From a virus: 64,000 nucleotides of DNA. Of this stretch, positions 1 to 64,000 are shown piece by piece (the first letter of the stretch is position 1; each line of letters starts with the position of its first letter). The stretch lies in the IMG/VR virus record IMGVR_UViG_3300043446_003110. The stretch is one strand, 5' to 3'. The notes beneath the pieces are model-generated. The model searched no databases. It was not told where the DNA came from and saw only the letters and a program-made list of their open reading frames with translations. The translations under genes and the position numbers were made by a program.

Positions 1-9951: not shown

Positions 9952-10703
9952 ACGATGTTGAAACTATTTTTGAAGGTGTTGAATTAGCAACTCCTAGTAA
10001 TACAGATACTTCAGTTAAGGATGTAGTTATGTCAAATGAACCTTCAATGCTTAGTCATGAGTGGCATGACTATGCTATGACACTATTTCACGAAACAGAA
10101 ATGGTCGATGGTCATCCTCTAGTTGCCGGTTTAAGGCGTGTAGCAGAGGCTGTGCTAGGCACAATTGTTTTCAGTGGTCCAACACAGGTCTTTCCAGTAC
10201 AGCGTGATGATCATCATGGTCGTGCGACTGTAGTGTTTACTATTGAATTCGCCAATGGAGTAAGATACTCTGAAGTAGCAGATTCATGGGAAGGCAATAC
10301 GGATGATACATTCTGTGCGTATGCTGTTGCTATTGCAAGTACCAGAGCAGAAGCAAGAGCTTTACGCAAAGCTTTAAAGATTAAGGGCGTTGCGGCAGAA
10401 GAATTGACCAAGAAAGATACAGCAAAGATTGTAAGACAGATTTCTTCTGTTAAGGATTCTAGTGCTGGTGAGTATAATGAGCAGGATAGAATGAGTGATG
10501 CACAATACAACTTTATTGATGTAAAGTGTAAACAACTCAATATTGATGGAGAGAAGCTATTTGCTACCTTTAAGGTAGATGGCGGAAAGAAGGTTTCTAA
10601 GAAAATCGCTAGTGATATCATTGATTCGCTAAACGATTACCAACGTGACAAGAGTTCAATTCCACAAGATATAATAGGCTATCAACAGGAGTGGCGTAAA
10701 TGA
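9948..10703 (+). CDS. Putative single-strand annealing protein (Rad52/Sak-like)
   Basis: GL.RVA, a beta-rich core, then helix AIASTRAEARALRKAL; C-terminal SDAQ..FI helical domain. Confidence 0.5.
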   Translation: MNDVETIFEGVELATPSNTDTSVKDVVMSNEPSMLSHEWHDYAMTLFHETEMVDGHPLVAGLRRVAEAVLGTIVFSGPTQVFPVQRDDHHGRATVVFTIEFANGVRYSEVADSWEGNTDDTFCAYAVAIASTRAEARALRKALKIKGVAAEELTKKDTAKIVRQISSVKDSSAGEYNEQDRMSDAQYNFIDVKCKQLNIDGEKLFATFKVDGGKKVSKKIASDIIDSLNDYQRDKSSIPQDIIGYQQEWRK

Positions 10704-11035
10704 AGATTGTATATACAACAAAAAATGGCAGATTACAGGCAGAACTAGAGGGTGAGTCACAGAAAGATTTGTTTACTGAATTAAGTAAATTCCAAGAAGT
10801 ATTTGAGGAAACTACTTGCGGAAAGTGTGGTTCTGAAGATGTAAGATTTGTAGTCAGGACAGTGGATGATAATCAGTATTATGAACTTCGTTGCATGAAG
10901 TGCGGTGCTAGGTTAGCATTCGGTGTTAATAAGAAGGGTGGCGGGTTATTCCCAAAGCGTAAGGATTCAGAAGGAAATTGGCTACCAGATGGTGGCTGGG
11001 TGAAATGGAATCCAAAAACGGAGAAGTCTGAATGA
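10700..11035 (+). CDS. Zinc-ribbon protein
   Basis: CGKC...CMKC pairs; ATGA-coupled on both sides. Confidence 0.7.
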   Translation: MKIVYTTKNGRLQAELEGESQKDLFTELSKFQEVFEETTCGKCGSEDVRFVVRTVDDNQYYELRCMKCGARLAFGVNKKGGGLFPKRKDSEGNWLPDGGWVKWNPKTEKSE

Positions 11036-11316
11036 AGTATTTAGTTGCCTTATTTATGCTAATAGCAGTATCCAAAGATGGTATTGCTAATGGTTTACCA
11101 GTTGCGTATACAGTGCCACAACCAGTTGTATTGCAACAAGTTGTTGTGACTCAAACTATGGTATATCAAGCACCTAGCATAGTAGTCACTGTGCCAGTTC
11201 CTATTGTTTTATATCCTCAACCAGTTGTTGATCAACGAATATATTGGGGATATCCTTATTATACAACAACACCTATGCCGGTAATTGAATATCGACATAG
11301 GTGCTGGAAGTACTGA
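11032..11316 (+). CDS. Small secreted Val/Pro/Tyr-rich protein
   Basis: MKYLVALFMLIA signal-like N-terminus followed by a low-complexity V/P/Y/Q body. Confidence 0.6.
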   Translation: MKYLVALFMLIAVSKDGIANGLPVAYTVPQPVVLQQVVVTQTMVYQAPSIVVTVPVPIVLYPQPVVDQRIYWGYPYYTTTPMPVIEYRHRCWKY

Positions 11317-11324
11317 TGAGATAT

Positions 11325-11347
11325 GGGGCGGGAAACCGCCCCTTTTT
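11325..11347 (+). terminator. Intrinsic terminator at the convergence of the two transcription blocks
   Basis: GGGGCGG-GAAA-CCGCCCC-TTTTT: perfect 7-bp GC stem, GNRA loop, U tract. Confidence 0.9.
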
Positions 11348-12069
11348 CATAGGTATTCTACTGTATAATAAAGTCCATAATTAGTTTTGCTTCCAATACC
11401 TTCTGGCTCAGAACTCAGAGCAATATACCAATCGTGTCTAGATGATTCAAGTGCCTGCCCGCTTTGGGAAGTAAATTTGAGAAGATCAGCATCGGTATCT
11501 GCTGTTGATGTATTTTGACCACTCATACCCGGAGATGGAGTGAGTGGTAAATCTAGCTGTGCAGCTAAAGGTTCAAATTCTGTCCATACGAAGTGTGTTA
11601 TGCCGCGATGACTTAGGCTAGTTGTACTTGGAGTTGACGATGGTTTGCGGGCCTCGTAAACCCAAGTAGTAACTCCGCTAGCCGGTTTACTAATACCATG
11701 ATCTCTAGCAAATATACGAAGTTTGCCGTTTTGCACTTTTACTGGAGAACTATGAGTAAATCTAATATTTAATGGGCATAGATAATTAGATAGTTTGTCT
11801 AAAGTTATAGGACTAGAACTGCCATCTACACTTACTGTACCCATTTCTACTCCGGGTATTCCGCTGGCAACTTTAGCCGTATTATGGAGCTTTGGACCGG
11901 CAACCGTACCGTCAGCATTAGTAATCCATGTGGTACTTTGTTGAGATCCAACTGGAACAGAAATACCAAAGTCCAAACCATAAAAACCTATACCAGATCC
12001 AAGATCATGCCTAATTAGATTGTCATCGCTGGCACTCAAGAAATTACCATAAAATTTGATTTCAGCCAT
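11347..12069 (-). CDS. Putative virion structural protein
   Basis: 240 aa, beta-rich, GGGAG RBS, preceded by the GTGTATA motif. Confidence 0.6.
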   Translation of the reverse strand: MAEIKFYGNFLSASDDNLIRHDLGSGIGFYGLDFGISVPVGSQQSTTWITNADGTVAGPKLHNTAKVASGIPGVEMGTVSVDGSSSPITLDKLSNYLCPLNIRFTHSSPVKVQNGKLRIFARDHGISKPASGVTTWVYEARKPSSTPSTTSLSHRGITHFVWTEFEPLAAQLDLPLTPSPGMSGQNTSTADTDADLLKFTSQSGQALESSRHDWYIALSSEPEGIGSKTNYGLYYTVEYL

Positions 12070-12103
12070 AGAATTCTCCCTATATTGGTGGATTACATTG
12101 TAA

Positions 12104-12110
12104 TATACAC
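12104..12110 (-). promoter_or_regulatory. Putative late-promoter motif GTGTATA
   Basis: AAAAGTGTATATTA, 35 nt upstream of the ATG at 12069; one of five intergenic copies. Confidence 0.6.
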
Positions 12111-12115
12111 TTTTA

Positions 12116-15100
12116 TTATGTACTGGTTATTTCTAGCTCTACATATCTGGCAGCTGGAACATCTGAACCCTCTCCAAAAATCACTCCTCCTTCTGGATAA
12201 TTAGCTATATCGCTAACAAAAAAGAAGAAAACGTCATACTTTCCAGTACTATTTGGCTCCAATGTAAAAGTGGTAGTTTTAGTACCAGTAATAAATCCCT
12301 TCGAATTTCCTTCACCATTATTATCTTCATGGGTCAATTTTTTAATTCCATAGAATTGTGATTTGTCTACTTTTAATCTTTCATATACTTTACCTCTGGT
12401 AAATACTATTTCCGCCCCAGTACCATTAACGCTCTGTATTGTAGCATTTGCAGTTGGACCATACTTAAATGGATTTACAGTACCATTATTTGCAGTTTCC
12501 CCGTATATATAACCCGGTCCAACATCTATTGACTTTAATAATTCTTCATCTATACTAAGCTGAGAAATACCACCATTATTTGTTAATCCGGTAACAACTA
12601 AATGTGCCGGTTTACCGCCAATATTAACTTTTACTTTATCAAAATCTGCATATCCAGTTCCAGGCTTGTTAATCTTGATAGATGTTGTATCAAGACCTAT
12701 ATATTTTTGAGCATATGCAAATCCACCATCTGATAACAACATATTTCTTCTTACTTTATTTTTTATAGTATCAAACTTGGGAGATCCAGATGTCAAAATT
12801 GTACCGGTTTGTAGAAATACTTCTTCAAAATCCATTTCTGCACCAGAAGGATTAAACTGCAACGGGGCAAAAAATCTACCATCATATATAGTATTTGGAG
12901 AATGATCATATACAGCGCACCATAGGGCAGTTGTTCCTAATTCTTTCACTTGTTCTGCACCTAGACTACCTCCCCACTTGATATGTTCTACACCCATAGA
13001 TCTACCACTTAAATCTTGCGCAAAACCTAATATTGGACTTATGCTAATATTAGTTTGAGAAATTGTGTATGTTGTATACGTTAATAATCCAAGATATTGA
13101 TTGGTCTTGAATTCAACAATCCCGCCTTTTGTCATTGGAAATGTACCTTTTGCTGCTAATATGCCAATGACATTAGAACTCTCTACGGCATTAACCATAG
13201 GAATCATTTCTGGTCCACCGTCAGGTTTGTCGCCTCTTGCTGGAGGTCCAATATTAATTGCAGCAGTTGGATTTTGAATTGCATAATTAATTAATTTATT
13301 AGCAAATGATAGCTTTGCCCTTACACTTCCATCTGGTTCTAAATTTACGGCATTATTAATGCCAATTCTGCTCCAAGCTCCACCAAAATAATCTCCACCA
13401 TATGTGCCAGCGCGTTGTAAAGCCAATTTTAAATCAGAGTATCCTTCATTTAGAGCCGTTTGGGCACCAAGGCCAAAATTATCAATTTGTGTAGTTGACA
13501 GAGCGAGTTCTAATGATAAAGGTGTAAATTGTACGAATGTTGAATTTATAGGTGTCAATCCATAAGCTGGCTTATTAGAAGAATTGTTAAGATAATATCC
13601 CTTTATTTGTTGGTGTAAATATTGAACATAACTATCACAAGTGTTACCATAATATGCACTCATCATAAAAACAGGATCTATACTTTGATTGCCAGAAGAA
13701 TTTAATGCTATCTGGGCAGGCAGATGATAAAAATATGAATCTTTTAGATTGAAAGTAGTGCCAACCAGATTAGTATATGGTGTAAAATTTAGCGTTCCGC
13801 CTTGATATACAACTCTTCCATTTGAAGAAGCTACTTGGGATACAGATCTTGTAGACTTGGTTCGTCTTACACTCAAAGAACTATATCCATCTGGAAAATA
13901 CATACCCCAACTAGTTGGCACATCTTCAGCCGCCACCCCCATAGTATCACTATATGGAGTTGTTCTTTTTATAACGGTATTTTTTAACTTGGTTGGACTA
14001 CTGTTATTTCCACCAATGTCCTTTGGTAACATATCTGCATCATAAAATGTATGATAATTAAAAAAATTAGGTAATATTGATTTATTGCGATTTGCGATAG
14101 TTACTGCATCGTTTACTTCACTTGATGATGGATCTTGAACAGACCCATTAGTATTAAGAGAATAATCAGCATCATCCATAGTAACTAAATTCCATTCTCG
14201 TAATCGCGGAATAATATTATATTGCAATCCACTCACAAGTGGTGCATAAGTAGCAGAAGTAAGACTATCATAAAATTTGGCTCTTACTGCGGCTATATAA
14301 TCTTGAGGTTCTATGAACGATGTATCAGAATCATTTCTAAAAAATCCTTTTGCATTTACTATATATTTTTGTATTTGTGACCACTCAATGGTTAATTTTT
14401 TTGCTACAGAAACACCATTAGCTAATGGAATAGGAACATAATCTCCATTTATTTGACTAGCTATGACTATTTCCCCTTTTGTGAATGCCCGTGTGCTTCT
14501 ATTTATTAAAAGAATTCTTTCTTTGGAAGAAGTAGCACAACCAAATGAAACGGGCGCAAGTAGATGAGGATTTCCCTTCTCTGTTTGCAAAAGCATACCC
14601 CATCCACTAGCAGTCGGTATTTTCAAACTTTCATTGTCAACAAGATCTACATTTTCTGGGAGATCATCTAAAGATACTCCAGCGATATCGTCCAGTAGTC
14701 TGCAATATACTTGAGTTGTTCCAGATTCCCACTCTCCAGTTCCTCTATTAAAACTAACTTTTAGTGGACCAGCTACTGTATTATTTGGATTTTTTATTCC
14801 ACCAACATCTGGCGCAGAAAATGCACCAATTGGAAGAGTTTCACTGATGGCAAATGCATGTTCTTTTCCGGTTGCTGTACGTGCTACACCAGCAATAACT
14901 GGTGGCTGCAAAGCAACGCTCCTATCACTACCATCAGATTTAGATTGAAAAAATATTTTAATGTCTCCACTTGCAGCTAATCCTAATACGTTATATCCCG
15001 CTGCTGAGAATGTAAGACATCCTTCGCGGCTGTTAATAATTTTAGACCAAATATATTTTACATTGTATGCATCAAGCTTTTCTGTGAGCAAAGTAGAATC

Positions 15101-15532
15101 GGCTTTAATAAATCCTTTTTGATATAAATCAAATTTATTTTGAAAGATTTTTAATTGAGTAAATGCAATTCCACCACCTTCACTACCGGTAGTTCCACTT
15201 GGAGTCCAAAAAATATTATTTTCTTCTTGCCCATCGCTTGTAGTATCCAAATATCTTTTTCCATCTTTATCGAATCTTTGCATATGAACAACCGCACTAT
15301 CTCCAAGTAAAATATTTTGAAGATTACCAATGCTAGTTCCAAAAAATTCTTGAATATCTGGATGCCATTGCCATTGCGCATTTGGGGTGCGCGCTTTTGT
15401 TTTACCAAAATTTACTAAACTATTTCTAGTATATGAAGCTAATCCAATATCATGAAGTTTTGTGTCAGATGGAACATAATAATAGTAATTTTTTACAGAA
15501 AATCCAGATCTAGAGTCAAAAAACTTTGTCAT
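12116..15532 (-). CDS. Large tail-tip/structural protein
   Basis: 1138 aa, G/S/T/N-rich, last of the large tail genes; INKPGTGY...GGI motif seen in baseplate and fibre proteins. Confidence 0.6.
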   Translation of the reverse strand: MTKFFDSRSGFSVKNYYYYVPSDTKLHDIGLASYTRNSLVNFGKTKARTPNAQWQWHPDIQEFFGTSIGNLQNILLGDSAVVHMQRFDKDGKRYLDTTSDGQEENNIFWTPSGTTGSEGGGIAFTQLKIFQNKFDLYQKGFIKADSTLLTEKLDAYNVKYIWSKIINSREGCLTFSAAGYNVLGLAASGDIKIFFQSKSDGSDRSVALQPPVIAGVARTATGKEHAFAISETLPIGAFSAPDVGGIKNPNNTVAGPLKVSFNRGTGEWESGTTQVYCRLLDDIAGVSLDDLPENVDLVDNESLKIPTASGWGMLLQTEKGNPHLLAPVSFGCATSSKERILLINRSTRAFTKGEIVIASQINGDYVPIPLANGVSVAKKLTIEWSQIQKYIVNAKGFFRNDSDTSFIEPQDYIAAVRAKFYDSLTSATYAPLVSGLQYNIIPRLREWNLVTMDDADYSLNTNGSVQDPSSSEVNDAVTIANRNKSILPNFFNYHTFYDADMLPKDIGGNNSSPTKLKNTVIKRTTPYSDTMGVAAEDVPTSWGMYFPDGYSSLSVRRTKSTRSVSQVASSNGRVVYQGGTLNFTPYTNLVGTTFNLKDSYFYHLPAQIALNSSGNQSIDPVFMMSAYYGNTCDSYVQYLHQQIKGYYLNNSSNKPAYGLTPINSTFVQFTPLSLELALSTTQIDNFGLGAQTALNEGYSDLKLALQRAGTYGGDYFGGAWSRIGINNAVNLEPDGSVRAKLSFANKLINYAIQNPTAAINIGPPARGDKPDGGPEMIPMVNAVESSNVIGILAAKGTFPMTKGGIVEFKTNQYLGLLTYTTYTISQTNISISPILGFAQDLSGRSMGVEHIKWGGSLGAEQVKELGTTALWCAVYDHSPNTIYDGRFFAPLQFNPSGAEMDFEEVFLQTGTILTSGSPKFDTIKNKVRRNMLLSDGGFAYAQKYIGLDTTSIKINKPGTGYADFDKVKVNIGGKPAHLVVTGLTNNGGISQLSIDEELLKSIDVGPGYIYGETANNGTVNPFKYGPTANATIQSVNGTGAEIVFTRGKVYERLKVDKSQFYGIKKLTHEDNNGEGNSKGFITGTKTTTFTLEPNSTGKYDVFFFFVSDIANYPEGGVIFGEGSDVPAARYVELEITST

Positions 15533-15540
15533 ATATTATC

Positions 15541-18500
15541 CTATTCAAAGAATTGAAGTCTTGTTTGATCATGATTAACATTTAATACATTTGGCATATA
15601 TGGATTGTATTCTTTAGAGAATGGGCTGAATAATTCATTAATTGATGCACCACCAGATTTATAGGAACGTTCATTGTACAATACATTTCCTTTGTCTCCT
15701 GTCATCATATTCATTGTATTTATGATTTCAGATTCAGATGTAAGACCTCCAGCAAAATTATAGTCAGTAATATTTTCTTCTGATGTGCTAGAACCAAGAA
15801 TTGGTGAATAAGATTTAGTTTCGTATTGATTAACTGATAAAGCAATATAATTATTTGGTGTAGAAGACATTGGTGTACCATTATTGGCAAATAAATTAAA
15901 ACTTCCTATATTATTTACTGCCTGAGATTTTCCAAGACCCTTTCTAATCAAAGAATTTCTTTCGTCGCGTAATTTTTGTCTTTCTCTACTTATCTTAGAA
16001 ATCATATCTTGTTTCTGTTTTTGTAATTTGCCAAAACTAGATGTATACAAATCTAATTTATATGTAGTTCTTAAACCGTTTTCAGACACATCCACGCTTA
16101 TGTTTGTTACTAATGGCCCACCGACCTCTAGAGCTTGACAAAGTGACCTGTCAGGTATTCCGGGAAAAGAAAATCCACCACGCTCAGAAAATAAAAATAG
16201 GCTATTAGCAAATTGAGCTTGCAATACTCCAGCTTGATTTAGAAGTTCATAACCACCATAATTCCACGGAGCGAGATTTTCATCTTTTATGAATTCTACC
16301 CTACCACCAACATTTGTGTATGCGTTGCTTTGGGGATCGACTTGAGAAGATATCCATGGACCATAACATCTTTCGTTAGATATCAAAGGTAATACTACTA
16401 GATTAGGATATACTGGAGATGGAGCGGCCATATTGATTTGATATGGTAAAGCAAATTGCAATTGCCTTTTGGCTTGCTTTGCAGCCATCCAAGCTTTACT
16501 GTTAACTTCTGCCGGAAATGCTGTAATTGGTGGAGATTTAGGAGTGCCATCTGGTCCTCCTCGCGGTACAGAATTGAATTCTGGCAATCCTTTTACAACA
16601 TCAGCAGTAATATAGTGTTTAATTGTTTTAGTATCAAATTGTTGATTAACAGAATCTAAAAATCTAGAGTCTTTAGTTGGTATTAGTCTTTCTGGCAGAG
16701 TAATTAATGCATAAACATAATTAGTATCTAAATCTTTTAATCCAGTTTTAATTAGATCCCCACCAAGCTCTGGAACATATTCAGTAAGAAAATCTAATCT
16801 ATTGACACTACGCTGTGTTGTGGTCGTTGGATAATAAGACGCTTCAAGGAATCTAAAGCTATCAACATAACATCCGGTTCCCGGCTCTAAATCTGTTCTG
16901 GATGATCTATTTGATCCCGCTTTCCAACCAGAACAAGGTATAAATATTTTGCGAGGTTTAGAAGTTTTTGTTCTATACTTAGGCTGTTCACCATAAATAG
17001 ATAAACTAATACCACTAGTTTTTGGTGGCATATAGAAATTTTCATCTACAGTACATTTAACAAAAAGGCACTGTCTAGGAAGCGGTGTATTATCTCTATT
17101 TACAGCATTTGCATCATTGAATGAGTCATCATCATCAGAAGTATTATCCAAAAATTCACATAAATCTGGTATCATGCCTTGAGCAGTTATCAACTGTTGA
17201 GTAAAATCTTCTGGAGACATGGATCCAACATGTAAATATTCACTATTATCAAATCTGACATATGCAGATAATCTTCCATCTTTATCTATAAAATTGGTAG
17301 CATCTTGTGGAGCAAGTTGTTGTAAAACAGCTAGCGGTTTTGCTGATGAGGAAAGTGCATTAATTTGATCAAAAGTTAATGTATTAGTATATAAATCAAA
17401 TGGAAAATATCCACCAAGATTAGTTGGCGTATAATTAAATTCATATTTATCAGACATAGGATTAAAATTTACTCTCAATCCGCCAACGTATTTATCTTGA
17501 TTTGGATCATGCTCGTGAGATAAAAAACTTTCCATAGCATTTTTGGATGCGGGTCTATCTCGGGATACGCTTTGTATAAAAGTGCTACTAAATTCTTCTG
17601 ATATGCCGGACGTAACCGGTCTTGGTCTAAAACCAAATGGTCCAGCTGTATATTCATCACTGTTATTTTTTACTATATCTTTTGCATAAAATAGGTTTAC
17701 TTTGTTTGGTATTCTTACTAAAAATTTTTTACCAAGATTTTCATCAGCAATTTTTTTTAAAAAATTATATACTTTTAATGCATTTTCTGTTCCTTTTTTA
17801 GCCAAGCGTGGTAATATAGCTCCAATTTGATGTAAATTTTCTTCTACATTATTAAGTAATTCTATATCTGGTGGAGTACTATTTAATGCCCCCGATATAG
17901 CAGTATAATAAATTTGTTCCGCTGGTGTTAATTCACCATAATTTATTTCTTCAAGTTGTGAAAGTTGTGAGTTTTTTATATCATCCCAAGAGTTAGCATC
18001 AGCACCGCGAATAGCAGCACCACCAGTAATAAGTCCAGTTATTCTAGATTGTAATTTAGTTAATCCGCCCTCTGGTATCCCTAATTTTGTCATACGCTTA
18101 TAATATAGGGGATATCCATATGGAGGATTACATGGGCTAGATGGTAATTCATCTGGACCAAATAGTGAACCACTACCGGGATATGAGCGAAAAACAGATC
18201 TCGGTACAGTAACAACATATTTATCAGATATTGCTCCCGGAACTCCACCAAAATTCATCGTTTGGCTTAATGCTGCTGATTGTTGACTATCATCTTCCTC
18301 TATAGATTCTAAATATATATCATTATATTGTGCTAAGAAATTTTTCCAACATTCATATGATATAGAAGCAGACCTCAATTCCATTTCTGTCGCAACATAG
18401 TAAGACCCAACACCTTTAGCGTTTAATCCTGTGGTATCTAATAGAATTTGTTGATATGCTCCCCAACCTTTTGGTATTGTCACAGCATTTTGTCCTAATT

Positions 18501-20202
18501 GACCGTAATATGGCAATACTTGTTGTGTTAATTGTTTTTCCAGAGTCCATTGTCGCCAACTACCATCGGTAGCTGGTTCGCCAGTTCTATTGCCTTTTAC
18601 TTCTATAAAATCTCTGTCAGCATTAGTAGAAAAACAATACATATCTACTTCTTGTGCGCCAACAACAAATTTATCCGTTACTAAATTAGATAATTCGTAA
18701 CCGACATCTTGATTTTCAACATATATTCCCCCGCTAGCTGCTAATCTGTCTATATATCTTTTAATTGAACCATATGATGGGGGCGTAGATCTATCTATAG
18801 CATCAAGTCTTATTATGCCAGCGATAAATTTTGTGGGATCAGATAGATTTGTACCATTTTGAGAATATATTTGACTACAAGCTGGATGATTGATTACTGG
18901 CAACAAAGAAACATACAAATCTCTACTAGTAATCTCACAAATTTCTAAAGCAAGATCCAAGAGATTGATTTGATCAAAATCCAAAAAATACAAAGCTGGC
19001 AAAGTTGGCAAGCCAGAAAAATCAATTACATAATTATAGCCACGAAAATTGATAGTGCCACCATATGATTTATTTATATATTCTTGTGGTAACGGTGCGT
19101 CAACAGATAATAAAGCTCTCATAGCTTGGGCGACTCTGTAATACGGAATCCCTTGTGGACTTCTTCTAGACATTCCTGTTCCCGTAAATGGAAAAAATTT
19201 AGCTGGAGATCCAAACATTCCAGAAGCACTTCCCACCCAACAATCTACAGGACTAGTAGAACTAATAGAGCCACTATAAGTGACAGCGCCGGTGGCGTTA
19301 TCTACATATTTTTGGAGCATATTAAATGGACCAAATGTAGAATTAAGAATACCAGAAGTTGTTGTGCTAAAATTGTGTTCTAAAAATCCATAAACATTAA
19401 AAATATTTTTAGTACCAAATGAGCTTCCAGCGTAATTATTCAATATAAGAACAACGTTAGATAATATCTCGCGAGGATCTACAACTTGAACAGAATATGT
19501 GGGATTTCCGGCTGGTCCTCGATTTTGTATATATGATTGTAAAATTCCACCAAATACTATATGCCCAGATCCACGGCCAGCATCTCTATAATAGCTACTA
19601 AAATCAAGTATACTGCTTGCAGCCAAATTAACGTAATTATACGGATTTAAAGAAGTAAAATTGTTCTTATCAAATGATCCAATATTAGTTATATTAACTG
19701 AAGTCAATGTATTGATTCGATAAAGACTGTCAAATGTAGCTCTATACGCTTCTTCAACTGTTGCAAAATTTTGACCAAATTTAAAAAATACAGGACTACC
19801 AGCAATTGGTGGGACAAAACCATCTCCATTTCCACTATGATAAACGTCATCACCCGCTCCTTGAGCGGTATTATCAGATTTATTGTATTCATCAACTACT
19901 AAATCAATAGATAATGTAGAACTAGAATCGCCAAAACCACCATTCATACTAAAATTACGTATAGAAGCACCTAAAAATGTTTGTTGTGGATATCCTCTAT
20001 CGTATGTTTTTGGAGTAGTAGGATCCAAACCCCATCCGCCAGTAGAAATACCTTGCGGTATAACACTTCCGCTTTGTACTGGCCAGCTAGTGCCATAATA
20101 ACCACTTGGTTGTCTTATAGATAATCCGTTAATTCCATTATAAACAGATGGAGTTAGATTGGGATTGCCATAGATACCGGATGTTAATTGTGTTCTATGC
20201 AT
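15541..20202 (-). CDS. Large tail protein (hub/Tal-like)
   Basis: About 1553 aa from ATG 20202 (AGGTAG upstream); IVFGGIL near the N-terminus and C-terminal PLVTNISVDVSENGLRTTYKL are hub-like. Confidence 0.55.
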   Translation of the reverse strand: MHRTQLTSGIYGNPNLTPSVYNGINGLSIRQPSGYYGTSWPVQSGSVIPQGISTGGWGLDPTTPKTYDRGYPQQTFLGASIRNFSMNGGFGDSSSTLSIDLVVDEYNKSDNTAQGAGDDVYHSGNGDGFVPPIAGSPVFFKFGQNFATVEEAYRATFDSLYRINTLTSVNITNIGSFDKNNFTSLNPYNYVNLAASSILDFSSYYRDAGRGSGHIVFGGILQSYIQNRGPAGNPTYSVQVVDPREILSNVVLILNNYAGSSFGTKNIFNVYGFLEHNFSTTTSGILNSTFGPFNMLQKYVDNATGAVTYSGSISSTSPVDCWVGSASGMFGSPAKFFPFTGTGMSRRSPQGIPYYRVAQAMRALLSVDAPLPQEYINKSYGGTINFRGYNYVIDFSGLPTLPALYFLDFDQINLLDLALEICEITSRDLYVSLLPVINHPACSQIYSQNGTNLSDPTKFIAGIIRLDAIDRSTPPSYGSIKRYIDRLAASGGIYVENQDVGYELSNLVTDKFVVGAQEVDMYCFSTNADRDFIEVKGNRTGEPATDGSWRQWTLEKQLTQQVLPYYGQLGQNAVTIPKGWGAYQQILLDTTGLNAKGVGSYYVATEMELRSASISYECWKNFLAQYNDIYLESIEEDDSQQSAALSQTMNFGGVPGAISDKYVVTVPRSVFRSYPGSGSLFGPDELPSSPCNPPYGYPLYYKRMTKLGIPEGGLTKLQSRITGLITGGAAIRGADANSWDDIKNSQLSQLEEINYGELTPAEQIYYTAISGALNSTPPDIELLNNVEENLHQIGAILPRLAKKGTENALKVYNFLKKIADENLGKKFLVRIPNKVNLFYAKDIVKNNSDEYTAGPFGFRPRPVTSGISEEFSSTFIQSVSRDRPASKNAMESFLSHEHDPNQDKYVGGLRVNFNPMSDKYEFNYTPTNLGGYFPFDLYTNTLTFDQINALSSSAKPLAVLQQLAPQDATNFIDKDGRLSAYVRFDNSEYLHVGSMSPEDFTQQLITAQGMIPDLCEFLDNTSDDDDSFNDANAVNRDNTPLPRQCLFVKCTVDENFYMPPKTSGISLSIYGEQPKYRTKTSKPRKIFIPCSGWKAGSNRSSRTDLEPGTGCYVDSFRFLEASYYPTTTTQRSVNRLDFLTEYVPELGGDLIKTGLKDLDTNYVYALITLPERLIPTKDSRFLDSVNQQFDTKTIKHYITADVVKGLPEFNSVPRGGPDGTPKSPPITAFPAEVNSKAWMAAKQAKRQLQFALPYQINMAAPSPVYPNLVVLPLISNERCYGPWISSQVDPQSNAYTNVGGRVEFIKDENLAPWNYGGYELLNQAGVLQAQFANSLFLFSERGGFSFPGIPDRSLCQALEVGGPLVTNISVDVSENGLRTTYKLDLYTSSFGKLQKQKQDMISKISRERQKLRDERNSLIRKGLGKSQAVNNIGSFNLFANNGTPMSSTPNNYIALSVNQYETKSYSPILGSSTSEENITDYNFAGGLTSESEIINTMNMMTGDKGNVLYNERSYKSGGASINELFSPFSKEYNPYMPNVLNVNHDQTRLQFFE

Positions 20203-20206
20203 ATTA

Positions 20207-20545
20207 CTACCTATATTGCCTACTATATATTTCAAATCTAAAGTTGGCTTTTATTAAATTTGGAAAAACATTGTACCTAAAACCTTGTGAATGATGTATA
20301 TATTGATTGTAGGCTGTAAAATCAGTTATACCATTTACTCGCGAAGCGTAACCATTGGATATGCCAGTTCCTTGATCAAAAACAAGATTTGTTGGAGATA
20401 ATGCGCTACGATTACTAGCATTTGGCGTATATGTTAAACCATATGTCAAGCCAGAAACATTATCCGTAATTGGTTTAGATATTGCTCTGCTATTAGATGG
20501 TAAAAATTCAGATGGATTGTTATTTGTTTCTGCATTTGTTGGCAT
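20207..20545 (-). CDS. Small hypothetical tail-region protein
   Basis: 112-aa ORF that fills the gap with 2-4 nt spacing to its neighbours. Confidence 0.65.
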   Translation of the reverse strand: MPTNAETNNNPSEFLPSNSRAISKPITDNVSGLTYGLTYTPNASNRSALSPTNLVFDQGTGISNGYASRVNGITDFTAYNQYIHHSQGFRYNVFPNLIKANFRFEIYSRQYR

Positions 20546-20547
20546 GA

Positions 20548-22374
20548 TTATCTATTAATCTCGTATGTCCAATTAATTTGTAAAGAATATCTACCACTAT
20601 TTGGATCCCAACTTTCCTGCGGTGGACTAATAAAATATTTTCTAATTCCGGCCTCTTGGATTGGACTATATGCGTGAATTATAGAATTAATTTGACTTTT
20701 AAATGGCTCATTAAGACTCGGCTTAGATAAAACAGATCTGTTTCTTATTCTACTCGTCAGTGTTCCACCTGTACCTTCTGAGTAATATCTATCCATTACT
20801 AAATCTATATTTAAACTTCGTTGATATTCCGTTCTGCCACCAATATATTGTAATACTGGTCCAGTTTGTCTACCTAATACTGGTATTACAGCAAATACGT
20901 CGCCGGGATATGTATCACTGCACGTTATACTTTCTGAAAGCGCGCCGCTCACAATATTCTGTATTCTAGTATCATATTCTATATCATAAGTAATTTCACC
21001 AGTAAATTCGTTAGATGCTAAAGATATCGACAGTGGAATATAATTTAATGATAAATGCGTTAAAGATTGTGCGCGACGGAATAAATAGCAATTTGGACCA
21101 TATACCCCAGTATTGCTTATCTGATGCCATTTATATAAAGCATTTTGATATGATGTGTTTAGTGGGGCAAATCCATATTGAGTAGCAGTACTAGTATTAG
21201 ATCCTCCATATTGAGTAGAACCAGCGTGAACACTAGACAATCCTTTGATAGTACCATTTATATTTACTTTATGTATTGCGGTATCAGCACTCTTAGAAAC
21301 AGAAGTATTATAATTTTCATAAGAATTACCACTAGACAATAGCCATGTATCATTTAACGTAACTGTGCCAGCTGTAGTATCAATAGATTCTGTACGAAGA
21401 TGATTATATCCACCCCATATATCTTTTGCGATATTTAAAAATCCACTACCAAAATATGGTCCTAAACTATGTTCTGGAAATTGTTCATATCCAGTTGAGT
21501 TATTTGTTGAGGTATTATCTGTGTCTTTAAGTATATAGTTGTAAATATAACTTTTTGCTTGTTGCCACGCCTCTTTGCGCTTTATATCGGATGCAGTTCC
21601 ATAATACATAGTCCTACCTGTCGCACTAATGCTGCGCGTGAGTCTATATGTACGTCTAGAAGAAATATGATTGTCATCTAAATAAGTAGGATTTGCTACT
21701 GAAGTATTTGTGGTTCCATTTCCTTCGTCTACTTCTAAAGACCAATTTTCACTAAAGTCTTCTACGAAACCGCTAGCACTTAATGCCGTGGTCAAAGAAA
21801 TTCTATTTTCATTTCTGATTGGAGTGCCAGCCGCATCTACGGGTCGAGAAGTAGAATTTGTAAGTCCGTCAGAAATTATATTGTTAGAGTTGTCTAATAA
21901 AACTTCTGCGCGTAGATTGATTGTGTATTTACAATTAGTAACATATGGCCCCTCTTCAAAACTGATAGATTCAACAATAGGATAGAATTTCAATACGGGA
22001 TTATCTGACATAATAGAATCAGAAGCATTAGAAGCACTGGCTGGTAATAATTCTATTAATTGCCCATCTTTTTTGAAAACTTCTCTGATCAAATTTTGTT
22101 TGTGTATTATAGACCCCATAGCATTGTCTACATGCACACTTTCTTTAGGCGGTCTTTCGTAATCAGTTTTAAAACTTCCTGCGGGACTCGTAGGTGTATA
22201 TCCACCTTGTGTATAAAATGGGCTACCTTCATCTGGCAATATAGTACCATTTAAAACAATACTATAATAACTACCAAGCATACCAGATTTATTTCTGATA
22301 GCATTCTGTGTAATAGAAATAAATGGAGCTGGGCGAAGAACTAATGCGGTTCCATTATAATATATAGCTAGCAT
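20548..22374 (-). CDS. Tail-tip structural protein
   Basis: 608 aa, repeated beta-strand units (ESISF..G..KYTI; ESWD...GRYSLQINWTYE); lies among the tail-tip genes. Confidence 0.55.
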   Translation of the reverse strand: MLAIYYNGTALVLRPAPFISITQNAIRNKSGMLGSYYSIVLNGTILPDEGSPFYTQGGYTPTSPAGSFKTDYERPPKESVHVDNAMGSIIHKQNLIREVFKKDGQLIELLPASASNASDSIMSDNPVLKFYPIVESISFEEGPYVTNCKYTINLRAEVLLDNSNNIISDGLTNSTSRPVDAAGTPIRNENRISLTTALSASGFVEDFSENWSLEVDEGNGTTNTSVANPTYLDDNHISSRRTYRLTRSISATGRTMYYGTASDIKRKEAWQQAKSYIYNYILKDTDNTSTNNSTGYEQFPEHSLGPYFGSGFLNIAKDIWGGYNHLRTESIDTTAGTVTLNDTWLLSSGNSYENYNTSVSKSADTAIHKVNINGTIKGLSSVHAGSTQYGGSNTSTATQYGFAPLNTSYQNALYKWHQISNTGVYGPNCYLFRRAQSLTHLSLNYIPLSISLASNEFTGEITYDIEYDTRIQNIVSGALSESITCSDTYPGDVFAVIPVLGRQTGPVLQYIGGRTEYQRSLNIDLVMDRYYSEGTGGTLTSRIRNRSVLSKPSLNEPFKSQINSIIHAYSPIQEAGIRKYFISPPQESWDPNSGRYSLQINWTYEINR

Positions 22375-25300
22375 TATTTACCTCTTACACTTAAGTTAAG
22401 AACGTCGATTAGACTTCCTATCCCGCTAGAATATAAATTCAAATACTCTATAGAAGATCCAGATGCACATTCTGCGAATAAATTCAATCCAGATGGAGAT
22501 GCAGAAATATCACCGGATTTTACATAATTGTACAGTCCTAATGTATTATACACATATGCAGAATTTTCCACATCTATAATTAATGGTAATTGTGAACTTG
22601 GTGGTATATGGCCACAATCCACACGTAAAGAAAGAGAATCATCAACCAATTTTCCATATTGATAATGCCCATAAACAGATTCAATATATGGCCTATGTGA
22701 TATAAAGCCTTTTGGGGCAAAATCTTGTCCAGAAACTTCTATAAATATTTCGCCTTTTGACGTAGTTACTACAATTCCACTATTATAATATTTAACATTA
22801 TTACCTATATTAGAAAATTGTAGAGGAACTGTGGGATTATTATTAACATCTCTATATCCAAATACTTTTGCGGATATCCAAGCCCCAGTGCTTGGCAAAG
22901 AAGGCTTTTGTGATTTTAGCATGATGTCTTTTGCGTATGCAACACCAACATTTGTAACAGTCCCAGATGCAAAATTACATCCAGCAAATATACAATAATC
23001 TGCATCACTTCTGTATGGCTTAGTTGGCCTAGTCAAATAAACAGTTCTGCCAAATCTTTCTCCACTGGGTTGATCATGCAATGATACCACTTTTTCAACT
23101 AACTTCCAAGATTGTTGTTTATTTTCCCAATCTGAAATTTTATTTTCGTATAGATATATTGCACCCATATTGTGTTGATATGCGTCATTAATAGATAAAG
23201 AATCTCTAATGCCAGAATATCCTAAATCATATATATTTCTTTTTGGTATATCAAATTGAGGATTGAAATTTTTTCTGGCAAATGATCCTTGTGAATATAT
23301 ATTTTCATAATAACTATTATAACTATGGTTTGGAGCGCCAACAATGATGGTATCATATTGCATATCTACAGAATGACCAAATTGATCAGAATATGTATTT
23401 ATTCCGCTGAGTTGTCCTTTGAGTGATGATGGTTTTAATTTAGATGTTGCTAACCATTTGTTATTTATTGATTTATCAAACATGTATACAGCACCAGCAC
23501 CCCCATCATTTCCTAAACTAAGAGGAATGCCGCTATACCAAGGTGATAATGAATCTTCAGTAAATGCCGAGAATGGAGATCCAATTAATACTTTTTCACC
23601 GCGCACACATACTGAATATCCAAATAAATCTCCGGGATATCCAGATGGGAATTTGTCAAAATCAAGATAATCATATCCCTTTTCGTGTAATATAAGTGGT
23701 AATCCGCCTCCTATAGAAGCATCGTAATAAGTTTTCCCATCTATTACTCCACTAATTCTAGATGTAGCAGAATATTTGGTTTGACTAACTAAAAACCCGC
23801 TAATAAAAATGTTTTTTATATATGCACGAATTTTATCATCTTGTACATCTTCCCATGGTAATTCTGGTCGCTTAACATTATCAAATAAATATCTAGATTC
23901 ATAGGGATTAATTGCATTTAAGGGCGCATCAGATGAATTTCCAAAATTTTTATTAAGTCCTAATTCTGGAGAATTTAAATGATATTTGCTTGGACTTCCT
24001 CTTTGTGGAGAAATTATTTTATTGTAAACATCAAAGTGTCTACCATATTCTAAAGATGTAAATTCAGTTTCTGGATAAAGACTTCTTAAAAATTCATACG
24101 TATCTTGTGGAAGTCGATTGTCTTCTCCTAAAACATATCTACCTTGTAAAATACTTGAGTCAGTTATAACAGTTATTCTAGATCTGGCATAACCAGCATC
24201 AAATTGAGAAAATGTTTCCATCTGTTGTGCGGCAACAACTGGGCCATCTTCTATCAATTTATGTCCTAAGAATTGGCAACTTTTAGTACAGTATTTAGTA
24301 TTATCAGTACTTATACTTCTAATTACTTTAATAGTCTCTTTGTATTCTGGTTTTGCTTCTGATTCTATATAGTATGATACTCCAACCGGTATTGATTTAT
24401 TATTTGGAACAGCTTTTTGATATATTGGAATTAATGTACCAGATACTCCAATAAGTCTTACGCTCTTTGGCTGTCGGTCATTACTTAATCTTGCTCTTAC
24501 GCATGAAATATAGACACTAATATTATCAGTATCTCCAACCTGTAAATCAGCATAGCATGAACTATCACATTTTATAGTAGGAACGCTAGATCTAATATAT
24601 CTAGATCCATACGGTTGTCTGTCCGTATCTAATTCTACTATATCTCTAAGTATAATATCTGGATATGGAGAATCTGCAAATGCAGATGCATCTTCTACGT
24701 CGGCTGATAAATATTCATATTCATTTGGATTTTGAGAATCTGTAGTAATAAATAGTCTATATCCAGATCCGGGTAAAACTGGAAAGTTAATCTGAACTAT
24801 GCCGGGATTTAATTCCCAATTATTGCTGTTATATTCTCTTGGAATTTCATCGTATAGAGGCTTATCATAATAAATGAGTGGAACCGCACCTTCATTTTTT
24901 TTGAAAGCATACATTCCCATATATGGAGTAGTGCTAATAAAATAGTTCGTAGATTTACTCTTAGAAACATTTATGAAAGAATCTCCACCAACTTGATGAT
25001 CAGTGTTAACCCATAATAAACCAAAAAAGTGTTTGTGATATGAAAAATCATATTTTTGTATCAATTCTAATTGGATCCCTAGCAATGAGCATAAATTTTT
25101 GGCATGATTAATACCATCTATAGTATCTTCGGTAGTAATAACTAATTTTTTGTTTCCAGCTGACAACCAAGTACTTAAATTTCTCAATTGAGACTCTGAT
25201 ATCTCGCCGTTTATGTTTGGTAGCCAAGCAACATTATACTTGTTAAATAGTGTTGATACATTTAAGTCTACATTATTCCATGCATTCAACGCATCTCTCA

Positions 25301-28300
25301 ATAGTGAACGTTCATATCCGTCCACAAAAGATGTGCGACCATTCCAATTCAATTGTGCTATATTAGATTCACCAAACCTAGAACGAGATGAAGATACTAG
25401 ATTTTGATAAAATAATATGTTGTCATCATTAAAACCTTGTTTTAAATCGGCTTCAACTTTTACATTTGGTATAACAACAATTTTAGAACTAGTATTTTGT
25501 TTGTAAGAATATTCTAGAACAAGATAAATTTTATCTGATAATTCTTCTTTTTGTATATATGGAATAATATCAACTTTTGGAGTTGCTTTTGCCTGTAGTA
25601 CGCCACCAAGTTCATCAGATGGTTTGTAAAATAAGTTGGCATCTGTTCTGCCAGTTATATTATATTCTACAAAATTATAATCAATACCTTCTTCACTATC
25701 TAGACTATAAGAAAAATTAGCTTGATCATTGATAGGACTACCCAAGTCATAATATACCGTAGCTCCATCTGTTACGGTTTCATACTCTATTCTGATACCG
25801 GAAATAGCTGGAATAGCTGGATATATTATTTCTTGATCTACTTTTTCGGCAGCTGCTAATAATGGTATAGGTTCTTGATTCTTTGTTGGAGAATCTGGAG
25901 AATTATTTACGCTACAGTCTGGAACATAAGATCCAAAAATAAATGGCCAATTTTTTTGATAAATTACTGGAACTGAACCTCTAACTGTTTGTTTGCAACA
26001 GAGTTCATTCCATTCTGCTCTTAAATCACCATAATTTCTGAGTGGCATTTGACATTTAGTTTGAATCTGTACCTTTTCTGGTGACATCGGATCGCACAAT
26101 GAAACTTCTTCACATGGCATTTCCTCGTCGTAATCAAATACTATTTTTATATCTGCTACACCACTACCCCTAACTGGTGAACGTTTTATATAAGTTGAAG
26201 TAGATCCTCTTGGTATAAATGATGGAACTATATTATTAAATGTAGTATATCCATCTGGCAAAGATTCATATTGGTTTCTAGCCGGAACAATTCTCATATT
26301 TGATTTTAATCGTGCTAATAACTTGTTAATAATATCATTAGATTTAGCATAAATTCCACTAGCTTCCCATCTTGGATCATTGCCAACAAGAACTAAGTGC
26401 CTATCACCTAAAGCCAACCAGCTCTCTATACTTTCAAAAATAGTGTCACTTAACCTATCTTCGGCTGGGGTAATAATAAAAACTAATCCAGCTTCTCGGG
26501 GTATATTCAAATTTTCTTGGAATGGAGTTTTAGTAAAGTTTTTATCTACAAATATACCACTTAAATATCCAAAACATCCAGAGTCAGCAGTATTTGCACT
26601 AATATTTTCGTGTAAATTTCCAAAAGCACCGTATTCAATAGCAGTGCTATGTGGATAATATTTACGAGATTCAAATATATGGGCAGAACCGGCGTATAAA
26701 CTAGACGCCCATGAAGGTGTAATTTTTCCTGCTAAATTGCTATCTGGATCTGGATCTAAATATGTAGCAGAATAACTTTTACCGCCATAAGACCCATCAG
26801 TATAATATACATCAGTATCATTATATAGATTTAAGCTATCAGTTGGCGCACCAGCAACTACAACGCTACCGTCTTCATTTACATCTACGCTGTATCCTAA
26901 TCTCGCCGTAGGTGCATATGTATCTGTAATAAATTTCCAACTACCCAAAGCTTGAATATTACTATATGAAAAATTATGAACATTTTTGTATTCTTGTATG
27001 TCATTATCTAATCTGACAAAAAATTTATCTTCTTGATCCAAGGATAAATATAATTCATGTTTTGCTTTTATTCCCTGTGCGGCATTAGCATAATATTTTT
27101 CTAATTGTTGAAAATATTTCTGTTTTCTTTTACTTTCTACCCATGGTATTAACGCATCGTCAAACAGTCTTTCTCTAGCTTCATAATCTCTTTCATATAT
27201 TTTTACGGCTTGTGATATGTATGGAGATCCTATTGCAATTACTTCTCCATTGTCACTAATACTAACAGCATGACCAAATCTATCATAATATTCTGATGAA
27301 ATATTGGGGGATCTAATTTCTTGTATCAAATTCCATGCGCCACTTTCTTTCTCAAAAATATAAACCTTACCTCCACTGTCTGGTGGAATGTTAAAATTTT
27401 TGTCATACTTGTTGAATTGTCCAACATTAGTAGAAAATAATTTAGCTTGATTTTTTTGAACTAATTTTCCAGTGTCTAATACTTCATCTATTATATATTG
27501 AGACATTTCGATCCAATCTATGTCTCCTTCTGTCTCAAATTCTGCCACATAACCGGAAGCGGGGACTCCAAAAAAATCTTTGACACCACTAGAAAAAGTA
27601 TATTGTTTGTAAAAATCAATAAAATTGTCAATTGCTGGCTGCAAAGCTTCTTTTCCGCCAACCCCGTTGCTTCCATCGTAGGCAATTCCTAGTAATGGTG
27701 GCAATCCACTATTAATAGCAGTATTTGAATAAGGAAAAGCTTCTAAAAATCCAGATTTTATACCACTAAAAGTGTTTAGTATTGTTTCTTGTGATAGTGG
27801 ATATCCTTCATTTTTTTTGATTCGCTTGAGCGTGATAAATGATGGCATATCTGGAAATTGAGCGTCTGGCTCATTGGGATCATTGGTAACTGCATAAATC
27901 ACTATTTTAAGATCAAATCTTACTCTAGGAGTTGCAAAGTATTTAAATACAACATCTTTTGTATACAAATGCTTAAGAACAGTATCATATGTAAAATATA
28001 CCAGACTTTGTTTTATTATAACAGGTATTTCATGTTTGAATTCAGAATTATCTACAAATAACATTATACCAACAGATACTGGTGTTGGCTCGTCTTCTTC
28101 AAATGTACGTGTCCATCTAGCACCGACCCCGCCGACTACAACAATTTCTTGTCTATTTTCTCCTATAGATTTTATCTTATCATTGATTGAAACATCTACT
28201 GAATGACCGAACTGCCTTCCGTCTTGACCAACATGCCATGAAGTTTGAATTCCTTCAAAATTTGATGGTAAACCATTTATTTGAATTTTTTGTTCTATCC

Positions 28301-28904
28301 CATAATCTCCAAATAGTCCAGATGGTAATGTTAATTCTTTTTCAAGTATCCAAGATGATTTATAGTTATCTAATGGCCAATCTATTGTGTTTGGACGAGG
28401 ATTTCTACGATATAAGAATACTTTACCAGCATTTTCAAAAATAACTCCACCAGAAGTAACGGGAATTTTTGGACACCCAACAGCAAGAAGATCTTCTTTT
28501 GATGCTATTGATTTTGCAAATTCTCCACCTTGAATAGTGTTACTGTCTATTCTAAATCCTGAGTAATCAGAACTTATTTTATCATCTGGGTTTTTATTAT
28601 ATTCTACTTCTATGATTTCTGTTGGTATTTTTATTGCAGCTTCTGAACCAGATTTACCGGTTATATTAACAACGTAAGGAAGATTTGGAGCCAATCCGCT
28701 GTATTTTCTTATTCCATAAAAGTGTCCGCTGTACGAAAATGGTTCGTAGATAGTGGTGCCGTTTTCAGTATGCTTAAAACCACTAGCAAAAGAAAGATTA
28801 GTATATGTGTTCTTAGGACGAAATACTCCACCGTCAACACAAATTTCTGGATAATACCATTTAACACCATGAATATCAACTATGGCCTCTGTGCAGCGAC
28901 TCAT
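22374..28904 (-). CDS. FG-GAP (integrin-alpha-like beta-propeller) virion protein
   Basis: Seven FG..V...GxP-type repeats (EFAKSI, QFGHSV, RFGHAV, RLGYSV, LFGYSV, QFGHSV, RFGRTV), most followed by G.VY.F/Y strands. Confidence 0.8.
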   Translation of the reverse strand: MSRCTEAIVDIHGVKWYYPEICVDGGVFRPKNTYTNLSFASGFKHTENGTTIYEPFSYSGHFYGIRKYSGLAPNLPYVVNITGKSGSEAAIKIPTEIIEVEYNKNPDDKISSDYSGFRIDSNTIQGGEFAKSIASKEDLLAVGCPKIPVTSGGVIFENAGKVFLYRRNPRPNTIDWPLDNYKSSWILEKELTLPSGLFGDYGIEQKIQINGLPSNFEGIQTSWHVGQDGRQFGHSVDVSINDKIKSIGENRQEIVVVGGVGARWTRTFEEDEPTPVSVGIMLFVDNSEFKHEIPVIIKQSLVYFTYDTVLKHLYTKDVVFKYFATPRVRFDLKIVIYAVTNDPNEPDAQFPDMPSFITLKRIKKNEGYPLSQETILNTFSGIKSGFLEAFPYSNTAINSGLPPLLGIAYDGSNGVGGKEALQPAIDNFIDFYKQYTFSSGVKDFFGVPASGYVAEFETEGDIDWIEMSQYIIDEVLDTGKLVQKNQAKLFSTNVGQFNKYDKNFNIPPDSGGKVYIFEKESGAWNLIQEIRSPNISSEYYDRFGHAVSISDNGEVIAIGSPYISQAVKIYERDYEARERLFDDALIPWVESKRKQKYFQQLEKYYANAAQGIKAKHELYLSLDQEDKFFVRLDNDIQEYKNVHNFSYSNIQALGSWKFITDTYAPTARLGYSVDVNEDGSVVVAGAPTDSLNLYNDTDVYYTDGSYGGKSYSATYLDPDPDSNLAGKITPSWASSLYAGSAHIFESRKYYPHSTAIEYGAFGNLHENISANTADSGCFGYLSGIFVDKNFTKTPFQENLNIPREAGLVFIITPAEDRLSDTIFESIESWLALGDRHLVLVGNDPRWEASGIYAKSNDIINKLLARLKSNMRIVPARNQYESLPDGYTTFNNIVPSFIPRGSTSTYIKRSPVRGSGVADIKIVFDYDEEMPCEEVSLCDPMSPEKVQIQTKCQMPLRNYGDLRAEWNELCCKQTVRGSVPVIYQKNWPFIFGSYVPDCSVNNSPDSPTKNQEPIPLLAAAEKVDQEIIYPAIPAISGIRIEYETVTDGATVYYDLGSPINDQANFSYSLDSEEGIDYNFVEYNITGRTDANLFYKPSDELGGVLQAKATPKVDIIPYIQKEELSDKIYLVLEYSYKQNTSSKIVVIPNVKVEADLKQGFNDDNILFYQNLVSSSRSRFGESNIAQLNWNGRTSFVDGYERSLLRDALNAWNNVDLNVSTLFNKYNVAWLPNINGEISESQLRNLSTWLSAGNKKLVITTEDTIDGINHAKNLCSLLGIQLELIQKYDFSYHKHFFGLLWVNTDHQVGGDSFINVSKSKSTNYFISTTPYMGMYAFKKNEGAVPLIYYDKPLYDEIPREYNSNNWELNPGIVQINFPVLPGSGYRLFITTDSQNPNEYEYLSADVEDASAFADSPYPDIILRDIVELDTDRQPYGSRYIRSSVPTIKCDSSCYADLQVGDTDNISVYISCVRARLSNDRQPKSVRLIGVSGTLIPIYQKAVPNNKSIPVGVSYYIESEAKPEYKETIKVIRSISTDNTKYCTKSCQFLGHKLIEDGPVVAAQQMETFSQFDAGYARSRITVITDSSILQGRYVLGEDNRLPQDTYEFLRSLYPETEFTSLEYGRHFDVYNKIISPQRGSPSKYHLNSPELGLNKNFGNSSDAPLNAINPYESRYLFDNVKRPELPWEDVQDDKIRAYIKNIFISGFLVSQTKYSATSRISGVIDGKTYYDASIGGGLPLILHEKGYDYLDFDKFPSGYPGDLFGYSVCVRGEKVLIGSPFSAFTEDSLSPWYSGIPLSLGNDGGAGAVYMFDKSINNKWLATSKLKPSSLKGQLSGINTYSDQFGHSVDMQYDTIIVGAPNHSYNSYYENIYSQGSFARKNFNPQFDIPKRNIYDLGYSGIRDSLSINDAYQHNMGAIYLYENKISDWENKQQSWKLVEKVVSLHDQPSGERFGRTVYLTRPTKPYRSDADYCIFAGCNFASGTVTNVGVAYAKDIMLKSQKPSLPSTGAWISAKVFGYRDVNNNPTVPLQFSNIGNNVKYYNSGIVVTTSKGEIFIEVSGQDFAPKGFISHRPYIESVYGHYQYGKLVDDSLSLRVDCGHIPPSSQLPLIIDVENSAYVYNTLGLYNYVKSGDISASPSGLNLFAECASGSSIEYLNLYSSGIGSLIDVLNLSVRGK

Positions 28905-31900
28905 TGTTTACAACCTCCGTAGCAGATCAAATCCGTTCCTCTTATGTTATCATCAGAATCAACATATGCATAAACATTATCCACAGATGTAATACCTTGA
29001 CCAATATTATCGCTATCCCACTTAATAGTTGCGCTGGTAGAAGCTAATGAATCTGATATTGGATAATTGAGTGTAACCAGCGGTAAATTACCAGACGCAT
29101 TAAATAAATCTGGAATGAATCCAGAAAGGTGTAGCCCAATTGATCCGCTGGCATTATTTACTATTACATCATTATTATACACATATAATGGCATAGTTGA
29201 AAATGGGTATGCATTTATAGATTTATTAATACCTTTAATTCTAAGAGATATATTATCATCTATAATCACAGATCCAGTTGGACTTAATGCGACGAAATTC
29301 AAGGAATTGCTTGCACTAAATGCCATGCCGCTGGTATATAGTGGTAAGGTGCTTTCAGTCATGAACTCTCCACTAACATATAGCGACATACCCTTGAGTG
29401 GAGATGATCCAAATAGTCCAGCGAATATTTGTTCACTACTATCAACAACGCCATTGCCAATAGTAAATAAATTTAGTGTTTTCGGTGGTACATAAAATCC
29501 ACTGCTATCAAGAAAAATATTTAGCCTATCATTTAGTGGTATGGGTAAATGACCCTTAGTGACCAGATTTATATAATTTGGACTAGCTTCAATTACCGTG
29601 CCATCTTCTGGAGCAAACAAATTCATTATTCCAAATTGATAATATGCTCCACTCACATGTAGAGATAATGGAGTGACGGTGCTGGAGTATTCACCTAAAA
29701 AGATAGCATTATCAGATCTAATATTAGTATTATGTATTTTAATCTTAGATTTATATGGTGCGCCAGATGGATATACAACATCATATTGTAAAAACATTTG
29801 ATTAATGTCATCTACAAAATATGTTTCTTTGAATTCTTTGCTATATATTTCTTCAGTAAAAATAGCCCATGGTTCAGATTTATCAAGAATATCATCAAAA
29901 GTTAATCTACTAGTAATCTTCCTTATGCAACCAGATGGCTCTAGATAATGAATTGATCTATTGACAAGTCCAAGAGACTTGCTTTTCATATATGGGTTAT
30001 CTTTTGTTGGCGTATACAAACTGATTATTAATTTTGCGCCAACATTGTTATCTGGCCATATAAAGTCATTATTTGTTTCATGTTCTATTACCGTGTCAAC
30101 AAATAAAGCTTTTTCTTTGAAATTGTATCCTTTTGGTAAATTTTTAGAAATTCTTGGAGCTATAGCATGGAATCTATTTATATCTAAATCATCTATATTA
30201 GATAGATCTAGTCTTAAAAAGTCATTTTCAATTTGAGTATGGTATGAAACTCCAGATAAATATATGTTTGATGGCAATAGTTTATCAGTATATTGAGAGT
30301 AACCAGATCCATGGTGATTTAAACTAAAAGTAATGTAGTCTTTACCTTCTCTCTTAGTATAACGATCAAATGATGGAGAAAATTGACATATTTTGAATGC
30401 ACCAAGTTTCCATTTTGAAATATCATCGTCAATGTTTTCACCAAGCACTTTGTAAGAATCAAAAAAGTCTTTAGCTGTAATTTGATTAATGAATCTATCT
30501 GGATTTGATTGTAAGATATTACAAAAAGCATTGGAGCATCCAATTTCGTGCAAAAACATTGGAAGGGCCGGATAGGTTGTAAAGTTTTGAGAAAAACCTA
30601 TACGTAAAGTTGGATTATTAGATAAAATATATGTTTCTATTGATTCTGATTCTGCTCGTAAATATTCAAAAGATAAATTTGAACTATTATCAGTATAGAG
30701 TTTGTATTTATATGATAGTCCATCATCATTATATGTAATTAAAATAGGTATGGGAAATTGATAATTTGATATTGGTATGGTATCTGTTATTGTTACAATA
30801 GTATCATCTGATTTTCTTATTTTCAGTTTTAATATACCGTTTTCGCAGATTAACGCTAAAGAATATTTGTTATTATTTTCATAAGATAATATAACGCAGT
30901 TATTCAAATCATTTGTAGAGACTTTATCTGGACTAAATCTAATAAATAGTGCAAATCCTAAGATATTGTTTGCATTGCCGCCATCGTCAAATGAGTTATT
31001 ATTTAATGCATAAAATTCTAATGAATTTGCAGATGATATTCTAGCAGATCTATCAAAGGCATCGAATATATTACTTGACCAAGAGGTAGATTTGTAATCA
31101 GTAGTAATGCCATCTATCAATTGATCTGATGAATACCTCCAACCAAAATTAGAAAGTATATTTAAAGATGTTGCAGATTGTCCAATTAAATTATTTTTAT
31201 GATCATATATGTCAGCATCATCTATATTAGTAAAATCTACATATGATGTTAAAAATGGAGTATCAGACTGTTTATGATTAAATGAAAAATCAAATTCATA
31301 ACGAGAAAAGTCACCACCACTAAAAATATCTCCAGTATTTCCTCTCCATCTCCTAGCTAGATTAGATGACAAGTAATCTGGACTTGAAAAACCTATTGGT
31401 ATACCACTTACTTGCTTGTCGCTTGTAATTGTTCCTTGACCTTCTGGAAACAAAATAATAGATTTTTGAATAGCATTTTTATTAGACGGGCTTCCAATAG
31501 TATGCATCATCAACGCATTGGCTGGCTTGTAATATACATTTAAGCTAACATAAGATATTGATGCTCCACTTGGTATTGGACAAATATCTAAATATAGGTG
31601 TTCAAAGTATGGACTTAATGAATATTTTGTGTATCCTAATTTTCGTGGATTTTGATAAATCTCTAGTGGTACAATATATTCTTTGAACTCTGTACTATCT
31701 ACAGTTACTAAATTGCTGACAACATAATGATCACCAAGGGGAGAAACATCATAATTAAAATAATCTGAAAAATCAGATATGCTACTATTTGATAAACCAT
31801 AATTGTTATTTAATAAACCAGAGACATTTGGAACATTATTTTGGTTAAATACTAATGAACCACTATTTTGTAAGAATCCCCCAATTGGGCTTGTAACGTA

Positions 31901-33493
31901 TAACAATTTATCATCACTATATCCAACTACATCAATATTGTAATCTGATTGGCCAGATAATTTTTTGGCAATAATACGTAACTCTACACTATCTACTTCA
32001 TAATAATCTTCATAAAAATAACCTTGTAGTTTAGCGTCGTTAAATGATTTATTGCCACCAAATCTAAAAGATCCACCTTGAAATCGCTCCTCGGGTCTTC
32101 TACTACCATCAAATTTCAAAATTAACCTACCACTATCAATATATGGTATAGAACCACTTAAGCTAATGAAATCTCCATTTTCATAATCAATATCTTGTAT
32201 TTTTTGTAATAAAATATTAGAATCTGTAAGTGATTGATTACTATATTCATAATCTGGTGTTCGCCAAATACTACTAGCCTGTGGGTATATACCATTGTCA
32301 AAACTTGTAGTTAGCAATTGGGTGGGTAGTATAGTTTTTTTTATTCTCTCTGATTTGTCTCTTACTTGAGTAAAAAAGTTGAGTACATTGTTTTTTCTTA
32401 TTCCAAGACCACCGCTATTTCCTATTTCAATAGCAGAAATAAGCAATGCGTGAAATGGATTAGGGTTATCAATATCAGAAAGAGAATTATTTATAATGCA
32501 ATTTTGTTCGTAACTAAAATTGAATCTATCATTGAATGGAAATTGTGAGCAATCATAAGCAAAATTAAGTGTTAAAGTATATGGTTCGTTTTCTAAATTA
32601 AGCGGATTTCCAGAATCCATATATGGATATTTTGGATCACTAGAAAGCAAGTTTGCATTATTAATTTTAGGAGTAGAGATATACGTAGTAAAATTGTTAT
32701 CACCATGTATATTAAAATCATTATACTGTATGACTAAATTTCCACTAGGATCTTCTAATTTAATATCATATATTTTATACTTTTGAGGCCGTCTTAAAGA
32801 ATAGTTGTCAAACGGGGCATATGCGCGTAACGCAAAATAACTAAACTCAGGATGTGCAAGTGGATATGTTACACGTAATTTGTATTCTACATCGCCAGAA
32901 TTAAATATATTCTGTGAAACAATTAGTGTTTTATCATCATCTGTTAGCAAAGAACCAGCTTGATTATTGTTTGTATAATTTCCAATGAAAACACCATCGT
33001 CTAAGCGAGTATATGCTGGATTTGTTTGATTTACAAGTGAAAAAGTACCATTATCAATGGCCCTAAGATTTATATCATTATTCGTAAATTTATTCTTAAA
33101 TGATATATCACTTATTGGATATAACTTAGATGATGGTTGAAAGTTTAGCTTAGAGCCGGAAAATTTGTCAGTTTTAGTATTTCTTATGGCACCAATCGAT
33201 GAAACTCGTTGTTTAACAGCAAGATTAGCTGTGGTTCGTGCGCGAATGTTGCCAATAGCAGATTCTGACATATCTTCGCGTGGAGCAAAATTCATATTCT
33301 CATATGCGCGCATGTTAGATGAACCTCGCGCACTAGCAATAGAATTTCTATAAACTCCAGCAAGCAATCTGATTTTAGAGCTAGATGATAATCTTTGCTT
33401 AATTCCAAAACTAATTGAAGAAATTTTAGCAGATAGCTTACTATCTGAATTCAATTGTGTTTTAGCATTTACTATGCATACAGAACAATTCAT
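28901..33493 (-). CDS. Large tail protein with LamG/ConA-like domain
   Basis: 1530 aa, immediately after the tape measure; FALFIRF...LALICENGILKL...ILITYN...KLYTD is LamG-like. Confidence 0.6.
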   Translation of the reverse strand: MNCSVCIVNAKTQLNSDSKLSAKISSISFGIKQRLSSSSKIRLLAGVYRNSIASARGSSNMRAYENMNFAPREDMSESAIGNIRARTTANLAVKQRVSSIGAIRNTKTDKFSGSKLNFQPSSKLYPISDISFKNKFTNNDINLRAIDNGTFSLVNQTNPAYTRLDDGVFIGNYTNNNQAGSLLTDDDKTLIVSQNIFNSGDVEYKLRVTYPLAHPEFSYFALRAYAPFDNYSLRRPQKYKIYDIKLEDPSGNLVIQYNDFNIHGDNNFTTYISTPKINNANLLSSDPKYPYMDSGNPLNLENEPYTLTLNFAYDCSQFPFNDRFNFSYEQNCIINNSLSDIDNPNPFHALLISAIEIGNSGGLGIRKNNVLNFFTQVRDKSERIKKTILPTQLLTTSFDNGIYPQASSIWRTPDYEYSNQSLTDSNILLQKIQDIDYENGDFISLSGSIPYIDSGRLILKFDGSRRPEERFQGGSFRFGGNKSFNDAKLQGYFYEDYYEVDSVELRIIAKKLSGQSDYNIDVVGYSDDKLLYVTSPIGGFLQNSGSLVFNQNNVPNVSGLLNNNYGLSNSSISDFSDYFNYDVSPLGDHYVVSNLVTVDSTEFKEYIVPLEIYQNPRKLGYTKYSLSPYFEHLYLDICPIPSGASISYVSLNVYYKPANALMMHTIGSPSNKNAIQKSIILFPEGQGTITSDKQVSGIPIGFSSPDYLSSNLARRWRGNTGDIFSGGDFSRYEFDFSFNHKQSDTPFLTSYVDFTNIDDADIYDHKNNLIGQSATSLNILSNFGWRYSSDQLIDGITTDYKSTSWSSNIFDAFDRSARISSANSLEFYALNNNSFDDGGNANNILGFALFIRFSPDKVSTNDLNNCVILSYENNNKYSLALICENGILKLKIRKSDDTIVTITDTIPISNYQFPIPILITYNDDGLSYKYKLYTDNSSNLSFEYLRAESESIETYILSNNPTLRIGFSQNFTTYPALPMFLHEIGCSNAFCNILQSNPDRFINQITAKDFFDSYKVLGENIDDDISKWKLGAFKICQFSPSFDRYTKREGKDYITFSLNHHGSGYSQYTDKLLPSNIYLSGVSYHTQIENDFLRLDLSNIDDLDINRFHAIAPRISKNLPKGYNFKEKALFVDTVIEHETNNDFIWPDNNVGAKLIISLYTPTKDNPYMKSKSLGLVNRSIHYLEPSGCIRKITSRLTFDDILDKSEPWAIFTEEIYSKEFKETYFVDDINQMFLQYDVVYPSGAPYKSKIKIHNTNIRSDNAIFLGEYSSTVTPLSLHVSGAYYQFGIMNLFAPEDGTVIEASPNYINLVTKGHLPIPLNDRLNIFLDSSGFYVPPKTLNLFTIGNGVVDSSEQIFAGLFGSSPLKGMSLYVSGEFMTESTLPLYTSGMAFSASNSLNFVALSPTGSVIIDDNISLRIKGINKSINAYPFSTMPLYVYNNDVIVNNASGSIGLHLSGFIPDLFNASGNLPLVTLNYPISDSLASTSATIKWDSDNIGQGITSVDNVYAYVDSDDNIRGTDLICYGGCKQ

Positions 33494-33509
33494 ATATAAT
33501 CCTAAATTA

Positions 33510-36500
33510 TCATGTTGATAGTATATTACCAGACTTCTTCAATCTTCCATCCTCGACTCTAAAGCTATTTTCTATTAGTCTAAATATTTCATCTTTTACT
33601 TGACCCGTTACTGCTCTAATCAATCCACCATCATTTAGATTAACATTAACGGCTGTGCTATCTAGTTTGATGCTTATATTTGTTTTAGATAGTTTATCTA
33701 TATTTGATCCCAACTCTGAGTTGAAATTGGTCAATGCTGATGCAAATTTTGATAAATTGTCAAAAGTGCCGCCACCCCCAGCCTGTGGTTGTCCACCGTC
33801 AGTAAAATACTGCACCCTGCCACCCCTAGCCATAGTAGCCACGCCATTCTGAGAACTTGATGTATTTGCACCACCATTCATGGCTTGTAAAATCTGTAAA
33901 TTATTTCCACGCTGAACAGCACCTCTATTGACTACAAATTCACCGGGGGTTAACATGGCTGGAACAGTATCAGTGCCACGGGGTACAAAAATACCACGAT
34001 TTGCATAGATCAAACCGCCTCTTGCTTTTGCTACGGCTGGCATACTTTCTGATTCTTGAGCTTTTCTAGCTGCTTCATTTCCTCTTGCCATAGTTTCATC
34101 AAACTTTACTTGTGCTGCCGTAAGATTAACGACAGATGTATTTACTTGCATTTCTGCCATATCTACACCAAGCTGTCCGGTTTCTCCAAGCATACCGCCA
34201 AGTTCACGAAGTCTAGATTTACTTGCTTCTTCTTCCGCCGTAGTGCCAGCCATAACTTGGGCTGCTCTCATATCGGTAACTCCTCTTGCAGATAATGCAG
34301 CACCGGCAGCTGCTTCCGCTAAACCGCCAGCCCCACCAAGCTGTTGACCGTATAATGTTTGAACTCCAGCCTCTTGTTGTCGTTGAATGTCTAATGCTGC
34401 TGTACCTAAAGCTTCTGCTCCATATAATCTCATTAATCGTTCATCACCAGTAGCAATAGCAGCTGTGGCTCCAACGGCAGACTGCTTTTTGAAAAACTCT
34501 TCTATATCTCCCTTGACCAAAGATTCCATAGATTCTTTTTCAAGTTTATTTTTTTCTTGAGTAATTTTAAGTTGTTCTTCTTCTAATTTGATTAAACCTC
34601 TAATAGTGTCAACCTGTGTTTTATATGCTTTTTGTAAATCTTTTTGTGCTTCATCGGCAACTACACCTTCTTTGTTACCCACTCCACCTCTCTGAGTTCT
34701 AGTTGATTCAATATTAGCAAATGCACCTCTAATTTCAGCATTTCTAGCTCTAAGCTCTCCCATATCTCCAGTTCGCATATTGGTCAATCCTAGTCTTTGA
34801 CCTTCTACATTAGATTTACCCAATATATTAGCACGTTTTTCTTGATAACTTACGGCTGGACCGCCATACTTGCCTTGAATTTCTCTTCCTTCTAATGCTA
34901 AATCTAGTGCCTCTTGTTGAGCTTGTACAAAATTTCTTTCTGATTCAATTCTTTTCTTTGTAAAGTCTATCAATACCTGTTCAGCTTTTGCTCTTTCTTG
35001 AGAAATTTTCTCAATAGGCTCAAGCATCTTCCTTTGCGATTCTGTCAACTTGTCGCCAAATACGCTGATATCACCCATTAATATCTTATTTATATCTGAT
35101 TTATCTAATTCTAAATCCATAATTACATCTTTTAGATTTTTTTTGGCATCTTCGCTTACCCCTTTTCCCAAACCTTTAGTCAATTCTTCAGCAAATTTTT
35201 TCTTCATATCGTCAGCATCCATGCCTTTGAAATCTTTTCCTTTGATAGTATTTTTTACAATTTCAAAAGCTTTATTGTAATCTGCTTGAGCTTGAGTGAA
35301 AGCTAAAATATTTCCTTCAAATTTTTTGATGTATTCTTCTGATACTCCAAATTCTGCTAAATTTGCAGATACATTTTTCATTGCACTCTGAATATCTGCT
35401 GGATCCATGGCTTGAGCGGCACTGCTCAGAGCTTGTTGTAAATATTCTACGTCGCTAATAAATGTAGATCCGCCAACTTCTAAGCCGGAACTAAATCTAT
35501 CCATATCAGCAGACAAAGCAGAAGAAGTGGCTGATGCAGATCTTAAACCAAGATTCATGGCTTCAAAAGCTGCTTTGGATCTACTTACTTCTTTTTCTAA
35601 ATTAGCTATTTCTTGATCTATTTGTCTGACTTCAGCAGCTAATTGTCTAAATGCCTCATGGGCAGCTTCTGCGCCAACAAAATCTTTAGCTTCTCCGAGT
35701 CTAGAGGCTTCGTCTGATAATTTTTTCATTCTTGCTATTTTATCATAATCAGTACCAATTCCAAGTGCTTGATTTTTTATATCTTGTTTTGATTTACCAG
35801 CTGCAAATCCAGATCTAATAGTTGCAACTCTAGCTCCAGTTTCCATTTGAAATTGTTGAGATCTCATCTTTGCGGCTTGATTAATTTGTTCTGCACTTTG
35901 CTTTCCTAATTCAGTATTCCTTTTTTCTACGCTGTCTACAAATCCAAGTGTTAAATTAGAACTAACATCTCTACCATAACCGAGTACACCGCCAGTATTC
36001 CTGTTTTCTAAATTTTGTTGAGCAAATTTGAAAGCTCTTTGTTCTTGGATTGTAGCTTCTTGTCCAGATGATCTTATGCGATTTAGTGCTTCTACAGCTG
36101 TAATAGTACCATCTTCAAAATCTTTCATCGCTTGAGTAGCAGAAAGTTGTGCTTGCTCTAATGATTTTTGTGTTTTAACTGCTCCCGCTTGACTTGCAGC
36201 TAATGATTCTATGCTAGATAATGTATTTCCTCCAAATCCTCTCATTATGTTTACAGCCGCACTTTTGATCATGGGTCCAACTACTGGCAATTCACTTCCA
36301 AGCTTAATTACACCAGCTGTAAGACCAGCTATGGCAACTCCGGGAGGTCCAAATAATGAACTAAGACCTATCAAGCCAGTTGAAAAAGCATTTACAGCAT
36401 CTGCTCCAGCAGATTCTACTGAATTTTTTCTAGCTTCTGATACACTGCCTTCAGAGATAGCTTTATTTAATTTACCTTGATAATCTAGATAAGAATCTAT

Positions 36501-39500
36501 CATGCCACTTATAGCTTTAAAGCCTATACTGACAGCAAGCGATGGACCTAAAGAAGCTTTTAGATTTGTTCCAAGTTTTGTAATAGATTGACCTACGGAA
36601 CTAATGCCAGAGGTAAGAGAATTTAAACCGGGTATCGATCCTATACCTTGGCCTATTTTACCAGAAATACCCAATGCCCCAGCTGTATTTCTAGTAATCT
36701 GTGTCGCTCCAATACCTTGATTCATACCTACGCCTATGCCAGCCTTTAAACTACTAACCGATCTACCAATAGGACCATTTTTTATAGATCCGATTGCTTG
36801 TCCAGCCCTTGCTCCAATTGTAGTTGCTCCGACAGATAAATTTTGCATAAATGGTGAAGCATTTTTAGCGAAATAAGCCTGTGCCCCCGGCATACCTTTC
36901 ATCCCCTGAGAAAATCCACTCATAGCACTTTTGCCAACTCTTTCAAAAGTTTTAGACAACTTATCTAAGCCGGGAATTTGAATTTTTGTACCTAATATTG
37001 ATCCAATTTTAGAGCCAATTCCACCACCCAAAGGCATTGGTCCAGCTTGACCAGCAATACCCATTTTCAAGCCTTTAAAAACATTAGATAAAATATTTCC
37101 TAGACCGCCAGCGCCACTTCCAAATAATTGTAAAATTTGATTAGCACTTAAAGCAATTCCAAAAGCCTCTAAGGCAAAGCCAACAGAAGTTATAGTAGTA
37201 ATTAGTCCTAAAAAGCTATGTGTAGCTTTAAGAGTAGCAGATGAATTTTCATCAACAGCTGGCAAAAATCCTTGAATAAGACTAGTAGCCATAGAAGCGG
37301 CAAACATTTTATTGCTATTTACTACATCTCCCATAGATCTAGAAGCATTTTTAGCAGATTTGTCTAGGCTATCTATTCCAGCTGTAGAAGAAGAAGCAGC
37401 AGTAGCAGCACCTCCAGCAGCAAAATGTTGAACAACTCCACCCTTGGCATATTTACCAACCTTATTCATACGGTTGAGATTACCGTAGCCGATTCTTTGG
37501 GCAGATGAACGATTAACAACGAATTCGCCGGGAGTTAATAGGGCCGGAACAGTATCTGTTCCAACTCCACCGCCTGTAGCAAACCGTTGGATAAGACCAC
37601 CAAGATTTCTCAAAGTAAATAGTTGACGGTTGCCAGACTTACGAGATAGATTAGCAACTCCTTGTAGATCTGCTGTAGTCGCCTTGGAATTACCAGTAAT
37701 TCTTCGGTATTCAGTCAAATCAAACTCTCTGCCTTTTAACTTATCTAATCTGCCTTGAGAAATTTGACTTTGAAGTGTGGTATATTGTGGAGATTTTTTG
37801 ACTATTGCAGCAAAGAAATTCGGTATTTTTTTATATAACATCTCGCTAATTTTTTTAGAATCAGATGTTTTCTTTGCATCTACTGGCATATTATCTAAAG
37901 TTTTAAATGGGGCACTGAATCTTCCAAGACCTCTAGGAAAGTCAATAGCGGCGGTAGATTTACCAGCAGAAAATGGGGCACCTAATAATCCTAATGCTCC
38001 CTCAAATACACTGCCAATAGTTGAATCTGTTCCAACTTTGGCAAGAACTTTATTAGGATTAATTGGTCTTTTTCTCATCGAAATTCCGGTATCATTGCTC
38101 AATGCCGCAGCTGAACTTGTTATTAATCCATACATTTGATTTTTAATATTATTGTATATAGCATTTTTGATGCCGGGATCACTTAGGGCAATAGTATCTG
38201 ATTTTGCTGTAACAGATAAATCAGATCCTTTTAAGCCTAATACTCCTCTAATTGTATTTTCAACATTTTTATTGTTAGATTTATCTAAATTAATTCCTAA
38301 TTTTTCTCTTATAGATGAAATAGGAAGTTTGTCAGATTTTGATAGTATATCTCCATCAAGTGCTGCTATTCCGAACGTTCTGGCCTTTCCGCCAAAAGCA
38401 TAACGATTCTCATTCATCGCTGCCAACGTACCAGCACCCATTTTATTCACGCTACTCTTGCGTATAACAAACTCGCCGGGACTTAGCATTGCTGGAACAG
38501 TGTCCCTATTTCCAGTACCGGGTACTAATCCGCCACTAGCAAATCCGAGTACTTTTCCACCTTTGTTGTACTGTCTACCAGAAGTGGCACCACTCATCAT
38601 TCCGCCAAAAAAACCAGCCATACCTTTTGCCAACCTTATAGCTGATAGAGCAGCAAGCATTGGCAACAATGGCTTGATAGCATCTCCAATTTTTATTAAT
38701 GCTGATGCTAATGATAATGCAGTATTAGCCATTATTTGGAAAGTAGAAGTTTCTGTGACACTACGAATTAACGCAAGGAATTCTTCTTTAACTTTCATCA
38801 CTCTAATAGCAAGTGCCGCTTGTGCTGATGCAGCATCTTGTGTCAAAGAGTCTCCAGCTTTCATAGCCACATTTAGTGCAGATTGAGCGGTAGAAAATTG
38901 TTGTAATAGTGGAAGAACCTTACCAATTTGTCGGAATCCGCCAAGTTCTTCAGCGATTCTGATAAAAGTAATATCTCCTTCACCTAGTCCAGACAATGCT
39001 TCACTGAGTCTTTTGACAGCTTCGTAAGGGCCAACGAACTTACCATCTAAATCTACTAACTCTACACCGAATTGTTTTAAGAACTCAATTGTTTTGGGAC
39101 GCTGAATACGTGTAAAAATAGTACGTAAGCCAGTACCAATACTCTCCGCACTTTCTCGCGTTGTTGCTCTAACACTAGTAAATAATGCAAGCAATTCGTT
39201 TAGACTACCGCCAGATGCTTTAAACACACCGCCCGTTCTACGAATAACATCAATCAAATCACTGGCTTCTACAGCAAATGCGCCAGCAACAGCATTGATA
39301 GAACCAAGCTGCTTTTCTAAAGAACCAACACCTTCTTGAAACTGAGCAAGAATAGCAATAGCACCCTCTGCCGTTTCAGAAATACTATCAAAGTTGGGAG
39401 CCAATGCGGCTTTTGCTAATGTTTTTAATGCTACGGCAGTATCTTCTGCACTTAAACCAGCCTGTGCTAATACTGTAGATACTTCTAACAAATCAGATGA

Positions 39501-39914
39501 AGCAACACCAAATCCAGTAGAAAGATTAGTAATTTGTTTCGTTAATCCACGGAGTTGACCAATACTTTTACCAGTTACTTGAGCAACTTTAATTAACTGT
39601 CTTTCAAAATCAATAGCATCTTGAACAGCACTTCCAAGAGTACTAGTAAATAAACTAACAGCCCTAGTAGCAATAGAAAAAGCAGCAAACCGCCTAACAG
39701 AAAGGGCGAATGCTTTACCCATTCTTTCGGCGGCTGTAGTTGCTTGATTAGTTGCTTGAGTTACTTGCTGTATTTGACGTTGAGCCTGTGCAGAGTTTTG
39801 CACTTGTACATTTATATTAACCCCATTTAATTGGGATTGAATTTGTTGTACAATTTGACGAACGTTATTTGGGGCTTGTAACTGTAATTGTGCGGTCAGT
39901 ACGAATCTTGACAT
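33510..39914 (-). CDS. Tail tape measure protein (TP901-like core) with inserted domain
   Basis: 2134 aa, helical A/G/Q-rich; AIDFERQL...LAQAGL...ESIGTGLRTIFTRI; three DTVPA(M/L)L(S/T)PGEFV motifs. Confidence 0.92.
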   Translation of the reverse strand: MSRFVLTAQLQLQAPNNVRQIVQQIQSQLNGVNINVQVQNSAQAQRQIQQVTQATNQATTAAERMGKAFALSVRRFAAFSIATRAVSLFTSTLGSAVQDAIDFERQLIKVAQVTGKSIGQLRGLTKQITNLSTGFGVASSDLLEVSTVLAQAGLSAEDTAVALKTLAKAALAPNFDSISETAEGAIAILAQFQEGVGSLEKQLGSINAVAGAFAVEASDLIDVIRRTGGVFKASGGSLNELLALFTSVRATTRESAESIGTGLRTIFTRIQRPKTIEFLKQFGVELVDLDGKFVGPYEAVKRLSEALSGLGEGDITFIRIAEELGGFRQIGKVLPLLQQFSTAQSALNVAMKAGDSLTQDAASAQAALAIRVMKVKEEFLALIRSVTETSTFQIMANTALSLASALIKIGDAIKPLLPMLAALSAIRLAKGMAGFFGGMMSGATSGRQYNKGGKVLGFASGGLVPGTGNRDTVPAMLSPGEFVIRKSSVNKMGAGTLAAMNENRYAFGGKARTFGIAALDGDILSKSDKLPISSIREKLGINLDKSNNKNVENTIRGVLGLKGSDLSVTAKSDTIALSDPGIKNAIYNNIKNQMYGLITSSAAALSNDTGISMRKRPINPNKVLAKVGTDSTIGSVFEGALGLLGAPFSAGKSTAAIDFPRGLGRFSAPFKTLDNMPVDAKKTSDSKKISEMLYKKIPNFFAAIVKKSPQYTTLQSQISQGRLDKLKGREFDLTEYRRITGNSKATTADLQGVANLSRKSGNRQLFTLRNLGGLIQRFATGGGVGTDTVPALLTPGEFVVNRSSAQRIGYGNLNRMNKVGKYAKGGVVQHFAAGGAATAASSSTAGIDSLDKSAKNASRSMGDVVNSNKMFAASMATSLIQGFLPAVDENSSATLKATHSFLGLITTITSVGFALEAFGIALSANQILQLFGSGAGGLGNILSNVFKGLKMGIAGQAGPMPLGGGIGSKIGSILGTKIQIPGLDKLSKTFERVGKSAMSGFSQGMKGMPGAQAYFAKNASPFMQNLSVGATTIGARAGQAIGSIKNGPIGRSVSSLKAGIGVGMNQGIGATQITRNTAGALGISGKIGQGIGSIPGLNSLTSGISSVGQSITKLGTNLKASLGPSLAVSIGFKAISGMIDSYLDYQGKLNKAISEGSVSEARKNSVESAGADAVNAFSTGLIGLSSLFGPPGVAIAGLTAGVIKLGSELPVVGPMIKSAAVNIMRGFGGNTLSSIESLAASQAGAVKTQKSLEQAQLSATQAMKDFEDGTITAVEALNRIRSSGQEATIQEQRAFKFAQQNLENRNTGGVLGYGRDVSSNLTLGFVDSVEKRNTELGKQSAEQINQAAKMRSQQFQMETGARVATIRSGFAAGKSKQDIKNQALGIGTDYDKIARMKKLSDEASRLGEAKDFVGAEAAHEAFRQLAAEVRQIDQEIANLEKEVSRSKAAFEAMNLGLRSASATSSALSADMDRFSSGLEVGGSTFISDVEYLQQALSSAAQAMDPADIQSAMKNVSANLAEFGVSEEYIKKFEGNILAFTQAQADYNKAFEIVKNTIKGKDFKGMDADDMKKKFAEELTKGLGKGVSEDAKKNLKDVIMDLELDKSDINKILMGDISVFGDKLTESQRKMLEPIEKISQERAKAEQVLIDFTKKRIESERNFVQAQQEALDLALEGREIQGKYGGPAVSYQEKRANILGKSNVEGQRLGLTNMRTGDMGELRARNAEIRGAFANIESTRTQRGGVGNKEGVVADEAQKDLQKAYKTQVDTIRGLIKLEEEQLKITQEKNKLEKESMESLVKGDIEEFFKKQSAVGATAAIATGDERLMRLYGAEALGTAALDIQRQQEAGVQTLYGQQLGGAGGLAEAAAGAALSARGVTDMRAAQVMAGTTAEEEASKSRLRELGGMLGETGQLGVDMAEMQVNTSVVNLTAAQVKFDETMARGNEAARKAQESESMPAVAKARGGLIYANRGIFVPRGTDTVPAMLTPGEFVVNRGAVQRGNNLQILQAMNGGANTSSSQNGVATMARGGRVQYFTDGGQPQAGGGGTFDNLSKFASALTNFNSELGSNIDKLSKTNISIKLDSTAVNVNLNDGGLIRAVTGQVKDEIFRLIENSFRVEDGRLKKSGNILST

Positions 39915-39946
39915 AATTCTCCTTTACTGATGCCACACAACGCTGT

Positions 39947-40840
39947 CTATTCACTATCTGTTGATGTTGACTTCTTTTTCTTTAGGGGTTTTTCATCTAA
40001 CGCTACGTCTTCGCTCTTTGGCTTTATTTCTTTATCATTATCATCTAGATAAGTTACTTCTGGTATATAGTTGCCATTTTCGTCAAGAATATTCCCATCT
40101 TTGTCTATTCTTTGACCTTGATCATTTAACCAATATCCACTCTTGTCTATTCTTCTGCCTTCAGTGTCTACTGTTTCGCCCTTATCATTCACTAGGCTAA
40201 GATCGTCATTAACGAAATTAAACATTTTAAGGAATTTATTTTCTGGTAGTTTAGATTCAAAGTCTTTATCTACAGAATACATCATCCCCGCTAGGGTAGA
40301 CGCGGCAGTAAATGCTATTTCATCGTCAGATCTCTCTTTATAGTCATCCATGCTATTATACACTTTCTGACCATTTTCATAAAAGACACAATTGGCTACT
40401 AGATAGTCAAATCGAACATTATCAGATATGGCTTCTGCCGTATTCTGTTCTAAGCTCATTTTTTCAGCAATTAAATCTCTAAGTTCATTTCGTTTGATTC
40501 TCATATCAATAGCAATTTTTTTACCTTCTGAAGCCTTGAGCTTTTTGCCGCTAGAACCACTAACGTATAGTCTTTTTTCTAGGTCGGCAATTTCCTGCAC
40601 TACTTTCTTTTGTTCTTCATCTTTGCCCTCATCCCAAATACCCTGCTGCTTCATAAACTTCTCAAGCTCTTTTTTAGTCATAATTCCATCACGAACACAA
40701 TCGGTCCAAGCTTTTGCTCCAACGCGCTGCGCCTGAGAAATTAATGAGCTACTTGGTCGCCTTACGAGAATCTTAACAATTTCTTCTTTGCCATTTTGTG
40801 TTTTCTTGATTTCTACAATTTTTTCCTTTTCCTGAGACAT
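39947..40840 (-). CDS. Putative tail assembly chaperone
   Basis: Directly upstream of the tape measure; charged and helical; short G.RID..G repeats; GGAGG RBS before ATG 40840. Confidence 0.5.
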   Translation of the reverse strand: MSQEKEKIVEIKKTQNGKEEIVKILVRRPSSSLISQAQRVGAKAWTDCVRDGIMTKKELEKFMKQQGIWDEGKDEEQKKVVQEIADLEKRLYVSGSSGKKLKASEGKKIAIDMRIKRNELRDLIAEKMSLEQNTAEAISDNVRFDYLVANCVFYENGQKVYNSMDDYKERSDDEIAFTAASTLAGMMYSVDKDFESKLPENKFLKMFNFVNDDLSLVNDKGETVDTEGRRIDKSGYWLNDQGQRIDKDGNILDENGNYIPEVTYLDDNDKEIKPKSEDVALDEKPLKKKKSTSTDSE

Positions 40841-40852
40841 AACTTCCTCCAA

Positions 40853-41185
40853 TTATTTGTTAGGGTTTATTACTGGCATTTTGATTTGATATCTTAACCA
40901 CTCTACTTCATATTGAGCTAGTTCGGCGTCAATATTTCTAGCTTGGTTATTTCCACGGTCTAAAATTTCTGAACGTATTTTGTTATATAAGTCTTTCATA
41001 ACTTCTTGATCTTTGGTCAATGGGCCACCAGATTCATTGGTCCATAAAAAACTAAAATTTTCTTCTATTGTACTTAACGCACCTATCATAGTAGTTTGAA
41101 TTTTTTTCTTCAATATCTTAGATAGTCTTTCTTTTGACTCTGCCTTATACTTAGAATCTCTAATTTTTTTATAGTCAGGTTCCAT
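40853..41185 (-). CDS. Hypothetical protein (tail chaperone region)
   Basis: 110-aa ORF with AGGAGG RBS, between tail tube and tape measure. Confidence 0.65.
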   Translation of the reverse strand: MEPDYKKIRDSKYKAESKERLSKILKKKIQTTMIGALSTIEENFSFLWTNESGGPLTKDQEVMKDLYNKIRSEILDRGNNQARNIDAELAQYEVEWLRYQIKMPVINPNK

Positions 41186-41186
41186 A

Positions 41187-42233
41187 TTATCCTCCTATTT
41201 TTCCTCTCATTTGATTAGTAGCCATCATTTGAATTTTTTGACGCTGATCTGGTAAATGTTGTTCTTCTACGAGGCCGTTTTGTTCAATAACTTTTTCTCT
41301 TTGTCTTTTAATGGATCGAGAAAATGGATCATTCATATTATTGATTTTATTAATTTTATCATTTTCACCATTTGATATGATATAGACTTCAGATGCATTT
41401 TTGATTTTTTCGCTTACTGTGTCTTGCTCAAAATCTTTTTCTGATCTTTCTCTTTCTCTCTTTTTGTTCTGCACAATGAACCATCCGTCGAGCATATCAT
41501 CATCTTCTATTACTTCTTTACTGGGGCAGTCTATAGACTCTTGTATATTATCATACATTTGTGACCAAATTAATAAGTTTTTTTGATTATATGTTAGTTC
41601 TGTATTTGGAGGGTTGCAAAATAGTGGAACTTTTGAACTTTCTCTAACAATCCACAATGATTTCCAAGGATCATTTCGTGCTAGATCTCTATATTGTTTT
41701 TCTGACAAAAAATGTGACTGCCACTCATCTACAACATACTGTAGGGATACATCCTCAAAATCATATAGTTTATTATTTTTGTATGTAGTATTCTTGATAA
41801 TCCAGATCAATCTTTCTGTGGATGCTATACCTTCACAAGTATTTTGATGATACATATATTTTTTATTTAGATGAGAAGAAAGCTGAGATTCCCCCGCGCG
41901 TAAATATTTTCTTATATTATTGACCATTGAGGTATTTTTTCTAGCATTATATATTTCTTCTTTTAATTTTTCAATATCTTTCTTAAGACCTTCTTCCTTT
42001 TTATCGTCATGTATTGTCCAAAGTTCATTTTCTATCATCCATTGATTAACATCATCTTCTGTCATCATTTCTTCCGATAAAGCCTTTTCATATGATTCTT
42101 GATAAACTTTGCAAGATTTAAAAGATTGGTCAAGTGTAAGTGGGCATATTTCTAATTCTAAGTCCTTATATGTTATGAAAACTTTTCCAGATCTTATCAT
42201 AGAAACAAAAAACTCCCGCTCATGATGCTTCAT
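41187..42233 (-). CDS. Hypothetical helical protein (tail chaperone region)
   Basis: 348 aa, charged, follows the tail tube gene; alternative start at 42200. Confidence 0.65.
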   Translation of the reverse strand: MKHHEREFFVSMIRSGKVFITYKDLELEICPLTLDQSFKSCKVYQESYEKALSEEMMTEDDVNQWMIENELWTIHDDKKEEGLKKDIEKLKEEIYNARKNTSMVNNIRKYLRAGESQLSSHLNKKYMYHQNTCEGIASTERLIWIIKNTTYKNNKLYDFEDVSLQYVVDEWQSHFLSEKQYRDLARNDPWKSLWIVRESSKVPLFCNPPNTELTYNQKNLLIWSQMYDNIQESIDCPSKEVIEDDDMLDGWFIVQNKKRERERSEKDFEQDTVSEKIKNASEVYIISNGENDKINKINNMNDPFSRSIKRQREKVIEQNGLVEEQHLPDQRQKIQMMATNQMRGKIGG

Positions 42234-42257
42234 ATAGCTTTCTCACAAGCGGGAGTC
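42207..42257 (-). terminator. Terminator/attenuator-like hairpin overlapping the start of the 348-aa gene
   Basis: mRNA GACUCCCGCUUGUGA...UCAUGAGCGGGAGUUUUUU: stem of about 15 bp plus U tract, 40 nt after the tail tube stop. Confidence 0.7.
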
Positions 42258-42297
42258 TCATTTTGTATCCTTAAGATTCCTAAAATTATTTATTTAA

Positions 42298-43449
42298 TTA
42301 TGGCGCATTGTATGTAGGGGAACCAGATAGTCTTGCGCCAGTTGCGGGATCTTCTGGATGATATACTGAAAGATTATTGAATGTACTATAACTGTATGTT
42401 ATAGTGGCATTGCCACCGCCAGCATCACCACCAGTATAATTTACTGAAGATAATCTATTTTTTGTACCTAAGTCAATAGTTGTTCCATCGTGTAAAACAA
42501 TTTTGATAAATTCTTCTGCTGTATTGTTACCGTAATTTATATTGCCTACTGCATATGGTCCTGCTTCGGTAGCATTAATCATATCACCACTAACAGCTAT
42601 TACTTCAAATTCGCATGTAACTTCTACTGGGAAGTTGGCATATCTTGTATAAGGAGCTTTACGGCCTAGTTCTTGCACACTTTCTCTATTTAAATCACAA
42701 CTAATATTTATATTTTGAATATGTACTTTTGGAATCTTTTTGCTTGAGTCATAGCCATTTCCAACCCCAGAAGCACCGGCGATTGAAGCTGGTAAGGCTG
42801 ATAAACTCATAGAAACATTTTCTCTACGCTGTATGCCGCCTTTTGCTGGACTTCCTTGTAAATTTTTTGGAGTATCTGTATAGACATTTGAAGCAACAGT
42901 ACCTAATGTTTTTGCTACAGCACCTGTAAATAGATTACCTGCTACATTCCAAGCCTTGTGATTACCAACTAAAGTTAAAGATTCTGTGCAGTTACCATCT
43001 ACTGGAATAGTATATCCAATACTACTTATATACATTCCACTCATATAAACTGACTGTGCGGGGTCATTAGTATTTCCGATATGTTCAACAGTATCTGGAA
43101 AAATACCTAAAATTACATCGCATCTTTGTTTTGCTCTTGCAACTAATGCTGTTTTTGCTGATGGTGTAGTAAGGGCACTATCTGATTGCACGGTACTACT
43201 AGCAAGATGTAACATTAAAGGATAACCATCAAGGACTTTTTCTAAAGTCACTTCAACGTCTGGAACACCTTCAATATTTTCATAAATATGAATTTGACCT
43301 AATTCAAAGACTTGTTCTAGATTAAATGTCGTATTAATTCCAACGCTTTGTACGCCATGAACGACTGTTGCCGCAGCGGTACTACCCATTGGCTTTATGG
43401 CAACGGCTTGACAAGCGTAGAAGATTCTATTGTTGTTAGCGACAGGCAT
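42298..43449 (-). CDS. Major tail tube protein (internally duplicated)
   Basis: GVQSVGINTTFNLEQVFELGQ is echoed by IQNINISCDLNRESVQELGR; position between neck genes and tape measure; AGGAG RBS. Confidence 0.75.
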   Translation of the reverse strand: MPVANNNRIFYACQAVAIKPMGSTAAATVVHGVQSVGINTTFNLEQVFELGQIHIYENIEGVPDVEVTLEKVLDGYPLMLHLASSTVQSDSALTTPSAKTALVARAKQRCDVILGIFPDTVEHIGNTNDPAQSVYMSGMYISSIGYTIPVDGNCTESLTLVGNHKAWNVAGNLFTGAVAKTLGTVASNVYTDTPKNLQGSPAKGGIQRRENVSMSLSALPASIAGASGVGNGYDSSKKIPKVHIQNINISCDLNRESVQELGRKAPYTRYANFPVEVTCEFEVIAVSGDMINATEAGPYAVGNINYGNNTAEEFIKIVLHDGTTIDLGTKNRLSSVNYTGGDAGGGNATITYSYSTFNNLSVYHPEDPATGARLSGSPTYNAP

Positions 43450-43487
43450 AATTCTCTCCTATTTTAAGATGGTAAGCTCTAGTTACT

Positions 43488-43494
43488 TATACAC
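43488..43494 (-). promoter_or_regulatory. Putative late-promoter motif GTGTATA
   Basis: TTTAGTGTATAAGTA, 39 nt upstream of the tail tube ATG. Confidence 0.6.
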
Positions 43495-43498
43495 TAAA

Positions 43499-44473
43499 TT
43501 AGACTGAAAGTTCTATTGTTTCTAATGTTAACCGCACAATCCCAGCATAAAAATTGCTGTTAATTAATTTCATATTTTGGACACTAGAATTTTTTAATCT
43601 GAGACTTCCACGTAAAAAATTATTTATTAGATCTGGATATCTCATGGCTCCAGAAACTGGAAAACCCATATAATCTAATGGAAAAGATCCACTAGAAGCT
43701 ATTTGGTTGCTATTAAACATATATATAGTTTTATCATTTTGCAGTGAGATAATATCTACTAATTTATTTCTGGTATATTCATCCTCGGCCAAACAATGGA
43801 AAAGAACATCAGTTTCTACCCATTGACCGCCGCCAAGTTGATATCCACGTAATGATCTTTTTGGTACTATTTCAACCGCTATAGTTGGTAGTTGAATTCT
43901 AGCTTCTGCTGGTATATCATATTTACCCTTATTTAATACTGCAAAATCTGGGCCTAGATCCAAAGAAGAATATTGCACTTCTGCGAGCCAAGGTAGACTG
44001 TTAGCATAGACTACGTTTATATATTTATAACTAAATTCAGCTTGTACTAAACTGCCGGTGGGAATTGGATTATTGAATATTATTCTTCCATTATAATAGT
44101 CTACTTTATGAGCATATGTACCAGACGAACTAGACGGATGAAAAGTGCCGTTTACATAAACTCCAGAAATGCCGGGAATGGTATTGTTAGATCCAACTAT
44201 TGGTGGTGGATTATATGATATTCCGCTTTGCCAAACCCAATTTTGTCTAAATCCTTCCCAAGCTTTTCCACTTGGATAAGAAGTATTTGACGATATTCTT
44301 AGTTTACTGGAGTCTATTCCTTGATTAGACAGTTCACCCAAGGTAACATTCATATAGTTACCCTTTTCAAGTAATGACCAATCTAAAAATTCAATTATAT
44401 TATCTTGTAGTTCATTATTTAGAGTATTGTCGAATACACTATTAAATCCTTTTAAATTAAGATAATTACTCAT
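43499..44473 (-). CDS. Putative tail terminator/neck protein
   Basis: Directly upstream of the tube; LPTIAVE...QLGG...DVLFHCLAE..YTRNKL; insert with VDYYNGRIIF. Confidence 0.55.
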   Translation of the reverse strand: MSNYLNLKGFNSVFDNTLNNELQDNIIEFLDWSLLEKGNYMNVTLGELSNQGIDSSKLRISSNTSYPSGKAWEGFRQNWVWQSGISYNPPPIVGSNNTIPGISGVYVNGTFHPSSSSGTYAHKVDYYNGRIIFNNPIPTGSLVQAEFSYKYINVVYANSLPWLAEVQYSSLDLGPDFAVLNKGKYDIPAEARIQLPTIAVEIVPKRSLRGYQLGGGQWVETDVLFHCLAEDEYTRNKLVDIISLQNDKTIYMFNSNQIASSGSFPLDYMGFPVSGAMRYPDLINNFLRGSLRLKNSSVQNMKLINSNFYAGIVRLTLETIELSV

Positions 44474-45120
44474 TATGTATCCAATACCTTCTTAAATACT
44501 TTAGTAATTTCTTTTTCTTGGGTCGAACCTGATAAGGCTCTAGTAATAAAATTGTTTTTTTCAGTACCAGAATATTGCGGTGGAACTCTAAATCCCTTGC
44601 CGGATATCATATTACCAAGACCAGTTCTTCCAATGCCAGTTCTAGGGTTGTATTCATATCCAACAACAATTATTTCGTCGCCACGTATTAACATCCATTC
44701 TAGCCAATGTAAATCTCCACCGGGAGCAAAGTTGGTAGCTTGATATATTGAATGCCCCTGCGGTAATCCCAATAAATTGATAAAATTATCTGGTTGAATA
44801 CTTATCTCTAAACCGCCACCCTTTAATTTATTATTGTAAGTCTTGACAGATATGGATATTGAATTTATAACAGAATCAATTATCGAATTCACTATAGATT
44901 GTGGAGATATGGTTATGCCAAATTGACCAACTAATTCTCTAGATAATAAAGCATTAATTTCTGGCTGAGAATTAATCCAACTTGGTATCAAAGATTTGAT
45001 TTCTTCTGTTATTTTATAGGCATTATTTCTAATAGCACTGTTGAATTGGTCTGATAATGCAGATAAAATCATTCCTTCTATTTGTTTTTCACTGTCTAAA
45101 AGTTTTATAGATATGGTCAT
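44473..45120 (-). CDS. Putative tail-completion/neck protein
   Basis: WLEW..G and C-terminal NFITRAL resemble HK97 gp10-like proteins; ATGA overlap start at 45120. Confidence 0.45.
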   Translation of the reverse strand: MTISIKLLDSEKQIEGMILSALSDQFNSAIRNNAYKITEEIKSLIPSWINSQPEINALLSRELVGQFGITISPQSIVNSIIDSVINSISISVKTYNNKLKGGGLEISIQPDNFINLLGLPQGHSIYQATNFAPGGDLHWLEWMLIRGDEIIVVGYEYNPRTGIGRTGLGNMISGKGFRVPPQYSGTEKNNFITRALSGSTQEKEITKVFKKVLDT

Positions 45121-45599
45121 ACTCGACTCCATAAACATGAAAAATATCTATTTTGTCTTAATCCCATTGGAATATGTTCGCCCATTCTTTGAAATCTCAT
45201 TTGTTTGATATCCAACAAATCTTTATTTACTATTAATGCTTTTGCTTTTAGTATTTTCGGAAGATCGGACATAAATCCTATGGTCTGTATTACATTATCG
45301 GGAACTTGTATTGCGCCCGTAACATTGATCCACTCTTTTGGATTCCAATAAACTTTGAGTTTAATATCAGTTAAGATTTCTACTTCTTTTATGATTTTAT
45401 TGCCTCTTTCATAATCTCCATCACGAAGGCGATGAACATTAATAGAATTTTTTTCTGGAATATTGTTATGTGGACTATAAATAACTTCTTCTACTTTATC
45501 AACAGAAACTAATTGACACATAATTCCAAAAATATCAAATGTTGAATCAATAACGTCATAATATTTATCGAATACGCTCTCTGGCACATTTACTGGCAT
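45117..45599 (-). CDS. Putative head-closure protein
   Basis: 160 aa, beta-rich, at the neck-gene position. Confidence 0.45.
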   Translation of the reverse strand: MPVNVPESVFDKYYDVIDSTFDIFGIMCQLVSVDKVEEVIYSPHNNIPEKNSINVHRLRDGDYERGNKIIKEVEILTDIKLKVYWNPKEWINVTGAIQVPDNVIQTIGFMSDLPKILKAKALIVNKDLLDIKQMRFQRMGEHIPMGLRQNRYFSCLWSRV

Positions 45600-45607
45600 A
45601 GTTGCAC

Positions 45608-46120
45608 CTATAGATTAATATTAATTGCTTCTAATTCTTCTACTGAAGTTGCGTTATTGATTAATTGCTTGATTGAAGCATAAGAATTACTTAAAGATGA
45701 TCGGGCCTGACCGTATTGTAACATGAGCATCGTTAAATCTTGTAAATTCATAGAGTGAGATTGGCCGTCAATGTCAACTATACTGACGGGATCTGTGATA
45801 CCCATAGCACTAGCTTCTTTAGCTAATGTAAAAGCTCCGTTTAGTAATGCCACATCAGAAATATCTATACCTAAATAATATCCTTCTGGAGTTTGCCAAC
45901 CAGCATCTATTTTAATTTTCCAATTATTATCTAGAAGTTGTATTTTTTCTAATTTAGATTTTGTTAAGGGCCATGTATTTACTAAATTATTAATTTCATT
46001 TAGTTGACTTTCATTTGGAAAATTATTATTATAATAACTTATCTCAATACCATCAGCCGATTCAGATAAAGATTCTATTGGTAGGATAGAATTAATCTTA
46101 TTATATAGCGTATATAGCAT
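45608..46120 (-). CDS. DUF4376-like fibre-associated protein
   Basis: C-terminal IVDIDGQSHSMNLQDL...KQLINNATSVEELEAI; TAATG overlap with the upstream fibre gene. Confidence 0.6.
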   Translation of the reverse strand: MLYTLYNKINSILPIESLSESADGIEISYYNNNFPNESQLNEINNLVNTWPLTKSKLEKIQLLDNNWKIKIDAGWQTPEGYYLGIDISDVALLNGAFTLAKEASAMGITDPVSIVDIDGQSHSMNLQDLTMLMLQYGQARSSLSNSYASIKQLINNATSVEELEAININL

Positions 46121-47970
46121 TAACACCTCCAAGAAGTAGAAATTCCATTAGAATAATCTAAAACTAAATTGGGAGAATTTTTACCAGTTAATATTTTTTC
46201 TGCCATATAATATGTATTTAATCCAATTGGAACATGATGTGATAATGATCCACGAATTTGACTGTTTATATTGTCATTACTATCAGTAGATAAAATACCA
46301 ATACTATATGATGTCGGCTCACTAAAACTAGAGTATGGATTATCTATTTCTGTAAGATTAATTCTGCTATTATTAACAGTTAACATATAATTACTATTTG
46401 GAGTTAAAGATGATATATAGTATACAGAACCATTAACAGATATTGTATCCTCTTGAATGCCACATAAAAGATTGATTGTCATGCTATTCAAAAAAGCAAT
46501 ATAGGTATTCGGTATTTCTCTCCAGACATTGGAAGGACAGGTCCAAGTTCTAGACAATGTTCTTAAAGTAGAGTATGCCAACACTTGAGTTTTATTATAG
46601 TGATTATATATATATCTATAATTATTTATATTATGAAATTTATTGCCACCTGTCGGCGGATAACCCGGATATGTTATTGGCATAACTGATCCAATGTATC
46701 TTCTAGTATTATCGCCAGATTTTACATATACACCATCTTTTATGCCGAGTTGCGTGGCTCTTTGGGTTTGGTTAGACCAAGCTACTGATTCAAAAGATAT
46801 TGCGTTATTGTCTAAATAAGCAAATATATCAAATATAATATTTGCTGGATTAACTGGTGATCCGGGGGCATATAGTGTACTAACCGTTTTTGCAACCATC
46901 GAATTAAAAGATACTTGTTGCCATGAAGATCCATTATATAATGATATAATATTTCCATTATGTGGAACAAAATATATTGTATCAGAATACCCTTCAGCAA
47001 CTGAGTTTGTAGGACTTATAGATAATCTTCCATAACAAACGTTGGTTGATAGATTTATTGATGAAATATTATTATATACAACAGCAATTTGGTCATTCAG
47101 TGCGCCAGATACGGTATCTATTTTATTATTTAACACTCCAGAAATTTGTGTAGCGACTCCAGAAACAGTTTCTCCATTTATAGTAGTAAAATATAAAGAA
47201 GATAAGTCTGGCAAATCTTCTTTTATTAAATATCTAAAAGTAGGATAGTCTGGATCGCACGATGGATTGCACAGACCGGATGGACCGGCAAATACCATTC
47301 CGGTATTTTGCTTTTTAAGTAATATATTTTGATTTACAATACCACTCAGTTGTAATATAGATATAAGAGGAAAGGATAATTGATTGGGTTCAAAATGAAC
47401 GAATTGTATTCCACCAGAATACGATGAAGTGCCATCATTGCCAGATGGAAAATATATTCCAGAATCTCCAACAAAAAAGCCAGATGATCTGATAATAGAG
47501 TTTGCACTTAATCCACCTATGTCAATAGCATAATATGGATTGGATTTGTTGATTCCTATGTTTCCACGACCAGAATCCACTATAAACTTATTGCTGTAAG
47601 ACAAAGAGTTAGATGAAGTCCAAAAAGCTATACCACTATTTTGTGGAACTGGACTTAAACCAGATGTATTGAAAACAGCATTTGTAGCTGGATAATTTAC
47701 ATATATCTCTTTGGTGCCTTCTGAAAAATTAACTATATTATTGCTATTTGTGCTTTTTACTGGAAATCTTTGTATAGCATTTGTTGCTGACAAATATACT
47801 CCAGACCCTAGCTCATAATTAGTTCCATCATTTATGACATAAAAAAAAGAATCATTATTGGAATAACAAGATGAGAACGTAGTAAATCCACCAACAGCAC
47901 CAGACAATATTGCATTGCCTGTGCCGATTACATAACTTAATTCTTTTACTCTGTCATGCAGTTTAATCAT
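46120..47970 (-). CDS. Fibre protein
   Basis: N-terminal DRVKE...GTG...LSGAVGGF anchor; GNIGINKSNP..AIDIGG shaft motif; GRLS...IYF.P..GN.I domain. Confidence 0.7.
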   Translation of the reverse strand: MIKLHDRVKELSYVIGTGNAILSGAVGGFTTFSSCYSNNDSFFYVINDGTNYELGSGVYLSATNAIQRFPVKSTNSNNIVNFSEGTKEIYVNYPATNAVFNTSGLSPVPQNSGIAFWTSSNSLSYSNKFIVDSGRGNIGINKSNPYYAIDIGGLSANSIIRSSGFFVGDSGIYFPSGNDGTSSYSGGIQFVHFEPNQLSFPLISILQLSGIVNQNILLKKQNTGMVFAGPSGLCNPSCDPDYPTFRYLIKEDLPDLSSLYFTTINGETVSGVATQISGVLNNKIDTVSGALNDQIAVVYNNISSINLSTNVCYGRLSISPTNSVAEGYSDTIYFVPHNGNIISLYNGSSWQQVSFNSMVAKTVSTLYAPGSPVNPANIIFDIFAYLDNNAISFESVAWSNQTQRATQLGIKDGVYVKSGDNTRRYIGSVMPITYPGYPPTGGNKFHNINNYRYIYNHYNKTQVLAYSTLRTLSRTWTCPSNVWREIPNTYIAFLNSMTINLLCGIQEDTISVNGSVYYISSLTPNSNYMLTVNNSRINLTEIDNPYSSFSEPTSYSIGILSTDSNDNINSQIRGSLSHHVPIGLNTYYMAEKILTGKNSPNLVLDYSNGISTSWRC

Positions 47971-47978
47971 ATTTTATG

Positions 47979-48950
47979 TTAAGCATTGTATGTTGGATTA
48001 ATTACAACAAAATCTGCATATCCGCTTCCTGCTGGCTCTGTGCCAAACACAACTAAATCATTGATTTTACCATCTAGATATGCTCCAACATCTTCTCCCA
48101 TAACAACAAAGCTTATTGATCTTAGCTTAGTGGCGTCATCGCCAGTTCTATATGACATAGCTACAGTATTTTCACTAAAATCTTCCATACTGCCAGCCAA
48201 ACTCCTTCCATTACTGTGTCCTACTGCTACATAGTTATTATCTTTAAACACACCTGAGTTAAAAATAATAGTGAACTTACCAATATCTTGTTTTTTAATA
48301 CCAGAAACATTGTAAGCATCTTTAACGACCGGCCTACCATCTCCACCAACTCCACTAGCTTCGAATCTAATCCAAGCTTTTGCGACACCTCTAGAAGAAT
48401 TCATTACAGAGTTATCTTTTAAGAAAGTAAACTGAGTACCACTGCCAACATTGATATTTTCTTTTGATGATGAAAGATATCTAAACTGTAATCCTTTTCC
48501 AAGGGTTGTTTCTGCGTTTGAACTACCGCTTGAATTAATCCAGCAATTGCTAAATCCTATATTACCAAGTTCAAAGACTCGGCTTCCATTTTTTGGAATG
48601 TATTGCGTATGTGGATCACCCTCGTCTAATTTATCTAAATCATTATGCTCTATATGTCCCGGACCCGGATATGCAACGGTTTGAAGACTATTACTATCAT
48701 TAGCAAATCTGATGCCAGATTCCACAATGATCTGACCAGTACCATTGTCACCTATTGTTCTTTTTATAGTTATATTTTTTAAAAATGGATTGACATTGGT
48801 AAAATCTCCATTAGCAACAATATGATTTATAGAAGCAACAGTATCTAGTATACTATTTCTAACGTCGGCAGCAGATATTTCTCCAGCATTATTGTCTGCC
48901 AAAGCGATGCCAATGTCAGTTGTTAATTGTCCGCTAGTTTTAATAGGCAT
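47979..48950 (-). CDS. Fibre/appendage protein
   Basis: N-terminal LADNNAGEISAADVR, HNDL...DPHTQY, C-terminal AKAWIRF...YNVSGI...GKFTIIF domain typical of phage fibres. Confidence 0.65.
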   Translation of the reverse strand: MPIKTSGQLTTDIGIALADNNAGEISAADVRNSILDTVASINHIVANGDFTNVNPFLKNITIKRTIGDNGTGQIIVESGIRFANDSNSLQTVAYPGPGHIEHNDLDKLDEGDPHTQYIPKNGSRVFELGNIGFSNCWINSSGSSNAETTLGKGLQFRYLSSSKENINVGSGTQFTFLKDNSVMNSSRGVAKAWIRFEASGVGGDGRPVVKDAYNVSGIKKQDIGKFTIIFNSGVFKDNNYVAVGHSNGRSLAGSMEDFSENTVAMSYRTGDDATKLRSISFVVMGEDVGAYLDGKINDLVVFGTEPAGSGYADFVVINPTYNA

Positions 48951-48962
48951 TGTAAATCTCCA

Positions 48963-49478
48963 TTAGTATCTGAAATAACCGCCTCTGGAATCATAATCAC
49001 CATGAGTTCTAACAACGTAATCACTAGCGGGGCTGTATGGGCCAAGTATGGCGTGTCCAACAACGCTTCCGCCAGCGCGATAATCTAATAACATTTGTTT
49101 ATATTTATCTGACAAATCTTTGTATAGAACTGATAGGGTAGAGGCTACTCCCCTTAAGTCTATAGCAGAAGGTCCATCTTTGATGGATATAGCATTAGAA
49201 GCTTCTGTCTTTAATTCACTACCAACAATAAAACAAGCAGTCTTGAGAGCAGATAAATTTATGAAGGCATTATCTTTTATATCTACTGGGTCTGGGGACA
49301 AATTTCCATTGGCTATATCAATAGAATATGTTTCACCAAAATCAGTTTCTATGGTCAAAAGCTGCGCCCCTACAAGAATAGATGTTTCTATTCTTTCATC
49401 AGAATATTTATAATTAGACTGATCAACATCATTGATCAAATATCTGACTACAAGCGGTATTTGACTTCGCCAAGACAT
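48963..49478 (-). CDS. Putative head-tail adaptor (connector)
   Basis: VRYLIND...YSDERI N-terminus, helical body, SIKDGPSAID beta-hairpin. Confidence 0.55.
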   Translation of the reverse strand: MSWRSQIPLVVRYLINDVDQSNYKYSDERIETSILVGAQLLTIETDFGETYSIDIANGNLSPDPVDIKDNAFINLSALKTACFIVGSELKTEASNAISIKDGPSAIDLRGVASTLSVLYKDLSDKYKQMLLDYRAGGSVVGHAILGPYSPASDYVVRTHGDYDSRGGYFRY

Positions 49479-49517
49479 AGAAATTCCCCGATTTAGTTAT
49501 ATATTCTTCTACTATAG

Positions 49518-49524
49518 TATACAC
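49518..49524 (-). promoter_or_regulatory. Putative late-promoter motif GTGTATA
   Basis: TTTTAGTGTATACTA, 40 nt upstream of the ATG at 49478. Confidence 0.6.
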
Positions 49525-49529
49525 TAAAA

Positions 49530-50129
49530 CTATATTGTATCTAATTCTTCGTCATTTTCTGGAATTGGTTCATTAGCTAGTAATTTGCGCGATTTTTTTA
49601 TGGCTCTACCTACCAATAGTTTGCCTATAGTATCAATAAAAGGTAAATTTCTGCGATGCGCTTCATCTCTAAGCCACCCAACTATGGTATCTATATTTTG
49701 CTCACACCAATCGTTCCCTTTGTCATTCATTTCTAGAGCGTGGCGTTTACATGAACAACTATCAGTTATTTGTATTCCTAAAGATTTAATCATTTTTGAT
49801 AAAATAGTTCCGGGATGATTGGGATGTTCTTCTAAAGTTTTTGGATATAAAGATCGTAAATATTTTGATGGATCATCGCCAAGTAGTTCTGAAATTTTAG
49901 TTTCTGCTTGTGATTTAGTCCAATCTCCAATAAGATCATATTCATTTCCATTCCAAATAGGTATGTTTAAAGGTAATCCTTGTATTTGTGCGCTAATTAT
50001 TTTTGCTTTTGGATTGTCTATAAAAATAAAATGTAATTCATTTAGATTGAGTTCTGGTGGATTAAAGATTTGTCCAGAATTATCTGAATATGGAGGGGGT
50101 TGAATTTTTATACTGTTTGTTAATTTCAT
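49530..50129 (-). CDS. Hypothetical protein with Cys motif (possible appendage chaperone)
   Basis: PGTIL...LGI...CSC...MN..G.DWC domain, following the Cys-rich TS-repeat genes. Confidence 0.6.
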   Translation of the reverse strand: MKLTNSIKIQPPPYSDNSGQIFNPPELNLNELHFIFIDNPKAKIISAQIQGLPLNIPIWNGNEYDLIGDWTKSQAETKISELLGDDPSKYLRSLYPKTLEEHPNHPGTILSKMIKSLGIQITDSCSCKRHALEMNDKGNDWCEQNIDTIVGWLRDEAHRRNLPFIDTIGKLLVGRAIKKSRKLLANEPIPENDEELDTI

Positions 50130-50143
50130 AATCTATTCCTTTT

Positions 50144-51538
50144 TTAGTTATACAAATATTTTGAAATGCAACCTACATTGTAAGTATCTCCATAAAATTC
50201 GATTGGCGGATCGGGACATATACAGTACTCACCGTTGCAATCGGACTGATAGGTTTTGTAAAAACCAAATATGCCTTCTGGTCCTTGATTAGTTGTCCAT
50301 ATATATATACACGATTCTGTTACGCACGGATATGGGGTTGTGCTGGTTGAGGTCGAAGTACTAGTCGAGGTCGAAGTACTAGTCGAGGTCGAAGTACTAG
50401 TCGAGGTCGAAGTACTAGTCGAGGTCGAAGTACTAGTCGAGGTCGAAGTACTGGTTGAGGTCGAAGTGCTAGTGGAGGTAGTTGTTGTAATTGAATAACA
50501 AGGAACAGTTATTATATCTTTAACAGTACCTGTAACGTGGATATTAAAGCAATCGCATCCATCAAGACAATTATTATCGAATAGCAAATGTACGTTTTGG
50601 AATTCAATCCATTGATATAAACAAGAGCCGCAAGGGTAGTCCCAAGGAGGATTAGTAGTGGATGTACTTGTCGTTGGATCAACTATAATTGTGGGACAAA
50701 TAAAGTCATAAACAACTACGCCCAAAAAAGTGTTAAGTTCAGCATTAACGATCTTATATGTTCCATTCAGATTAGAATAATTTCGACAAGTTATTTGAAT
50801 TATGTCTCCAATACGAAGATTCAATGGAACAAATGGATTTAAAGAATAAAGAAAACCACGTTGTGGATTTGGAAAATTTCTACTATTAATATAAGCCAGT
50901 TTAAAATCACCCCACCCTCTTCCGCCCGTACCTAGCACTCTTATAAAATCATTTCCACCATCCTCGTATTGCCAACTGTCAAAACAAGCATAATTAGGTG
51001 GTATAGTAGTTGTGGTTGTAGATGTTATAGGAGAAATAGTTGTAGATGTTGTAGTAGGTCTATCTTTTACGCAAGGTATTTTGACAATATAGGATGAATT
51101 TAAACTAGTATTTGCCCCGCGACAACATGGATCAGAGTAAAAGTCGCATAAACTTTTTATTGATACGGCAAATTTTTTCTCTGTAGATATATCAATATTA
51201 TCTGTTTTTATGGATATTTTATCTTTTGTTATTGAATTTATATTTTGAGATCCAAGATATTCATCTGTAACATAATCATAAATAGAAATTTGGATATTAT
51301 TTTTTAGATTATGATTTGATCCACTACCCCAATACAATTCGAATCCAAGAATATCAGAATCAAAACTTTGTTTGCTTGTCGTAGTAACAAATTTTTGACC
51401 GCTGGAAACAATGCAAGTGATATTATGTACTAATTTTAGGTCAGTAGTTTTGTCGCCGTGGATAGCCATCAAGCCAAGGCCATTGGCTTGGTATTTAGTT
51501 CCAGATGGTATAAAAATTGATCCGCATGAGCAATTCAT
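50144..51538 (-). CDS. Cys-rich protein with mucin-like Thr/Ser tracts
   Basis: 464 aa; TTTSTT linkers and a ~50-residue (TS)n tract separating small Cys-rich modules. Confidence 0.75.
   Translation of the reverse strand: MNCSCGSIFIPSGTKYQANGLGLMAIHGDKTTDLKLVHNITCIVSSGQKFVTTTSKQSFDSDILGFELYWGSGSNHNLKNNIQISIYDYVTDEYLGSQNINSITKDKISIKTDNIDISTEKKFAVSIKSLCDFYSDPCCRGANTSLNSSYIVKIPCVKDRPTTTSTTISPITSTTTTTIPPNYACFDSWQYEDGGNDFIRVLGTGGRGWGDFKLAYINSRNFPNPQRGFLYSLNPFVPLNLRIGDIIQITCRNYSNLNGTYKIVNAELNTFLGVVVYDFICPTIIVDPTTSTSTTNPPWDYPCGSCLYQWIEFQNVHLLFDNNCLDGCDCFNIHVTGTVKDIITVPCYSITTTTSTSTSTSTSTSTSTSTSTSTSTSTSTSTSTSTSTSTSTSTSTSTSTTPYPCVTESCIYIWTTNQGPEGIFGFYKTYQSDCNGEYCICPDPPIEFYGDTYNVGCISKYLYN
50342..50485. 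repeat. 18-bp tandem repeat (ACTAGTCGAGGTCGAAGT), about 8 units, encoding TSTSTS on the - strand
   Basis: Five perfect copies at 50360-50449 flanked by degenerate copies. Confidence 0.95.
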
Positions 51539-51548
51539 AATTATACCT

Positions 51549-53678
51549 TTAGCAATCTTCTGATGGAATTACAATTACGCATGGTGGTGGACCTATTTCT
51601 ATTGGATAAGATACATATGGATCTTCTACAATATATACATCAACACACAAGTATTCAGTATTGAGTTTATATATTGATAAATTAGTATTAATATAATTTT
51701 TAATCTCTGAAAAAGATAATGATGATGCTATTTTGATAGCCTCTTTCATATTTGCATCAACTCTATATATACTATTAGTAGGTATATTTTTGTAATAAAT
51801 TGTTGAATCTTCGTCAAAAACAAAACAATACAAATTCATTGGATTGTTAGGAGTAGGATTAAGACAACTATATTCTACGTTTATTGTAGAGCCTAGACAA
51901 CGATCTTGATCCATAATTATTGCCGGTGTTTCATTTATAGTTGTACCATTTGTTATATCGCACCTCAATCCCGGTCTGCAATCATATACAAATTCGATGG
52001 TAGCGTCCATTGGTATTTTTGGTTCATACCAAGATTCCTCATTAGAAAATTGATATACACCTCTAATATAGGAATCACAATCCCCAAGATATTGTCCGCT
52101 AGTTTGGTAAGAAAAGCCAAATTCATATGTTCCACTACTGCATACTTTATTAAATCCTCCATTTTCTATTGGTATGCTATAGTTAGGACAGCCCCTCAAT
52201 TCGTGGGGATTTTTTAAATAAGTATTTTTATTATAAAGTCTGTCAACAACAATCCAATCTTCATATGCCCACCTATAACGTATTGGTAATGTAAATCCAA
52301 TAGATGCTTTATATCCAATACCATCTTGAGTTGATGGAGATTGTATAATTCTAATAGAATATTTAGCTGGATATTTATATTCATGATCCTGCAAAGAATC
52401 ATCTGTGTATACTTCTTGATAACAATTATTGTCATCGTATTCATCGAAAGCAATTAAATACGTTGTTGGTGGATCATTAGTACTGCTCCACACGCATGGA
52501 TTAATATGTGTATCGCTTAAAGATGAATTAAACAACCAATCATTTGGTCCTCCTAACCTATCAAATATATATGTGCCACTAAAAATAGGATCTGTAGGAA
52601 TAACTAATTTTATTCTATTAGATACTCTAAATGTGGTTCGTGGATTTGCACATAATAATCCAGACGCCTCCGGTGGAACAAGTGGGATATGATAGCTAGG
52701 AGGATCAGAAGGAAGAACAGGTTTATCGTAATAATATGGAGTAAAAGGAATATCTACTGAATAAGTTTTACTAATTCTATTTAACATATCTCCAGTGGGG
52801 GCATAACAATCATCATTATCAGCTACTTCTATACTATCCGAGCAATTACAATCTGAAATTTTCCAAGATGTATTAGATAAAATAGGTGAACATGTTGTCG
52901 AAGTCGAAGTGCTAGTCGAGGTCGAAGTGCTAGTCGAGGTCGAAGTGCTAGTCGAGGTCGAAGTAATGGGCGGTGCAGTAGTAGAAGTACTAGTCGAGGT
53001 CGAAGTGCTAGTCGAGGTCGAAGTGCTAGTCGAGGTCGAAGTGCTAGTCGAGGTCGAAGTGCTAGTCGAGGTCGAAGTAATGGGCGGTGCAGTAGTAGAA
53101 GTACTAGTCGAGGTCGAAGTACTAGTCGAGGTCGAAGTACTAGTCGAGGTCGAAGTACTAGTCGAGGTCGAAGTACTAGTCGAAGTCGAAGTACTGGTTG
53201 AAGTCGAAGTACTGGTCGAGGTGGAAGTGCTAGTTGAGGTCGAAGTAGTAGTACATGCTAATACCTCAACGTATATTACAAATGTATCTGAATCCAGTAC
53301 TCTTTTTTGTAAATCTAGCGTATTTATAGTTACTGTATAGTATCTACTAGTTGCGCCAGCATTTAAAAAATTAAAAAACAATTCACTATTGTTTATTTTA
53401 AAGAAAGATCTATCTGGACCAGACAATGAAAAATTAAAATAATCACATGTAGAATTTACTACAATGTCGGCTACTTTTATGTCTGTTGAGTCTAAAATAT
53501 CAAATTTAAAAGTTGTTTTTTTTATTTGAAGATTACTTGCATAACAATCTGTTTGCGTTTCAGAAAGTGCAAAAAAATCTGTATCTATCTTTACTGGGGG
53601 AAGTGTTGTAGTTATGGGTTCAGCATATCTCACATACGGCAATGGATATTTAAAGCATTGGTCAGGTGCGCGCCCCAT
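51549..53678 (-). CDS. Cadherin-like domain + long (TS)n tract + Cys-rich protein
   Basis: FSLSGPDRSFFKINNSELFF...YTVTI is cadherin-like; ~120-residue T/S tract interrupted twice by APPI. Confidence 0.75.
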   Translation of the reverse strand: MGRAPDQCFKYPLPYVRYAEPITTTLPPVKIDTDFFALSETQTDCYASNLQIKKTTFKFDILDSTDIKVADIVVNSTCDYFNFSLSGPDRSFFKINNSELFFNFLNAGATSRYYTVTINTLDLQKRVLDSDTFVIYVEVLACTTTSTSTSTSTSTSTSTSTSTSTSTSTSTSTSTSTSTSTSTSTSTSTSTSTSTTAPPITSTSTSTSTSTSTSTSTSTSTSTSTSTSTSTSTTAPPITSTSTSTSTSTSTSTSTSTSTSTTCSPILSNTSWKISDCNCSDSIEVADNDDCYAPTGDMLNRISKTYSVDIPFTPYYYDKPVLPSDPPSYHIPLVPPEASGLLCANPRTTFRVSNRIKLVIPTDPIFSGTYIFDRLGGPNDWLFNSSLSDTHINPCVWSSTNDPPTTYLIAFDEYDDNNCYQEVYTDDSLQDHEYKYPAKYSIRIIQSPSTQDGIGYKASIGFTLPIRYRWAYEDWIVVDRLYNKNTYLKNPHELRGCPNYSIPIENGGFNKVCSSGTYEFGFSYQTSGQYLGDCDSYIRGVYQFSNEESWYEPKIPMDATIEFVYDCRPGLRCDITNGTTINETPAIIMDQDRCLGSTINVEYSCLNPTPNNPMNLYCFVFDEDSTIYYKNIPTNSIYRVDANMKEAIKIASSLSFSEIKNYINTNLSIYKLNTEYLCVDVYIVEDPYVSYPIEIGPPPCVIVIPSEDC
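52911..53246. repeat. 18-bp tandem repeat (RCTAGTCGAGGTCGAAGT), 16 units in three blocks separated by two identical 24-bp inserts
   Basis: Blocks 52911-52964, 52989-53078 and 53103-53246; insert AATGGGCGGTGCAGTAGTAGAAGT at 52965 and 53079. Confidence 0.95.
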
Positions 53679-53695
53679 AATTTATCCAATCTATA

Positions 53696-56600
53696 TTATG
53701 AATTACAACAAGAGCAAGATGTATCCTCTGAACTAATCCATATTGGTTTATACTCACTATTGACTTGAGCAGCTATAACGTATGCACCAGTTTGAACAAC
53801 TAAGCTTGTATCGCGATTAGTTATGAATATAACCCCAGAATCGGCCCATAGATAATCTTTGGGTATCATAATACCGCTTGTTTTTTGACCAATTGATGGC
53901 GCTGGCAACCCAGTGGGCATAAAACCTTCAATAAACAGAGTTTCTATGTTTTTTGCTATTTTTATACCGCTATTTCCCAAATCTATACCACTATTAGCTA
54001 ATAATGTATTTGTCTGTATTGGCTTAGTGCTTCCAATATATGTTCCATCAGCGAACTGTATATTGCCTTTGATTTGAAGATTTCCATTTAATCTCGCGTA
54101 TGGTTGCGGAGGTAAATCGGAAAGTTGTCCGCTAGTTGGGAACCAAAAATAGTCATTATACTTCACATTACTATTGGTTATGATGGTTGGATATCTCCAA
54201 TCGCCAGCATATACCGAAGACGCAGCATTATGATCTAATGTTAATAAATTGCTTGATTTATTACCAATAAAAGTGAAAGTTAAGGTATTTTCTGGATAAT
54301 CACTGCCGCCACTATCTATAATTTCAATAACATTAGACTTAATGCATAAGCCTTCTGTATTATCATTATTATTTATATATAGTTTTCCACCACTTGGTAA
54401 TATGAGTCGCTTATCATTGTTAGTGGGTCCAAGCTTACCTTCTAACAAAACAATGTTTTCAGTATATCCAAGAGCAAAATTATAAGATCCACTTACAGAA
54501 TTGCCAACCCCATTATTTCCTATAATGATATTTCCACTAGTATTGATTAATTCTGACTGTCTGTTAAAAGATAGATTACCAATAACAATATTATTGTATG
54601 AATTCACTAGTCCGCTACCGGCGTATTTACCAATTATTAAATTATTGTTACCACTAACCAATGTATCTAAAGCATTTGTGCCAATTGATATATTTCCAGA
54701 GCCAGATCTGAATCGATATAACGATCTATATCCATAAGATGTATTGTCTATTACTGCGTCATTGATATTGAATCTTCCAGATGGAGACTCATATCCAGCA
54801 AATGTATTTCCACTTGAGTTTGTAAATACTGCTCTGCCATCTATGCTATCATTCTTATTTACAACTAAATTGAAAGAATTTCCAGAACTGTCCATGAAAA
54901 CAAGATTATTGTGTTGCTTGGCATGGAATTGATCATTTTTAATATTGTATATCTTACCATAACCACTTGATGGTATAACATTTATATCAGTAATGTATTG
55001 ACTATCTTTCAGTGATATAGCTGGAATATTGCGCATTCCAGAGTGACCAATAGTAATGACTTCATTAGTTATACCGCTTGAGAATATTCCCATTGTTCCA
55101 CTATCAGTTATTCTGATAGCGTTGGTCTTGAGTTCATTTTTGTATATATTAAAATCAGCAATACCACTATTATTTAAATAAGCAATTTCTAGCCCGCTAG
55201 ATAAACAATTATTGCCACCCAATAATTCGATAGAAGCTTTATAGTAACCGTTGCTTTCGGCGGTGAATCTAGCAACACAATCATTTTTAGATCTCACATT
55301 GAAGATGGTATTTGGCAAAACATATTCTGTATATTCTGGTATATTTGTAACAGAAAGAACAGCACCATCGGTTGAGTCTTTCATCAAAATCAAACCGTTT
55401 ACAAAATTAGATGTATTGTTATATGAACCAAAAACTAATCTATCATTCAGCCGGGTATTGTTAAAATTATCAATATATTTGATTTCAAAACCACAGAGTT
55501 TATCTTTGTTATTATTAGTAATATCTTTTATTCTAGATTTTGTTCCAGTTAAAAATCTTTGACTAACATTAACACCTGACTCTAATGAAGAAATAGATAG
55601 GCTATAATCATTAGCTTCACCAGAATTAGAAATAAAATTTACATTTCCTATGCCAGCTATGTGGCCCTCTGATAAACTTGGATTAATATTTAATATTTTT
55701 TTACGAGAAATATATGAACGTCCAGTTTTGAAGAATAAACCAAAACAATCTCCATTATTCAAAGATGATATATCATAGGATATAATATTATTTGTTTGAA
55801 TATATCTATCACTTGGCACTTTAAAATTTATATTGCTATACCATGTGGCATTGAAATCTCCAGCAAAACATGGCACACCTTCTGATTGTGGTTGAAAAGA
55901 AATTTTATATTCTTTTAAACTAAAAACATCTGGGCTAGATTGATAAGTAGTTGTTGACTTTAAGAGTATACCGCCATCATTTAATTGATCGTCACTTAAT
56001 ATTGGCATTCCACCATTATTTGTTGCAAGATAAAGTATTTTATTGGTATAAACTGAGCTTTGTAGAGTTATTAATTCATTGATTGTGGCTCTGCCAGTTA
56101 CAACTAAATCTTTAAAATATCCAGAACACCAAGAGTATACAGGTGAACCAAAATTGTATTTTTCAGTAGTACTTGGATAAATGCTATTATTTGAAATAAG
56201 CAATGAAGTACCACTGGAAAAAATGGATGATAGATTGCTAAACTCAATAGATTTTGAAAGATATAAATTTTTCCATGGATATAAACTGTGTCCTAAAGTG
56301 CTAATATCGCCGCCAGAGGGCAAAATATTTCCACCAACATGTAATATTCCATAATTATTTAAAATTCTTGTGCCAATTCCAAGTTTTATGCTAGATAGAT
56401 CGCCATAAATCAGTGGCATCCACCCGTCGCCATGTGGATTATCACATATATGTTGCTCATCTACTGGATGATAACCAATAAACAATTGATGGCTGGTATT
56501 TTTTGATGTATAGTATCCAGCGCCATGACCTATAGCTATATTGCCTTGGCCAGACTTATTGTTATTTAAAGCAAAATTTCCAATACCAATATTGAGATGA

Positions 56601-56992
56601 CCAACTGTATTGCCGCCTAATGCATTGTAACCTACTCCAATATTTCCTTCTCCATACACATTACAGGATAAGGATTGAGATCCAACGGCGGTATTTTTTG
56701 AGCTTTGATAGCTTGATCTTAGAGCATAATTTCCTATAGCAGTATTGTCGGAACTAGTAGATCCAACCGTAGTTTTGAAATTTTCTAAAGCGGATTGACC
56801 AACTACAGTATTACCGGTAGGAAATGTGGCAAAGTTTAGACTTTTTAAGTCATTTGAAAGAGTAAGATTATGTATAGAATCTACAATATCTATAAGATTA
56901 TGTCTAATATCATACGGACTTATTTGACCATATGACTGATCAGAAATTTCTGCGTTGATATTATTAAGAAGCTGGGACTTGCTTAATATCAT
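53696..56992 (-). CDS. Long fibre protein with YadA-head-like beta-roll repeats
   Basis: Two blocks of 14-residue N(T/I)x(I/V)G..AL repeats (NTAIGNYAL, NTAVGSQSL, NIGVGYNAL; NISIGTNAL, NLIIGKYAG). Confidence 0.75.
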   Translation of the reverse strand: MILSKSQLLNNINAEISDQSYGQISPYDIRHNLIDIVDSIHNLTLSNDLKSLNFATFPTGNTVVGQSALENFKTTVGSTSSDNTAIGNYALRSSYQSSKNTAVGSQSLSCNVYGEGNIGVGYNALGGNTVGHLNIGIGNFALNNNKSGQGNIAIGHGAGYYTSKNTSHQLFIGYHPVDEQHICDNPHGDGWMPLIYGDLSSIKLGIGTRILNNYGILHVGGNILPSGGDISTLGHSLYPWKNLYLSKSIEFSNLSSIFSSGTSLLISNNSIYPSTTEKYNFGSPVYSWCSGYFKDLVVTGRATINELITLQSSVYTNKILYLATNNGGMPILSDDQLNDGGILLKSTTTYQSSPDVFSLKEYKISFQPQSEGVPCFAGDFNATWYSNINFKVPSDRYIQTNNIISYDISSLNNGDCFGLFFKTGRSYISRKKILNINPSLSEGHIAGIGNVNFISNSGEANDYSLSISSLESGVNVSQRFLTGTKSRIKDITNNNKDKLCGFEIKYIDNFNNTRLNDRLVFGSYNNTSNFVNGLILMKDSTDGAVLSVTNIPEYTEYVLPNTIFNVRSKNDCVARFTAESNGYYKASIELLGGNNCLSSGLEIAYLNNSGIADFNIYKNELKTNAIRITDSGTMGIFSSGITNEVITIGHSGMRNIPAISLKDSQYITDINVIPSSGYGKIYNIKNDQFHAKQHNNLVFMDSSGNSFNLVVNKNDSIDGRAVFTNSSGNTFAGYESPSGRFNINDAVIDNTSYGYRSLYRFRSGSGNISIGTNALDTLVSGNNNLIIGKYAGSGLVNSYNNIVIGNLSFNRQSELINTSGNIIIGNNGVGNSVSGSYNFALGYTENIVLLEGKLGPTNNDKRLILPSGGKLYINNNDNTEGLCIKSNVIEIIDSGGSDYPENTLTFTFIGNKSSNLLTLDHNAASSVYAGDWRYPTIITNSNVKYNDYFWFPTSGQLSDLPPQPYARLNGNLQIKGNIQFADGTYIGSTKPIQTNTLLANSGIDLGNSGIKIAKNIETLFIEGFMPTGLPAPSIGQKTSGIMIPKDYLWADSGVIFITNRDTSLVVQTGAYVIAAQVNSEYKPIWISSEDTSCSCCNS

Positions 56993-57004
56993 TTTAAGTT
57001 CCAG

Positions 57005-57706
57005 TTATTTTAGACTGATTTCTAACGAATTACTATCAAATCTTATATTATCTCCTAAAAATACATATCGTGGATTTGCTAACGGTGCATACATCAATAA
57101 TTTGCCAGAACCAACAGTGCCATGGTCAACTATTGCAATGCCAGAAACCCAGCCCCATTCAGTCAATGCTGTATCAAATACAAGTTGATTTTTATTTCGA
57201 ATAAATCCATTACCTTCATAATCTTGATACATAGACTTAACTAATACACCCGAGTTGAATGAATTAATTGCATTTGGAGCATAAAATTTAACAGAAGGAA
57301 ATTCTGCAAATTGATATTCTGTACTCGTTTCTGCTCCACCGGCAGCTTTACTAACGGTATTGGCTACCGTTGAACTAAGATAGAGTGGATAAAAATATGA
57401 TGGAGTATTGTCGTGCCTTCTTCCAGAAACGCTATATGCTGTTGCGTTATCTAAACCAACAAGATTCCAAGTAGCATCTCCGTTAGAAGCTGGAGGCCCA
57501 AGAGAAATACGCTTATAATTTGTTGGAACCCAATCGTATCCACTATAAACTCCAGATGGCAATTCCAAAATAGTTTCACCAGTGTCAGAATCTCTAGGCA
57601 CACCGCTAGTTAAAGCAATTGCTATTGTGGCTGGTCTGGGAAAAGCAGTATTTCTAAAGAGGTGACTTAGAAGACCAGACTCAAGATAATCCGATAGTGC
57701 GGCCAT
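57005..57706 (-). CDS. Virion structural protein (collar/fibre-base type)
   Basis: LSDYLE..LL.H.FR...IAL, NYKR, WG.VS..AI.D....G.LL.Y is a widespread phage structural domain. Confidence 0.65.
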   Translation of the reverse strand: MAALSDYLESGLLSHLFRNTAFPRPATIAIALTSGVPRDSDTGETILELPSGVYSGYDWVPTNYKRISLGPPASNGDATWNLVGLDNATAYSVSGRRHDNTPSYFYPLYLSSTVANTVSKAAGGAETSTEYQFAEFPSVKFYAPNAINSFNSGVLVKSMYQDYEGNGFIRNKNQLVFDTALTEWGWVSGIAIVDHGTVGSGKLLMYAPLANPRYVFLGDNIRFDSNSLEISLK

Positions 57707-57750
57707 ATATTTCTCCTATTCTTATCCTTAAATAACGTTATCTACTCTAT

Positions 57751-57757
57751 TATACAC
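57751..57757 (-). promoter_or_regulatory. Putative late-promoter motif GTGTATA abutting the capsid terminator
   Basis: TTTTTTGTGTATAAT, 45 nt upstream of the ATG at 57706. Confidence 0.6.
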
Positions 57758-57791
57758 AAAAAAGCCACCCCCAATCTCTTGAGGATGGCTT
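57758..57791 (-). terminator. Intrinsic terminator after the major capsid gene
   Basis: AGCCATCCTCAA-GAGA-TTGGGGGTGGCT-TTTTT: 12-bp stem with two G.U pairs and a GNRA loop. Confidence 0.88.
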
Positions 57792-57818
57792 AATTGTGAT
57801 TGATATTTATAGACTATA

Positions 57819-58826
57819 TCAGAAAGAACCAAGAATGATTCTACGATTGTCTAGAACACCAAAGCCAAGTTCAGCCCAACCGTAATAGCCAGCGCGCTGC
57901 TGACGATGTAGAGTTGGATCTTCGAAGACCTGTAGCTGTTGCTTAACGGGCATTACGAAGCTATCGTTCATTGACTGATCAAGGCCAACAACGAGTTCAA
58001 CGTCGCTTGTCTGAACAGCGCCGCCAAGGTCGCTAGTTACAAAGTTTTGGTACTGTTGACCTTCGCCTAGTTCATCTAGGTCATGAAGATTAACACCAAA
58101 TACTCTTGTGATTACCGAACCGTCTGGAGCGGCATTGTAGATTTCGCGACGAGTAACATCGTCAACTTGATCTAGACCCCAATTACGAATATCTTCTAAA
58201 GCTTCGGGCGATAGATAGATATCTGTTAAGCGACCACGACCAACTGATGCAGAGTTACCGCCCGAGTTACGACGCATCACTGTTTGCATTAGTGATACTA
58301 GTCTCTTTGAGAATAGACCAGCTGTTGCATCAGCGTCATAAACTAGGATGTTACGATCAACGCCAGCGGCTAGAATTGTGTGCCAGCCATCGTCGTTCAT
58401 CTTCTTGGTAAAGCCAGCTTCCATCACCTGCATAGCGCGACCAACGATATCCCATCTGGCTTCGCGGGCAAAACGAAGTAGATAGTCAACCGATGAAGCG
58501 ATTGTGTAGGTTGGAATCATTACGTAGTCGCCTTCGACTGAACGCTCTGGAATCCTACCATGGCCGGGATTGGTGTAAGCAACATGCTCACCTTCTAGGC
58601 CGGGAGAGATAAGATCAAGAGGAAATTCAGTTGTTGAACCGGCTTCCACGTTGATGGTTTCAAAGATATTACCGAGGATATTACCACCTAAAACGCCCTT
58701 ACGAAGAGGGAGTTCCAAAGCTTTGGCAAACTCGCGTTGAGCGGCCATTGCTACATTGATATCGGCATCCCCTGACTTGCGTAGGAGAGCGATAAAGTCA
58801 TCGCTAGGTCTTTCAGTTATTGGCAT
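57819..58826 (-). CDS. Major capsid protein (HK97-like fold)
   Basis: 335 aa, follows protease and decoration genes; AGGAG RBS; C-terminal GYYGWAELGFGVLDNRRI; downstream terminator. Confidence 0.85.
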   Translation of the reverse strand: MPITERPSDDFIALLRKSGDADINVAMAAQREFAKALELPLRKGVLGGNILGNIFETINVEAGSTTEFPLDLISPGLEGEHVAYTNPGHGRIPERSVEGDYVMIPTYTIASSVDYLLRFAREARWDIVGRAMQVMEAGFTKKMNDDGWHTILAAGVDRNILVYDADATAGLFSKRLVSLMQTVMRRNSGGNSASVGRGRLTDIYLSPEALEDIRNWGLDQVDDVTRREIYNAAPDGSVITRVFGVNLHDLDELGEGQQYQNFVTSDLGGAVQTSDVELVVGLDQSMNDSFVMPVKQQLQVFEDPTLHRQQRAGYYGWAELGFGVLDNRRIILGSF

Positions 58827-58853
58827 GTTTAATTCTCCTTTGTTATATTATGA

Positions 58854-59321
58854 TCAGGGGAGGTTTACTTCTACTTTGGCATAACCATCGGCATCCTTAC
58901 TGGTAAGGAAACGACCAACGGCTAGTACGCCAGAACTACCGGGGCTATCGCCACGAAGATTGCCAGCATTTACATGGCAAGCATAAGCGAGTGAACCGGC
59001 AGATGGTGAACCAGTGATATTGTTTGTTACAACGTAACCCTTGCGGAGTACTGTAACCTTGCCACCCTTCTGTACTTCATCCTTATACTGATTAAGGTGG
59101 GTACGGGTTAGATCCTTGTTTACTACATCGTTTAGTAAAATACCAACTGGAACAGTTGCCGATGTAGCGGCAGCATACTTAACAAGATTTACACCTTGAT
59201 CCATAGCTGCGCCAGAACCGGCTGTATCATGTACAACGACGCCACCGCGAGTAGCAGTTCCGGCATTGTAGAAGAAACTGATATCAGTTTGAAACTCATA
59301 TCTATCTGCTTTTAGGGCCAT
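58854..59321 (-). CDS. Capsid decoration/cement protein
   Basis: 155 aa between scaffold and capsid genes; PVGILLNDV, GGKVTVLRKG.V.T, VGRFLTSKDADG. Confidence 0.7.
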   Translation of the reverse strand: MALKADRYEFQTDISFFYNAGTATRGGVVVHDTAGSGAAMDQGVNLVKYAAATSATVPVGILLNDVVNKDLTRTHLNQYKDEVQKGGKVTVLRKGYVVTNNITGSPSAGSLAYACHVNAGNLRGDSPGSSGVLAVGRFLTSKDADGYAKVEVNLP

Positions 59322-59338
59322 AGTTTTTCTCCTTTATA

Positions 59339-60748
59339 TCACTTACGTAAAACGTTATTTGTTAGCCACTCTGCCACACTAGCTCTTGTGGCCTCGACTT
59401 CATCGACTTCATCAGAAGCAGCTACTAGAGTGGCTTCTGTTGTTTTTACTTCTTCGAAGATTTGTTCTGTAGTCTCTTCGGCTACAGATGCCTTGGGATT
59501 ATCTTCTTCCATTGGCTCATCTTCTTGAATTTTTTCTTGGAACTTCTTCTTTGGCTGATCGCCCATCTTCTTAACTTTGGCTAACTGCTTTTCATGCATA
59601 TTTACAACAGCATCAAAAGCATCATCAGCTAAAGCATCATAAAGAGAAAGAGCTTCTTCGATTTCGTCGCCCTCAAAACCAGCATAGCCTAGTTTTTCTT
59701 TGCGAGCCTTCATTTTCTCTTTCTTCTTCATATCTTCCATTTCTTTATTCATACCAGCTAATTCTTTTTGTAAATTAGCAAGGGTTTCTTCTAATGTTGC
59801 TACTTTTGAAGCATAAGCTTGAAGTTCAGTTTCTTTAGCAGCTAAAGTAGCTTCTAAATCAGAAACCTGAGTATCGACTTTTACTTCTTCAACAACAGTT
59901 GCAGCTTGCTCTGCCACTGTGGCAACTTCTAGCTGCTTCTCTTCGTTAGTATCTGACATATTAACTTCTCCTTCTAAAACATTGGAAATAGTTTGTTCTT
60001 CTTTAACAGAGAAAGCTTTGCTAGAATCAAGAATGATACTTCTTGGATTTGCTGGTCTAGATACTAAACCTTTACCAGAAAATGAAATATCTCTTAATAA
60101 TCTACCAATTTGATAGCCTTCGTATTCTCCTGTACCACCATACGCTCTTAAGTGTTTGGTTAAAAATGCTGACTCTTCGCTTCGGGCTACTACTTTGGTT
60201 AAACCACCGGTATCCTTTACAGCATAATCAAATCCGGCAAATAGACATTCCATAGAAACGAACCATTTGCCCTCTTCTATCTCTGATATAATCTTTCTCA
60301 TCCTCTCTCTGTTTTCTGGATTTGTCCAGCTATTATAAATTACAGCTTCTGTTACTATATCGAATTCAGATGGTGTAGCATCATTTTCAGATGCGCCGAT
60401 TTTATTTCCATCGTGATCAATAACATAACATCCAGTAATATGTCCTATTATATCGTTTTCATTATGCATTAAGTTGAATTGTTTATCTTCTGGGGTACTG
60501 CGAGCCGCCCAAGTTTGAGCAGGATCAAAAACATCATCGTTTTTATTCCACCCAGTAGAAACTAATATAGATTTGATATAGTATAAATCTATTTGATTTG
60601 GATTACTTGATGCTTTTACTTTATCAAGTAACTTTTTAATTTGATTAGTTTCATTACTCAAAACAGCTGGAGAACAATAAGCAACAGTAGTATCGCTATT
60701 GATACGTTCTTCTAGGCCGTCAGCTATTTCTTGTGCATATATTTTCAT
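59339..60748 (-). CDS. Prohead protease-scaffold fusion
   Basis: NKNDDVF, FNLMH...IIGHI, WFVSMEC, FSGKGLV..PA protease motifs, then an acidic coiled coil; GAGG RBS before ATG 60748. Confidence 0.8.
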   Translation of the reverse strand: MKIYAQEIADGLEERINSDTTVAYCSPAVLSNETNQIKKLLDKVKASSNPNQIDLYYIKSILVSTGWNKNDDVFDPAQTWAARSTPEDKQFNLMHNENDIIGHITGCYVIDHDGNKIGASENDATPSEFDIVTEAVIYNSWTNPENRERMRKIISEIEEGKWFVSMECLFAGFDYAVKDTGGLTKVVARSEESAFLTKHLRAYGGTGEYEGYQIGRLLRDISFSGKGLVSRPANPRSIILDSSKAFSVKEEQTISNVLEGEVNMSDTNEEKQLEVATVAEQAATVVEEVKVDTQVSDLEATLAAKETELQAYASKVATLEETLANLQKELAGMNKEMEDMKKKEKMKARKEKLGYAGFEGDEIEEALSLYDALADDAFDAVVNMHEKQLAKVKKMGDQPKKKFQEKIQEDEPMEEDNPKASVAEETTEQIFEEVKTTEATLVAASDEVDEVEATRASVAEWLTNNVLRK

Positions 60749-60777
60749 ATTTTCCTCATGGTGTCTCTCACAGATAA

Positions 60778-60784
60778 TATACAC
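60778..60784 (-). promoter_or_regulatory. Putative late-promoter motif GTGTATA
   Basis: TTTTTGTGTATATTA, 30 nt upstream of the ATG at 60748. Confidence 0.6.
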
Positions 60785-60854
60785 AAAAACTTTATAATAA
60801 CGTTAAATACTTAACTTTATGGATATTTTTGTATATGTGAAATTATATTCAAAA

Positions 60855-61031
60855 TTAGACAATATTTTCTGCATTTAATGATTGTAAATAATTTTCAACT
60901 ACAATATTGACTTCTTCTTGAGTTGGATAGTGATCAAATTTAAAAAATTGAGTTGAATTTTCATCAACCACTACTCGTACTCTGTATTTGTCAGCAGGAT
61001 CAAGAAAAACTTCAGTAATTTTGTAATTCAT
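60855..61031 (-). CDS. Small hypothetical protein (58 aa), absent from the ORF track
   Basis: AGGTGA RBS; MNYKITEVFLDPADKYRVRVVVDENSTQFFKFDHYPTQEEVNIVVENYLQSLNAENIV; starts 8 nt after the upstream stop. Confidence 0.7.
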   Translation of the reverse strand: MNYKITEVFLDPADKYRVRVVVDENSTQFFKFDHYPTQEEVNIVVENYLQSLNAENIV

Positions 61032-61039
61032 ATTTCACC

Positions 61040-64000
61040 TTATGCTTGTATTATAGTAAGATCATCAATATAGCCTGTATATGTAGTGCCGCCCCAACAT
61101 TCTGCTAATATTTCAACAACACCATCCTCTGTTGGAGTAAAACTTAGTGATACTTGCTCCCATGTATCAGAAGCGGCCGTCATATAACTAATTACGTCGC
61201 TAGATACTCCAGCTATTTGTCCACCCTTCAATCTTAATCTCATAACTAAACCAGAGTTTGTACGCCTCATCCATGCTTTAAAAGTAACAAGACTATTAGC
61301 ACTAACAGCAACTTTACTTATCGGAAATCCTAATGGGTAATTATCTCTTCTATAATCTGTGTTAGGAGCCATACTCCAAGCATATCCACTGTTAGTGCGT
61401 CTAACACTAGTTTGTGGACGTATTAATCCACCATCAGTATATATATACCAATTATTACTTGTATTATCATGATTAGAGCAATATATCCTTCCATCTGCTT
61501 GACCATAAAATCCAAATTCTGTACTTTCATTAATCAAACAATTATTTAAATATATAGTTCCACCAAAGCTATAAAAAGCATTACTAATATTTCCTGAAGT
61601 TGTACAATTATTAAAAGTATCATTAAATGATAAACCTTGTGTTCTATACGCTTCTAATTGATTATTTATAAATTGACAACTATTCCAAGTATTATTAGAT
61701 CCTCCAGCGCTAGCAAGCATACCATATCCACCATTATTATTAAAATAACAACTATTCCAGATATTATTATTATATGTACTTAAGTCTAAACCTCTTAAAT
61801 TATTATTAAGAAAATAACAATTAGTAAATTTATGCATATTAAAACCAAAATCTCCAGCTAATCCTATATAATTATTATTACAAAATACATTTTCAAATTT
61901 ACAAAACATACTTGCTGTTGGTAAATTAAAATGATTAGTTGTTGCTGTAAGATAAAAATCTTTAAAATAACAAAACCAAGAATTTTGAACATATAATCTG
62001 TCATATCTAGTAAATCCTAATTTTTTAAAACTCCATCCAGATCTACTAGATTGTGAAATACCATAACCTAATCCATTAACACCATCGTAAAAAGTTATTC
62101 CACTTTGAGTACTCATATTTGTTCTGTCATAACCGCCTTCAACACTTATATTTGGAGTAAAATGACTAGCCGAGTCATTAATTATATGAACACCATTACC
62201 AGCAGCACTCTGCGGTGGGGTTTTAATAGTTTCTCTTTTATATGTTGTTATGGTTTCAGTAGTTCCATAATATCCTTTTGGAAAGTTTCCTTGAGTAGAT
62301 AAAATGGGTACTGTGGCTAGTCTTCCGTCTATAATAACTCTGGTTCCAACTATACTTTGTATCGGATACCAACTTTCATTCGTAGTATTTTTACCAACGA
62401 GAGATGTTAAACTTAATGAATCGGCACTTGAACTAGATTTACAGGCAATTATATTACTTAAAAGTATTGTTTGAGCGCCAAGGTCACTTGTGGCATATAA
62501 AGCCACGCTTTGTATACTATTACCAAGATTAGATCCTAGGTCTATAGTAAATGGATGCCAACAGTTTAATGTTCCTAGAGCTGGAATATTAAAAGTATTT
62601 ACAGCGGTTGCTCCAGCTGTATCACTACATAATTTTAATTGTAGTTGACCGCTGGTTGCTACTGATCCTGCTGTTTGATGTATGTAAAAGCTTAATTGTT
62701 GATATCCACTTAAATCTTTGGCAGAAAATGATTTATAAGCTACTAATCCTGTAGTAAAAGCAGCACCAATTGATATACTATCGGATACATTTCCCTGTTT
62801 AGTAGTAGCTGATGTTGTAGCAGTATTGTTGGTTGTTGCTGTCCATGCTGTACGCCCTTCTCCAATATTTCCATGACTAGCAATATTTTCAGTCAGAGCC
62901 GATGCTAGCCTAACTACACAATTTGTTGCTTTTCTTGATGTTCCTGCTGCTCCTCCGACACCATTTCCAGTAGAGCCGGTTAATGTAAAAGTTGTAGAAC
63001 CAGTAACAGTAATTTCCCATGTTCCGTTAGCATTGGTATTCGTGGTATGATCGCATATAAATACAGTATCTCCTGTCGAATATCCATGAGCCGACGATGT
63101 GGTTATCGCTATGGGGGTAGCATTAGTTGACGATGCTATAGAAATTGTTGGAAAAGATCCTGTTCCACTCCATGTGGCGTTGCCAATACTAGTTGGGTCT
63201 GGACTAGCTTTAGTCCTAATAATATCTCCACCAACTAATCTAGCAGCAGTTAAACCACTTGTGAATGTTTGTATGCGACCACCAATATAATATTGTCTAG
63301 CACTTGTGTTAGCCAATGCTGTTCCACCGCTCAATGCTGCTATAGTTAAACTAGTACTATTAATTCTAGCTATTATATGATAATAAGCATATATAGTTCC
63401 ATTAAATATGCTTAGTATTTGTCCAGGAGGAGTCTCATAACTGGAAACAGAACTTGCTGCTTCAATTTGAACAGCAGTAAAATATATTCCCTTTGTTGGA
63501 TCACCATCATAATTAACGTTAGCAGCATCTAAGCCACTATAGCTATCTTGTTCCATATAAAATGCAAATAAATCACCGCTTGCCGATGCTGATGAAGTAA
63601 TAGTCATACTTAATCTATACCATCCATTTCCAGCATCACTTATTGCGGCTGATGCGCTGGCTCCTGTTGCCTCAACTGTTCCATTAGATAGATTAAATCG
63701 TGCTGATTTTGCAGTATCATTCGTCCATTGAAAAATAATTTTATTTCTACCATTGCTTTTTATATAAACAGAACAAGTATATTGCGTACTATTTGCTATG
63801 GTAAAATTATAATTAGTTCTGACTGAATGGGTTGTGAGTGATGGATATTCTTGTAGATAATAAATATAAGAACTTAATCCTGTTGGTCCAGTTATATTAT
63901 CATCAACATAATAATCTAAACTTAGTAATCGACATCCATTATAGCTACCATACCCAAACCAAAAATTACTATACCAACAAATATTTTTTAATGGAGCAAT
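61040..64000 (-). CDS. Multidomain spike/fibre protein: CBM-like, FCCH-like and right-handed beta-helix domains (5' partial)
   Basis: Frame is open to the window edge (YTCSVYIK...FNLSNG...GNGWYRLSMT); ITTSSAHGYSTGDTVFI...NGTWEIT; NNxWNSCxFxNN..G repeats; C-terminal TWEQVSLSFTP. Confidence 0.75.
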   Translation of the reverse strand: MAPLKNICWYSNFWFGYGSYNGCRLLSLDYYVDDNITGPTGLSSYIYYLQEYPSLTTHSVRTNYNFTIANSTQYTCSVYIKSNGRNKIIFQWTNDTAKSARFNLSNGTVEATGASASAAISDAGNGWYRLSMTITSSASASGDLFAFYMEQDSYSGLDAANVNYDGDPTKGIYFTAVQIEAASSVSSYETPPGQILSIFNGTIYAYYHIIARINSTSLTIAALSGGTALANTSARQYYIGGRIQTFTSGLTAARLVGGDIIRTKASPDPTSIGNATWSGTGSFPTISIASSTNATPIAITTSSAHGYSTGDTVFICDHTTNTNANGTWEITVTGSTTFTLTGSTGNGVGGAAGTSRKATNCVVRLASALTENIASHGNIGEGRTAWTATTNNTATTSATTKQGNVSDSISIGAAFTTGLVAYKSFSAKDLSGYQQLSFYIHQTAGSVATSGQLQLKLCSDTAGATAVNTFNIPALGTLNCWHPFTIDLGSNLGNSIQSVALYATSDLGAQTILLSNIIACKSSSSADSLSLTSLVGKNTTNESWYPIQSIVGTRVIIDGRLATVPILSTQGNFPKGYYGTTETITTYKRETIKTPPQSAAGNGVHIINDSASHFTPNISVEGGYDRTNMSTQSGITFYDGVNGLGYGISQSSRSGWSFKKLGFTRYDRLYVQNSWFCYFKDFYLTATTNHFNLPTASMFCKFENVFCNNNYIGLAGDFGFNMHKFTNCYFLNNNLRGLDLSTYNNNIWNSCYFNNNGGYGMLASAGGSNNTWNSCQFINNQLEAYRTQGLSFNDTFNNCTTSGNISNAFYSFGGTIYLNNCLINESTEFGFYGQADGRIYCSNHDNTSNNWYIYTDGGLIRPQTSVRRTNSGYAWSMAPNTDYRRDNYPLGFPISKVAVSANSLVTFKAWMRRTNSGLVMRLRLKGGQIAGVSSDVISYMTAASDTWEQVSLSFTPTEDGVVEILAECWGGTTYTGYIDDLTIIQA

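Follow-up and report, generated by a model that had tools for sequence, protein, structure and literature searches.

The excess of Ser-Gly dipeptides in virion proteins

Why Ser-Gly (SG) dipeptides are so frequent in the virion proteins of an uncultured 161-kb aquatic phage, and whether they serve as attachment sites for sugars, is the question raised by the window described here, a stretch of 64,000 nt. The initial annotation had proposed SG as a dispersed acceptor motif for glycosyltransferases (GTs) of the phage on the basis of counts in six proteins, all of which we reproduced exactly (35, 24, 28, 15, 8 and 8; Table 1). Likewise, 23 of the 35 SG pairs of the 2176-aa protein are followed by a hydrophobic residue, the 616-aa protein contains six GS, and the control counts of 15 SG in the tape measure, 2 in the capsid and 0-3 in each GT4 were found again; only for the scaffold, previously given one SG, did the recount yield 2, in a 155-aa scaffold-like protein (58854-59321). 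The excess over composition had been put at roughly two- to threefold; the observed/expected ratios (O/E) are 2.1-3.7 per protein.

In the six proteins pooled, which were chosen post hoc out of 42, 118 SG were observed against 52.0 expected (z 9.1), and SG tops all 400 dipeptides for over-representation, the runner-up reaching z 3.5. The excess also stood when SG was compared with GS and TG, as the initial annotation had proposed: GS occurs as often as expected (52 observed, 52 expected), giving an SG:GS asymmetry of 118:52, and both TG and NG are depleted, with TG O/E values of 0.4-0.8 in the large SG-rich proteins. Residue shuffling (5000 shuffles per protein) gave p < 0.001 for SG in five proteins and 0.016 in the 323-aa protein. 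The SG O/E is 0.73 in the tape measure, 1.08 in the remaining proteins of the window and 1.34 for the whole genome, compared with 1.05-1.16 in the control phage genomes T4, T5 and SPO1, whose fibres range from 0.4 to 1.7 and show no SG bias. The SG excess in six unrelated virion proteins is real and amounts to about twice chance.

Several trivial origins could be ruled out. At least 16 hexamers encode SG and none is dominant, which excludes an origin at the DNA level; because many codon pairs encode SG, the bias is one of amino acids. Local Gly/Ser-rich patches are excluded by the GS O/E of 1.0 together with a sliding-window expectation based on local composition, which for the 2176-aa protein is 16.4 instead of 15.6 and leaves the O/E at about 2.1-2.2. 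Tandem or internal repeats are not the source, the sites being dispersed, and neither are shared domains: apart from about 50 N-terminal residues common to the 323- and 1098-aa proteins, the six proteins have no mutual similarity. Since they have no domains in common, the excess does not reflect one repeated module.

Table 1. Features of the window, with observed and expected numbers of SG or their ratio where available.
Feature	Coordinates	Strand	SG observed (expected) or O/E	Remarks
608-, 112-, 1564- and 1138-aa proteins	12116..22374	-	O/E 1.1-1.3	Downstream of giant protein; presumed distal tail/baseplate
2176-aa protein	22374..28904	-	35 (15.6)	Downstream of tape measure; FG-GAP_2 repeats
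1530-aa protein	28901..33493	-	24 (10.8)	Equals N-terminal half of giant protein in relatives
324-aa virion-module protein	43499..44473	-	6 (2.7)	Absent from the initial annotation's list; relatives 1.6-3.5
616-aa virion protein	46120..47970	-	15 (6.7)	Without family match; relatives examined all enriched (1.7-3.4)
323-aa protein	47979..48950	-	8 (3.6)	C-terminal tail-fibre PHROG match; relatives 1.9-3.5
709- and 464-aa Cys-rich virion-module proteins	50144..53678	-	not enriched	Perfect (TS)n tracts of up to 54 residues
1098-aa fibre-like protein	53696..56992	-	28 (13.2)	N-terminal domain resembles tail-spike/virion structural PHROGs
233-aa Gp80-like protein	57005..57706	-	8 (2.1)	PF23140; top fold match GP4 fiber I, 8JOU
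Glycosyltransferase cluster	195..8014	+		Three GT4 (PF00534), DUF6564, GT2 (PF00535), FkbM-type methyltransferase

In many relatives the 2176-aa protein and the 1530-aa protein encoded upstream of it form a single fused chain of about 3700-4500 aa. A near-identical phage was looked for in GenBank and none was found; the nearest capsid match is to Bacillus phage G, at 24%. Searches of PDB sequences with the 1564-, 1138-, 616- and 324-aa proteins gave no match. The whole genome contains four GT4 and four GT2 matches. According to the initial annotation, SG enrichment sets outward-facing virion proteins apart from internal ones; we found an O/E of only 0.8-1.5 for the 1564-, 1138-, 608-, 709-, 464- and 855/1034-aa virion proteins, and because several large virion proteins thus lack enrichment, this contrast is not established.

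Conservation of the SG sites in related phages

Orthologues of the SG-rich proteins in related phages (30-60% identity) are SG-rich as well, down to about 30% identity, while the O/E is near or below 1 in the tape measure, the capsid, the portal and further large tail proteins of these relatives. In homologues with less than 45% identity 53% of the query SG pairs are kept, the corresponding figures being 18% for dipeptides overall, 32% for other pairs ending in Gly and 12% for other pairs beginning with Ser. The Ser of SG is itself conserved in 57% of cases in distant homologues, compared with 31% for other serines. SG pairs private to a lineage have an O/E of 0.64, level with GS, NG, DG and SN (0.5-0.65), and each sequence has 38 SG sites in common with others, vs 15 for the next dipeptide. 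The entire SG excess thus sits in positionally conserved columns, and lineage-specific SG is at background.

Of the 88 Ser columns that are strongly conserved within the giant-protein family, 30 are followed by a conserved Gly, and in 16 of these 30 both Ser codon families are used. The residues found in place of Ser at SG columns are Asn (21%), Asp (17%), Thr (12%), Glu (11%) and Ala (5%), compared with Ala (17%), Thr (15%), Asn (14%) and Asp (8%) at other conserved Ser columns; Thr is therefore not favoured as a substitute at SG columns (12% vs 15%) and Ala is avoided. For the 1564-aa protein, the O/E of the orthologue falls to 0.1-0.4 in those lineages where SG of the giant protein peaks.

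SG-poor lineages and phages without GT4 and GT2

Orthologues of the 1098-aa protein are split into SG-rich lineages (O/E 2.2) and SG-poor lineages (0.73), and in sister lineages both the 1098-aa and the Gp80-like orthologues have an O/E of 0.4-1.0 at the same columns. In the SG-poor lineages Gly is often kept and Ser is replaced by Thr, Gly, Glu, Asn, Ala or Lys; NG is low on both sides of the split (in the 1098-aa family its O/E is 0.54 for the SG-rich and 0.66 for the SG-poor lineages). The switch between the two states requires at least three changes on the tree. The sole SG-poor lineage with long contigs (G017 and G018) lacks the 331-aa GT4, the GT2 of the cluster and the methyltransferase, a co-variation of GT genes and SG which comes from this one lineage and from incomplete contigs (81% and 61%). 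Even with fewer GTs, the orthologues of the 616-, 323- and 324-aa proteins remain SG-rich in G017-G019. For the SG-poor representative P0060 no relatives were found in IMG/VR, and P0143 alone as query returned two short contigs only.

Of 17 related contigs, 16 carry GT4 genes, among them all six complete ones. As all complete relatives have the GT cluster, the search yielded none without it for the contrast that the initial annotation had suggested. Gp80-like homologues from phages without GT4 and GT2 have an SG O/E of 1.74 and carry 0-2 of the six recurrent SG sites: three of these sites hold Asn or Thr, a fourth Gly, Ala or Asp, and a fifth is often SG. In cyanophage S-RSM4, which likewise lacks GT4 and GT2, some proteins reach an O/E of 1.8-2.6 with an SG:GS ratio of about 1.3; we downgraded this phage as a clean counter-example lacking GTs, as GS and GG are raised as well. 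Enrichment in phages without GT4 and GT2 is thus weaker than in the GT-rich group, yet not zero. Related roll-type fibres of small podophages have a like bias, with Thr in place of Ser (TG O/E 1.8-2.1, NG 0-0.3).

Interpretation of the SG sites

We consider it more probable than a sugar-related role that the SG excess reflects a structural turn or cap motif, a reading to which we give slightly better than even chances. The excess is made up of about 100 ancient and positionally fixed SG sites, spread over seven beta-rich virion proteins that are not paralogous, and each site has a small hydrogen-bonding residue, Ser, just before Gly. Such positions would be ordinary caps and turns, with capping of the ST/Asx type followed by a flexible Gly, at which this phage group would have come to use Ser in places where Asn, Thr, Asp or Gly is found in related proteins elsewhere; the Ser would act through its hydrogen-bonding side chain, probably unmodified. 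The assignment to ordinary cap and turn positions draws on a location at strand ends, tight hairpins, strand bulges and helix starts, as seen in one confident model. In the model of the 233-aa protein (pLDDT 93, DSSP) SG is found at a helix start, at strand starts and ends, in a hairpin and inside strands; the C-terminal 487 residues of the 2176-aa protein were modelled at a pLDDT of only 62 and give a weak indication. A structural motif predicts conservation of position, exchange of Ser with Thr, Asn and Asp and not with Ala, and a location at the ends of strands, in hairpins or bulges, or at the N-termini of helices; the alignments show the first two and the model of the 233-aa protein the third. 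A pure fold requirement does not explain why seven unrelated proteins of this phage group prefer Ser to Asn, Thr and Asp when the fibres of T4, T5 and SPO1 have no SG bias, nor the SG-poor sister lineages of the 1098-aa and Gp80-like proteins, nor the low O/E of the 1564-aa orthologue in lineages with an SG-rich giant protein.

The proposal that prompted the analysis, here taken in the form that SG, or rather a Ser opening a short inter-strand loop, is the acceptor for one or more soluble phage GTs, with O-glycosylation of the SG-rich virion proteins taking place in the cytoplasm of the host prior to assembly, appears rather improbable to us. It draws on the eight GT matches of the genome and the presence of GT4 in every complete relative, on the stronger enrichment and SG over GS asymmetry in the GT-rich group, and on the SG-poor G017/G018 lineage with its reduced GT set. 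The retention of Gly in SG-poor 1098-aa lineages, with varied polar residues in place of Ser, also speaks for it, since it suggests that Ser is dispensable for the fold. Against it stands the pattern of substitution: Asn, Asp and Glu, which are favoured in place of Ser, are not O-glycosylatable, and Thr, which a sequon should favour or at least accept, is not favoured. Because of these substitutes and the avoidance of Ala, a cap or turn residue fits better than an O-glycan acceptor. A sequon should further show turnover, with new SG arising above chance, and newly arisen SG shows no excess. In the 233-aa model some SG lie inside strands or a helix and not in one kind of loop, several large virion proteins are not enriched, three orthologues stay SG-rich in G017-G019 with fewer GTs, the co-variation with GT genes comes from that single incompletely assembled lineage, and homologues in phages lacking GT4 and GT2 are still enriched. 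More conventional acceptor candidates are also at hand: the neighbouring 709- and 464-aa proteins contain perfect (TS)n tracts, which, judged by sequence, are better candidate GT acceptors than the dispersed SG sites. Taken together, the evidence on SG serines, which comes from alignments and models, leans against a sequon. A version in which the strand-loop Ser before Gly would be an Aah/TibC-like structural-motif acceptor, with different GTs serving different virion modules and SG-rich and SG-poor neck-fibre alleles (Gp80-like plus 1098-aa) tracking gain and loss of particular GTs, seems equally doubtful; if true, it would for the first time reveal a glycosylation code on tailed-phage particles that can be read from sequence.

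The preference for Ser within a structural motif could, we speculate, arise because long-lived aquatic virions avoid the chemically labile pair Asn-Gly. Taken as the full explanation, with Ser as a stable stand-in for NG and DG at turns before Gly, no recognition motif, and selection that is chemical (Asn deamidates fast, Asp isomerises) or proteolytic, this idea is unlikely. The SG-rich proteins are the very ones depleted of NG (28 vs 42.7 pooled; O/E 0.46-0.58 in the four largest), NG is also low in aquatic podophage fibres (0-0.5, compared with 1.0-1.3 in T4 and T5), and the commonest alternatives at SG columns are Asn and Asp. DG, however, shows no depletion (about 1.0), other proteins of these virions have no SG excess, and NG is low in the SG-poor lineages too, so that NG avoidance alone yields no SG enrichment. 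That a few ancestral proteins were SG-rich by chance, were preserved by slow evolution and were then picked post hoc we regard as very unlikely. The choice of proteins was indeed post hoc, all excess lies in inherited sites, and linkage can account for the correlation between the two neighbouring genes; yet SG serines are conserved far above others and are kept through switches of Ser codon family, seven non-paralogous proteins share the same bias, the pooled z goes far beyond what picking six of 42 proteins yields, and the whole-genome O/E exceeds that of the control phages.

If the structural reading is true, the phage offers an unusually clean case of one dipeptide marking caps and turns across unrelated virion proteins, which helps to model giant proteins of unknown fold and is otherwise ordinary. 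If the sites were a sequon, virion glycosylation would become predictable from sequence in widespread uncultured aquatic phages, and there would be a target for the eight GT genes. On either reading the SG-rich and SG-poor alleles of one protein, together with the (TS)n tracts, provide natural controls for glycoproteomics.

Comparison with known systems

The initial annotation had drawn an analogy to proteoglycan xylosylation, with which the phage sites have the Ser-Gly dipeptide in common. Xylosylation requires acidic residues close to the site and a eukaryotic xylosyltransferase of the GT14 type; the enzymes of the phage are GT4 and GT2. SG in the phage proteins is mostly preceded by Pro, Val or Asn and followed by Ile, Val or Leu, and as these neighbours are hydrophobic rather than acidic, the analogy is unsupported. 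The sites can also be compared with BAHT-type systems, in which a soluble, cytoplasmic glycosyltransferase acts on numerous serines scattered over a beta-rich surface protein. These systems accept Thr too, whereas the phage enzymes are GT4/GT2 and modification of phage SG is only hypothetical; a BAHT-type enzyme was not identified in the phage. Soluble GT4-type enzymes are known to modify Ser/Thr-rich tracts, and phage-encoded GTs to decorate capsid and tail proteins. For GtfA/GtfB (GT4) of serine-rich-repeat adhesins, soluble enzymes of this type whose acceptors are Ser/Thr-rich tracts or tails, the phage counterpart of the acceptors would be the (TS)n tracts found in the 709- and 464-aa proteins and not the dispersed SG. 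Virion glycosylation is mentioned for mycobacteriophages in PMC11256854.

The phage sites compare best with ST/Asx turns, N-caps followed by Gly and G1 beta-bulges, in which Ser, Thr, Asn or Asp likewise stands directly before Gly, the sites are conserved, the four residues interchange and Ala is avoided. These are general motifs in the classifications of Milner-White and Richardson, and normally all four residues are used. Unlike this norm, the phage proteins use Ser almost exclusively, with TG and NG depleted and SG doubled protein-wide.

Genome layout and position of the SG-rich proteins

Read on the reverse strand, the window spans bases 28514-92513 of the source genome (G000), a single contig of 161,058 bp that has direct terminal repeats and a G+C content of 35%. 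No close relative of the phage was found in GenBank, where the capsid protein has its best match in Bacillus phage G (24% identity). A virion operon on the minus strand encodes portal-like, scaffold-like and capsid proteins, the Gp80-like 233-aa protein (PF23140) and a 1098-aa fibre-like protein, then two proteins with (TS)n tracts, several unknowns and a 2134-aa tape measure, followed by proteins of 1530, 2176, 608, 112, 1564, 1138 and 240 aa. The 1530- and 2176-aa genes share a 4-base overlap; in many relatives (P0013-P0050; G002, G003, G007, G017-G019) they are joined in one ORF of some 3700-4500 aa, so this phage and its nearest relatives have a split version of the giant protein behind the tape measure. 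Divergence is very uneven inside this one virion module, the capsid being 82-94% identical among relatives whose tail and fibre proteins share only 30-60%. Glycosyltransferase (GT) family matches in the whole 161-kb genome number eight, four GT4 and four GT2. In the Pelagibacter phage HTVC111P (L221, 31.6 kb; MN698245.1 24562-27878) a 'putative glycosyl transferase' gene lies immediately downstream of a tail-fibre gene whose product has an N-terminal domain matching the window's 1098-aa protein.

Features discussed, with observed/expected (O/E) Ser-Gly (SG) counts in this phage and in orthologues from four related genomes, whole or nearly whole (G001, G002, G003, G007); window positions except in the last row
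Feature	Position	Strand	SG O/E	SG O/E, orthologues
GT cluster: three GT4, DUF6564, GT2, FkbM-type methyltransferase genes	195-8014	+		
1564-aa protein	15541-20235	-		
2176-aa protein	22374-28904	-	2.24	
1530-aa protein	28901-33493	-	2.23	
Giant protein (1530 + 2176 aa)	22374-33493	-		1.9-2.7
Tape measure, 2134 aa		-		0.73-1.43 (highest in G003)
324-aa protein	43499-44473			1.6-3.5
616-aa protein	46120-47970	-	2.23	1.7-3.0
323-aa protein	47979-48950	-	2.25	1.9-3.5
709- and 464-aa proteins	50144-53678	-		
1098-aa protein	53696-56992	-	2.12	2.1-2.3
233-aa protein (Gp80-like)	57005-57706	-	3.73	2.7-4.1
Capsid	57819-58826	-		near or below 1
Portal; tail proteins downstream of giant protein				near or below 1
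GT2/GT4 matches beyond the window (G000)	C1:14271-15300, 99742-100020, 119151-119567			

Size and distribution of the SG excess

The initial annotation had counted SG pairs in six proteins (2176, 1530, 1098, 616, 233 and 323 aa) and proposed them as a dispersed acceptor motif for the phage GTs. Every one of these counts was reproduced exactly, and the excess is confirmed and more robust than a first reading could know. Residue shuffling gave p < 0.001 for five proteins and 0.016 for the 323-aa protein. Pooled, the six contain 118 SG where 52.0 would be expected (z 9.1), and the runner-up among dipeptides reaches z 3.5; GS is found 52 times against 52 expected, and TG, NG, KG, PG and GP are depleted. 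Correction does not bring the ratio near 1, as the expectation from local 60-residue composition is about the same as the global one. The sites are dispersed along proteins that are not paralogous, and are not tandem. Many codon pairs write SG (TCTGGA 22, AGTGGT 19, AGTGGA 17, TCTGGT 14, TCTGGC 14, plus others), which puts the signal at the protein level. The Ser codon TCA precedes Gly in 3 of the 118 pairs, compared with 162 TCA among all 661 Ser codons of the six proteins; TCA-GGN would make an AGG Shine-Dalgarno-like string, and its scarcity may reflect avoidance of internal ribosome-binding-like sites.

The remaining proteins of the window have an SG O/E of 1.08. The suggested division between outward-facing and internal proteins found no support, with values of 0.8-1.5 for the 1564-, 1138-, 608-, 709-, 464- and 855/1034-aa virion proteins and enrichment in the previously unlisted 324-aa protein. 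For most of these virion proteins no family or PDB match was obtained.

Conservation and nature of the SG sites

A large protein collection contains 58 homologues of the 2176-aa protein, many of them about 3700 aa long and representing 1530 + 2176 fusions, and SG O/E is 1.5-3.0 in every one. Homologues below 45% identity keep 53% of the query SG pairs, compared with 18% of all dipeptides, 32% of other xG and 12% of other Sx pairs; Ser itself is conserved in 57% of cases within SG and in 31% elsewhere. When SG pairs were divided into shared and lineage-specific ones, the latter had an O/E of 0.64, level with GS, NG, DG and SN (0.5-0.65), while shared sites per sequence amounted to 38 for SG, 15 for GS and 13 for PS. 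The entire excess consists of old, fixed sites. An alignment of 33 distinct giant-protein sequences with the 2176-aa query has a conserved Gly after 30 of its 88 strongly conserved Ser columns, and the use of both Ser codon families at 16 of these 30 shows that selection has long acted on Ser itself.

Where conserved SG columns in the giant family depart from Ser, Asn accounts for 21% of the residues, Asp for 17%, Thr for 12%, Glu for 11% and Ala for 5%; in the remaining conserved Ser columns the substitutes are Ala (17%), Thr (15%), Asn (14%) and Asp (8%). Replacement of the Ser before Gly favours Asn and Asp, does not favour Thr and avoids Ala, a pattern that looks typical of a cap or turn residue engaged in hydrogen bonding rather than of a hydroxyl acceptor. 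AlphaFold modelled the 233-aa protein with confidence (pLDDT 93.2). Of its eight SG sites, three are within strands (residues 94, 152, 188), one starts a strand (51) and two directly flank strands, one following (34) and one preceding (200); the other two occur at a helix start (10) and in a two-residue hairpin (55). The top fold match is the fiber I protein gp80 of podophage GP4 (8JOU), neck proteins coming next. At three of the six SG sites that recur in the group, GP4 gp80 and 15 further GenBank homologues mostly have Asn or Thr; a fourth is Gly, Ala or Asp and a fifth is often SG itself; the partner position is frequently not Gly. Related roll-type fibres of small aquatic podophages have the same bias with Thr replacing Ser (TG O/E 1.8 in HTVC111P and 2.1 in Venkman; NG 0.3 and 0, respectively).

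SG-rich and SG-poor lineages

The Gp80-like gene was found in 80 IMG/VR loci, many of which also carry its 1098-aa neighbor. SG O/E values of the two proteins correlate (Spearman 0.60, 38 distinct pairs), which linkage of the adjacent genes can explain. Full-length 1098-aa orthologues are more informative: they have 637 SG against 285 expected (O/E 2.23) in SG-rich lineages and 94 against 128 (0.73) in SG-poor ones, at similar Ser and Gly content. In the poor lineages the corresponding columns read TG, GG, EG, NG, AG, KG or other pairs, Gly frequently being retained and Ser lost. A quick maximum-likelihood tree requires at least three changes of state, and an SG-rich subclade nested within poor ones shares its SG columns with the main rich clade. 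In the one SG-poor lineage with long contigs (G017, G018, G019) the 616-, 323- and 324-like proteins are still SG-rich and the giant protein has an O/E of 1.4-1.8; these contigs carry the 556- and 384-aa GT4 genes without the 331-aa GT4, the cluster's GT2 or the methyltransferase, a pattern that represents one evolutionary event in incomplete contigs (81%, 61% and 41%). The 1564-aa orthologue is SG-poor (0.1-0.4) in lineages whose giant protein is most SG-rich (2.7-3.0). In five loci of precisely these lineages (L023, L027, L035, L041, L046) the 1564-aa orthologues are strongly depleted, containing 1-4 SG against 8-11 expected.

SG enrichment and glycosyltransferase content

Of 17 related contigs, 16 carry GT4 genes, as does every one of the six complete genomes, so the group itself contains no GT-less relatives. 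Among phages without GT4, T4, T5 and SPO1 have a genome-wide SG O/E of 1.05-1.16 and no significantly enriched fibre, except for one SPO1 protein at 2.15. In cyanophage S-RSM4, which lacks a match to GT4 or GT2, five large structural proteins reach 1.8-2.6; GS (1.3-2.0) and GG are also raised there, making the effect weaker and more symmetric than here. A GT4/GT2 match is likewise absent from 14 of 16 GenBank phages with a Gp80-like protein; their pooled Gp80-like proteins contain 36 SG against 20.6 expected (O/E 1.74), and of the six recurrent sites 0-2 are SG in them. A 161-aa Gp80 type that is SG-rich belongs to the same GT-bearing group. From these comparisons, enrichment occurs without GT4/GT2, yet is clearly stronger and more asymmetric in the GT-rich group, a contrast that rests on one group and so is confounded with ancestry.

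The 709- and 464-aa proteins, encoded just downstream of the 1098-aa gene in the same operon, have perfect (TS)n tracts as long as 54 residues between Cys-rich domains, with TTAPPI-like linkers on either side. G001, G002, G007 and G017-G019 carry similar tracts, which were not found in G003, T4, T5 or SPO1. Probably mucin-like linkers, the tracts are the most evident candidates for O-glycosylation.

Interpretation and known systems

We lean towards a structural motif, for which S/T/N/D caps and turns followed by Gly are the closest description. The sites are fixed, their substitutes are Asn and Asp and their structural contexts vary; some enrichment exists without GTs, some virion proteins are not enriched, and better acceptors lie nearby. 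On balance this favours the structural reading and speaks against a glycosylation sequon for the phage GTs, which we consider unlikely even though enrichment is stronger and more asymmetric in the GT-rich (single, ancestry-confounded) group; with (TS)n tracts available, SG need not be the acceptor. Slightly less probable still is chemical durability, with Ser taking the place of labile Asn or Asp in front of Gly, and pure historical accident is the least credible of these explanations; the rest would fall to causes we have not thought of. The switches between SG-rich and SG-poor lineages, together with the SG-poor 1564-aa orthologues beside the most SG-rich giant proteins, are not predicted by a pure fold requirement and are the best argument for something acting on SG as a class.

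Proteoglycan xylosylation, earlier taken as the precedent for an SG acceptor, is not the closest one, the SG sites here having no acidic neighbors. The closest functional precedent is provided by Aah and TibC, which heptosylate AIDA-I and TibA; no enzyme of the Aah/TibC family was identified in this phage. By analogy, the (TS)n tracts would be a more conventional candidate target for the GT cluster than SG: they resemble the Ser/Thr-rich tracts of serine-rich-repeat adhesins, which GT4-type enzymes modify.
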